A DNA stretch of 64,000 bases from Guillardia theta CCMP2712 (GCF_000315625.1 NW_005434540.1:1-64000), one strand, 5' to 3'; positions 1 through 64,000 are shown, counted from the stretch's first letter. The notes: generated from the sequence alone by a model not told the origin. A program made the numbers and translations.

Positions 1-3000
1 GCTTTTAATGGTCAGTGGGCCGTACTAGGTAACGGAGGCGAGCTGGGAGTCGAGATCATCGTCACGGTGGACGGGCGGGCGGTGGGAGGGCGAGGGACAG
101 CAGTATTCCAGTACAGGGAGTGGGCGGAGGCCACCAGGGTAGAGCCGAGGTCAGGGCCGGCAGGAGGAGGGCAGAGAGTCATTGTGCGGGTCGCAGGAGG
201 GGAGATCAGACGGATGGAGGCAGTGTGGTGTCGTGTAGGGTCGAGGACCGGCGAGGTCTCCTTGGGAGTGGGGGTAGGCGGGGGGGGAGCGGAGTGCCGG
301 ATGCCAGCTCATGAGCCAGGGAACGTGACCGTGGAGGTAAGCGTCAACGGAGTGGACTGGGGAGGGAGGGCCGGGAGATACGAGTACACGGAGGAGTGCA
401 TGGTGAGACGGGTAGAGCCGTCGTCAGGTCCGGCTGAGGGGGGTACGGAGATAACGCTGTACGGGGCTGGGTTTAGCCGGATGGGGCCTTTGACATGCCG
501 GGTAGGGGCGACGTCAGTAGGCGACTTCAGGGTCTTGTCGGACGAGGCAGGAACATGCAGGACACCCGGGCTCCAGAGGAGAGGAAGGGAGCAGTTGACG
601 TCGGGCTGGCGAAAGTTGCATAGGATGTGGGAGAGAGGAGGGTGTGCTAGGGGCGACCCTTTCTCCTATCGAGCGTCCGTNNNNNNNNNNNNNNNNNNNN
701 NNNNNNNNNNNNNNNNNNNNNNNNNNNNNNNNNNNNNNNNNNNNNNNNNNNNNNNNNNNNNNNNNNNNNNNNNNNNNNNNGATCCAACCGTCGGTGGTGT
801 ACGGTCGTAGCGGGGTGAGGCTTTTGATCGAGGGGGAGGGTTTCAGGGCAGGGGAGAGAGGATATTGCAGGTATCAAGGGGCGAGGTGCGGAGACCAGGT
901 TTGCAGCAAGACTGAAACCACAGGCGGCACGATACTCTCCTCGAGAGCGATGACTTGTCCGTCGCCGAGCCGGGAGGCGTACGATGCGGAAGGGCTTGCG
1001 AGGGTGACTATAGAGATTGGCGGGGCAGAATACACCGGGGCAGGCATGCAGGTGCTCTACGGGAGGGAAGCGACGATATCGGCACTGATACCAAGCTCGG
1101 GTCCGGAGGGAGGAGGGGCGCTGGTGACGGTGGTCGGCTCTTGGATAAGCGGGGTAGGGGGTGCCGGGGTGTACTGCCTTTTTGGGGCAGGACAAGGAAG
1201 CAGGGCAGCTGGGCGGGTGGTATCGTCGAGCATGGCGCTATGCTCGACAAGCCATTTGTTTCCTTCTAACGCAAGCTTTTGCTTGTCGGATTCTCATTCT
1301 AGGTGTTTATCAAACTTGTTTCATTTTACAGTGTTTTCTGTCCTGTCTTCTTCGTTTTCAGCAAGGCGTCGACCCAGGAGACTTGTCATCAATGGTATTA
1401 AGGCTCCAAATGCTCAATCACATCAAGTTTTGGTGCATGGTAGCGAGTTTTGGAATTCTTCTGATATCCATTGCATTTTCCGATTAGCTTCTTCTTCTCA
1501 AATGCTGTATTTCGATGGCAAGTTTCTTTCGTCTAATCAAACTTTATGCTTACTATCGTTGTATTCGTTGCATTTCTTTGATCAAATGTACATCATTCAG
1601 GATGGGTTAATTTCAAATTTTATTCATTTCAAATATTCAAATCTTATTAGAGTACTTTCTGTGATGCCGGAATATTGCTACTACAGCGTCTCCTGTACGC
1701 TTTCGTTCATGCTCGATCAACCTCAAAATTGCAGCGATCTTGAGGTCAAAGTGGGAAATGATCCTTGTGTGATGTCATCTCCTTCTTTTGGCATTACAAA
1801 TTTCTGTAGTTGCATAGTTTCTTCGACATCCATCTCGAACTCTAGCTTCAATGTGTACTCTACTCAGGCAGAGATTCAGTCCAATGTTTCAATCAATATT
1901 TTGGACATACCCAAGATCATAAAAGTAAGTTTCTGGGATGATTCGGTGCAATTTCAGTCTTTTCTTGTCATAGACTTCGATTTTATGATGGACGACGATC
2001 CCTTCATACTTGTAAATGAAAGTTTAGCAAGTTGTCGAAGATCAATACTTTCAACAATTATCTGCTTTCTTGATTTTCAACCTCTCCTAACGACAAGCTT
2101 CAGACAATTTACACTGTGTTTTGGATTTTATCAGCATCCCGGATGGAAAAAGTGTGAAACTTATGATGCATTGCTTTGCCGAAAAGAACTCAAAGTATTT
2201 CCCACAACAGGACCAGCGTACAGTGGGTTTCATGTAACATTTTCAATCGGCTTTTCCCATGCAAGCTGGAAAACTGATGATACCAAAGTATTGTTGGCTA
2301 ACGTATCATATACAAAGCGTCCTGTCCCGATTGATGTCAAATTCATGGGGCGACATTATGCTTCCAGCTGGACTAGTGTCATTCCATCCAAGGTTGGTAA
2401 AGGAAAGATCAAATTAGAAATTCTGGTAGATAACCACATGAAATTTGAACGAGAACTACTCTTATTCGAGCCAACAATCATTCACTTTGTCAATCCCTCA
2501 ATTGTTTCCACACTGCAAGCAACTTTGATAACCATTTGGGGTTCAAACTTTTGTGCCACAGGTCAAAGTTCGCACCAATCGTGCATTGCGATGGTCGGAA
2601 ACCAACAATTCGGATGCAGACTTTGGAGTTGTACTCAGGCAATCTTCCTCTTGAATAGAAGTGAATATGGTAATTTCTCCGTTTCCCTCATAAATCCAAC
2701 AAGATCTAATTGTGTACGACTGATGGTTCAGAGAGGTTTAAATGTTCCGCCAAAGGAAAACCAAACGACGACAGTAAACGACGAACGAAAACAGAAACAA
2801 AGTACAATCGAAACACAAAAAAATCAACTGCAGAATATTCCAGAAATACACTCAATTCAACCAACCTTTGGAAATTCTCGAGTTGAAATAATTGTCACTG
2901 TAGCAGTTAGTCCCAAACCAACAAATTCTAGCAGGTGTAAATTCGGCTTTCGGCATTCCGTCCCTGCAGTCTGGGTGTCTAGTACCCTCGTCACGTGCCC

Positions 3001-6000
3001 AGTACCTCATATCGATGCGCCTCCACAGGGCCTTAACCTGACAGTACAGATCAGCAACAACGGAATAGACTTCTCAACCCCCTCCGAGGCAGCACGCTTC
3101 ATGTACACCTCCTTGCGCCCAATAGCCAAGCTACAGCCGACCACAGGGCTGACCAGCGAGACCACGCGGGTACTGATCACGGGTCAAGCAGGCTTCGGCG
3201 GAAGGATTGCACAAGAGAGCGGAGGGCAGGTGCTGTGTCAGTTCGGTAGCAGCAAGGCCTTGGGAGGTCGGGTCTTGGACGCAGGTATCGAGTGCGATGC
3301 TGAGTCAGGCATAGAAGGCAAGGTGAGTGTGCGGGTCTCAACAGATGGGGGGAGGTCGTGGGAGGACTGGGGGCTGCGATTCGAGTTTGTGAAAGGGATC
3401 GACATAGCCCGAGTAGATCCCTCGACAGGGCCTGTGGCAGGGGGAACACGGGTGACGATAGTCATGGGTCAGCGGTATGATAGCGAGTCGAGCGGGCTGT
3501 CATGCATGTTCGGGCAGACTCCGAGCGCAGGCGTTGCGGAGGTGCTATCCAGCGGAGAGCTGGTCTGCGTTGCACCTGCGGCCAAGACTGAGGCAATCGT
3601 GAAAGTGTACGTGCTGTCGGACGGTCAAATCAGGAGCACGGGGTCTGCCTTCCGATACCGGCACTGGCCCAAGGTCATGGGCCTCGGGNNNNNNNNNNNN
3701 NNNNNNNNNNNNNNNNNNNNNNNNNNNNNNNNNNNNNNNNNNNNNNNNNNNNNNNNNNNNNNNNNNNNNNNNNNNNNNNNNNNNNNNNNNNNNNNNNNNN
3801 NNNNNNNNNNNNNNNNNNNNNNNNNNNNNNNNNNNNNNNNNNNNNNNNNNNNNNNNNNNNNNNNNNNNNNNNNNNNNNNNNNNNNNNNNNNNNNNNNNNN
3901 NNNNNNNNNNNNNNNNNAAAAAGAAAAGGCCCCAAGATCTCGTGATGGTACAGTGACCTTCTTATTACCCCAAGCGATCAGTGACGTCGGAGGATATGTG
4001 TATGTACAATTTGAGCATGACGAAGAGAATAATTCTCAGTATAAACTTAGGCCATTGCAATTCCTTTATCTAAATGATGTAGCAGTCACAGGGATAGAAC
4101 CCTCTCTTGGGAGCAACCTTGGAGGAACGACCATTTTTCTGACTCTATACAACGCTCTCTCAAATTGTAAGGACATGAAAATGCACTGCACGTTTGGCAA
4201 GACGTTGGTCCAAGCATTGGACTGCTCAGACGGTGCCAAACAGATAAGATGTAAGACTCCAGAACAAAGAGATCACACCGGAATGACTTCTGTAGGGCTT
4301 TTGACGGCTATGGGAGAATCCCGAAATCAGATACCATTTCTCTTCCACGAAGAAATATCAGTTTCAGCAATCAACCCACACCAAGGATGTACTCAAACAG
4401 TTCAAACACTTACAGCACACGGCAAGAATATGATACAGAACAATCTATTATCCTGCAAAATCGGCTTTCGGCATTCCGTTCCTGCAGTCTGGGTGTCTAG
4501 TACCCTCGTCACGTGCCCAGTACCTCATATCGATGCGCCTCCACAGGGCCTTAACCTGACAGTACAGATCAGCAACAACGGAATAGACTTCTCAACCCCC
4601 TCCGAGGCAGCACGCTTCATGTACACCTCCTTGCGCCCAATAGCCAAGCTACAGCCGACCACAGGGCTGACCAGCGAGACCACGCGGGTACTGATCACGG
4701 GTCAAGCAGGCTTCGGCGGAAGGATTGCACAAGAGAGCGGAGGGCAGGTGCTGTGTCAGTTCGGTAGCAGCAAGGCCTTGGGAGGTCGGGTCTTGGACGC
4801 AGGTATCGAGTGCGATGCTGAGTCAGGCATAGAAGGCAAGGTGAGTGTGCGGGTCTCAACAGATGGGGGGAGGTCGTGGGAGGACTGGGGGCTGCGATTC
4901 GAGTTTGTGAAAGGGATCGACATAGCCCGAGTAGATCCCTCGACAGGGCCTGTGGCAGGGGGAACACGGGTGACGATAGTCATGGGTCAGCGGTATGATA
5001 GCGAGTCGAGCGGGCTGTCATGCATGTTCGGGCAGACTCCGAGCGCAGGCGTTGCGGAGGTGCTATCCAGCGGAGAGCTGGTCTGCGTTGCACCTGCGGC
5101 CAAGACTGAGGCAATCGTGAAAGTGTACGTGCTGTCGGACGGTCAAATCAGGAGCACGGGGTCTGCCTTCCGATACCGGCACTGGCCCAAGGTCATGGGC
5201 CTCGGGCCCCGATCGGGACCAGCGTCAAGGGGACAAACGATCACACTCCAGGCAGCGGGCGGGTCGTGGGGACTAGAAGACCCCGCGTGGTGCCGAGTGA
5301 GCGGGGGGCAAGCTTTATCGGCAGCTTTCATGACTGAGAGCTTGATGACGTGCCGGCTACCTCCTCATGGTCGCGGGAACGCAACGATAGAAGCAAGCTT
5401 CAACGGAAGGGACTGGGTAGAGGTAGCGGGGAGGTTCGAGTATAGAGAGCGATGCCTCATCACGGGGGTGGAGCCTTCGCTCGGACTGATGGGAGGGATC
5501 ACGAGTGTCACGTTGACAGGAGTCGGGTTGAAGGGCCTAGGCAAGAGCCGGTGCCGCATCGGGAGCAGCTGGGGGTCAAGGCTACTGGAGGTTTCAGACG
5601 CGCTTGTGATTTGCGGAGCACCAGAGGGCGGGTGGGGCTCTGTGATGCCTCCGGGAGATGTCGGAGAGGCAGATGGCGGGCGTGTGAAAGGCCTCACGGT
5701 AGGTTTGATGCTGGAAGGAGCTAGTCAGGAGGCGTGCGAAATGAAGGAGGCATACTTTCTGTACTCACCGCTGCGAATAGACAGCGTTTCGCCTTCCAGC
5801 TTGGTACAAGGTCGTCAGACGGTAGTGACGGTGGTCGGACAGACTTTCGATGAGGCCAGGAGGGTAGGATGCAAGTACTCGGAAGCTGCTGGGGCATCCT
5901 TGCAGAGCGGCGCATCCTGGGATACACAGGAAGGGACGGTGATCACGTCGTCCATGGCACTATGCAAGAGCCCCCAGATGTCCGGGAAGAGCGAAGACTT

Positions 6001-9000
6001 GTCACTCCAGGTCAGCTACGATGGTGGACAGCTCTCGTCGAGCCGACTGTCGATACGTTATATCCCAGAGCCGACGATTACAAGGCTAGAGCCAAGCGCT
6101 GGGTCAAGCGCAGGCGGCCAGGTGATCACGGTGATTGGGAGCAACATGAGAGCATCCAGGTCGGGCACCTACTGCCTTTTCGGGAACCGAGGTCAGATGC
6201 CAGCCTTGCATGTCACGACCAGCTCGATGGAGTGTGTTTCTGCTCGACAGAGTAGCCCGGCGAATGTGTCGTTTGAGGTTTTGTTTACAGGGGTTGAGAC
6301 TTTCACTCGGAGCCAGGTCACCTTTTTGTACATGAATGATAGTACGCCCTTACTGAGGCCGAGCACCGGGCCTACGCGAGGAGGGATAAGCATCTCTGTG
6401 TACGGCATCTTTCGATTAGAAAGCACTTCTTTGTCAGTGACATGTACCTTTGGTGATCGTCGTGTCAGCGCAATACTCCACACGAGCTCGCACATCGTCT
6501 GCGTCCTGCCTCCACGCGAGGAGGAAGGCAGCGCGGGTTTTCATCTTCGCGAAGGGTCACGCGAGCTAGGCTCAGCTCACTTCCTGTATCGTCGTCCGTA
6601 TGACCTCATTGGTGTATCACCTTCGTCAAGCGTTGTGAGGGGAGGGGTGGTCGTAGCTCTGCACACGGAGCAGGTCTTGCTGCCTCAAAGTACTCAATCT
6701 GAAAGTCTTGGCTGTGTCTTCGTGGGCTTGGAAGCCACCGTCCAAGTGGAAGGCTCCGTGACCGCTTCAGGGAGAATCGGTTGCCCTGTACCGCCATGGA
6801 AGACAGAGGAGCTCGTACAGATCTACGTCCTGAGGGACTATGGGGCTGAGCTCCAAGGGTCGGGAGCTACCTTTCGGTACCAGAAGGAGCTGACTTTGAT
6901 TAGCGTGCATCCATCTCGAATGGTCGGGGCAGCATCGCCGTATACTCTTAGTATCTTGGGGCGAGGGATAGAGCCGTCAACCGATCTGGTGTGCAAAGTA
7001 GGGGCGAATGATCAATCATACAGGGCGGTATACCTGTCATCAACGTCGATGAAATGCCAGGTCCGTGTCAACAGACCAGGTCGCTTCAAGCTGATGGTCA
7101 TGCGACAAGGAGCAACTCTCAGCAATGATCAACTATCAATCGAGGTATACAACGAAGAGTCCATAATTACCCTGGTACCAAGCCAAGGGCCAGATCGCGG
7201 AGGGACGGTAGTGCGGTTGTACGGAGCTGCGGAGTTCGACGAGAGAACTCGCATCGTATTTGGCCTGGAGGAGTGCAGGATAATAGATGTCCAGGATCAA
7301 GAGCTGTCGTGCCTGTCGCCAGGTCATTTCCTTCCTGGAAATGCGTCTTCAGCTCGAATCAAGGTGACGGCATACTCTTTGGGTATCATGATAGGCTCCA
7401 GGACATTCGAATACCAGAGAGAGGCACAGGTGATCGATATCAACCCCTCATCTGGAGACTTGAGAGGAGGGACCTGGATACAAGTCATTGGTGCACACTT
7501 CAACATGCATACAAGCCTGTCTTGCCGTTTCTCGGCATGGGGAGTATCGGAGCGTGTCACATACGCTTCTCGAGGTCGAGCTCGATGGGAAACCTCGTCG
7601 TCGTTGCAATGCTTGACTCCGGCATGGCCTACAGTAGGCCTCGTCACTGTTGACATTAGCAACAACGGAGTGGACTACTCAGTGCAGAGCAGGGAGTTCT
7701 TGTACGAGCAAACGCCGACAGTCGTGAACGCCATTGCTACTCGAGCGTTGACGAGCAAAATCGGTGTGGCCAGCTTCCTTGTACATGGGCTGCACTTCTC
7801 AAAGTCGCGGCACCTTCGATGCGCTGGAAGCACAGCAGCGGCTGAGTTTCTGACATCGTCTGCACTGCTCTGTGCGATCCCACTCAAGCAGGAGGGATAC
7901 ACTGCCATCGAAGTCACCAACAATGGCCAAGACTACAGCGCCGACGGCTTTGTGTACGATTGGAGCACAGCAGACTCTGATTTCGAAGGCGGGATGATGC
8001 TCACTCCTAGCCATGGGCCAAGCGACGGAGGCACTGTTGTGCAGGTCATGAACCTAAGGGTAGAGAGTACACAAGACGACAGCGTGACATGCAGCTTTGA
8101 TGGGAGCGACACGCCAGGGACAGTGGTGGGGACGAGCCAAGTGAAGTGTGTCAGTCCAACTTTGAGGAAGATGCCGGTAGATAGGTTGATAGGGGAGCTC
8201 GGGCATCGCGTCCTGGTGGAGGTGAGGTGGGAGAGCAGGAACAAAACAAGAGTTGCAAGATCGTACTTTGTTTATTTCATGCCGACTCTTATCTATAGTA
8301 TTCATCCGTCGATGGGACCTATCCAAGGTGTCACTGAGGTGCAAGTGAGGATCAGTATGATCTCGAATTCGCAGGATCTTCGTTGCAAGTTTTCGTTTGA
8401 CATCAAATCACCGGTTGAATTGGTTGTTAATGGCACATTCTCAACATCATCGATCATGCGTTGTCAGTCGCCTGCTGCATTTGTTGAAACCGAAGCCAGA
8501 GTCTCAGTAAGCAACAATAATGCTGACTACGCAACTCCAGTGACACCATTTATTTATGTTCGAACGCCAACTTTGTCAGGAGTAGTTGAATCAAGGCATC
8601 AGCTTCTTGTTGTAGGCAGTCATTTTCGAAACACGCCCTTTATCCGTTGTACATCGGGGCTAGCTACTTTCATAAGCACCACGAAGATTCGGTGTAGAAA
8701 GCCCTATGCTCCTGGACAAAACCTGGCAGTCGAGGCTAGTAATGACGGCTTTACTTTCAGTACCAACGGTATTACAGTCTCGGACTGGATAGATCCATCT
8801 ATCTACCCTTCCTTGGGGCCTGTTCGTGGCGGTATCGTAATACTCGTCAGAGGTGTTCCAGCCTCTGCGATTGCTTCAATAAGCGTGAATGGGTCTTGGA
8901 CTCCAATTGAATCTCGTGATGGTACAGTGACCTTCTTATTACCCCAAGCGATCAGTGACGTCGGAGGATATGTGTATGTACAATTTGAGCATGACGAAGA

Positions 9001-12000
9001 GAATAATTCTCAGTATAAACTTAGGCCATTGCAATTCCTTTATCTAAATGATGTAGCAGTCACAGGGATAGAACCCTCTCTTGGGAGCAACCTTGGAGGA
9101 ACGACCATTTTTCTGACTCTATACAACGCTCTCTCAAATTGTAAGGACATGAAAATGCACTGCACGTTTGGCAAGACGTTGGTCCAAGCATTGGACTGCT
9201 CAGACGGTGCCAAACAGATAAGATGTAAGACTCCAGAACAAAGAGATCACACCGGAATGACTTCTGTAGGGCTTTTGACGGCTATGGGAGAATCCCGAAA
9301 TCAGATACCATTTCTCTTCCACGAAGAAATATCAGTTTCAGCAATCAACCCACACCAAGGATGTACTCAAACAGTTCAAACACTTACAGCACACGGCAAG
9401 AATATGGAACAGTCGACACTTGATGTGCAAATTCGGCTTTCGGCATTCCGTCCCTGCAGTCTGGGTGTCTAGTACCCTCGTCACGTGCCCAGTACCTCAT
9501 ATCGATGCGCCTCCACAGGGCCTTAACCTGACAGTACAGATCAGCAACAACGGAATAGACTTCTCAACCCCCTCCGAGGCAGCACGCTTCATGTACACCT
9601 CCTTGCGCCCAATAGCCAAGCTACAGCCGACCACAGGGCTGACCAGCGAGACCACGCGGGTACTGATCACGGGTCAAGCAGGCTTCGGCGGAAGGATTGC
9701 ACAAGAGAGCGGAGGGCAGGTGCTGTGTCAGTTCGGTAGCAGCAAGGCCTTGGGAGGTCGGGTCTTGGACGCAGGTATCGAGTGCGATGCTGAGTCAGGC
9801 ATAGAAGGCAAGGTGAGTGTGCGGGTCTCAACAGATGGGGGGAGGTCGTGGGAGGACTGGGGGCTGCGATTCGAGTTTGTGAAAGGGATCGACATAGCCC
9901 GAGTAGATCCCTCGACAGGGCCTGTGGCAGGGGGAACACGGGTGACGATAGTCATGGGTCAGCGGTATGATAGCGAGTCGAGCGGGCTGTCATGCATGTT
10001 CGGGCAGACTCCGAGCGCAGGCGTTGCGGAGGTGCTATCCAGCGGAGAGCTGGTCTGCGTTGCACCTGCGGCCAAGACTGAGGCAATCGTGAAAGTGTAC
10101 GTGCTGTCGGACGGTCAAATCAGGAGCACGGGGTCTGCCTTCCGATACCGGCACTGGCCCAAGGTCATGGGCCTCGGGCCCCGATCGGGACCAGCGTCAA
10201 GGGGACAAACGATCACACTCCAGGCAGCGGGCGGGTCGTGGGGACTAGAAGACCCCGCGTGGTGCCGAGTGAGCGGGGGGCAAGCTTTATCGGCAGCTTT
10301 CATGACTGAGAGCTTGATGACGTGCCGGCTACCTCCTCATGGTCGCGGGAACGCAACGATAGAAGCAAGCTTCAACGGAAGGGACTGGGTAGAGGTAGCG
10401 GGGAGGTTCGAGTATAGAGAGCGATGCCTCATCACGGGGGTGGAGCCTTCGCTCGGACTGATGGGAGGGATCACGAGTGTCACGTTGACAGGAGTCGGGT
10501 TGAAGGGCCTAGGCAAGAGCCGGTGCCGCATCGGGAGCAGCTGGGGGTCAAGGCTACTGGAGGTTTCAGACGCGCTTGTGATTTGCGGAGCACCAGAGGG
10601 CGGGTGGGGCTCTGTGATGCCTCCGGGAGATGTCGGAGAGGCAGATGGCGGGCGTGTGAAAGGCCTCACGGTAGGTTTGATGCTGGAAGGAGCTAGTCAG
10701 GAGGCGTGCGAAATGAAGGAGGCATACTTTCTGTACTCACCGCTGCGAATAGACAGCGTTTCGCCTTCCAGCTTGGTACAAGGTCGTCAGACGGTAGTGA
10801 CGGTGGTCGGACAGACTTTCGATGAGGCCAGGAGGGTAGGATGCAAGTACTCGGAAGCTGCTGGGGCATCCTTGCAGAGCGGCGCATCCTGGGATACACA
10901 GGAAGGGACGGTGATCACGTCGTCCATGGCACTATGCAAGAGCCCCCAGATGTCCGGGAAGAGCGAAGACTTGTCACTCCAGGTCAGCTACGATGGTGGA
11001 CAGCTCTCGTCGAGCCGACTGTCGATACGTTATATCCCAGAGCCGACGATTACAAGGCTAGAGCCAAGCGCTGGGTCAAGCGCAGGCGGCCAGGTGATCA
11101 CGGTGATTGGGAGCAACATGAGAGCATCCAGGTCGGGCACCTACTGCCTTTTCGGGAACCGAGGTCAGATGCCAGCCTTGCATGTCACGACCAGCTCGAT
11201 GGAGTGTGTTTCTGCTCGACAGAGTAGCCCGGCGAATGTGTCGTTTGAGGTTTTGTTTACAGGGGTTGAGACTTTCACTCGGAGCCAGGTCACCTTTTTG
11301 TACATGAATGATAGTACGCCCTTACTGAGGCCGAGCACCGGGCCTACGCGAGGAGGGATAAGCATCTCTGTGTACGGCATCTTGCGATTAGAAAGCACTT
11401 CTTTGTCAGTGACATGTACCTTTGGTGATCGTCGTGTCAGCGCAATACTCCACACGAGCTCGCACATCGTCTGCGTCCTGCCTCCACGCGAGGAGGAAGG
11501 CAGCGCGGGTTTTCATCTTCGCGAAGGGTCACGCGAGCTAGGCTCAGCTCACTTCCTGTATCGTCGTCCGTATGACCTCGTTGGTGTATCACTTCGTCAG
11601 CGTTGTGAGGGAGGGGTGGTCGTAGCTCTGCACACGGAGCAGGTCTTGCTGCCTCAAAGTAATACTCAATCTGAAAGTCTTGGCTGTGTCTTCGTGGGCT
11701 TGGAAGCCACCGTCCAAGTGGAAGGCTCCGTGACCGCTTCAGGGAGAATCGGTTGCCCTGTACCGCCATGGAAGACAGAGGAGCTCGTACAGATCCACGT
11801 CCTGAGGGACTATGGGGCTGAGCTCCAAGGGTCGGGAGCTACCTTTCGGTACCAGAAGGAGCTGACTTTGATTAGCGTGCATCCATCTCGAATGGTCGGG
11901 GCAGCATCGCCGTATACTCTTAGTATCTTGGGGCGAGGGATAGAGCCGTCAACCGATCTGGTGTGCAAAGTAGGGGCGAATGATCAATCATACAGGGCGG

Positions 12001-15000
12001 TATACCTGTCATCAACGTCGATGAAATGCCAGGTCCGTGTCAACAGACCAGGTCGCTTCAAGCTGATGGTCATGCGACAAGGAGCAACTCTCAGCAATGA
12101 TCAACTATCAATCGAGGTATACAACGAAGAGTCCATAATTACCCTGGTACCAAGCCAAGGGCCAGATCGCGGAGGGACGGTAGTGCGGTTGTACGGAGCT
12201 GCGGAGTTCGACGAGAGAACTCGCATCGTATTTGGCCTGGAGGAGTGCAGGATAATAGATGTCCAGGATCAAGAGCTGTCGTGCCTGTCGCCAGGTCATT
12301 TCCTTCCTGGAAATGCGTCTTCAGCTCGAATCAAGGTGACGGCATACTCTTTGGGTATCATGATAGGCTCCAGGACATTCGAATACCAGAGAGAGGCACA
12401 GGTGATCGATATCAACCCCTCATCTGGAGACTTGAGAGGAGGGACCTGGATACAAGTCATTGGTGCACACTTCAACATGCATACAAGCCTGTCTTGCCGT
12501 TTCTCGGCATGGGGAGTATCGGAGCGTGTCACATACGCTTCTCGAGGTCGAGCTCGATGGGAAACCTCGTCGTCGTTGCAATGCTCGACTCCGGCATGGC
12601 CTACAGTAGGCCTCGTCACTGTTGACATTAGCAACAACGGAGTGGACTACTCAGTGCAGAGCAGGGAGTTCTTGTACGAGCAAACGCCGACAGTCGTGAA
12701 CGCCATTGCTACTCGAGCGTTGACGAGCAAAATCGGTGTGGCCAGCTTCCTTGTACATGGGCTGCACTTCTCAAAGTCGCGGCACCTTCGATGCGCTGGA
12801 AGCACAGCAGCGGCTAAGTTTCTGACATCGTCTGCACTGCTCTGTGCGATCCCACTCAAGCAGGAGGGATACACTGCCATCGAAGTCACCAACAATGGCC
12901 AAGACTACAGCGCCGACGGCTTTGTGTACGATTGGAGCACAGCAGACTCTGATTTCGAAGGCGGGATGATGCTCACTCCTAGCCATGGGCCAAGCGACGG
13001 AGGCACTGTTGTGCAGGTCATGAACCTAAGGGTAGAGAGTACGCAAGACGACAGCGTGACATGCAGCTTTGATGGGAGCGACACGCCAGGGACAGTGGTG
13101 GGGACGAGCCAAGTGAAGTGTGTCAGTCCAACTTTGAGGAAGATGCCGGTAGATAGGTTGATAGGGGAGCTCGGGCATCGCGTCCTGGTGGAGGTGAGGT
13201 GGGAGAGCAGGAACAAAACAAGAGTCGCAAGATCTTATTATGCATACCATACACGATTGCAAGTTCACGGAATCTCACCAAGCTGCGGTCCAACGACAGG
13301 CTCAACCCAAGTCGCCGTCACAGGGTCCGGCTTCCTCGAGGTAGCCAGCCTCACCTGCCGCTTCGGCGCGAGTGTAGGAGATGGTAGCCCAAGCTCCGGC
13401 GGTCTGGGCAGCTGGAGGGAGGTACCGGGGAAGTGGCGGTCGTCTACGCTTGTGGGCTGCTCAGCACCCGCAGCATCCGGAGAGCAGACGATGCAGGTCC
13501 AGCTCAGCAACAACGGGGTCGACTTCTCCTCCGCGAGCGCGACCTACACGTACGAGCGAGCCCCTACCGTCACATCGCTGAGCCTCCTTGCCCTTGACGG
13601 GAGCTCTGGTCAGGTCGAGCAGGACCACGGACGCACGGTGCGGGTGATCGGGAAGCACTTTGTCGCAAGCCCGCAGCTGAGGTGCAGCCTGCCGGGGGTC
13701 GCCAGATACATCTCTTCTTCCATTGTTCTGTGCCACATCTCTTCTATTTCCGTCAAGAATGTCACTGTGGAAATCGCCAACGATGGCGTGTCGTTCTCGG
13801 ATAGTAGCTTGTTCGTGTCGCTCACAAGTGCTACGCCCCGCTTCTCCGAGGAGGTCCAGCTTGAGCCGACCATGGGTCCCAGCAGAGGCGGAACACAGGT
13901 CACCGTCCGTCTGCTTGGTGCGGAGGGGCTCCAGGGCGTATCTTTATCCCTGCAGGTGGGACTAGAGGGCAGTGCAGAATGCCGCTACCAGAGCGGTACA
14001 GAGTACCGGTGTCAGATGCCCGAGGTACGCTCGACGACGAACCGTGTGCTGTCCCGATACACGGTACCGGTACACCTCGTCATAGAGGGACAGCCGGCTT
14101 TGTCACGCGGAGGAGTAGTGTACACGTACTACGTAGAGGAGAGAGTGTCCGGGCTATCACCTTGCTCAGGACCAGCGGAAGGGTCAACCCAAGTCGCCGT
14201 CACAGGGTCCGGCTTCCTCGAGGTAGCCAGCCTCACCTGCCGCTTCGGCGCGAGTGTAGGAGATGGTAGCCCAAGCTCCGGCGGTCTGGGCAGCTGGAAG
14301 GAGGTACCGGGGAAGTGGCGGTCGTCTACGCTTGTAGGCTGCTCAGCACCCGCAGCATCCGGAGAGCAGACGATGCAGGTCCAGCTCAGCAACAACGGGG
14401 TCGACTTCTCCTCCGCGAGCGCGACCTACACGTACGAGCGAGCCCCTACCGTCACATCGCTGAGCCTCCTTGCCCTTGACGGGAGCTCTGGTCAGGTCGA
14501 GCAGGACCACGGACGCACGGTGCGGGTGATCGGGAAGCACTTTGTCGCAAGCCCGCAGCTGAGGTGCAGCCTGCCGGGGGTCGCCAGATACATCACGTCG
14601 TCTATGGTCGATTGTGTATCAGGAGGGGGCCGTGTCGGGGGGAACCTGACGGTCGAGGTAAGCAACAACGGTCAGGACTGGAGCAGAGATGGAGTTTCAA
14701 TGGTGAGGGGAGGATCGTATTGGATTAGTGTCATACCCAGCAGTGGTCCAACGTCAGGTGGCAACTTTGTCAGTGTTGTCATGGCACACGGCTATGAATC
14801 CCCTGTCTTGACATGCAGATTTGGAGGGGTATGGGTATCGGGAACACGTGTAACGAGTACCGAGATTTCATGCCTTGTTCCTCCTTCGTCTGCATCTGTA
14901 GCGATTGCATTGACGCTGATATCAGACAGCCTTGAAGAGTGGGGTGCAGCTACATATGAGTATGTGCAATATCCGAGGATTGATGCGCTAGTACCTTCGT

Positions 15001-18000
15001 ATGGCAGCACTCTGTACCCGTTTGTGATCTCATTAGTTGGAGCGAGCTTCGTCGAATCTAACATGCTGCGGTGCAGGTTTAGCACGCAAGACAAACATGG
15101 ACTCAATACTCCCATTTCATGGGCAGAAGCAGCATTTCAATCTTCTACTCTCTTACACTGTCTTTCGCCTGTGCTCAATGGTAATGCGAACATGATCGTG
15201 GAGGTTAGCAACAATGCGAAGGATTTCGTTGCAAACCAAGCAGCAATGGAGCTGCACAAGCCACCTGAGCTTAGCAGAGTTATTCCTTCTACCATTCTTT
15301 CGCGCCTGATGTATTCTATCACAATTTATGGGAACGGGTTGGGAATGATAAGAGGAAGAACATGTTGGGTCGGGAAAGAAGGCATACATTTGTCAGAGGT
15401 TGTATCTGACTCAATGGTCATTTGCAGAGGACAAATCAACAAGGCAGGCAACTTCAGTATTGCGTTGAGCAGTAACGGTGATGACTACATACCCACCGGT
15501 CTTCGTCTTATTTCAGTAGACTCCCACCTTCTTGAAGTAGACTTCGAGCCCACTGTGGGGTCCTTGTCTGGAGGCACTCGTGTGCTCGTGCGTGGTCGCA
15601 GCGCAAGAGGTGGTGTAGCGATGACATCTGTACTCTTCGGACAAGTGCAAGTCGGATGTTCGATGCTCGCACCGGGCCTTGCATCATGTGTTTCACCTGT
15701 TGCCGACGAATCTAGTGTCTCCATCACTCCCTGCCTTGGAGGAGTATGTATTCGTGGCTGGACGGCGAATAGCGCTTTTCAGTATAGAGCGCTTCCCGTC
15801 CTCATCTCTGTCAATCCTAGCATCGGTCCTCAGGAGGGAGGGAAACTTGTTACAATCACCCTGGAGAATATTGATCTCAGCGACAGGTCGTTTTGCAAGT
15901 TTGGGAGCTCGGGGATGATTCCAGGTACGACAGTATCTAGTTCTGAGGTAGCTTGTATTACTCCTCGATCAAATTCCTCGATCGTACATGTTCAAGTCAC
16001 TGTGAATCGTCAAGAGTACTCGAGCATTAGTCCTTTTGATAGATATGTATACATGAGTCGAGCAAAGATCGAGAGCATGGTGCCGGACGTTTTGATGACT
16101 AGCATCCAACAGGACATCACTCTAGTGGGTGGACCTTTCCTCAATCAAGAGCGGATGACCTGCAAGTTCGGGAAGGAGAAGAGCTTTGTAGCCATGCAGA
16201 TATCCACGAGCGTTTTGATGTGCTTGAATGTATTCTTGTCGTCACCTGGAAACGCAAGTGTAAAAGTGCTTTTGGACGACATTCCTTCTATAGATAGCAA
16301 CATAGAGCTGATGTGCTTTCAGCCCCCAGTGATCGAGCGCGTCGATCCCTCGATCCTGCTCACGGGAGGATCCATGCTTGTGCAATTCAGAGATCTCCGT
16401 GGAGATCCTCGATTATCATTGAAGCTGGAGGGTGCTACTTGCGATTGTGTGCGAAAAGGTGACTGGGAGCTTGAATGCAACGTGCCAAACGTTACAGAAG
16501 GGGTCCGAGCCTTGCAGCTCTATGACGAGATGTATCCGGCCGCTTACTATTCACAGAAATTCGATGTGATGGTGCAAGGCCATCGACGGATCATGGAGAT
16601 ACATCCTTCTCTCGTGGTGACAGGGGCGTCCCAGGGCCTTTCAGTTACGGTCATTGGAGACTTTTTCGCTAGGGGAGCGGTGGCTTGTGCCTTCACTAGC
16701 ACGAGTACGGACGGTACGTACATGACATCGTCCGCAGTCCGATGTCCCTTGCCGGTAATGACAGAGACGACTTTGGAGAGGGAATACTTGTATAAAGTGA
16801 GTGTGGGCAACTTCTTGGTGCACAACGACGAGGGATTGAAATGGATGATTGCTGTCGTGGATACGTTGGCACCAAAGTCATTGTCCAAATTCAACAAAAG
16901 CATCATCACTATAGTTGGTAAACATTTTCAGGAATGGAAATCTTTAACCTCATGCTGTAAGTTTGGATCGTATCAACCTTCCTTCCTTACTGTCTTGTCC
17001 GACTCAAGGATGATTTGCTCGTCGCCTGAAGATCCGCAACGCGGGAACCTCTCCATCTCGCTGAGTGTTGACTGCAAGCATTTCACCAAGTGCCCATCCA
17101 CAATCTCTCTCCAGGTGACCTCTACACCATCTGTAGAGATTATAAGCCCGACACGAGGATACATCAATCATCCGGTAGTTGTCTCTTTCAGACTTCAAGC
17201 AGAGCTCGGATCCAGTCATCAGTTGTATTGCTGCTGGGGCAATGAGACATATTCCAGCATCGGTCGGACAAGCGGTAGGGGATTCGAGTGCCCGTTTCCA
17301 CAAGCCAAGCAAGCGGGTCTCGGGCTCCTGCAAATATCCATGTCACCATACAATTGTTCAAGTGAACCAGAGTATCGGGTACCGTTCGAGCTCATGGGAC
17401 CTTTGCATGTGGAGAGCTTGATTCCATCAGTGGGGCCAGTTAACGGTGGGGGACAAATCACCATCGTTGGCAGCGGCTTCCATCAATGCGATCACCTCCA
17501 GCCCAGCTGCAGCTTCGGAAGCTCTCATCCTGGACTCTGCTTGATCGTTACTGACACTGTGATGTTGTGCTCGACGCCTTCTCAAGAGGCGGGTTACTCA
17601 TCGCTGACCTTGACAACCTGTGGCAATACTGTTTCATTCGCAAACATCTTGTTCATGTTTGAGGAACCACCCGAGATCCATCGACTCAATCCGACGACGT
17701 TGTCGGCATTGAAGACAGAAGTCACTCTGATTGGCAGAGGTTTCCGACCCAGTTTACGCATGATTTGTGTGATTGGAGAATCGCAACCAGTGCTTACATC
17801 TTACCTTTCCCCGTCGAGGGAAGTATGTGCTGTCTCAACGCCGGTAACGGGAAATTTGACATTGGAGATATACAGCCACCAAGGTTTTGCACCCATCTTT
17901 GTCTGGAACATGGCATCTATGGCCTCAAGAGTGTTGAGTTGCAGCCCAAGCAGTGGCCCGAAGGATGGAAACACGACGGTACATATCTTGCTCACCATGG

Positions 18001-21000
18001 AGTCTGCGGGAACCTTCGATTCTTGTCGATTCGGAGGACTCCGAGTGCCAGTCACAAGGCACCGACGAGATGATATCTCGTGTACAACGCCGCAGGTGTC
18101 AGTTGCAGGCATCGTGAGTGCAGATGTATGTGACGGCGAGTCTTGCATTTTCATGAGCGAATTCCACTTCTATGAAACGGAAAGGCTAATCTCCGTTTAC
18201 CCATCATCAGGGCCGACTACAGGAGGCACTATCGTGACCGTCATCGGGAGCTACTTTCAAGACATTAACATCAGGCTACGGCTGTCAGACGAGAGAACTC
18301 AGAGAGCCATCTGGCTGACAAGCACAACTCTATTGACCACCATACCAGCAGCAGCATCTGCTCAGCACGTTGACATCAAGGTAGGCAACAACGGGGTCGA
18401 CTTCTCCTCCGCGAGCGCGACCTACACGTACGAGCGAGCCCCTACCGTCACATCGCTGAGCCTCCTTGCCCTTGACGGGAGCTCTGGTCAGGTCGAGCAG
18501 GACCACGGACGCACGGTGCGGGTGATCGGGAAGCACTTTGTCGCAAGCCCGCAGCTGAGGTGCAGCCTGCCGGGGGTCGCCAGATACATCTCTTCTTCCA
18601 TTGTTCTGTGCCACATCTTTCCTATTTCCGTCAAGAATGTTACTGTGGAAATCGCCAACGATGGGCTGTCGTTCTCGGATAGTAGCTTGTTCGTGTCGCT
18701 CACAAGTGCTGAGCCTGAGCTTTGTGAACTGGTTTCGCTGACTCCTTCCAAAGGGTCTCTCGATAATGGCGATATTGTTCATGTTTTTATTCACTTGAAT
18801 AGATCGCATTTCGGACAATCATTCACGTCCAAAATCCTCTTCATGAATGTGCCCATGCGGTGCCAGCTTGATGAGCAAGTATTACAATTTTCCTGCGAGT
18901 TTCCGCTATTGCACCGTTCTCCAACAATACCTGCAAAATCGTATTCTTTTGCCGACAGGCAATCTTCACATATTCTTGTTGAGATTGAAGCAAATCATCT
19001 TAGTCTCCAGTGTGTCAAACAATTCATATACGAACCCAAGCCCAGCATTCATTCAGTGGCTCCATCCAGAGTGAGCACAAGTCAGAGGACTGTTTTAGAT
19101 ATCCTAGGATCTGGTTTTACAGATGCACAAGATCTCATGTGCAGGTTTCTGACAGCTTCATCCGATGATCCTTTCATTAATTCCGCCAAATGGATATCTT
19201 CAAGCTTGATCCAGTGCTTGATGAAACCGATCCATGCTGAGAGCAAAGCTATCACTTTGCAGATATTGAAAGGCGGGGAGGATATTACTGGAGAGAGTTT
19301 CACAATTTTCTATGAAGCATCACCGACGATACTGGAAGCAAGGGTTGTAGGTGCAGACTTGTCTGGAACTGATCTTTTGATACTTGGACAAAATTTTCAT
19401 GTGGCTGAGCCAGGTTTTCAAGTGAGGGTAGGAGATACTCCATGTGTTGTCGACCGATTGCAATCCAGTCCAACCTTGATTGAGTGCTCATTTCGTTCTG
19501 AAAGAGGGGGAAACTATTCGCTTCAGATATCCAACAATGGATTGGATTTTACCACATCTTCTCAGCACATCTATTTGCAAGGGTCCACACAATTTACATG
19601 TCAAGCAACCCCCAGCATCGGCCCAAGTAAAGGAGGGACGCATATAGTCATCACACATGGCTTTAGGCTTGTAGAGATGACCGACTTGTTAAAATGCTAC
19701 TTTGGAAATCAAACAGCAGAGATCCTGAGTCTCTCTTCGTCAACAATAGAAGTTGAGCTTCCTGCACTTCACCGCTTCAAGGATACATATGTAGAAATAT
19801 CTGTATCTTTGACGAAGATTGGCAGAAGGTATGTTTGTGGAGAATTCTACACGTTTTCGGTGCGGAAGCTCTATGCCGAGCCGAGCGTAGGGTACTTGGG
19901 CGCAGGGAATACTATCGCTTTAGCAGTCGAGCCCGCGTTCCCACTTCAAGTCACAAAGAGCCAGAACTGCATATGTTGTCTAGAAGACTGTGAGAATCAA
20001 GGAGAAGTGACAACAATAGGAGAACAGATGTTTTGTTCACTCCCACCTCTCTCTGTACATGGCTTGATGCAAATGGAATACCAATGTCACAATATAACCA
20101 TGGCCAAGAATGAATTTGCATTTGTTGTATTGAGCCAAAGCTTTTTGCAAATCGTTCCCAGCAGGGGCACTTATCTAGGAGGTACTCAGGTATCCTTGAT
20201 AGGCACCAATTTTTCAACGAGAAGAAGTTTCATTCACTTTGGAGATGCAGTTTTGTCAAATTCGGCTTTATCTTCAACTTTGTGCCTTGTCGTCACGCCC
20301 GCGCACAAACCAGGCAATGTCAGCATTACCATCAGGTCTGAACATGGCTTTTCATCACCCTTGACTTTTGAGTTTCATCAAGGACGAGATGATCCCAATG
20401 ATTCCAAAGACGTTGATCATCGGAAGGATAAGCAGAAAAGCGATAGGACCAGCAAACTCTACGTCCAGCCTTCCTTTGGACCGTTGATGGGCGGTACGAG
20501 AGTGGCTGTGACTTTGAGCGGAGTTCCTGCAGGCTTCGGGCAAGATTATTACACTTTGAAGATTAACAACATACTAGTGCCATGCTTACAGAAAGAAAAT
20601 GCAAGTATCTGTACGATCCCACCATCGAAAAGTGCTGGGCTCGCACACTGTGAGATGCACCCTTCTTCGAGCAAGAGCCCCCTTATGGATTTCGAAGGAA
20701 AAATCAACTGCAGAATATTCCAGAAATACACTCAATTCAACCAACCTTTGGAAATTCTCGAGTTGTTTACATTGAGGGGGAAAATTACAAACCTGTTAAA
20801 ACTCTACTATGTCAATTCGGCTTTCGGCATTCCGTCCCTGCAGTCTGGGTGTCTAGTACCCTCGTCACGTGCCCAGTACCTCATATCGATGCGCCTCCAC
20901 AGGGCCTTAACCTGACAGTACAGATCAGCAACAACGGAATAGACTTCTCAACCCCCTCCGAGGCAGCACGCTTCATGTACACCTCCTTGCGCCCAATAGC

Positions 21001-24000
21001 CAAGCTACAGCCGACCACAGGGCTGACCAGCGAGACCACGCGGGTACTGATCACGGGTCAAGCAGGCTTCGGCGGAAGGATTGCACAAGAGAGCGGAGGG
21101 CAGGTGCTGTGTCAGTTCGGTAGCAGCAAGGCCTTGGGAGGTCGGGTCTTGGACGCAGGTATCGAGTGCGATGCTGAGTCAGGCATAGAAGGCAAGGTGA
21201 GTGTGCGGGTCTCAACAGATGGGGGGAGGTCGTGGGAGGACTGGGGGCTGCGATTCGAGTTTGTGAAAGGGATCGACATAGCCCGAGTAGATCCCTCGAC
21301 AGGGCCTGTGGCAGGGGGAACACGGGTGACGATAGTCATGGGTCAGCGGTATGATAGCGAGTCGAGCGGGCTGTCATGCATGTTCGGGCAGACTCCGAGC
21401 GCAGGCGTTGCGGAGGTGCTATCCAGCGGAGAGCTGGTCTGCGTTGCACCTGCGGCCAAGACTGAGGCAATCGTGAAAGTGTACGTGCTGTCGGACGGTC
21501 AAATCAGGAGCACGGGGTCTGCCTTCCGATACCGGCACTGGCCCAAGGTCATGGGCCTCGGGCCCCGATCGGGACCAGCGTCAAGGGGACAAACGATCAC
21601 ACTCCAGGCAGCGGGCGGGTCGTGGGGACTAGAAGACCCCGCGTGGTGCCGAGTGAGCGGGGGGCAAGCTTTATCGGCAGCTTTCATGACTGAGAGCTTG
21701 ATGACGTGCCGGCTACCTCCTCATGGTCGCGGGAACGCAACGATAGAAGCAAGCTTCAACGGAAGGGACTGGGTAGAGGTAGCGGGGAGGTTCGAGTATA
21801 GAGAGCGATGCCTCATCACGGGGGTGGAGCCTTCGCTCGGACTGATGGGAGGGATCACGAGTGTCACGTTGACAGGAGTCGGGTTGAAGGGCCTAGGCAA
21901 GAGCCGGTGCCGCATCGGGAGCAGCTGGGGGTCAAGGCTACTGGAGGTTTCAGACGCGCTTGTGATTTGCGGAGCACCAGAGGGCGGGTGGGGCTCTGTG
22001 ATGCCTCCGGGAGATGTCGGAGAGGCAGATGGCGGGCGTGTGAAAGGCCTCACGGTAGGTTTGATGCTGGAAGGAGCTAGTCAGGAGGCGTGCGAAATGA
22101 AGGAGGCATACTTTCTGTACTCACCGCTGCGAATAGACAGCGTTTCGCCTTCCAGCTTGGTACAAAGTCGTCAGACGGTAGTGACGGTGGTCGGACAGAC
22201 TTTCGATGAGGCCAGGAGGGTAGGATGCAAGTACTCGGAAGCTGCTGGGGCATCCTTGCAGAGCGGCGCATCCTGGGATACACAGGAAGGGACGGTGATC
22301 ACGTCGTCCATGGCCTTGTGTGGNNNNNNNNNNNNNNNNNNNNNNNNNNNNNNNNNNNNNNNNNNNNNNNNNNNNNNNNNNNNNNNNNNNNNNNNNNNNN
22401 NNNNNNNNNNNNNNNNNNNNNNNNNNNNNNNNNNNNNNNNNNNNNNNNNNNNNNNNNNNNNNNNNNNNNNNNNNNNNNNNNNNNNNNNNNNNNNNNNNNN
22501 NNNNNNNNNNNNNNNNNNNNNNTTTGCTTTTCGACGCATTTTCCAATCTGATTTTCTATCTCATCTTGATTCTTTGTCGCATTTTTTCTCCTCCCCATTC
22601 GTTTTCATCATTTTGGTTGATTGATGGTGATGCTAAAGTTGTCTCGAACGAAAAGTGGATTTCTGCAAATCATTCATTCTTGGGTAAATCTGCTAAATCT
22701 GATATCTTGGTACATATTTCAGAGATACATCCCTCTTTTGGGTCTATTAATGGTGGAACAAAAGTTACTGTGTTGCTTGGTCATTCCCTTCCAACAATAT
22801 CTCAGATATGGTGTGTCTTCAATGAGACATTTGTATTCATGGCCAAGATACACAATAAGTTGATAAACTGTATCACACCAAAATCCAAAGGTGCAGGAAT
22901 CGCACATTTGCATTTGAAAATGAACAGCATTAGGACTGCAAATTCGATCTCGTTTGAATACATCTTGCCACCCGTCATTCATAACCTCAGGAAAGTACAT
23001 AACTTGGATGCTGAAAATCAAATTTACATTGAGGGGGAAAATTACAAACCTGTTAAAACTCTACTATGTCAATTCGGCTTTCGGCATTCCGTCCCTGCAG
23101 TCTGGGTGTCTAGTACCCTCGTCACGTGCCCAGTACCTCATATCGATGCGCCTCCACAGGGCCTTAACCTGACAGTACAGATCAGCAACAACGGAATAGA
23201 CTTCTCAACCCCCTCCGAGGCAGCACGCTTCATGTACACCTCCTTGCGCCCAATAGCCAAGCTACAGCCGACCACAGGGCTGACCAGCGAGACCACGCGG
23301 GTACTGATCACGGGTCAAGCAGGCTTCGGCGGAAGGATTGCACAAGAGAGCGGAGGGCAGGTGCTGTGTCAGTTCGGTAGCAGCAAGGCCTTGGGAGGTC
23401 GGGTCTTGGACGCAGGTATCGAGTGCGATGCTGAGTCAGGCATAGAAGGCAAGGTGAGTGTGCGGGTCTCAACAGATGGGGGGAGGTCGTGGGAGGACTG
23501 GGGGCTGCGATTCGAGTTTGTGAAAGGGATCGACATAGCCCGAGTAGATCCCTCGACAGGGCCTGTGGCAGGGGGAACACGGGTGACGATAGTCATGGGT
23601 CAGCGGTATGATAGCGAGTCGAGCGGGCTGTCATGCATGTTCGGGCAGACTCCGAGCGCAGGCGTTGCGGAGGTGCTATCCAGCGGAGAGCTGGTCTGCG
23701 TTGCACCTGCGGCCAAGACTGAGGCAATCGTGAAAGTGTACGTGCTGTCGGACGGTCAAATCAGGAGCACGGGGTCTGCCTTCCGATACCGGCACTGGCC
23801 CAAGGTCATGGGCCTCGGGCCCCGATCGGGACCAGCGTCAAGGGGACAAACGATCACACTCCAGGCAGCGGGCGGGTCGTGGGGACTAGAAGACCCCGCG
23901 TGGTGCCGAGTGAGCGGGGGGCAAGCTTTATCGGCAGCTTTCATGACTGAGAGCTTGATGACGTGCCGGCTACCTCCTCATGGTCGCGGGAACGCAACGA

Positions 24001-27000
24001 TAGAAGCAAGCTTCAACGGAAGGGACTGGGTAGAGGTAGCGGGGAGGTTCGAGTATAGAGAGCGATGCCTCATCACGGGGGTGGAGCCTTCGCTCGGACT
24101 GATGGGAGGGATCACGAGTGTCACGTTGACAGGAGTCGGGTTGAAGGGCCTAGGCAAGAGCCGGTGCCGCATCGGGAGCAGCTGGGGGTCAAGGCTACTG
24201 GAGGTTTCAGACGCGCTTGTGATTTGCGGAGCACCAGAGGGCGGGTGGGGCTCTGTGATGCCTCCGGGAGATGTCGGAGAGGCAGATGGCGGGCGTGTGA
24301 AAGGCCTCACGGTAGGTTTGATGCTGGAAGGAGCTAGTCAGGAGGCGTGCGAAATGAAGGAGGCATACTTTCTGTACTCACCGCTGCGAATAGACAGCGT
24401 TTCGCCTTCCAGCTTGGTACAAGGTCGTCAGACGGTAGTGACGGTGGTCGGACAGACTTTCGATGAGGCCAGGAGGGTAGGATGCAAGTACTCGGAAGCT
24501 GCTGGGGCATCCTTGCAGAGCGGCGCATCCTGGGATACACAGGAAGGGACGGTGATCACGTCGTCCATGGCCTTGTGTGGTTCTCCTCGTATCTCACGTC
24601 ATGGACAATGGGTTTTGATCGTTTTCCAAACGTATTTCTCATATTTTTCTCACAGCAATATCTCTGTTTGGATTGTTCCTCAGCCTTTTATTTTATCCAT
24701 TCAGCCCCAGGTTCTTTTGTCAAAATTCAATGTGGTTACCGTGTCTGGTTCCAATTTTCATTTTGGTGAATTATCTTGCTTTGCTTTTCGACGCATTTTC
24801 CAATCTGATTTTCTATCTTCATCTTTGATTCTTTGTCGCATTTTTTCTCCTCCCCATTCGTTTTCATCATTTTGGTTGATTGATGGTGATGCTAAAGTTG
24901 TCTCGAACGAAAAGTGGATTTCTGCAAATCATTCATTCTTGGGTAAATCTGCTAAATCTGATATCTTGGTACATATTTCAGAGATACATCCCTCTTTTGG
25001 GTCTATTAATGGTGGAACAAAAGTTACTGTGTTGCTTGGTCATTCCCTTCCAACAATATCTCAGATATGGTGTGTCTTCAATGAGACATTTGTATTCATG
25101 GCCAAGATACACAATAAGTTGATAAACTGTATCACACCAAAATCCAAAGGTGCAGGAATCGCACATTTGCATTTGAAAATGAACAGCATTAGGACTGCAA
25201 ATTCGATCTCGTTTGAATACATCTTGCCACCCGTCATTCATAACCTCAGGAAAGTACATAACTTGGATGCTGAAAATCAAATTTACATTGAGGGGGAAAA
25301 TTACAAACCTGTTAAAACTCTACTATGTCAATTCGGCTTTCGGCATTCCGTCCCTGCAGTCTGGGTGTCTAGTACCCTCGTCACGTGCCCAGTACCTCAT
25401 ATCGATGCGCCTCCACAGGGCCTTAACCTGACAGTACAGATCAGCAACAACGGAATAGACTTCTCAACCCCCTCCGAGGCAGCACGCTTCATGTACACCT
25501 CCTTGCGCCCAATAGCCAAGCTACAGCCGACCACAGGGCTGACCAGCGAGACCACGCGGGTACTGATCACGGGTCAAGCAGGCTTCGGCGGAAGGATTGC
25601 ACAAGAGAGCGGAGGGCAGGTGCTGTGTCAGTTCGGTAGCAGCAAGGCCTTGGGAGGTCGGGTCTTGGACGCAGGTATCGAGTGCGATGCTGAGTCAGGC
25701 ATAGAAGGCAAGGTGAGTGTGCGGGTCTCAACAGATGGGGGGAGGTCGTGGGAGGACTGGGGGCTGCGATTCGAGTTTGTGAAAGGGATCGACATAGCCC
25801 GAGTAGATCCCTCGACAGGGCCTGTGGCAGGGGGAACACGGGTGACGATAGTCATGGGTCAGCGGTATGATAGCGAGTCGAGCGGGCTGTCATGCATGTT
25901 CGGGCAGACTCCGAGCGCAGGCGTTGCGGAGGTGCTATCCAGCGGAGAGCTGGTCTGCGTTGCACCTGCGGCCAAGACTGAGGCAATCGTGAAAGTGTAC
26001 GTGCTGTCGGACGGTCAAATCAGGAGCACGGGGTCTGCCTTCCGATACCGGCACTGGCCCAAGGTCATGGGCCTCGGGCCCCGATCGGGACCAGCGTCAA
26101 GGGGACAAACGATCACACTCCAGGCAGCGGGCGGGTCGTGGGGACTAGAAGACCCCGCGTGGTGCCGAGTGAGCGGGGGGCAAGCTTTATCGGCAGCTTT
26201 CATGACTGAGAGCTTGATGACGTGCCGGCTACCTCCTCATGGTCGCGGGAACGCAACGATAGAAGCAAGCTTCAACGGAAGGGACTGGGTAGAGGTAGCG
26301 GGGAGGTTCGAGTATAGAGAGCGATGCCTCATCACGGGGGTGGAGCCTTCGCTCGGACTGATGGGAGGGATCACGAGTGTCACGTTGACAGGAGTCGGGT
26401 TGAAGGGCCTAGGCAAGAGCCGGTGCCGCATCGGCAGCAGCTGGGGGTCAAGGCTACTGGAGGTTTCAGACGCGCTTGTGATTTGCGGAGCACCAGAGGG
26501 CGGGTGGGGCTCTGTGATGCCTCCGGGAGATGTCGGAGAGGCAGATGGCGGGCGTGTGAAAGGCCTCACGGTAGGTTTGATGCTGGAAGGAGCTAGTCAG
26601 GAGGCGTGCGAAATGAAGGAGGCATACTTTCTGTACTCACCGCTGCGAATAGACAGCGTTTCGCCTTCCAGCTTGGTACAAGGTCGTCAGACGGTAGTGA
26701 CGGTGGTCGGACAGACTTTCGATGAGGCCAGGAGGGTAGGATGCAAGTACTCGGAAGCTGCTGGGGCATCCTTGCAGAGCGGCGCATCCTGGGATACACA
26801 GGAAGGGACGGTGATCACGTCGTCCATGGCACTATGCAAGAGCCCCCAGATGTCCGGGAAGAGCGAAGACTTGTCACTCCAGGTCAGCTACGAGGGTGGA
26901 CAGCTCTCGTCGAGCCGACTGTCGATACGTTATATCCCAGAGCCGACGATTACAAGGCTAGAGCCAAGCGCTGGGTCAAGCGCAGGCGGCCAGGTGATCA

Positions 27001-30000
27001 CGGTGATTGGGAGCAACATGAGAGCATCCAGGTCGGGCACCTACTGCCTTTTCGGGAACCGAGGTCAGATGCCAGCCTTGCATGTCACGACCAGCTCGAT
27101 GGAGTGTGTTTCTGCTCGACAGAGTAGCCCGGCGAATGTGTCGTTTGAGGTTTTGTTTACAGGGGTTGAGACTTTCACTCGGAGCCAGGTCACCTTTTTG
27201 TACACGAATGATAGTACGCCCTTACTGAGGCCGAGCACCGGGCCTACGCGAGGAGGGATAAGCATCTCTGTGTACGGCATCTTTCGATTAGAAAGCACTT
27301 CTTTGTCAGTGACATGTACCTTTGGTGATCGTCGTGTCAGCGCAATACTCCACACGAGCTCGCACATCGTCTGCGTCCTGCCTCCACGCGAGGAGGAAGG
27401 CAGCGCGGGTTTTCATCTTCGCGAAGGGTCACGCGAGCTAGGCTCAGCTCACTTCCTGTATCGTCGTCCGTATGACCTCATTGGTGTATCACCTTCGTCA
27501 AGCGTTGTGAGGGGAGGGGTGGTCGTAGCTCTGCACACGGAGCAGGTCTTGCTGCCTCAAAGTACTCAATCTGAAAGTCTTGGCTGTGTCTTCGTGGGCT
27601 TGGAAGCCACCGTCCAAGTGGAAGGCTCCGTGACCGCTTCAGGGAGAATCGGTTGCCCTGTACCGCCATGGAAGACAGAGGAGCTCGTACAGATCTACGT
27701 CCTGAGGGACTATGGGGCTGAGCTCCAAGGGTCGGGAGCTACCTTTCGGTACCAGAAGGAGCTGACTTTGATTAGCGTGCATCCATCTCGAATGGTCGGG
27801 GCAGCATCGCCGTATACTCTTAGTATCTTGGGGCGAGGGATAGAGCCGTCAACCGATCTGGTGTGCAAAGTAGGGGCGAATGATCAATCATACAGGGCGG
27901 TATACCTGTCATCAACGTCGATGAAATGCCAGGTCCGTGTCAACAGACCAGGTCGCTTCAAGCTGATGGTCATGCGACAAGGAGCAACTCTCAGCAATGA
28001 TCAACTATCAATCGAGGTATACAACGAAGAGTCCATAATTACCCTGGTACCAAGCCAAGGGCCAGATCGCGGAGGGACGGTAGTGCGGTTGTACGGAGCT
28101 GCGGAGTTCGACGAGAGAACTCGCATCGTATTTGGCCTGGAGGAGTGCAGGATAATAGATGTCCAGGATCAAGAGCTGTCGTGCCTGTCGCCAGGTCATT
28201 TCCTTCCTGGAAATGCGTCTTCAGCTCGAATCAAGGTGACGGCATACTCTTTGGGTATCATGATAGGCTCCAGGACATTCGAATACCAGAGAGAGGCACA
28301 GGTGATCGATATCAACCCCTCATCTGGAGACTTGAGAGGAGGGACCTGGATACAAGTCATTGGTGCACACTTCAACATGCATACAAGCCTGTCTTGCCGT
28401 TTCTCGGCATGGGGAGTATCGGAGCGTGTCACATACGCTTCTCGAGGTCGAGCTCGATGGGAAACCTCGTCGTCGTTGCAATGCTCGACTCCGGCATGGC
28501 CTACAGTAGGCCTCGTCACTGTTGACATTAGCAACAACGGAGTGGACTACTCAGTGCAGAGCAGGGAGTTCTTGTACGAGCAAACGCCGACAGTCGTGAA
28601 CGCCATTGCTACTCGAGCGTTGACGAGCAAAATCGGTGTGGCCAGCTTCCTTGTACATGGGCTGCACTTCTCAAAGTCGCGGCACCTTCGATGCGCTGGA
28701 AGCACAGCAGCGGCTAAGTTTCTGACATCGTCTGCACTGCTCTGTGCGATCCCACTCAAGCAGGAGGGATACACTGCCATCGAAGTCACCAACAATGGCC
28801 AAGACTACAGCGCCGACGGCTTTGTGTACGATTGGAGCACAGCAGACTCTGATTTCGAAGGCGGGATGATGCTCACTCCTAGCCATGGGCCAAGCGACGG
28901 AGGCACTGTTGTGCAGGTCATGAACCTAAGGGTAGAGAGTACGCAAGACGACAGCGTGACATGCAGCTTTGATGGGAGCGACACGCCAGGGACAGTGGTG
29001 GGGACGAGCCAAGTGAAGTGTGTCAGTCCAACTTTGAGGAAGATGCCGGTAGATAGGTTGATAGGGGAGCTCGGGCATCGCGTCCTGGTGGAGGTGAGGT
29101 GGGAGAGCAGGAACAAAACAAGAGTCGCAAGATCTTATTATGCATACCATACACGATTGCAAGTTCACGGAATCTCACCAAGCTGCGGTCCAACGACAGG
29201 CTCAACCCAAGTCGCCGTCACAGGGTCCGGCTTCCTCGAGGTAGCCAGCCTCACCTGCCGCTTCGGCGCGAGTGTAGGAGATGGTAGCCCAAGCTCCGGC
29301 GGTCTGGGCAGCTGGAGGGAGGTACCGGGGAAGTGGCGGTCGTCTACGCTTGTGGGCTGCTCAGCACCCGCAGCATCCGGAGAGCAGACGATGCAGGTCC
29401 AGCTCAGCAACAACGGGGTCGACTTCTCCTCCGCGAGCGCGACCTACACGTACGAGCGAGCCCCTACCGTCACATCGCTGAGCCTCCTTGCCCTTGACGG
29501 GAGCTCTGGTCAGGTCGAGCAGGACCACGGACGCACGGTGCGGGTGATCGGGAAGCACTTTGTCGCAAGCCCGCAGCTGAGGTGCAGCCTGCCGGGGGTC
29601 GCCAGATACATCACGTCGTCTATGGTCGATTGTGTATCAGGAGGGGGCCGTGTCGGGGGGAACCTGACGGTCGAGGTAAGCAACAACGGTCAGGACTGGA
29701 GCAGCGGAGGCTTGGGGCTGCTCGCTTGGGAGGATACGCCCCGCTTCTCCGAGGAGGTCCAGCTTGAGCCGACCATGGGTCCCAGCAGATGCGGAACACA
29801 GGTCACCGTCCGTCTGCTTGGTGCGGAGGGGCTCCAGGGCGTATCTTTATCCCTGCAGGTGGGACTAGAGGGCAGTGCAGAATGCCGCTACCAGAGCGGT
29901 ACAAAGTACCGGTGTCAGATGCCCGAGGTACGCTCGACGACGAACCGTGTGCTGTCCCGATACACGGTACCGGTACACCTCGTCATAGAGGGACAGCCGG

Positions 30001-33000
30001 CTTTGTCACGCGGAGGAGTAGTGTACACGTACTACGTAGAGGAGAGAGTGTCCGGGCTATCACCTTGCTCAGGGCCAGCGGAAGGGTCAACCCAAGTCGC
30101 CGTCACAGGGTCCGGCTTCCTCGAGGTAGCCAGCCTCACCTGCCGCTTCGGCGCGAGTGTAGGAGATGGCAGCCCAAGCTCCGGCGGTCTGGGCAGCTGG
30201 AGGGAGGTACCGGGGAAGTGGCGGTCGTCTACGCTTGTGGGCTGCTCAGCACCTGCAGCATCCGGAGAGCAGACGATGCAGGTCCAGCTCAGCAACAACG
30301 GGGTCGACTTCTCCTCCGCGAGCGCGACCTACACGTACGAGCGAGCCCCTACCGTCACATCGCTGAGCCTCCTTGCCCTTGACGGGAGCTCTGGTCAGGT
30401 CGAGCAGGACCACGGACGCACGGTGCGGGTGATCGGGAAGCACTTTGTCGCAAGCCCGCAGCTGAGGTGCAGCCTGCCGGGGGTCGCCAGATACATCACG
30501 TCGTCTATGGTCGATTGTGTATCAGGAGGGGGCCGTGTCGGGGGGAACCTGACGGTCGAGGTAAGCAACAACGGTCAGGACTGGAGCAGCGGAGGCTTGG
30601 GGCTGCTCGCTTGGGAGGATATGCCCCGCTTCTCCGAGGAGGTCCAGCTTGAGCCGTCCATGGGTCCCAGCAGAGGCGGAACACAGGTCACCGTCCGTCT
30701 GCTTGGTGCGGAGGGGCTCCAGGGCGTATCTTTATCCCTGCAGGTGGGACTAGAGGGCAGTGCAGAATGCCGCTACCAGAGCGGTACAGAGTACCGGTGT
30801 CAGATGCCCGAGGTACGCTCGACGACGAACCGTGTGCTGTCCCGATACACGGTACCGGTACACCTCGTCATAGAGGGACAGCCGGCTTTGTCACGCGGAG
30901 GAGTAGTGTACACGTACTACGTAGAGGAGAGAGTGTCCGGGCTATCACCTTGCTCAGGGCCAGCGGAAGGGTCAACCCAAGTCGCCGTCACAGGGTCCGG
31001 CTTCCTCGAGGTAGCCAGCCTCACCTGCCGCTTCGGCGCGAGTGTAGGAGATGGTAGCCCAAGCTCCGGCGGTCTGGGCAGCTGGAGGGAGGTACCGGGG
31101 AAGTGGCGGTCGTCTACGCTTGTAGGCTGCTCAGCACCTGCAGCATCCGGAGAGCAGACGATGCAGGTCCAGCTCAGCAACAACGGGGTCGACTTCTCCT
31201 CCGCGAGCGCGACCTACACGTACGAGCGAGCCCCTACCGTCACATCGCTGAGCCTCCTTGCCCTTGACGGGAGCTCTGGTCAGGTCGAGCAGGACCACGG
31301 ACGCACGGTGCGGGTGATCGGGAAGCACTTTGTCGCAAGCCCGCAGCTGAGGTGCAGCCTGCCGGGGGTCGCCAGATACATCACGTCGTCTATGGTCGAT
31401 TGTGTATCAGGAGGGGGCCGTGTCGGGGGGAACCTGACGGTCGAGGTAAGCAACAACGGTCAGGACTGGAGCAGAGATGGAGTCTCAATGGTGAGGGGAG
31501 GATCGTATTGGATTAGTGTCATACCCAGCAGTGGTCCAACGTCAGGTGGCAACTTTGTCAGTGTTGTCATGGCACACGGCTATGAATCCCCTGTCTTGAC
31601 ATGCAGATTTGGAGGGGTATGGGTATCGGGAACACGTGTAACGAGTACCGAGATTTCATGCCTTGTTCCTCCTTCGTCTGCATCTGTAGCGATTGCATTG
31701 ACGCTGATATCAGACAGCCTTGAAGAGTGGGGTGCAGCTACATATGAGTATGTGCAATATCCGAGGATTGATGCGCTAGTACCTTCGCATGGCAGCACTC
31801 TGTACCCGTTTGTGATCTCATTAGTTGGAGCGAGCTTCGTCGAATCTAACATGCTGCGGTGCAGGTTTAGCACGCAAGACAAACATGGACTCAATACTCC
31901 CATTTCATGGGCAGAAGCAGCATTTCAATCTTCCACTCTCTTACACTGTCTTTCGCCTGTGCTCAATGGTAATGCGAACATGATCGTGGAGGTTAGCAAC
32001 AATGCGAAGGATTTCGTTGCAAACCAAGCAGCAATGGAGCTGCACAAGCCACCTGAGCTTAGCAGAGTTATTCCTTCTACCATTCTTTCGCGCCTGATGT
32101 ATTCTATCACAATTTATGGGAACGGGTTGGGAATGATAAGAGGAAGAACATGTTGGGTCGGGAAAGAAGGCATACATTTGTCAGAGGTTGTATCTGACTC
32201 AATGGTCATTTGCAGAGGACAAATCAACAAGGCAGGCAACTTCAGTATTGCGTTGAGCAGTAACGGTGATGACTACATACCCACCGGTCTTCGTCTTATT
32301 TCAGTAGACTCCCACCTTCTTGAAGTAGACTTCGAGCCCACTGTGGGGTCCTTGTCTGGAGGCACTCGTGTGCTCGTGCGTGGTCGCAGCGCAAGAGGTG
32401 GTGTAGCGATGACATCTGTACTCTTCGGACAAGTGCAAGTCGGATGTTCGATGCTCGCACCGGGCCTTGCATCATGTGTTTCACCTGTTGCCGACGAATC
32501 TAGTGTCTCCATCACTCCCTGCCTTGGAGGAGTATGTATTCGTGGCTGGACGGCGAATAGCACTTTTCAGTATAGAGCGCTTCCCGTCCTCATCTCTGTC
32601 AATCCTAGCATCGGTCCTCAGGAGGGAGGGAAACTTGTTACAATCACCCTGGAGAATATTGATCTCAGCGACAGGTCGTTTTGCAAGTTTGGGAGCTCGG
32701 GGATGATTCCAGGTACGACAGTATCTAGTTCTGAGGTAGCTTGTATTACTCCTCGATCAAATTCCTCGATCGTACATGTTCAAGTCACTGTGAATCGTCA
32801 AGAGTACTCGAGCATTAGTCCTTTTGATAGATATGTATACATGAGTCGAGCAAAGATCGAGAGCATGGTGCCGGACGTTTTGATGACTAGCATCCAACAG
32901 GACATCACTCTAGTGGGTGGACCTTTCCTCAATCAAGAGCGGATGACCTGCAAGTTCGGGAAGGAGAAGAGCTTTGTAGCCATGCAGATATCCACGAGCG

Positions 33001-36000
33001 TTTTGATGTGCTTGAATGTATTCTTGTCGTCACCTGGAAACGCAAGTGTAAAAGTGCTTTTGGACGACATTCCTTCTATAGATAGCAACATAGAGCTGAT
33101 GTGCTTTCAGCCCCCAGTGATCGAGCGCGTCGATCCCTCGATCCTGCTCACGGGAGGATCCATGCTTGTGCAATTCAGAGATCTCCGTGGAGATCCTCGA
33201 TTATCATTGAAGCTGGAGGGTGCTACTTGCGATTGTGTGCGAAAAGGTGACTGGGAGCTTGAATGCAACGTGCCAAACGTTACAGAAGGGGTCCGAGCCT
33301 TGCAGCTCTATGACGAGATGTATCCGGCCGCTTACTATTCACAGAAATTCGATGTGATGGTGCAAGGCCATCGACGGATCATGGAGATACATCCTTCTCT
33401 CGTGGTGACAGGGGCGTCCCAGGGCCTTTCAGTTACGGTCATTGGAGACTTTTTCGCTAGGGGAGCGGTGGCTTGTGCCTTCACTAGCACGAGTACGGAC
33501 GGTACGTACATGACATCGTCCGCAGTCCGATGTCCTTTGCCTTGGAAGGAGGACCTTTCTGGATATGGTGCTGGGTTGAGAACTGTTTCAGTTGACTCTT
33601 TGGTGTATCATTATAGTGAATCTCCGGTTATTCCCTTTTCTGTCGTTTCATTTACGACAATACATCCCTCTGTCATATCTGCGACTCATTCTACTCTGAT
33701 TTGGATTTATGGTCATGGGTTCTCAAACGATATAGCCCATGGGGTTGAGTGCAGCTTTCTTCACTCAAAATATCTCGCGAGGTTTCACACTTCATCGAAG
33801 CTTTCAACCTATGTGTCAGGATCGCTTCCTCCCGGAAACGTCACTTTTACGATTGATTTGAAGGGATTTTCAACATTGTTTCCAATCCAGATTGATGTTC
33901 CGCTGATGGTCCTTAGTCCCTCGACTGGCCCAATGGCAAACAGCTTCATGGTGCATATTGCATTACCCTATATTCCTCCTGCATTAGAAAATTTGACATG
34001 TCGATTCGGACAACAGCTATCCAATTGCCCTATGCATGTTCAATCCACAATTGAGTTCGTTTGCCAAACTCCAATAGTATCCACTGAATCAAAAATTCCT
34101 GTTTCTTGCTTTTGGAAAAAGTATCTCTTCAAATCATACATAGAATTCTGGAATCCCGCCAAAAAGTTTGAAATATACCATTTCATGCCGTCATCCGGGC
34201 GTTGTACAAGAAACATTCAAATTACGGTGTATGGATCATTTTTGAATCATTCTTCAATATTATGTTCAAACGGGAAAAATAACACCCATTTGGTCACGAT
34301 AATGTCTACAACAATGTTGCTTTGTTCGCTTCCACCACCATTGGTTGATGGAAAAATCAAATTGACATTAACTGACAAGGATTCAAAAACTACGACAACC
34401 TTGGAATATCACAGCTATTTTGGATTCAATTTATCCAATCTCAATCCAAACAAAATCCTTTCAGGTGTGAGCCGACTTGTAACCCTCGAAGGGAGTGAAT
34501 TCCAAGAGTGGAAATCTTTAACCTCATGCTGTAAGTTTGGATCGTATCAACCTTCCTTCCTTACTGTCTTGTCCGACTCAAGGATGATTTGCTCGTCGCC
34601 TGAAGATCCGCAACGCGGGAACCTCTCCATCTCGCTGAGTGTTGACTGCAAGCATTTCACCAAGTGCCCATCCACAATCTCTCTCCAGGTGACCTCTACA
34701 CCATCTGTAGAGATTATAAGCCCGACACGAGGATACATCAATCATCCGGTAGTTGTCTCTTTCAGACTTCAAGCAGAGCTCGGATCCAGTCATCAGTTGT
34801 ATTGCTGCTGGGGCAATGAGACATATTCCAGCATCGGTCGGACAAGCGGTAGGAGATTCGAGTGCCCGTTTCCACAAGCCAAGCAAGCGGGTCTCGGGCT
34901 CCTGCAAATATCCATGTCACCATACAATTGTTCAAGTGAACCAGAGTATCGGGTACCGTTCGAGCTCATGGGACCTTTGCATGTGGAGAGCTTGATTCCA
35001 TCAGTGGGGCCAGTTAACGGTGGGGGACAAATCACCATCGTTGGCAGCGGCTTCCATCAATGCGATCACCTCCAGCCCAGCTGCAGCTTCGGAAGCTCTC
35101 ATCCTGGACTCTGCTTGATCGTTACTGACACTGTGATGTTGTGCTCGACGCCTTCTCAAGAGGCGGGTTACTCATCGCTGACCTTGACAACCTGTGGCAA
35201 TACTGTTTCATTCGCAAACATCTTGTTCATGTTTGAGGAACCACCCGAGATCCATCGACTCAATCCGACGACGTTGTCGGCATTGAAGACAGAAGTCACT
35301 CTGATTGGCAGAGGTTTCCGACCCAGTTTACGCATGATTTGTGTGATTGGAGAATCGCAACCAGTGCTTACATCTTACCTTTCCCCGTCGAGGGAAGTAT
35401 GTGCTGTCTCAACGCCGGTAACGGGAAATTTGACATTGGAGATATACAGCCACCAAGGTTTTGCACCCATCTTTGTCTGGAACATGGCATCTATGGCCTC
35501 AAGAGTGTTGAGTTGCAGCCCAAGCAGTGGCCCGAAGGATGGAAACACGACGGTACATATCTTGCTCACCATGGAGTCTGCGGGAACCTTCGATTCTTGT
35601 CGATTCGGAGGACTCCGAGTGCCAGTCACAAGGCACCGACGAGATGATATCTCGTGTACAACGCCGCAGGTGTCAGTTGCAGGCATCGTGAGTGCAGATG
35701 TATGTGACGGCGAGTCTTGCATTTTCATGAGCGAATTCCACTTCTATGAAACGGAAAGGCTAATCTCTGTGTACCCATCATCCGGGCCGACTACAGGAGG
35801 CACTATCGTGACCGTCATCGGGAGCTACTTTCAAGACATTAACATCAGGCTACGGCTGTCAGACGAGAGCACTCAAAGAGCCATCTGGCTGACAAGCACA
35901 ACTCTATTGACCACCATACCAGCAGCAGCATCTGCTCAGCACGTTGACATCAAAGTAGGCAACAACGGGGTCGACTTCTCCTCCGCGAGCGCGACCTACA

Positions 36001-39000
36001 CGTACGAGCGAGCCCCTACCGTCACATCGCTGAGCCTCCTTGCCCTTGACGGGAGCTCTGGTCAGGTCGAGCAGGACCACGGACGCACGGTGCGGGTGAT
36101 CGGGAAGCACTTTGTCGCAAGCCCGCAGCTGAGGTGCAGCCTGCCGGGGGTCGCCAGATACATCACGTCGTCTATGGTCGATTGTGTATCAGGAGGGGGC
36201 CGTGTCGGGGGGAACCTGACGGTCGAGGTAAGCAACAACGGTCAGGACTGGAGCAGCGGAGGCTTGGGGCTGCTCGCTTGGGAGGATACGCCCCGCTTCT
36301 CCGAGGAGGTCCAGCTTGAGCCGACCATGGGTCCCAGCAGAGGCGGAACACAGGTCACCGTCCGTCTGCTTGGTGCGGAGGGGCTCCAGGGCGTATCTTT
36401 ATCCCTGCAGGTGGGACTAGAGGGCAGTGCAGAATGCCGCTACCAGAGCGGTACAGAGTACCGGTGTCAGATGCCCGAGGTACGCTCGACGACGAACCGT
36501 GTGCTGTCCCGATACACGGTACCGGTACACCTCGTCATAGAGGGACAGCCGGCTTTGTCACGCGGAGGAGTAGTGTACACGTACTACGTAGAGGAGAGAG
36601 TGTCCGGGCTATCACCTTGCTCAGGGCCAGCGGAAGGGTCAACCCAAGTCGCCGTCACAGGGTCCGGCTTCCTCGAGGTAGCCAGCCTCACCTGCCGCTT
36701 CGGCGCGAGTGTAGGAGATGGTAGCCCAAGCTCCGGCGGTCTGGGCAGCTGGAGGGAGGTACCGGGGAAGTGGCGGTCGTCTACGCTTGTAGGCTGCTCA
36801 GCACCTGCAGCATCCGGAGAGCAGACGATGCAGGTCCAGCTCAGCAACAACGGGGTCGACTTCTCCTCCGCGAGCGCGACCTACACGTACGAGCGAGCCC
36901 CTACCGTCACATCGCTGAGCCTCCTTGCCCTTGACGGGAGCTCTGGTCAGGTCGAGCAGGACCACGGACGCACGGTGCGGGTGATCGGGAAGCACTTTGT
37001 CGCAAGCCCGCAGCTGAGGTGCAGCCTGCCGGGGGTCGCCAGATACCTCACGTCGTCTATGGTCGATTGTGTATCAGGAGGGGGCCGTGTCGGGGGGAAC
37101 CTGACGGTCGAGGTAAGCAACAACGGTCAGGACTGGAGCAGAGATGGAGTTTCAATGGTGAGGGGAGGATCGTATTGGATTAGTGTCATACCCAGCAGTG
37201 GTCCAACGTCAGGTGGCAACTTTGTCAGTGTTGTCATGGCACACGGCTATGAATCCCCTGTCTTGACATGCAGATTTGGAGGGGTATGGGTATCGGGAAC
37301 ACGTGTAACGAGTACCGAGATTTCATGCCTTGTTCCTCCTTCGTCTGCATCTGTAGCGATTGCATTGACGCTGATATCAGACAGCCTTGAAGAGTGGGGT
37401 GCAGCTACATATGAGTATGTGCAATATCCGAGGATTGATGCGCTAGTACCTTCGCATGGCAGCACTCTGTACCCGTTTGTGATCTCATTAGTTGGAGCGA
37501 GCTTCGTCGAATCTAACATGCTGCGGTGCAGGTTTAGCACGCAAGACAAACATGGACTCAATACTCCCATTTCATGGGCAGAAGCAGCATTTCAATCTTC
37601 CACTCTCTTACACTGTCTTTCGCCTGTGCTCAATGGTAATGCGAACATGATCGTGGAGGTTAGCAACAATGCGAAGGATTTCGTTGCAAACCAAGCAGCA
37701 ATGGAGCTGCACAAGCCACCTGAGCTTAGCAGAGTTATTCCTTCTACCATTCTTTCGCGCCTGATGTATTCTATCACAATTTATGGGAACGGGTTGGGAA
37801 TGATAAGAGGAAGAACATGTTGGGTCGGGAAAGAAGGCATACATTTGTCAGAGGTTGTATCTGACTCAATGGTCATTTGCAGAGGACAAATCAACAAGGC
37901 AGGCAACTTCAGTATTGCGTTGAGCAGTAACGGTGATGACTACATACCCACCGGTCTTCGTCTTATTTCAGTAGACTCCCACCTTCTTGAAGTAGACTTC
38001 GAGCCCACTGTGGGGTCCTTGTCTGGAGGCACTCGTGTGCTCGTGCGTGGTCGCAGCGCAAGAGGTGGTGTAGCGATGACATCTGTACTCTTCGGACAAG
38101 TGCAAGTCGGATGTTCGATGCTCGCACCGGGCCTTGCATCATGTGTTTCACCTGTTGCCGACGAATCTAGTGTCTCCATCACTCCCTGCCTTGGAGGAGT
38201 ATGTATTCGTGGCTGGACGGCGAATAGCACTTTTCAGTATAGAGCGCTTCCCGTCCTCATCTCTGTCAACCCTAGCATCGGTCCTCAGGAGGGAGGGAAA
38301 CTTGTTACAATCACCCTGGAGAATATTGATCTCAGCGACAGGTCGTTTTGCAAGTTTGGGAGCTCGGGGATGATTCCAGGTACGACAGTATCTAGTTCTG
38401 AGGTAGCTTGTATTACTCCTCGATCAAATTCCTCGATCGTACATGTTCAAGTCACTGTGAATCGTCAAGAGTACTCGAGCATTAGTCCTTTTGATAGATA
38501 TGTATACATGAGTCGAGCAAAGATCGAGAGCATGGTGCCGGACGTTTTGATGACTAGCATCCAACAGGACATCACTCTAGTGGGTGGACCTTTCCTCAAT
38601 CAAGAGCGGATGACCTGCAAGTTCGGGAAGGAGAAGAGCTTTGTAGCCATGCAGATATCCACGAGCGTTTTGATGTGCTTGAATGTATTCTTGTCGTCAC
38701 CTGGAAACGCAAGTGTAAAAGTGCTTTTGGACGACATTCCTTCTATAGATAGCAACATAGAGCTGATGTGCTTTCAGCCCCCAGTGATCGAGCGCGTCGA
38801 TCCCTCGATCCTGCTCACGGGAGGATCCATGCTTGTGCAATTCAGAGATCTCCGTGGAGATCCTCGATTATCATTGAAGCTGGAGGGTGCTACTTGCGAT
38901 TGTGTGCGAAAAGGTGACTGGGAGCTTGAATGCAACGTGCCAAACGTTACAGAAGGGGTCCGAGCCTTGCAGCTCTATGACGAGATGTATCCGGCCGCTT

Positions 39001-42000
39001 ACTATTCACAGAAATTCGATGTGATGGTGCAAGGCCATCGACGGATCATGGAGATACATCCTTCTCTCGTGGTGACAGGGGCGTCCCAGGGCCTTTCAGT
39101 TACGGTCATTGGAGACTTTTTCGCTAGGGGAGCGGTGGCTTGTGCCTTCACTAGCACGAGTACGGACGGTACGTACATGACATCGTCCGCAGTCCGATGT
39201 CCCTTGCCGGTCATGACAGAGACGACTTTGGAGAGGGAATACTTGTATAAAGTGAGTGTGGGCAACTTCTTGGTGCACAACGACGAGGGATTGAAATGGA
39301 TGATTGCTGTCGTTGATACGTTGGCACCAAAGTCATTGTCCAAATTCAACAAAAGCATCATCACTATAGTTGGTAAACATTTTCAGGAATGGAAATCTTT
39401 AACCTCATGCTGTAAGTTTGGATCGTATCAACCTTCCTTCCTTACTGTCTTGTCCGACTCAAGGATGATTTGCTCGTCGCCTGAAGATCCGCAACGCGGG
39501 AACCTCTCCATCTCGCTGAGTGTTGACTGCAAGCATTTCACCAAGTGCCCATCCACAATCTCTCTCCAGGTGACCTCTACACCATCTGTAGAGATTATAA
39601 GCCCGACACGAGGATACATCAATCATCCGGTAGTTGTCTCTTTCAGACTTCAAGCAGAGCTCGGATCCAGTCATCAGTTGTATTGCTGCTGGGGCAATGA
39701 GACATATTCCAGCATCGGTCGGACAAGCGGTAGGAGATTCGAGTGCCCGTTTCCACAAGCCAAGCAAGCGGGTCTCGGGCTCCTGCAAATATCCATGTCA
39801 CCATACAATTGTTCAAGTGAACCAGAGTATCGGGTACCGTTCGAGCTCATGGGACCTTTGCATGTGGAGAGCTTGATTCCATCAGTGGGGCCAGTTAACG
39901 GTGGGGGACAAATCACCATCGTTGGCAGCGGCTTCCATCAATGCGATCACCTCCAGCCCAGCTGCAGCTTCGGAAGCTCTCATCCTGGACTCTGCTTGAT
40001 CGTTACTGACACTGTGATGTTGTGCTCGACGCCTTCTCAAGAGGCGGGTTACTCATCGCTGACCTTGACAACCTGTGGCAATACTGTTTCATTCGCAAAC
40101 ATCTTGTTCATGTTTGAGGAACCACCCGAGATCCATCGACTCAATCCGACGACGTTGTCGGCATTGAAGACAGAAGTCACTCTGATTGGCAGAGGTTTCC
40201 GACCCAGTTTACGCATGATTTGTGTGATTGGAGAATCGCAACCAGTGCTTACATCTTACCTTTCCCCGTCGAGGGAAGTATGTGCTGTCTCAACGCCGGT
40301 AACGGGAAATTTGACATTGGAGATATACAGCCACCAAGGTTTTGCACCCATCTTTGTCTGGAACATGGCATCTATGGCCTCAAGAGTGTTGAGTTGCAGC
40401 CCAAGCAGTGGCCCGAAGGATGGAAACACGACGGTACATATCTTGCTCACCATGGAGTCTGCGGGAACCTTCGATTCTTGTCGATTCGGAGGACTCCGAG
40501 TGCCAGTCACAAGGCACCGACGAGATGATATCTCGTGTACAACGCCGCAGGTGTCAGTTGCAGGCATCGTGAGTGCAGATGTATGTGACGGCGAGTCTTG
40601 CATTTTCATGAGCGAATTCCACTTCTATGAAACAGAAAGGCTAATCTCTGTGTACCCATCATCCGGGCCGACTACAGGAGGCACTATCGTGACCGTCATC
40701 GGGAGCTACTTTCAAGACATTAACATCAGGCTACGGCTGTCAGACGAGAGAACTCAAAGAGCCATCTGGCTGACAAGCACAACTCTATTGACCACCATAC
40801 CAGCAGCAGCATCTGCTCAGCACGTTGACATCAAAGTAGGCAACAACGGGGTCGACTTCTCCTCCGCGAGCGCGACCTATACGTACGAGCGAGCCCCTAC
40901 CGTCACATCGCTGAGCCTCCTTGCCCTTGACGGGAGCTCTGGTCAGGTCGAGCAGGACCACGGACGCACGGTGCGGGTGATCGGGAAGCACTTTGTCGCA
41001 AGCCCGCAGCTGAGGTGCAGCCTGCCGGGGGTCGCCAGATACCTCACGTCGTCTATGGTCGATTGTGTATCAGGAGGGGGCCGTGTCGGGGGGAACCTGA
41101 CGGTCGAGGTAAGCAACAACGGTCAGGACTGGAGCAGCGGAGGCTTGGGGCTGCTCGCTTGGGAGGATACGCCCCGCTTCTCCGAGGAGGTCCAGCTTGA
41201 GCCGACCATGGGTCCCAGCAGAGGCGGAACACAGGTCACCGTCCGTCTGCTTGGTGCGGAGGGGCTCCAGGGCGTATCTTTATCCCTGCAGGTGGGACTA
41301 GAGGGCAGTGCAGAATGCCGCTACCAGAGCGGTACAGAGTACCGGTGTCAGATGCCCGAGGTACGCTCGACGACGAACCGTGTGCTGTCCCGATACACGG
41401 TACCGGTACACCTCGTCATAGAGGGACAGCCGGCTTTGTCACGCGGAGGAGTAGTGTACACGTACTACGTAGAGGAGAGAGTGTCCGGGCTATCACCTTG
41501 CTCAGGGCCAGCGGAAGGGTCAACCCAAGTCGCCGTCACAGGGTCCGGCTTCCTCGAGGTAGCCAGCCTCACCTGCCGCTTCGGCGCGAGTGTAGGAGAT
41601 GGTAGTCCAAGCTCCGGCGGTCTGGGCAGCTGGAGGGAGGTACCGGGGAAGTGGCGGTCGTCTACGCTTGTAGGCTGCTCAGCACCTGCAGCATCCGGAG
41701 AGCAGACGATGCAGGTCCAGCTCAGCAACAACGGGGTCGATTTTGTTGGCGATCTTTCGTTTGGATTTTACAGGCTTCCAGTAGTTCTCAATGTTGATTA
41801 CATGGTTCAATCAAGTCCTTTTTTGGTTGAAGTTTCGATCACCGTCGATCGCTTGTCACATTTCTGTTCCTTCACTATGGTTCTTGGCACAAACATCATG
41901 TCCTGTTACTTGGCAACTCCAGAGAATTTGATTTGCAATTCCAAAACCAAGATGAATGGAAATTTCACAGTTTCAATTAGCTGTGACTCTGTATTGTTTG

Positions 42001-45000
42001 TCCCAGTGCCTTATTTCGTCGTTGTCGAGACTTTGTTGTCCATTTCATCATTTTATCCCAGTGCTGCATTTGTTGGAAATGGGGCGATGGTCACCATTGT
42101 AGGAGAGAAATTCGATTTGTTGAAAAACTTAGTCTGTCAATACGGTGACTTCAAAACTTTGCCAAAGTTTAAGTCTAATGATACTTTGCTCTGTCCAACA
42201 ATTGATATTCATGTCGCTGGAACGAGTATTTTTTCGTTGTGTGATTCGTCAACTTGCTTCCTTGAGAAAGAATTTCTATTCCTGCAAAAGCCTGTCGTTG
42301 AGTTAGTAGATTCTGCTTCACATTGTTCCACACATCAGAAATTTCACGTCAATGCACAGCAGTTTTCTGCATTGGAACACTGTAGACTTGTGACCTTGAA
42401 TGGAATAGAGAACGCTTATCAATACGAGAGAGGCAATTCAAGCTTAATTTGTTATTTCTACCCAAAAAACATTAGTGGTACTTTCTCCTTCGAAATAACT
42501 GTCCATAATTTGACGTTATTTGCAATGCAATTTGATTGCAAAGATCAAGATTCCGCGACACCCTTAATTGAGAATGTGCTTCCAGCTACAATTGTACGCG
42601 CTTTGCATACAAGTATCACAGTATTTGGAAAAAATTTCGATGTGTCAAAATCGTTTGTATGCAACTTGGGATCGGAGAAGTCTCATGGGATGTATCTTGG
42701 AGAGGACAAACTTGTATGTGACATCTCTTCTATTTTACCTGGCAACTTTAGCTTTGAATTGGAGTTTGAAAGTGGATTGCGCAGCCAATATGAGAGAGCT
42801 ATTTCAATAGTTCCTGACGTTAATATAAAACTTGTACCCTCATTTGCGAGCATCTTAGGTGGAGTTATTGTGAAAGTGGATTCACTGTCACCTTTCTGTC
42901 ATGGCGTCGGAGGAATCAATGTGTTCCCTTGGAATGACAAAACATCATCATACAGGTTCCCTGTGCAAAGAAAGTTACAAAACAGAACTCTAATCGAACC
43001 ATTATTTATTTTTCCTCCGGTTCCAACTGCTGGACTATACAAAGTCGAAAGTTTTGATAAGCATTGCACTGGTTGGTTCGAATACACAAATATTTCGATT
43101 ATTCAACGGATTTCGCCAACTAGGACTTTGACGCAGGGTGGCCAAATGCTAACAGTCTACGGGAGTAGCTTGAACATAAGTTGTCAAACTTGCTTCTTTG
43201 GATCAATCAGCACCAGAATGAATGTCATAAAAGATACTCTAGCATTGTGTCAAATTCCTCCACAAAGTGAAGGTCGAAGAGACTTTACAACAGATTGTTC
43301 AACAGACGTTTTGAAAGTTGAATATTCAACGACACCAAGGATATTCAAGCTCAGCCCTTCTGTATCGACGATTGGTCGAAACAGAACAACTGTCATCACT
43401 ATCTATGGAGCGGACTTTAATTTCGAAAATCTTTGTTGTCGTATGAGATTTATTGATACACCTGCACTGCTTTTGACTTCTTCCATGTACCAGTGTGAAT
43501 TGTACAATGTCAATGAGGGCAATAGCACTATAGAAGTTTTGTATGAAGCCAACACTCCGATCGTCGAATTTACACAGGAATTTGTCTTTCCCTCCTATAT
43601 CGATCTTATAATTTCCCCAAGTATGGCTATAGCACATTCTCCTTTCAATTTGCAATTTTCAGGTAATGGTACTGTCAATCTAAGTACGTGCTACTGTAAA
43701 TTGTCCAGTGACTATGTATTGCCGTGCACGTACATCAGCGCGACTGGAGGATATTGCGCAGTTCCGGGCTTGTCTGAAGGTCAACATTTGATCGAGATCT
43801 ATTTGGACAATTACGAATGGCCGGTCCTTCACAAAGTCACTGTAAGGGTCATGCCAATCATCGCCAGCTTTGAACCGACTTGTGGTCCCTCAAATGATTT
43901 CATTTCTATATCCATCTATGGGGAATATTTCAGCAAAGAGGGAATGAAGTGCCGGTTTGGAGACGCAGTCGTGACAGCAAAAGTTCTCTCTGAAAACTTG
44001 TTGTATTGTTTCAGACCCCCGGTGACGAAGGGATACGAGACCTTTTCAGTTATGACAATGACAGGCATTGTATCTAACCAGAAAACCTTGAAAACTGTGG
44101 AGATTCCAATCATCTCAACAATTCAACCCACTGCAACTTATACAGATTGCAAAACCAGAATTACGATAATTGGAAAAAACTTTGAAGATGGAGATGCTTT
44201 GTCATGCAAAATTTCCCAATATCAACTCCCTAATACGGTTTTCATGTCAAGCTCCACAGTATTGTGCTACTTGCCAAGGCTAAGAATTCAGAATGTAACG
44301 ATTCATGCCACGAATGACTTGTTTCATTGGTCAAAGGGAATGTTGTTTCAGGTATTGCCAAGCCCGCGAATATTATTGGCCAAGCCAAGCTTGTCATCAC
44401 TGACTGGCCAAATCAAAGTACAGGTGATAGTGAGGAACTTACAGGCACTCGACAATATCAATTGTAGATTCGAGGACACGCTATCTGCTGCAACCGTGAT
44501 GTCGAACTCAATGTTGACATGCCTGGCACCGCCTTCATCCCATGAAAAAGTGGTTCAACTCTTTCTGTATATGGATGGAAGTTCCTGGAATTCGAGTATA
44601 CCGTTCGCATACGCTTCAAGTGAACCTATCTTTGATGTGGCTCCTACAGTGATAGGGTCATCCGGAGGCACAAGGGTCTACATCAAAGCTAAGATGGAAT
44701 TGATGGTCAACTCAGACTGCTTCTGTGTCTTTGGGAACATGACTACTCCAGTTGTTTTCAGTGAGGGCTCTTCATTCTGTGTTACTCCTTCCTTAAATAC
44801 AGAGGGTTCCATAAGAACTCTAGTGTCTTGTAACAATGGATTCCCCGAACACGTAGCCTATCTGCAAGCATTGCCAACCATAAACATCCTCTCCATCAGC
44901 CCAACTATTGCATACATGAATGCTGGAAGCAATGTTATAATTGCTGGACAAGGATTTAGACAGGTAGACTCTTTGTACTGTAAGTTTGGAGAATCCCAAA

Positions 45001-48000
45001 GAATTGATGCTTTGTTCCTGAGCACGACTAGCATTTTATGCTTTACTGGCATTCCAATCGAACCAGGCATTGTGACACTTTTTATTTCGAACAATGGTTT
45101 TGATTGGTCCAGCTCTCCGAATACTGTCGAGTTTGTTCCAATAGTCAGGAACTATCATGTTTATCCCACGATTGGAACCTTGGGGGGAGGAACTCCTGTA
45201 TATATCAACAGCACTAATGAAGAAATTCATGCAAAGTTCTGTTACTTTGGAAGGGTACCAGTACAATCAATCGCAATCAGCTCAACATCGATCCTTTGCA
45301 CATCCCCAGCGTCTGTGGAAGGAATATTGTCGCTGTCGTATTCTCTAGGTCTTGAACTGGAGGCCACGAACGCCTCCCTGTTTGAGTACGCAACTGTACC
45401 AATCATCCACTCCATAAGCCCATCCAGCGGAAGGATTGAAGGTGGTAATCAAGTAACCGTGTTCGGAGATTCTCTTGGGTTGGGTCGCGACTTGATCTGT
45501 CGCTTTGGGCACGTCACAGCACGAGCAACGATTCTTGACTCGCGATTCATGACTTGTCGTGCCCCGATCGCCTTCGACTCACAAGCACACTTTGTACAAA
45601 TGCAAATTTCATTCAATGGAGTGGATTACAGCAATACATTAGAATATCTATACCAGAATTTCATCATCTTAGATATTTTTCCTATGTCTGGTCCTTTGAA
45701 GGGGGGGACTGTGATTAGGCTTGTGTTTGCCACAGACGTAGTCTCTTCTGATTCAAAGTGCATCTTTGGGAATGCTGTAACGGGCATGAAGATTGATTCG
45801 GCACGATCTGGTCATTGTGTAACGCCAAAGAGTGATATGCCGGGGTTGGTAGAAATAAAACTTTCTGGGAATCTACAAGACTTCTTCTCTGCTGGCGCTC
45901 TCTTTGAATTCCAGAAATCTATTGAGATAATTTCAATCTTTCCAACTTTTGCAAGACAAAGTGGAAACTCAAGAATCCATGTGATGGGCGTCAACTTTGT
46001 TCAAGGTTTCATGCTGTCATGCAAGTTTGGAACTGTAGAAACCATCACTAGAGTTTTCCTGACATCGACAGAAATGATCTGCATTACCCCACCGTATCCT
46101 GTTAGGTCTGAAAAAGGTACCCATGTCACTTCAATCCAAATTTCAAACAATGGACTTGATTACGAAGGACGTGCACTGTTCGAGTTCGTGAATGATCTAC
46201 AAATTTTCGCAGCCATTCCCAGCCATGGCCTACAACAAGGCGGCACAAGTATCACCGTTGAGGGCACCGAATTTAGAGATGTGCCAACCCTTTCGTGCCA
46301 GATTGGAATGGAGAGCACAAAGGCTTATTTCATAGACAGGAATAGGATAAGTTGTTTCACACCATATTCAATCACCATGGGAACTTTTTCCCTCTCTGTT
46401 TCCAACAATGGGATTGACCACAGCAGCAGTGAAATTCAATTCACGTACTTCAAATCAGTCAGTATAGTAGGACTCAGTCCTTCGACGGCTGCGAACTCAA
46501 TTCAGACCACAACATACGTGTCGATAGACCCAAATCAAGGCAACGAGAAACCGTTTCCTCTCAAATGTGTTTTCGGAGATATGAGCTACACCGTGAATGC
46601 GGTCAGCTTGACTTCAAGTCTGCTGCGCTGCGCAGTCCCATTACACCCGCTAGGAATAACGAGATTCTTTCTTACTCGGAATGATCAAGATCTGGAAGGT
46701 GAAAATGTTTTCTTCGAATTTCTGGAAGAAACGTTTCTATTTGCCATCTATCCCAACAGCGGCCTTACATTCGGGGGAGATCTGATTTTTGCTCAGGGAC
46801 AAGGCTTTCGAAACACCTCAACTTTGGAATGTCAGTTTGGAGCTGTCAGGACCAAGGCTACTTTTGTGACCGAGCAGTTACTCATTTGTTACAGTCCCTT
46901 CCAATCTCCAGGCTCAGTCCCTTTTGAGGTTTTGCTTTCGGAAGCACAGATTACAAACAGCAGGATGCTGTTCACATACACCGTGTGCCCAAAAGGTTCA
47001 TACTGCCCTGAAAATGAAATATTGCCATGTCCTCAAGGAGCATACTGTCCGGAAGAAGGAAGCCGCAACTATACGCTCTGTCCAGTTGGCACCTATCAAC
47101 CGGATGCTGGGAAGGTTCAGTGTAATCCCTGCACGCTTGGAAGATTTTGCCCAGAATCCGGTCTCATTGAAGAGGGCGTAAAATGCATCTCGGGCTACAT
47201 CTGTGATACACCTGGCTTGCGCATTCCAGTGAAACCATGTCCGCCGGGATATTTTTGTTTGGAAGGAACTCTGACGGCAAATCTGACAAGTGCTGCAACC
47301 GTTTATCGACCTCGGCCTTGCCCAGCTGGATTCTACTGCACCTTTGGTGTAAAAACACCAATATCAGAATTGATGAACTTCTCAACTCCGCAGCCATGCT
47401 ACCCGGGTTACTACTGCAATGCTGGATCAGAGGGTCCGCATGGCCAGGGCCCTTGTCCCAGCGGCTTTCATTGCCCTCAATATTCACCGGGGCTGATTCA
47501 GAATTGTCCTCCAGGGACTTTCTGCCAGGGGGTTGGAAACGTCTCACCAAAGGACTGCCTTCCTGGGACTTGGAACAACCTGTTCGGCCAAAGCACTTGC
47601 ACGCCATGCCCGATAGGATCTCTTTGCCCGGACGCCTCCATGACTTCTCCACTTGTCTGTCCAGCAGGCTACGTATGTGATGTTGAAGGAATGGCCATTT
47701 GGTCGAAGCAGTGTCCGCCTGGATATTATTGTAACGAGGGAACGACGACATCCAACGCCAGTTCAGATATACCGACAAGACCGATCAAATGTTCTCCTGG
47801 AACTTACTGCCTCAGTGGCGTATCAACCAACAAGACTGTGATTGGCAACTTGAACACTCCTCAGCCCTGTGCCGAGGGAACATACTGCGAGGATGCCACG
47901 TCTTCGCCAAGAGGGACGGCTGCCTGTCCACCAGGAACCTTCTGTCCAGCTGCATCTTCGTCACCTACTCCGGCAAGACGCGGTAATCAACTGAAACTTT

Positions 48001-51000
48001 GATTCACTTGTTGATGACTTCCTTACTCAGGTCATTATTCTATGCGTGCTGGAATGGTGAGTGCTTGCTTTGACCTCATACACTTGCTTTTTGAGTCTTC
48101 ATACGATTTCATGTTTTGACCCTTTGAATTGTTGAGTCCTCATATGAATGCTTACATTGATACCTCAACGAACGGATGGTGCTGACGGTTTTGCAGGTCA
48201 ACGATGTCTCTTGCCTTCCAGGAACATACAGCGCGAATGTTGGATCCGTCAATTGTTTACTCTGCCCTGCCGGTTACTCATGTGAAACTGATGGGGTGGA
48301 GATACCAGCTCCCTGTCCCTCGGGGCTCTACAGGACCAGTGATTCACAGATTGCATGTTTTTCATGCGCACAAGGAAAATGGTCCCGGCAATCCACCGTC
48401 CCTAGCGGAGATCTGTGTGAGCCGTGCCCAGCAGGAGTAGTTTGCCCGGTGGATGGAATGTCCTCCCTGCGGCTCGCCTCACCATGCCCTGAGGGCTACG
48501 TTTGCGGAGCAGGAACCAATTCCAGCAATCAGTTTGAACAACTCTGCCCTGCCGGCTATTATTGCGACTTTGGTACTACCCCTTCCACTCAATTCAATCT
48601 TCTCTGTGAAGAAGGATTTGGTTGTCCAGCAGGAACAGGATACACTCAAAGGAAAAGATATAGATGTGATGTAGGCTATTATTGCCCCAAAGGCAGCATT
48701 TCTTCCCAACCACAATCTACTCAATGTCCAGTTGGTACCACGTCAGCTCCGCTTGCTACAACAGTATATGATTGCTTCAAAGATCCCAATGGAGTATCAA
48801 GAATTTGCTATGTGTCTCCATATTATGACGACCTCTTTGATGAATGCCTTCTCAGCTACAAGTGCTCCAAGACAGTGAAGGGCCTGACTGATTACTTGCT
48901 ATGCGTGCAACAGGGGCTGCAAGACGCAAACTATGTCTTTGCTGACTTGTTGCAGAATGAGTATGCAGTCAATACCAATTTCTACAAAGGACAGGCAATG
49001 ACGGTAGTCAAAGCGTCATTCGATTGGAGATATTTGCCTATCGATATGCAATACGGCGAGCATTATCAACTTGTTATGCACATCTTTAATCAAACGACTG
49101 GAATGAAACTACAAGAAGTTCGACCTGGATATACTGGAACTTGGTTTGGCAACAGCGCAGTCGACAAACATGGGATAATGTCGTTTCATGTTTTGTGTCT
49201 CCGGGATACTTATATAAGGTTTGATATCGAAATTCTTCATGGACTCTACATCGAAAACAAGAATTACACTTCTTTCCGAGATACAGCAAAGTTCGAGGCC
49301 CTTGTCCCCAGCCGAGCTTCATTGAATTCGAATGTGCCAGAACAATTCTACATCCTGCTTGCACGGAGCAACACGATTGCTCCACCTCTCAACGTGGTTC
49401 CACCCACCGTCCAGGTTACCAATAGCAAAGATGCTAGAGGAAATGAGGTGGTGTCAGTTCGCTTCGTGAATGAGATGCAGCCTCTGGTTGATTTTGCTGG
49501 AGACAACAAAAGTATACCCCTCATCCCTCAGCAGTTCTCCGATACAGGAACTGTCGCCGGTGCATATCTAGGAGCAAACATTATCTGGCCGTCAACGAAC
49601 AACGTTGATTTGACACATTATTTGCTGCCGTTTCTCCCTTACTTCAGCAGCTGCAGAGGGTTCGACTCTCACATCCCTCTCTTCTTGTTGTTGGAGTCTT
49701 ACGACCAATGCAATCTGATCCCATACAACCAGACAAAATGGGTGAACCAGTGGGATCCCTTCGGGGCTCCGAGCCCCATTGATATTGAGTCTTCTATGGA
49801 CAGTTGTCAATGGAGCATTCAGTGCGCGTATGAGGAAGAGATAGACAAAGTGTCGACAGTCGAGAGATGGTTCGAGCAGAAAGTAGGAGAGCAGCTGTTC
49901 TTCATCAGCAGGGATCCCTATCCTTACTCGAGATACTCTGCCGCTTATGCGGGCGACAAGATGCAAGAGGGGCTGAACTTCTTTGTGAACATGGAGAGCT
50001 CTTCAAAGATGGTACCGGTTACAGTCGAGCCCGGGTCGTTCATTGTGAGCGATAAAGAGAAGCTTAGTGGAGTGCCGAGGTCTGTGAACCTTCAAATCAA
50101 CTATTATCAAAGATCCAAGAGCGAGAAGCGAATAATCTCTGCCACCATCTCTTTTGATGATTACACTGCAAAAGTCCAGAATAATACCGTGGTGCGCGAC
50201 TACAGTCTGAATGTTGACTACAGGGGCTTGGACTACCTGAGCTTGTTGAACGGATTTTCGTTTGATCCAGAAGTTTACATAGTCTTGTTCCTGCTCGTTG
50301 GAATTGCTTGTTTGATATTTTTTATGGTGTTCTGGGCATTCCAAAGGATTTTTACAAGGTTGAGCAATCCGCCACGACTGCACCTCACGCAGTATTTGTC
50401 GAACATCCTATTGCCAATCTGGGGATTGTTTGCTGGGCTGTTCCCCGTCCTGGTAGTCTTTGGCTTCATTCACGGCCTGTTTCGTTCACTCGCTTACCCG
50501 GTGTTCGGCAACATCAACGAGTTGTACACCAACTTCGGGACCGGAAGCAAGTGGTCGGAGAGCTCCAGAACAAGTGTCGCCTCCCTGCTGGGTATTACAG
50601 CCAGCCAACAAGTCGAGCAAGGAAGGCTGGGCGTGGCGCTCATGACCCTGGGCGTGTACCTCAGTGTCGTCACAGCATTTGCCTTCGTGCCGGGGAAAGA
50701 AGACGCCAAGTCTATGTTCTTGTATGACCCGAAGAGCCTTGACGACAAGAATACTGACGGCCTATGGAAGCGAAAGGTGAACAGGTGGTACCGAACTCAG
50801 TTCATCTTCTCAGTCATCATCTCGGTATTGGTGAATACGGTGGTGCTGGAATACTCCTTCTCTGACTTCTTCAAGGCTCACCTCTACGAGTCTCTCCTTG
50901 CCATGCCCGTGTTCTTCATATTCTTCCAGAACTTCTTGAATAACATCCTCGGAGACCTTCTGCTTGTTCAGCCCATGGCAGTTGCGTATCACCTGATAGA

Positions 51001-52997
51001 GATCATATCAACCCTCGGGGCTGCTACATTCCTTGACTTCATGCAAGTTTTCATCTTCCAGTTGTTGTACAAAGTGTGTCTGAGAATCTACATCTATCCT
51101 GGAATACAGAACGCCAAGGAGTTGATCAACTATCTCGCTTCTGTGATGAAACGCTATCAAGAGAAGCGAGATCGTGAGGACGATCTGGAGGAGGGAGACG
51201 AAGATTTTGAGGACGAGCTCTTCAACGAAGTTGAGTTCGAGACCTTCTCTCCAGCTGAAAACATCATTATGATGCTGTCCAATTACTCCGCAGAGCTCGT
51301 GGTCCTGCTGTTCTACCCCTTCATCATTCTCTTCTTATGGTGGGCAGATGGAGTCGGCCTGCAGGCAGGATCTCATTATGGTCTTCGTACCACAGACTTT
51401 GTGTTCTACGTCCTCTTCTCCATCTTCGTGATTCCCTTCCGCCTCTTCATAGATACTCTGGTCCTCTCATCCAATGAGTTGTTTCACGGCTGGAAGATCC
51501 TCGACTACATGAAGTATTGCCGTCACAGATTCTTGCGACGCTCCCAGCGATGGAGAAGTTACGAGAGGAGCGAGGATGCGAGCATACATGAGTCGCTGCA
51601 GAACCTAGATCTGAACTGCTTCTCATCGCAATATTACTTTACCATAGGCATGGGCGCCATGGGGTCCTTGCTGATCATGTTCAGCCTGGAGATCATATCT
51701 CGGAACTATCACAATCCCTTCGGAGACAAGATGACGACCTTCGTGGTCCTCATTGTGCTGTGTATGATTTGGGTACGTCTTGAATGTTCGTGTCTTGGAA
51801 GTTTCTGACGTTTGTGTCATCAGATCGTGCAGTACTTCTGCAAGAGGTTCGGCGTGAGATTCCTCTGGAAGGTCAAGCCCCCTGTGGACGAGTACCCGAT
51901 CAAAGAGATGCCACCCAAGGAGCTCACCCTCCCTGACCTGAGCAAGCCAGCTGCGAAAGATGCCGACATCACGTCCGAATCCTTCAAGCACAAGTTCCTC
52001 AACGCCAACCGATCCTGGCTGATAGAACAGCTCCGTGGCAGCCTGCCTGAAGGTGGTGGGTACGGAGATGGACAGAGCGAAGGCAGTGGGGCTGGAGGGC
52101 AAGGACAAGACCAAGGTAGAGATCGGGAGTATGACGTCAGCAGCGATGAGGGATCGAGCGAGTCTGACGACGGCCCACCAGCTACACTCGACGATGCGGC
52201 AAAGGTAATGGAAGCTGACATGCAATGCCTGACCCTGATGTCTGTCTGCCTTGTAGGCGGTCGTGCGAGCCTGGGTCGCAAGGACTCGATCGCAGCTGGG
52301 CTTACCCGAGAAAGGAATCTCGAGACCAGACATCTCATCTGACTCCGATCAGAGCTCAACAGACGACGACGAGGGGCAGCAGAAGCCCATCTCCAACTCC
52401 ACCAAGAGTGAGTGTTGCCTCCTCCTCACTCCCCTGCCCTCTCCTTCTGCCTCCTCTCCTCCTCAGCATCCACCTCTCTCTTCGAGCTCACGTGCTGCTT
52501 TAGACATCGCCAGGCGCTGGCTTGCTCAGATCCGCGCGGAGCAAGCAGCAAGAGGAGAGCAGCAGGGCGAGGGCCGGCTAGACATCAGCAGCGACGAATC
52601 TAGTTCGGAAGACGACAACGACAGGCCGAGAGCTGCTCCTTCCACGCAGACGCAGGTCATTGCGAGGCTGTGGCTGAGCAACCTGCGCGGAAGAAGTGGC
52701 ACCCAACCGCGACGAGCGCCAGTCGAGGACATCTCGAGCGAGGACTCGAGCTCGGAGGACGACCGTAGGGAGAACATGTTTCAAGTCAACGCCGTGACCG
52801 CGCGCATCGCTCGCATGTGGCTCAACTCGCTGCCGAGGGCCCAGCAGGGGCGTCAACGAGGGTTTGACGTCAGTGACGACGACTCGTCCAGCAGCGATGG
52901 GGAACCTGCGCGGGCTCGCGGAGTCGCCAACATCCCGCAGGCTCTGCCTCAGCCCTCTCGACGCATCTTACAGCTGTGGCTCCAGCAGATCCGATAG
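1..52997 (+). CDS. Giant multi-pass surface receptor (>=~17,500 aa, 5' end outside window): IPT/TIG array + GCC2_GCC3 Cys repeats + multi-TM domain + repeat tail; CRMP-like architecture
   Basis: Frame 1 is open from base 1. ORFs 67-810, 644-9472, 9420-20915, 20849-22624 and 22320-48002 all encode the same IPT-type repeats and are separated only by N-gaps or 1-2 nt indels (~9406-9425, ~20700). Splicing 47983-48030, 48057-48196, 51773-51823, 52205-52256 and 52408-52503 joins them in frame to ORFs 48176-51808, 51812-52342 and 52263-52997 (e.g. PTPARRG-HYSMRAGM-VNDVSCLPG). Stop TAG at 52995-52997. Confidence 0.8.
681..780. other. Assembly gap (100 N)
   Basis: Run of N. Confidence 1.
3689..3917. 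other. Assembly gap inside the first cassette A copy
   Basis: Run of N flanked by repeat cassettes, so it may hide collapsed copies. Confidence 1.
3938..9406 (+). repeat. Cassette C (~0.5 kb, SRDGTVTFLL...TAHGKNM), 2 copies; C-A-B forms a 4,972-bp-period duplication
   Basis: Copies at 3938-4432 and 8910-9406; the offset is 4972 throughout C, A and B. Confidence 0.9.
22324..22521. other. Assembly gap between cassette A and J
   Basis: Run of N. The equivalent sequence is visible in the next copy (~24580-24779). Confidence 1.
22522..25331 (+). repeat. AT-rich cassette J (FAFRRIFQSDF...KTLLCQ), 2 copies; J-A forms a 2,259-bp-period duplication
   Basis: Copies at 22522-23072 and ~24780-25331. 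Confidence 0.9.
46986..48780 (+). other. GCC2_GCC3 / ephrin-receptor-like cysteine-repeat region
   Basis: Repeated C-P-x-G-x-(Y/F)-C units (CPKGSYCP, CPQGAYCP, CPPGYFC, CPAGFYC, CPSGFHCP, CPPGTFC, CPAGYVC, CPAGYYC, CDVGYYCP) continue across two introns. Confidence 0.9.
47983..48196 (+). other. Two introns (47983-48030, 48 bp; 48057-48196, 140 bp) flanking a 26-bp micro-exon (48031-48056)
   Basis: GTAATC...CTCAG and GTGAGT...CTGAC...TTGCAG. Splicing restores a regular Cys-repeat unit and links the 8560-aa and 1210-aa ORFs. Confidence 0.85.
50273..51850 (+). other. Multi-pass transmembrane region (~10-11 hydrophobic segments)
   Basis: Hydrophobic stretches include VYIVLFLLVGIACLIFFMVFWAF, LLPIWGLFAGLFPVLVVFGFI, LGVALMTLGVYLSVVTAFAFV, FIFSVIISVLVNTVVL, LVVLLFYPFIILFLWWA, FVFYVLFSIFVIPFRLFI, YYFTIGMGAMGSLLIMFSL and TFVVLIVLCMIWIVQYF. 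Confidence 0.85.
51773..52503 (+). other. Three introns in the 3' part of the giant gene: 51773-51823, 52205-52256, 52408-52503
   Basis: GTACGT...CATCAG, GTAATG...TTGTAG and GTGAGT...TTTAG. Phases are compatible with the downstream ORF frames. Confidence 0.8.
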
Positions 52998-53015
52998 TAC
53001 CAACAACTTTCACTC

Positions 53016-53021
53016 AATAAA
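53016..53021 (+). promoter_or_regulatory. Putative polyadenylation signal of the giant gene
   Basis: AATAAA 19 nt after the stop codon, within the ~108-bp gap to the convergent neighbouring gene. Confidence 0.4.
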
Positions 53022-53105
53022 TATCAATAATTGCTCTAGACGTCTTTACTTTCCGCCCCCCTTCCCATGTCTCCCGAGCTGCTCCCTGCCAGCTAGGCAG
53101 CTGCT

Positions 53106-54411
53106 TCAGTGGAGGGTCATGGAGTTGCTGCCGTAGTTGCTGCCTATGAAGGAGGTACTGAGGCCGTTGGACGGGATCTTGGCGTGCAACTCGTTGCTGT
53201 ACATGAGGTACGAGTCCATGATCCAGAACTGCTGGCAAGGGTCAGGAAGAGTCGAGAGGGAGGGGCTGGTGAGAGGACCTGGAAGGCGTTGAGAATGAGG
53301 GGAAGGAAGACGACGACGATAAAGAGCTCGAGATGTGGGTTGAAGCAGAGAGGCGCCAGGATGATGGCGCCGAACTCAGCCTGGCAAGAGGATCAGAGGA
53401 GGAGAAGAGGAGATGAGGATGAGGGAAGAGAGAGGAGGGAGGAACGGAGCTGCGGACCAGTGGGTTCTTGAAGACGTACTCGACGGAGGTGATCCCTATC
53501 TTGCACACAACAACAACCGTCAGCCACACGCCGAGCTGATGGAACCATCGAGTGATCTGCAAGGAGGTCACAAGAAACAGGGTCAGAGCCGCCGGCTGCC
53601 TGGGGAGGGTCGCCGTAGTCGCCTTGAGCATCATCAGGCGAGACAACCAGGTACAGGCAACTCACCACTGCTGACATCCGTCGCAAAGTGAGAATGTACC
53701 ACCTTCTCCAGCCAGCGCAGGACAACAAAGTTGGCGTAAACGATGACGGTGGTGTCGAAAAGGATCTGGATGAAGTACCAGGGACAAGGGTCCTCCTTGC
53801 CTGCGAACTAGAGAGCAAGAGGCCTCAGGGCTCAGCTGCCTTCGAGCTGCATCACCTGCATCGCTATGAAGATGTTCATGAAGTGAACTGTGCAAGCGCC
53901 CAGGCCGTTCTTTGCCACGTCATACTGAAAGACCTTCATGGGCCTTCGCGGATTCTCTTGATTCCTTTTCACTGGCCGAGTTGTCAAGCGAGAACAAACA
54001 ACAACCACACTCTGATCATGATGATAGGCCAGCAGTAGAAGTAGCCATCATCACCACTAAAACCACCAGCAACTCGAACAGCATCAAGAACATCAGTAAC
54101 ATCGTCTTTGTCTTTGTCATCGTCATCGTCATCATCTCCATCTCCATCATCTCCATCATCGTCATCGTTATCCATCAGAATCATCAGTATCATGTATCAC
54201 CTATCAAAGCTGAGAATGAAAGCACAGCGAGAACAAACTGCACAAAGAAGCCAAAGCTTCCGAAGAAATCGCAGATCGCGTGACATTGCTGCACATCAAA
54301 GTCTTAGTGTGCCAGCTCAACGAGGACGAGGAACTTTCACATGCTTTCCCATCGATATTCTGAGTCCTTTAATGCTTCCAACCCACTCGATGATCCACCC
54401 TTCACTTCCAT
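53106..54411 (-). CDS. STIMATE: STIMATE/TMEM110 (vacuolar membrane protein, DUF3661) family, multi-exon
   Basis: Spliced exons give CDFFGSFGFFVQFVLAVLSFSALI / VKRNQENPRRPMKVFQYDVAKNGLGACTVHFMNIFIA / EDPCPWYFIQILFDTT / GDYGDPPQ / WFHQLGVWLTVVVVCKI / HLELFIVVVFLPLILNAFQ / FWIMDSYL, matching the family motif order. Stop TGA at 53108-53106. The start codon is uncertain. Confidence 0.8.
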
Positions 54412-54799
54412 GCGGCCTGGCAGGGAGATCACTCGTTTACACCAAGCAATGAATGGTTTTCCTCGTCTCCTTCCTTGCCTCTCTTGCTTGTTCCTCCTTT
54501 CCTCATCATCCCCGTCCCCCTCTCCGCTCTCTCCCCGGTCTCTCCTCTTCCATCCCTCCTCCCTCTCCTCTTCCCTTCTCGTCCCCATCCCCTCCATTGC
54601 ACCTGGTGCTCGCCCATCGTCGTCATCGCACTCCTATTTCACCCCTCCAAATTCCCATGCTACCACCGGGTGGTGGTCTCGGAGAGAACTACAGATTGGC
54701 GATCCCGAAGTGTTATTATGAGAGAAGGGAAGGGAAGGGGAAGTGGGGGGGGGGGATCAGATATGGTGTAGGAGACAGGTGAAGAAGACAAGGAGAACA

Positions 54800-54862
54800 A
54801 GAGAGCAGAGCAGAGCAGAGCACAACAGAGGAGAGGAGAGGAGAGGAGAGGAGAAGAGAAGA
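54800..54862. repeat. Pentanucleotide microsatellite (GAGCA)n then (GAGAG)n
   Basis: Directly visible in the intergenic region. Confidence 0.9.
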
Positions 54863-55126
54863 GATCAGAAAAAGAGCTTCGGTGTAGCTGGCAGCGAGCT
54901 AAATGCATGAACTGACACGAGATGGTTCACAGGAGCCTTGGATCAGAGGTGAGAGATTATGAGGTGTCAGGGGCTCGAGGGGAAACAGTTCATATCGGGT
55001 GATTCACAACAAAGCTACTGCTCTCACAACCAGTCTACACTTGTTTCGGCGACATTTATTCCTCAAACCATCTCTCAGCATTCCGACGCCGACAGGCAAA
55101 ACTGTCCAGCATGAAGTCATGTCAGC

Positions 55127-56611
55127 CTAACGCCATGGGCCTGTGTCAGCGCGTGACATGCTCTTCTCGCCGAATCTGCGAGCATAGTGAGTAAAGCGAG
55201 AAGAAAGAGCCAACCACAAATGCAGGCAGGCGCCTAGTCTTACCTGCCGGCATGCGAGTCGGCCATACTCCTGAAGCCAGACCTTCGGCCAGAACCATCG
55301 TCATCATCCCTCCTTCCACGTGGAGGCCCGTCCCTGTCCCTGTCCCTCCGGTCCTCTCTGCCTCCACCACCACCACCACCTCCTCCTCCTCCTCCTCCTC
55401 CTCCTCCTCCTCGCTCCCCGTCAGCAGAGGGACGAGCCCAGTCAACATTAAGAATGAGCGAATCGAAACCAGTTCCATTGAGGGCGTTGATCGCTCGCTG
55501 ATGGAGAGGTCAGCTCACAACCGAGAGCAGCTCACAAGCTCCTCCCTCACCTGAGCATCTTCTCGATTGTAGAAATCAATAAATGCAAATCCGCGGCCCT
55601 CGCCGGTCGCGCGATCGGTCGGGACAGAAACGCGAGCGATGGGGCCGAACTGCTTGAAGAGCTCGTGCATGTCTTCTCTGGTTGCATCTGTGCTCACGTT
55701 GGTGACCCTCAGCGTGGCCTTCTCTTCCTCCTGAGGCCCTCCGAAGCCGTCACGGTTGCGCATGTGGGGGGGCACGTAGCCCTGGGGCCCATCCTTCTTC
55801 TCTTCCGCTGGCTCCGTTTCCACAGCAGAGACCTTCTTGCCGAGCAGCTTGGCCTTCTCGGCATGATACTGCAGCAGGACGGTCAGCACACACCCTCAAT
55901 GGCGCAGTGGAAGCACCTGTTCATCGGTGAGTTCTCCACTGGCAACACGATTGCGGAGGTGGCGGAGGGCAGAGAAGGTGTCCATGTTCAAGAGCGCGCC
56001 CACACCCTTGGCAGGCTCCTGTGGCTTCTGGCCCTGAGAGAGTCGGTCAGCAACCTGCACTGTAGGAGGAGCAGCCAACGCTACCTCGTCCATGCCTGCC
56101 AGCTCGAACATGACCTGCTCGGATATGTTGACCACACCAGTCTCTTTGAAACCATGCTGTGCATAGCATCGAGGTCAGCGTCTGCTGTCCGTCAAGACCT
56201 AGAGTCACCGCTTGGCCTTCACATTCTCCGAACTTAGTCCACTCCCGGCGAGCGCGCACAGCCTTGTTCACTCTGATGAGCTTGTTGGTGACCTGCAGAG
56301 GCTGATGAGAAAACGGCACTGCCGAGGATCTCAGCATGGAGAGCGCCATCAAGATGCTGACTCTACGATCTCTCGATCATCCCACCGCCATGCGAACCTC
56401 AGGACCCAGACTCCACACACCCCAACCACCCTGCAGCATGAGCGCTCACCTTGACTTTGCGCTCGACCTTGACGCGCTCTCCATCATCGTTCTTACGGAT
56501 TTCTGTGATGATCTTGACCTTCTCTCTTCCGTCGGCTGTCTGGCTCACGATCCTCTCCGCCGAAAAGTGCCCCTCCATCCCGCCATCTCCTGCCTCGTCC
56601 GCCCACGACAT
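55127..56611 (-). CDS. eIF3g: Eukaryotic translation initiation factor 3 subunit G, 7 exons
   Basis: MSWADE N-terminus, AVRARREWTKFG, GYVPPHMR, and RRM TLRVTNVS...GRGFAFIDF...AINALNGTGFDSLILNVDWARP. Exons 56611-56450, 56292-56209, 56156-56085, 56033-55917, 55868-55551, 55497-55244 and 55175-55127 with GT-AG introns. Confidence 0.92.
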
Positions 56612-57439
56612 GATGACGCACTACCCACCCACACCCCCACCCCCTACATATATACCCTCACCCTCTGTTTCCCATCAACCATGCCCTCATTTCTAACCTA
56701 ACCCCTTGGGAAACAACCCCCACCTACAAAAGGTCCTTGATATTTGTACCAGGAAGGAGCATAGCACCCCACATTGTGATGACCCCACCCACCTAAATTC
56801 CTGGTCGAATCCCATTGCAACAGTGCACCCCACGAATTTCGCTCCTAATAGAGGAGGGGAGGGAAAAAAAAGAAACCACCCCCTCGTGCAGGGACATGAC
56901 CCCCTTCGTTCCTCTCCACGACACTACCCCCATAGTCATGTTTTCTCCAGTGAAAGAGTCAGAATGATGGGTGGGGTGGGGTGCATCACAAGGGTGGGGT
57001 GGGGTGGGGTGCCTCAACCTGAGGCGGGCTGCAGGTATCTGAAGACCCAGGGCCCGGGCCCGGGGAAAGGCACGCCCGGCCGCCGGGTGACGCCGCCCGG
57101 CCCGGCCGCGCCGGCCCGGCCCAGCCCGGTACCGGGGACCGGGGGCCTGGCTTTCATCGTTTGCGTGCTCGTCTGTTTCCGCTGGTTGGAGTAGCGGTTT
57201 TCCCTTCGTTTGGCCTAGCTAGTACTAAGTTTTATTGAACTCATTGACCCGCCAAGCCTACAAACCTGCCTGACTTCTGAGATAAGAGTATTTATAAAGT
57301 AGAGTAAGGGATAGGAAGATAACAGAGACTGAGGAGAGAAGAAAGAAAGAGAGAGAAGAGAGAGGAAGAGAGCCTCTGGTCATTCCATCGAATAGTCGGT
57401 ATGGAGTACCGTACTACGGTACCGTGCCCGTTGCGTCCA

Positions 57440-57930
57440 AGTGTTTTTGTCATGAGTACGTTAATTGTACTCTCTTTCACAAGTCGTCTTAGGAAAAACC
57501 TCTTGATGTCAATGTGTTTAGCCAAACTCTTTTTTCCTGGATTCTTTGGTGCACAATACTCAGATTCGGCTGAACTAAGAGTGTCAAGTTCCGGCTTGTT
57601 TGAAAATTATTCCCATGTTTTTTGTCTGATTTAGATAATAGAGAACTCTCATAGCTTCCTTCCACTGAATTTGTGACGGTGGGTGCTCTCAGATGTTGTG
57701 AGTGAGAGTCTTGAGATTGTGTAGGCCAAGTCTGGTCTTGTAAATACCGAGAGGTAATCAGTTTGTGAAAGTTGCCTATCAGTTGTTGGTCCCCTTTGTG
57801 AAGGTAATCATGCTTCATCATCACTAAGTTTTTGTTTGGTAGTAGTTCCAGGAGTCCAGGCTTTCATTTTCTCATCTATCTCGAAATCTGTCAATATTTC
57901 GTTGATGAATTTTTCTTGAGAGAGCCTCCG
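57440..57930 (-). mobile_element. Degenerate Ty1/copia retrotransposon relic (RT C-terminus + RNase H fragments)
   Basis: Motifs in canonical order on the minus strand: LSQEKFINEIL (~57924-57891), TRPDLAY (57741-57721), SSAESEY (57577-57557), KHIDIKRFFLRRLV (57519 downward) and LMTK. Interrupted by stops, frameshifts and deletions. Confidence 0.8.
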
Positions 57931-58711
57931 TGACCCCCAAGAAGTATTCCACTGACAGGTGTCACACCGTATTCTACAGCCGGCCAATGCAAACAGCAAC
58001 TTGCCAATAGTCAATACCCTTCACTTGACGATATCCCAACGCTACTACACGAGCCATCGGTTATGAGCCTCGAGGCTCATAACTATGATGGATTGTATCA
58101 ACAGTGGGCCAGAGATATGTTTACTTGGAGTGACTCAGAATAATGCTGCCGAGTCAGTCTAGAGAGCTCCTCTGAAGCCGCTGATCCGAATCCCGGCACA
58201 GTGGCCAGCGAGTCACAGTTGGCGTGCAGGGGTCTGGCAGAGCTGGCACTGGCCCAGTGGAGCTAGCTGGCCCGGCGCCGGGCGGCCACTGCGGCGCGGC
58301 CAGCCAGTGGCCTGTAGCTGGCACAGAGCTGGTGGTGACGGAGCACAAGTTTCAATGTGTTAGACTTGTACTGTGCCAAAGTGAGTCACGCAGAAATCAT
58401 ATCGACCTCAGTGGCAACAAACCCTAAGACAGTTTTTGCTCAACTTCCGACCGCCGAGTTTAATGCACACGAAACCAGAATTGCGGCTAGGAAGGTCTCC
58501 TCAGGAGTCGTCTTGGTTTACAGGAGAGTTTTTGTTAACTCGGCGCTATCTGACTGGCACGGCTGGCATACGATCCATCAGGTGGAGAGTCTGGGTGGAG
58601 CTGGCCCGGCCAGGGACTCGAGCTGGCCCGGCTGCGCCGGAGCTGGGCTGGCGCCGGAGCTGGCAGCCGTAAGTGGGTCGTAGCGGGGATGTGGTCATTG
58701 ATCCTTTCGCG

Positions 58712-58986
58712 ATGCTGGTTTGTGTAGTCGACGAGGGATGGCGGATGGCGCAAGAGGAGGGACAGGAGGAGGAGACTATAGGACACCTGAAGGAAAGACT
58801 GTGCAAGAGGCTGCCTGACGTGTTTGGAAGTTTGCGGGAGAAAGTGCTGGAGGACAGGTGGGGTAGAGTGGTGGAGGATGGTATGACCCTAGCGGAGGCA
58901 GCTGGTGGAGCCCGATACCCCCTGCTGAGACTGAGGAATAGGAAGGCAGAGGACGAGACAGAGGTTCGGGTGCTTAGAATGGGAGC

Positions 58987-59025
<39 letters not shown>

Positions 59026-61847
59026 AGACAGGGACGTCACTGGCTCCTTTGTCACGGGACCCCGGGAAGAACGAGTGAACGAGAAGAGAAGGAGCAGCAG
59101 AGATATCTTTGAGAGAAAGTTCGGTCGAGGAGGGATACACGTCCTGAGGAGGTCTGAGCCAACAAGTCCGACAATAGCAAAGGATGCAGCGATGTCGTCA
59201 GAAATTGTCGAACAGATGGTAGCTCTGCAGAGTCACGTGAACGGTATCAACTCTCAGCTGGATTTGATGCATCAGCATGTCAGTTCTTCAGCGTTGCTGA
59301 CAGAAAAAGTCAAGCTCCTCGAGCATCATATCAACAACTTCAGAATAGAATACCATACAGTACATGAAAAACTATCGCAAGATGAAAATGCAATTTTCGT
59401 ACTGCAAAACAACGCGAAACAATTAGGTATGAGGACTTCTGATGCTCCTGTTTCCGCTGATGTTGCCGCAGATCTTCGTTTATCAAGTGTTGAAGAGAAA
59501 ATCCTCGACGAGCGCAAGAACGACAAGTTCTCCGTGCTCGACCGCGTTCGGAAACTGGAGCAACTGATGAAAGAGAGGATGAAGAGTGAAGATGGTGTCT
59601 TCTTTGGATGAACTTCACAGATTTTGTTTCTGATCGTATGTCTAGATAAATCTTCGCAGAATCTCCTACGCGGTCAGTCGGACATTTCAGAGCGACTGAG
59701 TCATGTGGAGTCAGAGTTGGTAATCTGGAAGAATAGTAGAAGTACGATATGCACAACTGTATTCTTCTTGTGAAAGAATGTGTAGGCGACAAAGCTCAGA
59801 CCATGGTCATGGGAGAATCAGCAGCTGGTGAGCTCAATCTGATACGATCTCGCCTCCAAGAGATAGAAAGGGATATGAAAACTCTAGAAGAAAAAGTTCA
59901 AGTTCAAAACAAGCGAAGCGAGCAATTCGTCAAGGAGCAGCGACAAAGAGCGATCGCTCAAGGTTATCACCAATATGAAATTGTGTCCATTTGTTTGAAT
60001 TGCATACATAGGAGCTGCACCCCGAATTTCTGAATCGAAGGTGGCACCAAGATCCGAAGTGAACAAAGAGTTGATCTTGAAAAAGAAAGAAACAGCGATT
60101 CAACAAAGGACAGCTGAGTTGAACAAGGCTGTAGAAGAGAACACTTCCTCAAAGGTATTTCTTTTCCTGGAGCCATTTGTTGGATGATTCTCCTTCATTC
60201 AGTCCAACACGATGGGAATTAGTGAATCGCCAATTATCTCGTCGTTTTCTGAAAGCAATCAAGAAAGTGCAGCACGACCAGTTTCGACTGATAAAACAGC
60301 TCGCGTTCAGAACCTCTCACACATAAGTACAATCCTGCTGCACGTGCATCAGAAAAACGCAATGAAGATGCACCTAGCACGGCAGGGCAGAACATTCAAT
60401 ATGAGCAAGACGAATCCAGGCTACAACCGGGAGATGATTTGAACTCAAAGAAAGAAAGAGACAAAACCTCTAACCAACTGAATATTCAGAAACCAGCTCT
60501 GCCCCAAGGCTCGACAACCAGTGAAGGAGCGAATGAGCCTGCTGCACAAACCTTAAAGGATCGATCTCAAGATAAGTTGAAAGAAAATAGCAGACCATCG
60601 CAACACGATAACAATATTGTACAGCATTGGTCCGCAACAGAGGGAGAGGCGCTGGTGGAGACAGGGATCATCGGAGGGGACGGGAGGGGATGGGAGTGCG
60701 TAAGCTGGTGGATGGGGGGGCTGGTCGGAGCGAGCAAGAGCGGGAGGCTGCACGTGTGGAGGGAAGGGGCAGACGGGAGGATGGAGGTCATGGCAGAAGA
60801 GCAGGGACATGCAGGGGAAGTCAGCTGCATAGAGAGCTGGGGAGAGGAGCTGATCACGGGAGGGGTAGACGGGCGGGTGAAGGTGTGGAGGCTGGAGGGG
60901 GGAAGCTACGGTGCAAGGAGGACTGGGACGCGAAGGGAGAGCAGGGGCTTGAGGAGAAGCGGGAAGGAGGATCGGAGGCGAGCGACATCGGGGCAGTGAC
61001 GAGGGCGTGCGGGTACGGGAAGCGGGTGTACGGGGCAGTGGCAGGGACGGCAAGGAGAGGGAACATGATCGTGGTATACGAGGCAGGGAAGAAGGGGAGG
61101 GTGGGGCGGATCGGGGGCGGGGAAGGAGGACACAGGTCGTGGATATCAGGGATGGCGACGGTGATGGGGGGAGAGCTGCTGGTGAGCGTGTCGTACGACG
61201 GGTGTGTACGGGTGTGGAGCACGCAGACGGGAGGGGGGAGCTTCTTCTACGAGGCGACGAGGAGCACACGGGCAGGGGCAGGGCTACTGGACGTGGTAGC
61301 GCTACCAGGGGTGGAGGAAGGGTCGCAGAGGATCGCGACGGTAGGAGAGGACGGGAGGGTGAGCATCTGGGAGATCGACAAGACGGAAGGGGCGGTGGAG
61401 GTAACGCTGGAGGAAGCGGGGATGCACAACGAGGGAGGGCTGTCAAGCGGGCGGCTTTGCGTGGTACAGGGGGGAGAGGGGAGCGCGTCAGAGACGGTGC
61501 TGGTCAGCGTAGGAGACGACGGGTACGGGCAGGTGTGGGAGGTAGGAGGCGGGCTGAGGAGGAAGGGAGGGGCGGCGGTAGCGGGAGACGGGAAGGCGGT
61601 GAGCGGGTGCAGCGGAGGAAGGGGAGGGAGGATAGCGGTCGGGGTCGGGGGGGAGGAGGGAGGAGAGACAGGGGGAGAGATCAAGATCTACGAGGTCAGG
61701 GCGGGACGGGAGGAGGGAGGAGGACCAGAGGAGAGGCCGGAGGGCAGGAGGGAAGGGGAGAGCAGAGGCGACGACGAGAGAGGAGAGGTCGAGCCCATTC
61801 TGTATGTTGTTTTTCTCGTAAAGGCAGACTATGGATGCTTTTTCTAG
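58712..61847 (+). CDS. Putative multi-exon protein: ubiquitin-like N-terminus + coiled coil + WD40 repeats (1-nt frameshift at G-run 60897-60902)
   Basis: ETIGHLKERL...GRVVEDGMTLAE resembles a Ub fold, followed by heptad-rich segments. WD40 motifs GHAGEVSCI...LITGGVDGRVKVW, GHRSWISGM...LVSVSYDGCVRVW, IATVGEDGRVSIW and LVSVGDDGYGQVW. Candidate introns at 59595-59645 and 59720-59799. Exon linkage is not fully resolved. Confidence 0.55.
58984..59026 (+). repeat. (GGAGCA)n hexamer repeat encoding a Gly-Ala run
   Basis: Directly visible; encodes AAGAGAGAGAGAGG. Confidence 0.85.
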
Positions 61848-62091
61848 TCATTTTCCATCGTATATTCTTCGTATTCTCACGTTATCAAGATGTTTAGCAG
61901 CTTTTTCTGTCATGTTTCGTGCCTATGAGTGCCTGTGATTTGTTCAAAGTCATACTCGTCATGCTGAGTCGGGACGACGAGCCTGAGCCTGAGACTCCGA
62001 AAGGACCATATAAACACACTGGCACTTGGCCCTCTCTTCTCTCTCTCTCTCTGTATTGTTTCTTTTTTTTATTTGAAATGTCAAATCAAAG

Positions 62092-64000
62092 GACCAGCAT
62101 GAAATTGACTGCGAGGGGAGGAGTAGGAGAGGGCAAGAGGACAAGCTGAGCAGGAGGAGGAGGAGAGGGAGGATGAGTGAGAAATCAAGGCTGGTAGAGC
62201 TGAAACACGAGGAGGAGCTCCTCTTTCAGGACTTCTTCGCCTCTCAGACCCTCCAGGCCGTCGGACATAACAGGCGGCAGACTCATCTCAGTTTCAGTGA
62301 GCTCTACGTCGTGGATCCCTTCCCCTCATCGACCTCTCCCTCATCTTTGGCGTTGCACTTCGAGTTGCGTCCAAGACAGGAGGAGGAAAGGGAGTACGAG
62401 CACAAACTTTCTTTCAGCGAATCTATCCTTCACCTGAGCCTCCTCCCGACCTCCTCCGACCTCAACTCACCACCCGACGTTGAGAGCGACGAAAGACAAG
62501 TCGATGATGTCACCTTAGAGCTGTCGACGGAGAATCCGTCAAAATTTGATGAGGAGGATGATTCCCGGCCGTTCTCAGCCTCCTCCACCATCTCATCCAT
62601 CTCATCCGTGGAGTCAAAGGAGGATGTAGAGGAGGCGGTCGAGGGCGAGACGAGCAGAGTCACCATCAGACTTGTCTTCGCAAACAATTGCGAGTTTGTT
62701 GACAAGAGCATGTACCTTGACACTCTGGAAGGGTTGGACATAGCGGATGACATGAAACTACGAGATTTGGTACTTTTCCCAACATTGTCGTAATTGACAA
62801 GTGAAGTTACTTCTGCAGGCAACAATAGAGCGCAGTGACTTGATCCACCACGAGCTGACGGTTGAGCTGATGTCAAGAGATTCTGCAAAGCTTCTCAACG
62901 CCGCAAGGATTCTTTTGTTGCAAGCCAAACACCGCTTGTCGCTCCTCCGTCAGATGCCCAGCATGCTGCACCTGAAAGACGCGCAGCTGCTAGCTGTGCC
63001 AGGGCTCAGGCTCGAGGTTCAGGTCCAGGAGGCTGTCAAGGGTTTCATGTGGCTGGATGGGATGACGACAACCATTCACAACTCGAGCAAGGACGGCGAG
63101 GCTACGGGTGAGCCGGTCAAGTCCGGTAGATCGACTGCCTGAGACGCGTTTGAACGCAGGACGAATCTGCATCCTCGAAGCTGATACCAACCTGATGGTC
63201 TGCTGAGAAAGCTCTCGCCCCTTGCCTGACTTGGATGTTTGCGCAGGTCTGGCGAGACAACGAGATCCTCGAGGAGACCGTCGGGGCTGACGTCACCCAA
63301 GGCCCTCCCTGTCAAGTGCGAACTTACGTCTTCCGGCACAAGTCGTGGCAGCTGCTCGTCACGCGGGGAGCTCTCTTGTACCTCCACGGAGAGCCAGCTG
63401 CCGTGCAGGTCCGCAAGAAAGGTGTCAAAGTCAGACTGTCCCTCCAGGCCTTCTTGCGTCTAGCGCATGCCGACGACAGGAGCTGGTCAGCCGTCGCTCA
63501 GTCGGCAGGCAGCGAAGGCCTTGCGCGCATGTGCCCCTGCTTTGAGTGGGAGGGACTGTGCTGGCGATGCGCGTCCAAGGGATCTGAGAGCCCCTTGGTG
63601 CCTCACCGGCATCATCCCGAGAGGAAGATTCGGGTCCTTCAGTCTCGTCCGGACGGGAAGGAGGTCTGGATGCCGCTGCTGGAGTTCGCCAGGGACGCGA
63701 GGCTCTCACTGCTCAGGTTCTGCAGGTCAGCTGGGGTGAGGACCAGCGTCCCTCTGAGGGCCATGAGAGTGAAGAAGCCCGAGGAGCTGCTGGCGGGCTG
63801 GAGGAGATCGGAGGGAGGAGGCGCAGGGTACGAGAACGAGCTGCATGGCGTGTGGACGGCAAGAAGTCCCCAGGAGAGTTGGTCGACCCTGCACGAGGTA
63901 CTCGAGGAGACGGGCCAGCCCTCTCCTCCTCCTCATCTCAGCCTTGCCGAGGCTCATCCAGCTGCTCGGGCGCCTGGCCTTGTGGAATATTCCAAGGAGT
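62092..64000 (+). CDS. Unidentified multi-exon protein-coding region continuing past the window end
   Basis: ORFs 62173-62793 and 62801-63142 can be joined by a short GT...CTGCAG intron (~62771-62818), with further short GT-AG introns downstream. The frame is open upstream to an AG at 62090-62091, so this may be a later exon of the preceding gene. No recognisable domain. Confidence 0.5.

Follow-up and report, generated by a model that had tools for sequence, protein, structure and literature searches.

We analyzed a 64,000-nucleotide stretch of the genome of Guillardia theta CCMP2712 (hereafter, the window), and found that most of it is occupied by one giant, mostly intronless gene of at least 53 kb (∼17,500 codons), in which a tandem array of TIG domains contains long cassettes in 99–100% identical copies. 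We consider it likely that these cassettes arose through nested, in-register unequal recombination and gene conversion, i.e. concerted evolution of a tandem TIG array, rather than through dedicated shuffling. An earlier reading made from the sequence alone (the sequence-only reading) had proposed a system that re-uses young cassettes to generate variants of a surface receptor. Of this proposal, the existence and extreme youth of the cassettes hold up, as does the action of recombination and gene conversion on them, whereas programmed variation is unsupported.

The encoded protein comprises, in order, 157 TIG domains, Cys-rich repeats, a beta-rich ectodomain, 10 transmembrane helices and an acidic tail:

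1–46976, plus strand: IPT/TIG domain array (157 domain matches, 136 to 46976; Pfam PF01833 and iterated HMM)
41741–46976, plus strand: unique membrane-proximal TIG domains, AT-richer, GC3 0.42
46977–48900, plus strand: Cys-rich ephrin-receptor-like/GCC2-GCC3 repeats (Pfam and profile comparisons)
48900–50260, plus strand: conserved beta-rich juxtamembrane ectodomain
50260–51900, plus strand: predicted ten-helix transmembrane domain (hydrophobic helices), with an intron at 51773–51823
51900–52997, plus strand: acidic, Ser-rich cytoplasmic tail, with the stop codon at 52995–52997

Because the contig begins inside the gene, the 5' end is missing; the public gene model covers the last 2,580 amino acids only. 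Pfam PF01833 matched pieces of the array with E values of 1e-75 to 1e-108, and the TIG profile scored 354.9, 276.4 and 247.6 bits on three pieces against a cut-off of 20.9; the count of 157 domains was obtained using an iterated HMM trained on the window itself. The Cys-rich region contains two GT-AG introns (47983–48030 and 48057–48196) flanking a 26-nt exon. Single sequences of its repeats scored 19.4–20.3 in Pfam, below the cut-off of 23.1, and their assignment to Ephrin_rec_like/GCC2_GCC3 came from the family profile, through the matches to Mst1 and to a Toxoplasma protein described below. A Pfam search with the juxtamembrane ectodomain (48900–50260) returned no match. The tail carries a repeated 'D-I/V-S-S-D ... 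W-L' motif, which is also present in the Cryptomonas homologue. The protein is probably exposed on the cell surface, and we infer both this location and its function.

Self-BLASTN of the window yielded 49 plus-strand pairs of at least 200 bp with identities of 98.2–100%, at offsets of 4974, 2257, 885, 5667 and 4881, plus long-range ones (e.g. 15902 and 22455), and thereby recovered the five coexisting periods of the sequence-only reading. Its cassette string was also reproduced exactly by union-find segmentation, with 2 to 10 copies per cassette within the window:

pA-A-gap-C-A-B-u1-C-A-B-L-D-M-E-D-F-G-H-I-D'-M-u2-pA'-A-gap-J-A-J-A-B-L-D-F-N-E-D-F-N-E-D-F-G-u3-I-D'-F-N-E-D-F-G-H-I-D'-F-N-E-D(part)-u4

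The assembly does contain the alternative successors that it had noted: A is followed by B or J, B by u1 or L, D by M or F, F by G or N, and G by H or u3. The main cassettes are as follows:

2940–3688, plus strand: copy 1 of cassette A, truncated by gap 1 to its first 749 bp
4458–5958, 9430–10930, 20814–22314, 23071–24571 and 25330–26830: full 1501-bp copies of A
3937–4457, plus strand, also 8911–9412: cassette C, whose first copy joins A in frame
5959–8262, plus strand, also 10931–13234 and 26831–29134: cassette B, 2304 bp
13235–18710, plus strand: first block, L-D-M-E-D-F-G-H-I-D'-M
14687–16753, 16754–16925 and 16926–18384: G, H and I, respectively, of the first block
31475–33541 (G), 34500–35958 (I) and 37142–40839 (G, H and I): recurrences
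18711–20698, plus strand: u2, one copy in the window and about two in the genome by depth
24572–25329, plus strand, also 22523–23070 plus gap 2: cassette J
29135–41740, plus strand: second block, L followed by 885-bp D-F-N-E units and ending in a truncated D

The copies of A differ at four sites in total, one of which (22166) lacks read support. J and A together form the 2257–2259-bp period, and the D-F-N-E units lie inside two larger units of ∼5 kb (periods 5667 and 4881), which are distinguished by having either u3 (33542–34499) or H. The ends of u2 were also found on scaffolds C553 and C488, and u2 is orthologous to a Hanusia phi transcript (57% amino acid identity over 600 amino acids).

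The cassette junctions lie in register on conserved TIG motifs, and the hybrids formed at the junctions are full TIG domains according to the HMM. The motifs at the exchange points (C-x-F-G, S-N-N-G-x-D-F/W-S and T/S-S-S-x-x-C) are common to all TIG units; the alternative continuations M and F+N have the same TIG phase, although only ∼50% of their bases are alike. Moreover, the variants among these in-frame, near-identical units are mosaic or incongruent. Neighboring cassettes within one duplicated block differ in divergence (D2, 0/206; M, 5/119; Fisher P = 0.006), the nine copy-specific SNPs along B fall into perfect clusters by copy (6/1260 orderings by our own count), and in D two sites 15 nt apart (13454 and 13469) occur in all four combinations of alleles. 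The G-H-I copies mostly group as ((2,3),1), as in I, yet H is common to copies 1 and 3. A mixed assembly consensus could imitate part of such a mosaic SNP pattern.

GC3 increases with copy number, from 0.42 in unique segments to 0.53 at two to three copies and 0.68 at four or more, and reaches 0.78 in D. The differences between copies comprise 28 synonymous and 21 non-synonymous events; their distribution over codon positions is 13/5/31, with 31 of the 49 at position 3, and transitions outnumber transversions 35:14. The synonymous excess and the position-3 bias therefore indicate purifying, not diversifying, selection, and no diversifying selection was found on the variable parts.

We propose that unequal homologous recombination between TIG units, in register at the few motifs common to every unit, would have generated recent nested segmental duplications, and that gene conversion among the copies would then maintain their 99–100% likeness and may render them GC-rich over time. 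The alternative successors would be duplication junctions, and a series of tandem and segmental duplications, nested in one another, is a natural reading of the cassette string. The in-register junctions, the contrast between D2 and M, the clusters in B, the alleles of D and the GC3 values all agree with the recombination and gene conversion that the sequence-only reading had envisaged. Concerted evolution of this kind would be a passive property of tandem domain arrays, involving no diversifying device. As for GC3, the gradient can also be read in the other direction, in that GC-rich segments may duplicate more readily.

A paralogous giant gene, for which the sequence-only reading had suggested a search, is present on contig C56. 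It encodes at least 123 TIG domains and has near-identical internal repeats of its own (one of 1703 bp and one of 1264 bp with a 792-bp period, both at 99.8%), which are mostly GC-richer than the flanking sequence. Since this paralogue behaves alike, cassette duplication appears to be a generic property.

We further considered whether the cassettes reflect programmed or selected diversification, in which a recombination or gene-conversion system continually yields forms of a surface receptor that vary in length and order. The occurrence of near-identical cassettes in several orders, the gene-conversion signatures and the probable surface exposure would fit such a system, as would the further combinations on unplaced scaffolds (B-L-D-M-u2 and B(265 nt)-u5-D2). 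However, no donor copies outside the locus were found in the 87-Mb genome using A, L-to-M and u2 as queries; beyond the window, the matches were confined to a pair of small unplaced scaffolds belonging to this locus and to fragments of ∼100 nt on C143 and C49. The differences between copies are skewed to synonymous ones, the junctions lie on ordinary TIG motifs and carry no specific recombination signal, and the paralogue on C56 shows the same behavior. SNP fractions exhibited no change between the assembly and reads of 2026 (38-nt reads, which cannot show order), and the alleles on 2021 contigs are those of the original assembly. Only 4 reads matched among 19.8 million reads from one RNA run, in which the gene is almost silent. 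We accordingly regard a variant-generating system of the antigen or allorecognition type as very improbable. A pattern scan of metagenomes returned no match.

Copy numbers were assessed using independent data, namely 38-nt DNA reads of 2026 (X34 and X35), a 2021 run (X4) and short 2021 contigs. With u2 set to 2, the depth ratios in X34/X35 were 2.7–3.2 for G, 1.6–2.0 for H, 2.5–2.8 for I, 4.8–5.9 for A and ∼11 for D' (3.2, 2.0, 2.8, 5.9 and ∼11, respectively, in X34 alone), although both are ChIP libraries, in which a ∼2-fold locus-wide enrichment is possible. The k-mer depths in X4 rose from 74 at a single-copy joint through 122 (H), 140 (u2), 208 (I), 261 (G) and 381 (A2) to ∼900 (D'). In both of these independent data sets, the depth per cassette, a check suggested by the sequence-only reading, therefore increases in step with the number of assembled copies. 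A is present in ∼5–6 copies by depth, and the depths point, if anything, to more copies than assembled (u2, ∼2 versus 1 in the window; D', ∼11–13 versus 9–10). Because the highest possible mean genome depth is 11.5 (1003.6 Mb/87.1 Mb; 11.1 for the other read set), the observed depth of ∼11 per copy corresponds to the single-copy level, without over-expansion of the array.

These data bear on the possibility that the array is largely an assembly artefact, i.e. a shorter array that was over-expanded, or reads from a few copies mis-joined into a mosaic. The depths argue against this, as do 11 between-copy assembly SNPs whose fractions in the 2026 reads are roughly as predicted, the joints C-A, A2-B, A2-J-pA-A, G-u3-I and D1-D2 found in 2021 contigs, and a codon-position bias of the SNPs unlike that of errors. 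On the other hand, the assembly has three gaps within the gene, frame-broken hybrid joints exactly on cassette borders (9405–9429 and 20697–20813), and a base at 22166 that is contradicted by 94 of 94 reads; two unplaced scaffolds hold the same cassettes with other, in-frame joints, and a mixed consensus could also yield the clustered SNPs. On balance, an artefact on this scale seems unlikely.

Alternatively, the scaffold might concatenate two alleles (or nuclei) of a shorter gene that differ in structure, in which case the 0.2–0.8% divergence would be heterozygosity and half of the copies allelic. SNPs at 20–60% in the reads even in u2, which is 'unique' in the window, are consistent with this, and the second allele could be represented by the unplaced scaffolds; setting u2 to one copy gives non-integer ratios (I, ∼1.4; A, ∼2.4–3). 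If the locus were enriched ∼2-fold, all copy numbers would be halved, which would fit two such alleles. However, the depth of ∼11 per copy already equals the maximum possible mean, and a diploid reading needs double the bases read unless both ChIP libraries were enriched ∼2-fold. In addition, u2 is covered about twice as deeply in X4 as the single-copy joint (140 versus 74), and the 885-bp and 2257-bp tandem units each lie within single contigs. We therefore assign a low probability to concatenated alleles, and retain nested duplication with gene conversion as the preferred explanation.

The draft assembly has gaps and local chimeras in this region, so that the exact order of the cassettes can be trusted only in part. 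Of its three frame breaks, two are hybrid joints located at cassette junctions, and the third consists of two 1-nt deletions following gap 2. The positions concerned are as follows:

681–780: gap 0, 100 N, with frame 0 upstream and frame 1 downstream
3689–3917: gap 1, 229 N, between A1 and C
22324–22522: gap 2, 199 N, exactly the length of its twin at 24581–24779
9405–9429: C/A joint, a hybrid between the C type and the scaffold C488 type that breaks the frame
20697–20813, plus strand: joint of u2, 2819-type, J-type and A, a frame-broken three-way hybrid

Continuity over gap 1 as written is not plausible. A1 and C, which flank it, are side by side in no other copy, and the contig edge following the gap opens with 19 unmatched bases. 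The flanks would come into frame with each other were the gap to contain the remainder of one 4972–4974-bp unit, i.e. 3456 bp (3 × 1152) beyond the N run; the gap probably hides at least A2, and likely the whole of A2+B+u1. In contrast, continuity over gap 2 is plausible, because its length equals that of the twin and a 2021 contig carries the A2-J-pA-A path, although two 1-nt deletions relative to the twin (at 22523–22566) break the frame just after it. The 20697–20813 joint is replaced by an in-frame 119-nt joint on scaffold C488 and on a 640-nt 2021 contig. Two of the alternative predecessors of A, both frame-broken hybrids, look like assembly artefacts; should both joints be genuine, the 5' 22 kb and the membrane anchor would not be translated together. 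The order over the gaps and at these two joints should not be taken as established.

Among known systems, the ten predicted helices of the membrane domain recall the TMEM16/OSCA-TMEM63/TMC superfamily. The best whole-domain structural matches included TMEM16F (Z 8.2, 208 aligned residues), TMEM16K (6.9, 220), TMEM16A (6.7), afTMEM16 (6.6), TMEM63A (6.4, 258), OSCA1.2 (6.1, 285) and TMC-2 (5.4), all superfamily branches giving Z scores of 5.4–8.2 over 190–285 residues, a level inside the noise range for helical proteins. Foldseek gave no match at E 0.001 or better, and Pfam and PDB sequence searches gave none to these families, so that the domain may at most weakly resemble this fold.

Apicomplexan CRMPs end in a multi-pass membrane region and are not known to carry a TIG array. 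The Cys-rich repeats aligned with the Toxoplasma gondii GCC2/GCC3 domain-containing protein P0112 (hhalign probability 99.7%, 165 columns), and the likeness observed to CRMPs and GCC2-GCC3 proteins is that of these repeats; the membrane part gave no alignment to the one apicomplexan sequence compared. Mst1 has Ig-like domains, polymerizes into an extracellular filament and is not known to possess a membrane domain. In a PDB sequence search, the Cys-rich profile matched residues 1658–1779 of this Chlamydomonas mastigoneme protein (PDB 8tx1, 8wa2 and 9b4h; PMC11015965, PMC10602792) with an E value of 1e-10. Compared with Mst1 (1987 residues), the predicted G. theta protein is approximately nine times longer and has its own ten-helix anchor.

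Loci that vary by gene conversion include trypanosome VSG, Borrelia vlsE, Neisseria pilE/pilS, Plasmodium var, Hydractinia Alr and Botryllus fuhc. The G. theta gene resembles such mosaic antigen and allorecognition loci in its re-use of near-identical pieces, its conversion footprints and its presumably surface-exposed product; in contrast to them, its cassettes are homogenized rather than diversified, and no silent donor archive, diversifying selection, change in SNP fractions between samplings or expression bias was detected. Concerted intragenic arrays are known from the kringle IV-2 repeats of human LPA, the triplicated 10.5-kb block of nebulin, mucin and filaggrin repeats, the SRCR repeats of DMBT1 and giant bacterial Big/Ig-repeat adhesins, and copy-number polymorphism between individuals is the defining trait of the classical cases. 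The G. theta gene shares with these arrays in-frame units of one domain type with 99–100% identity, nested periods, in-register junctions, mosaic SNPs and purifying selection on the encoded domains. Unlike them, it nests cassette sets of 0.9, 2.3, 5 and ∼16 kb, holds ∼157 domains in one gene of a unicellular alga, and exhibits a GC3 that rises stepwise with copy number.

Five plus-strand open frames (644-9472, 9420-20915, 20849-22624, 22320-48002 and 48176-51808) are read together as one gene, with a predicted product of ~17,500 aa. The start of the window falls within an array of IPT/TIG domains, so that the contig begins inside the gene; the array is followed by cysteine-rich ephrin-receptor-like repeats, a conserved β-rich ectodomain, ten hydrophobic helices and an acidic serine-rich tail that terminates at 52997. 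Short GT-AG introns are confined to the 3΄ end of the gene, and an additional intron near 52.2 kb is implied by the public gene model.

Features of the giant TIG gene
136-46976, plus strand, 157 IPT/TIG domains (Pfam match and HMM)
47983-48030, plus strand, GT-AG intron
48057-48196, plus strand, GT-AG intron
51773-51823, plus strand, GT-AG intron

The C-terminal open frame shares a 90% cluster with XP_005821996/GUITHDRAFT_146773 of G. theta CCMP2712, a protein of 2,580 aa annotated as 'IPT/TIG domain-containing protein'. This model begins at nt 44499 and spans 44499-52997 of the window, the final sixth of the open reading frame, and it leaves out the 44 kb of TIG coding sequence upstream. The protein is one of the largest predicted for an alga, and the public annotation contains a 2,580-aa fragment alone. 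Our literature search found no publication linking G. theta to TIG domains. The cytoplasmic tail (51900-52997) carries several acidic serine-rich repeats (D-I/V-S-S-D/E...) followed by A-x-x-W-L, a motif also repeated in the homologue from Cryptomonas curvata. Downstream, an open frame on the plus strand (60627-61844) matches the WD40 repeat (PF00400, 32 bits), and a strong excess of G over C (skew 0.37) surrounds it at 60-62 kb.

Self-BLASTN of the window yielded 49 pairs of at least 200 bp with 98.2-100% identity, the longest of which (4.3-4.8 kb) were 99.4-99.8% identical, a pattern far beyond chance. The near-identical blocks, or cassettes, are denoted by letters (A-J and D΄, with linkers L, M, N and H, unique segments u1-u4, and A1, A2, pA, D1 and D2 as sub-parts or flanks of A and D). 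A position-equivalence map of the window gave 2 to 10 copies per cassette and regenerated, letter for letter, the cassette string proposed in the sequence-only reading, and every period listed there was recovered by self-BLASTN. The string parses as nested duplications.

Nested duplications in the cassette string
Tandem [C-A-B-u1], period 4974 bp
Tandem [A-J], period 2257 bp
Tandem [D-F-N-E], period 885 bp
Two super-units of ~5 kb, 5667 and 4881 bp
Large duplication A-B-L-D...I-D΄, offsets 15902 and 22455

At the junctions between cassettes, every hybrid domain is a complete TIG domain. The branch points lie on motifs conserved among TIG domains. That of A precedes C-K-F-G-F; those of D1/D2, I/D2, D/u4 and F/G/N follow S-N-N-G-V-D or S-N-N-G-Q-D-W-S; and those of A2/B/J and D2/M/F lie around T-S-S...C. 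Where the successors of a cassette differ, the alternatives are other in-phase TIG units, with DNA that is ~50% identical. We considered M as an older copy of F and N held apart by patchy conversion and rejected this, since the two share the TIG phase but no more than ~50% of bases and are thus different TIG units. No recombination signal common to the junctions was seen other than the conserved TIG motifs. Unequal, in-register homologous recombination between array units would give the nested duplications.

The differences among copies form mosaics. In one duplicated block, D2 showed 0 differences in 206 positions, compared with 5 in 119 for the adjoining M (P = 0.006). In B, the nine singletons fall into perfect clusters by copy (our own count gives 6 such orderings of 1260), and two sites 15 nt apart in D carry all four combinations. 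For G and I, copies 2 and 3 are closest, and H is common to copies 1 and 3. The six copies of A (1.5 kb) differ at four sites only, one of which lacks read support. These mosaics and the in-register junctions support the earlier proposal that recombination and gene conversion have shaped the locus. The GC content at third codon positions (GC3) was 0.42 in unique segments, 0.53 in those with two to three copies and 0.68 in those with at least four (0.78 in D), which fits long-running GC-biased conversion of much-copied segments; the same gradient may arise if GC-rich DNA is simply more prone to duplicate.

We estimated copy numbers from independent reads over a 6,000-letter target lacking internal repeats (16324-22323), using two DNA read sets from 2026 (X34 and X35; ChIP, 38-nt reads), an RNA set of the same year and contigs from a DNA run of 2021 (X4). 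On the 87.1 Mb assembly, the mean depth cannot exceed 11.5 (X34) or 11.1 (X35); therefore, a depth of ~11 per copy represents the single-copy level. X35 gave the same order of depths as X34, with A somewhat lower. In X4, the k-mer depth at the joint between G and u3, which is single in the assembly, was 74.

Read depth and approximate copy number of cassettes
G: X34 depth 36; X4 k-mer depth 261; about 3 copies
H: X34 depth 22.7; X4 k-mer depth 122; about 2 copies
I: X34 depth 32; X4 k-mer depth 208; about 3 copies
D΄: X34 depth ~129 (solved from a mixed bin); X4 k-mer depth ~900; about 11-12 copies
u2: X34 depth 22.8; X4 k-mer depth 140; about 2 copies
A: X34 depth 68; X4 k-mer depth 381 (A2 part); about 5-6 copies

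The second copy of u2 is accounted for by two unplaced scaffolds. C553 (L009; 4093 bp) reads A2-B...B-L-D-M and the start of u2, and C488 (L010; 5258 bp) runs from the end of u2 through a joint, A and 265 nt of B into a novel unique TIG stretch of 580 nt, followed by D2-F-N-E-D1, a gap and D2-F-G; taken together, they resemble the ends of a second u2 copy that has different neighbours. The per-cassette depths agree with the cassette counts of the window plus these scaffolds, and therefore the locus is under-assembled rather than over-assembled. Furthermore, eleven copy-distinguishing SNPs of the assembly were recovered from the 2026 reads at fractions close to expectation (for example, 0.52 and 0.62 for an expected 1/2, 0.59 and 0.73 for 2/3, and 0.07 for 1/9). 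Five extra variants of A, at 9-15% in the reads and in no window copy, point to a copy of A missing from the window. Two structurally different alleles could also give two sets of neighbours around u2, an explanation that survives the depth data only if ChIP enrichment extended across the whole locus; a literature search on G. theta ploidy returned nothing relevant. Within the 'unique' u2, depth was raised at positions 19762-20239, where the flanking sequence differs in a 2021 contig; ~100-nt pieces of this part recur, reordered and at 93-98% identity, at C143:835-1133 (minus strand), with a 90% piece on contig C49.

Assembly gap 2 (22324-22522, 199 N) is precisely as long as its homologous counterpart 24581-24779 in the A-J unit that follows, and the A2-J-pA-A path across it is backed by a 2021 contig. 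The frame is lost just after this gap because of two single-base deletions relative to the twin, which are typical of a poor contig edge. Gap 1 (3689-3917, 229 N) joins A1 to C, an adjacency found at no other place, and the sequence after it opens with 19 unmatched bases. If 3456 bp (3 × 1152) are absent here, its flanks share the relative frame found in a complete unit of 4972-4974 bp, and gap 1 most likely conceals A2-B-u1 or more.

Two further frame breaks fall on cassette borders. The C-to-A joint at 9405-9429 is a hybrid, 2 nt shorter than its in-frame twin at 4439-4457, and the joint at 20697-20813, which is out of frame with u2, is a hybrid of three sources, in the order u2, a 2819-type stretch of 67 nt and a J-type stretch of 48 nt. 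Introns at these frame switches (~9.4 and 20.7 kb) were rejected, since TIG coding sequence runs without interruption on either side and the frame is offset by 1-2 nt exactly on cassette borders. On scaffold C488, u2 is followed by a different 119-nt joint into A that is wholly in frame, and a 640-nt contig of the independent 2021 run fits this joint (490 + 119 + 31 nt) at full u2 depth. Therefore, we set pseudogenization aside and regard the two broken joints as probable artefacts of a consensus built from collapsed reads. Base 22166, which is A in the assembly and G in 94 of 94 reads from 2026, the 2021 contig and the four other A2 copies, is probably a base error, 157 nt from the contig edge. 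For users of this genome, the reference is locally wrong here, with gaps, chimeric joints and a collapsed copy.

The backbone of the gene has relatives. The AT-richer u2 has a collinear orthologue, 57% identical, in a transcript of Hanusia phi, and therefore the backbone is old and expressed in a sister genus; this transcript was the only match in a search with the u2 joint, and a protein search with cassette A gave no relative at E ≤ 1e-20. A paralogous giant gene lies on contig C56 (206000-245200), the one paralogue in G. theta, with a C-terminal module 39% identical, at least 123 TIG domains and two assembly gaps. It also bears internal repeats (1703 bp at 99.8%, offset 5744; 1264 bp at 99.8%, 792-bp period), for the most part higher in GC than the sequence around them. 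Conservation of the C-terminal module extends to Cryptomonas curvata (37%), Rhodomonas salina (29%) and many metagenome contigs. The window gene and its equally large paralogue belong to a cryptophyte-conserved family with an uncharacterized 10-TM domain. A metagenomic orthologue (L012, a JGI contig; 59% identical in the C-terminal region) has only one such repeat, of 189 bp (98.4%, period 813, L012:745-1746), a young repeat in the TIG array (proximal 10 kb), in a part that is also unique in G. theta; its contig ends ~11.8 kb upstream of the membrane module. An exact D2 40-mer had no match in JGI metagenome contigs. G. theta is a marine alga, and freshwater and lake metagenome runs contained 5-55% of near-exact 31-mers of the gene, possibly from a close freshwater relative, use of G. 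theta itself in those studies or library carry-over.

The sequence-only reading had proposed a system generating variants of a surface receptor, similar to antigen or allorecognition loci; our results do not support this. Whole-genome searches with A, L-to-M and u2 (87.1 Mb, 669 contigs) revealed no donor archive, and the junctions carry no special signal. The copy-specific changes number 49; synonymous ones account for 28 and codon position 3 for 31, and the transition:transversion ratio is 35:14; these are real mutations under purifying selection, neither errors nor diversification. No shift in SNP fractions was seen from the assembly to the 2026 reads, and the alleles in the 2021 contigs match as well. 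Expression was very low under the conditions of the one 2026 RNA run, in which 4 of 19.8 million reads fell on 16324-22323.

We compared the membrane module with known structures. The model of the 10-TM domain had a pLDDT of 78 and a pTM of 0.79. Foldseek against the PDB gave no significant match for the C-terminal module or the 10-TM domain; an Atlas fold search gave weak tectonic-like and EMP70 rows, and a feature search gave scores of at most 0.8. In an exhaustive structural search, TMEM16, OSCA/TMEM63 and TMC were the sole membrane families covering the whole domain, with Z values of 5.4-8.2 over 190-285 residues; these are suggestive of a TMEM16/OSCA/TMC-like fold but lie in the noise range of helical proteins. 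A far-reaching and improbable reading is that ongoing in-register recombination alters TIG cassette number and order between G. theta lineages, perhaps within cultures, and thereby tunes the reach of a ~0.5 µm filament fused in one polypeptide to such a ten-helix domain, as a self-contained tether-plus-channel mechanosensor or recognition receptor. If so, the GC3 gradient would be a record of long-standing biased gene conversion.

The locus is best explained as a case of concerted evolution in a giant repeat-domain gene, rather striking but not a new kind of mechanism. It offers a clean intragenic example, and its GC3, which climbs in steps as copies increase, could serve the study of biased gene conversion in a lineage whose recombination is barely known. 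The ~157 Ig-like domains would form a very long extracellular filament anchored by the polytopic domain, which may act in adhesion, as a fibre of the surface or flagellum, or as a tethered mechanosensor. For the cysteine-rich part, matches were obtained with Mst1, a mastigoneme protein of Chlamydomonas (E = 1e-10), and with the GCC2/GCC3 repeats of Toxoplasma.
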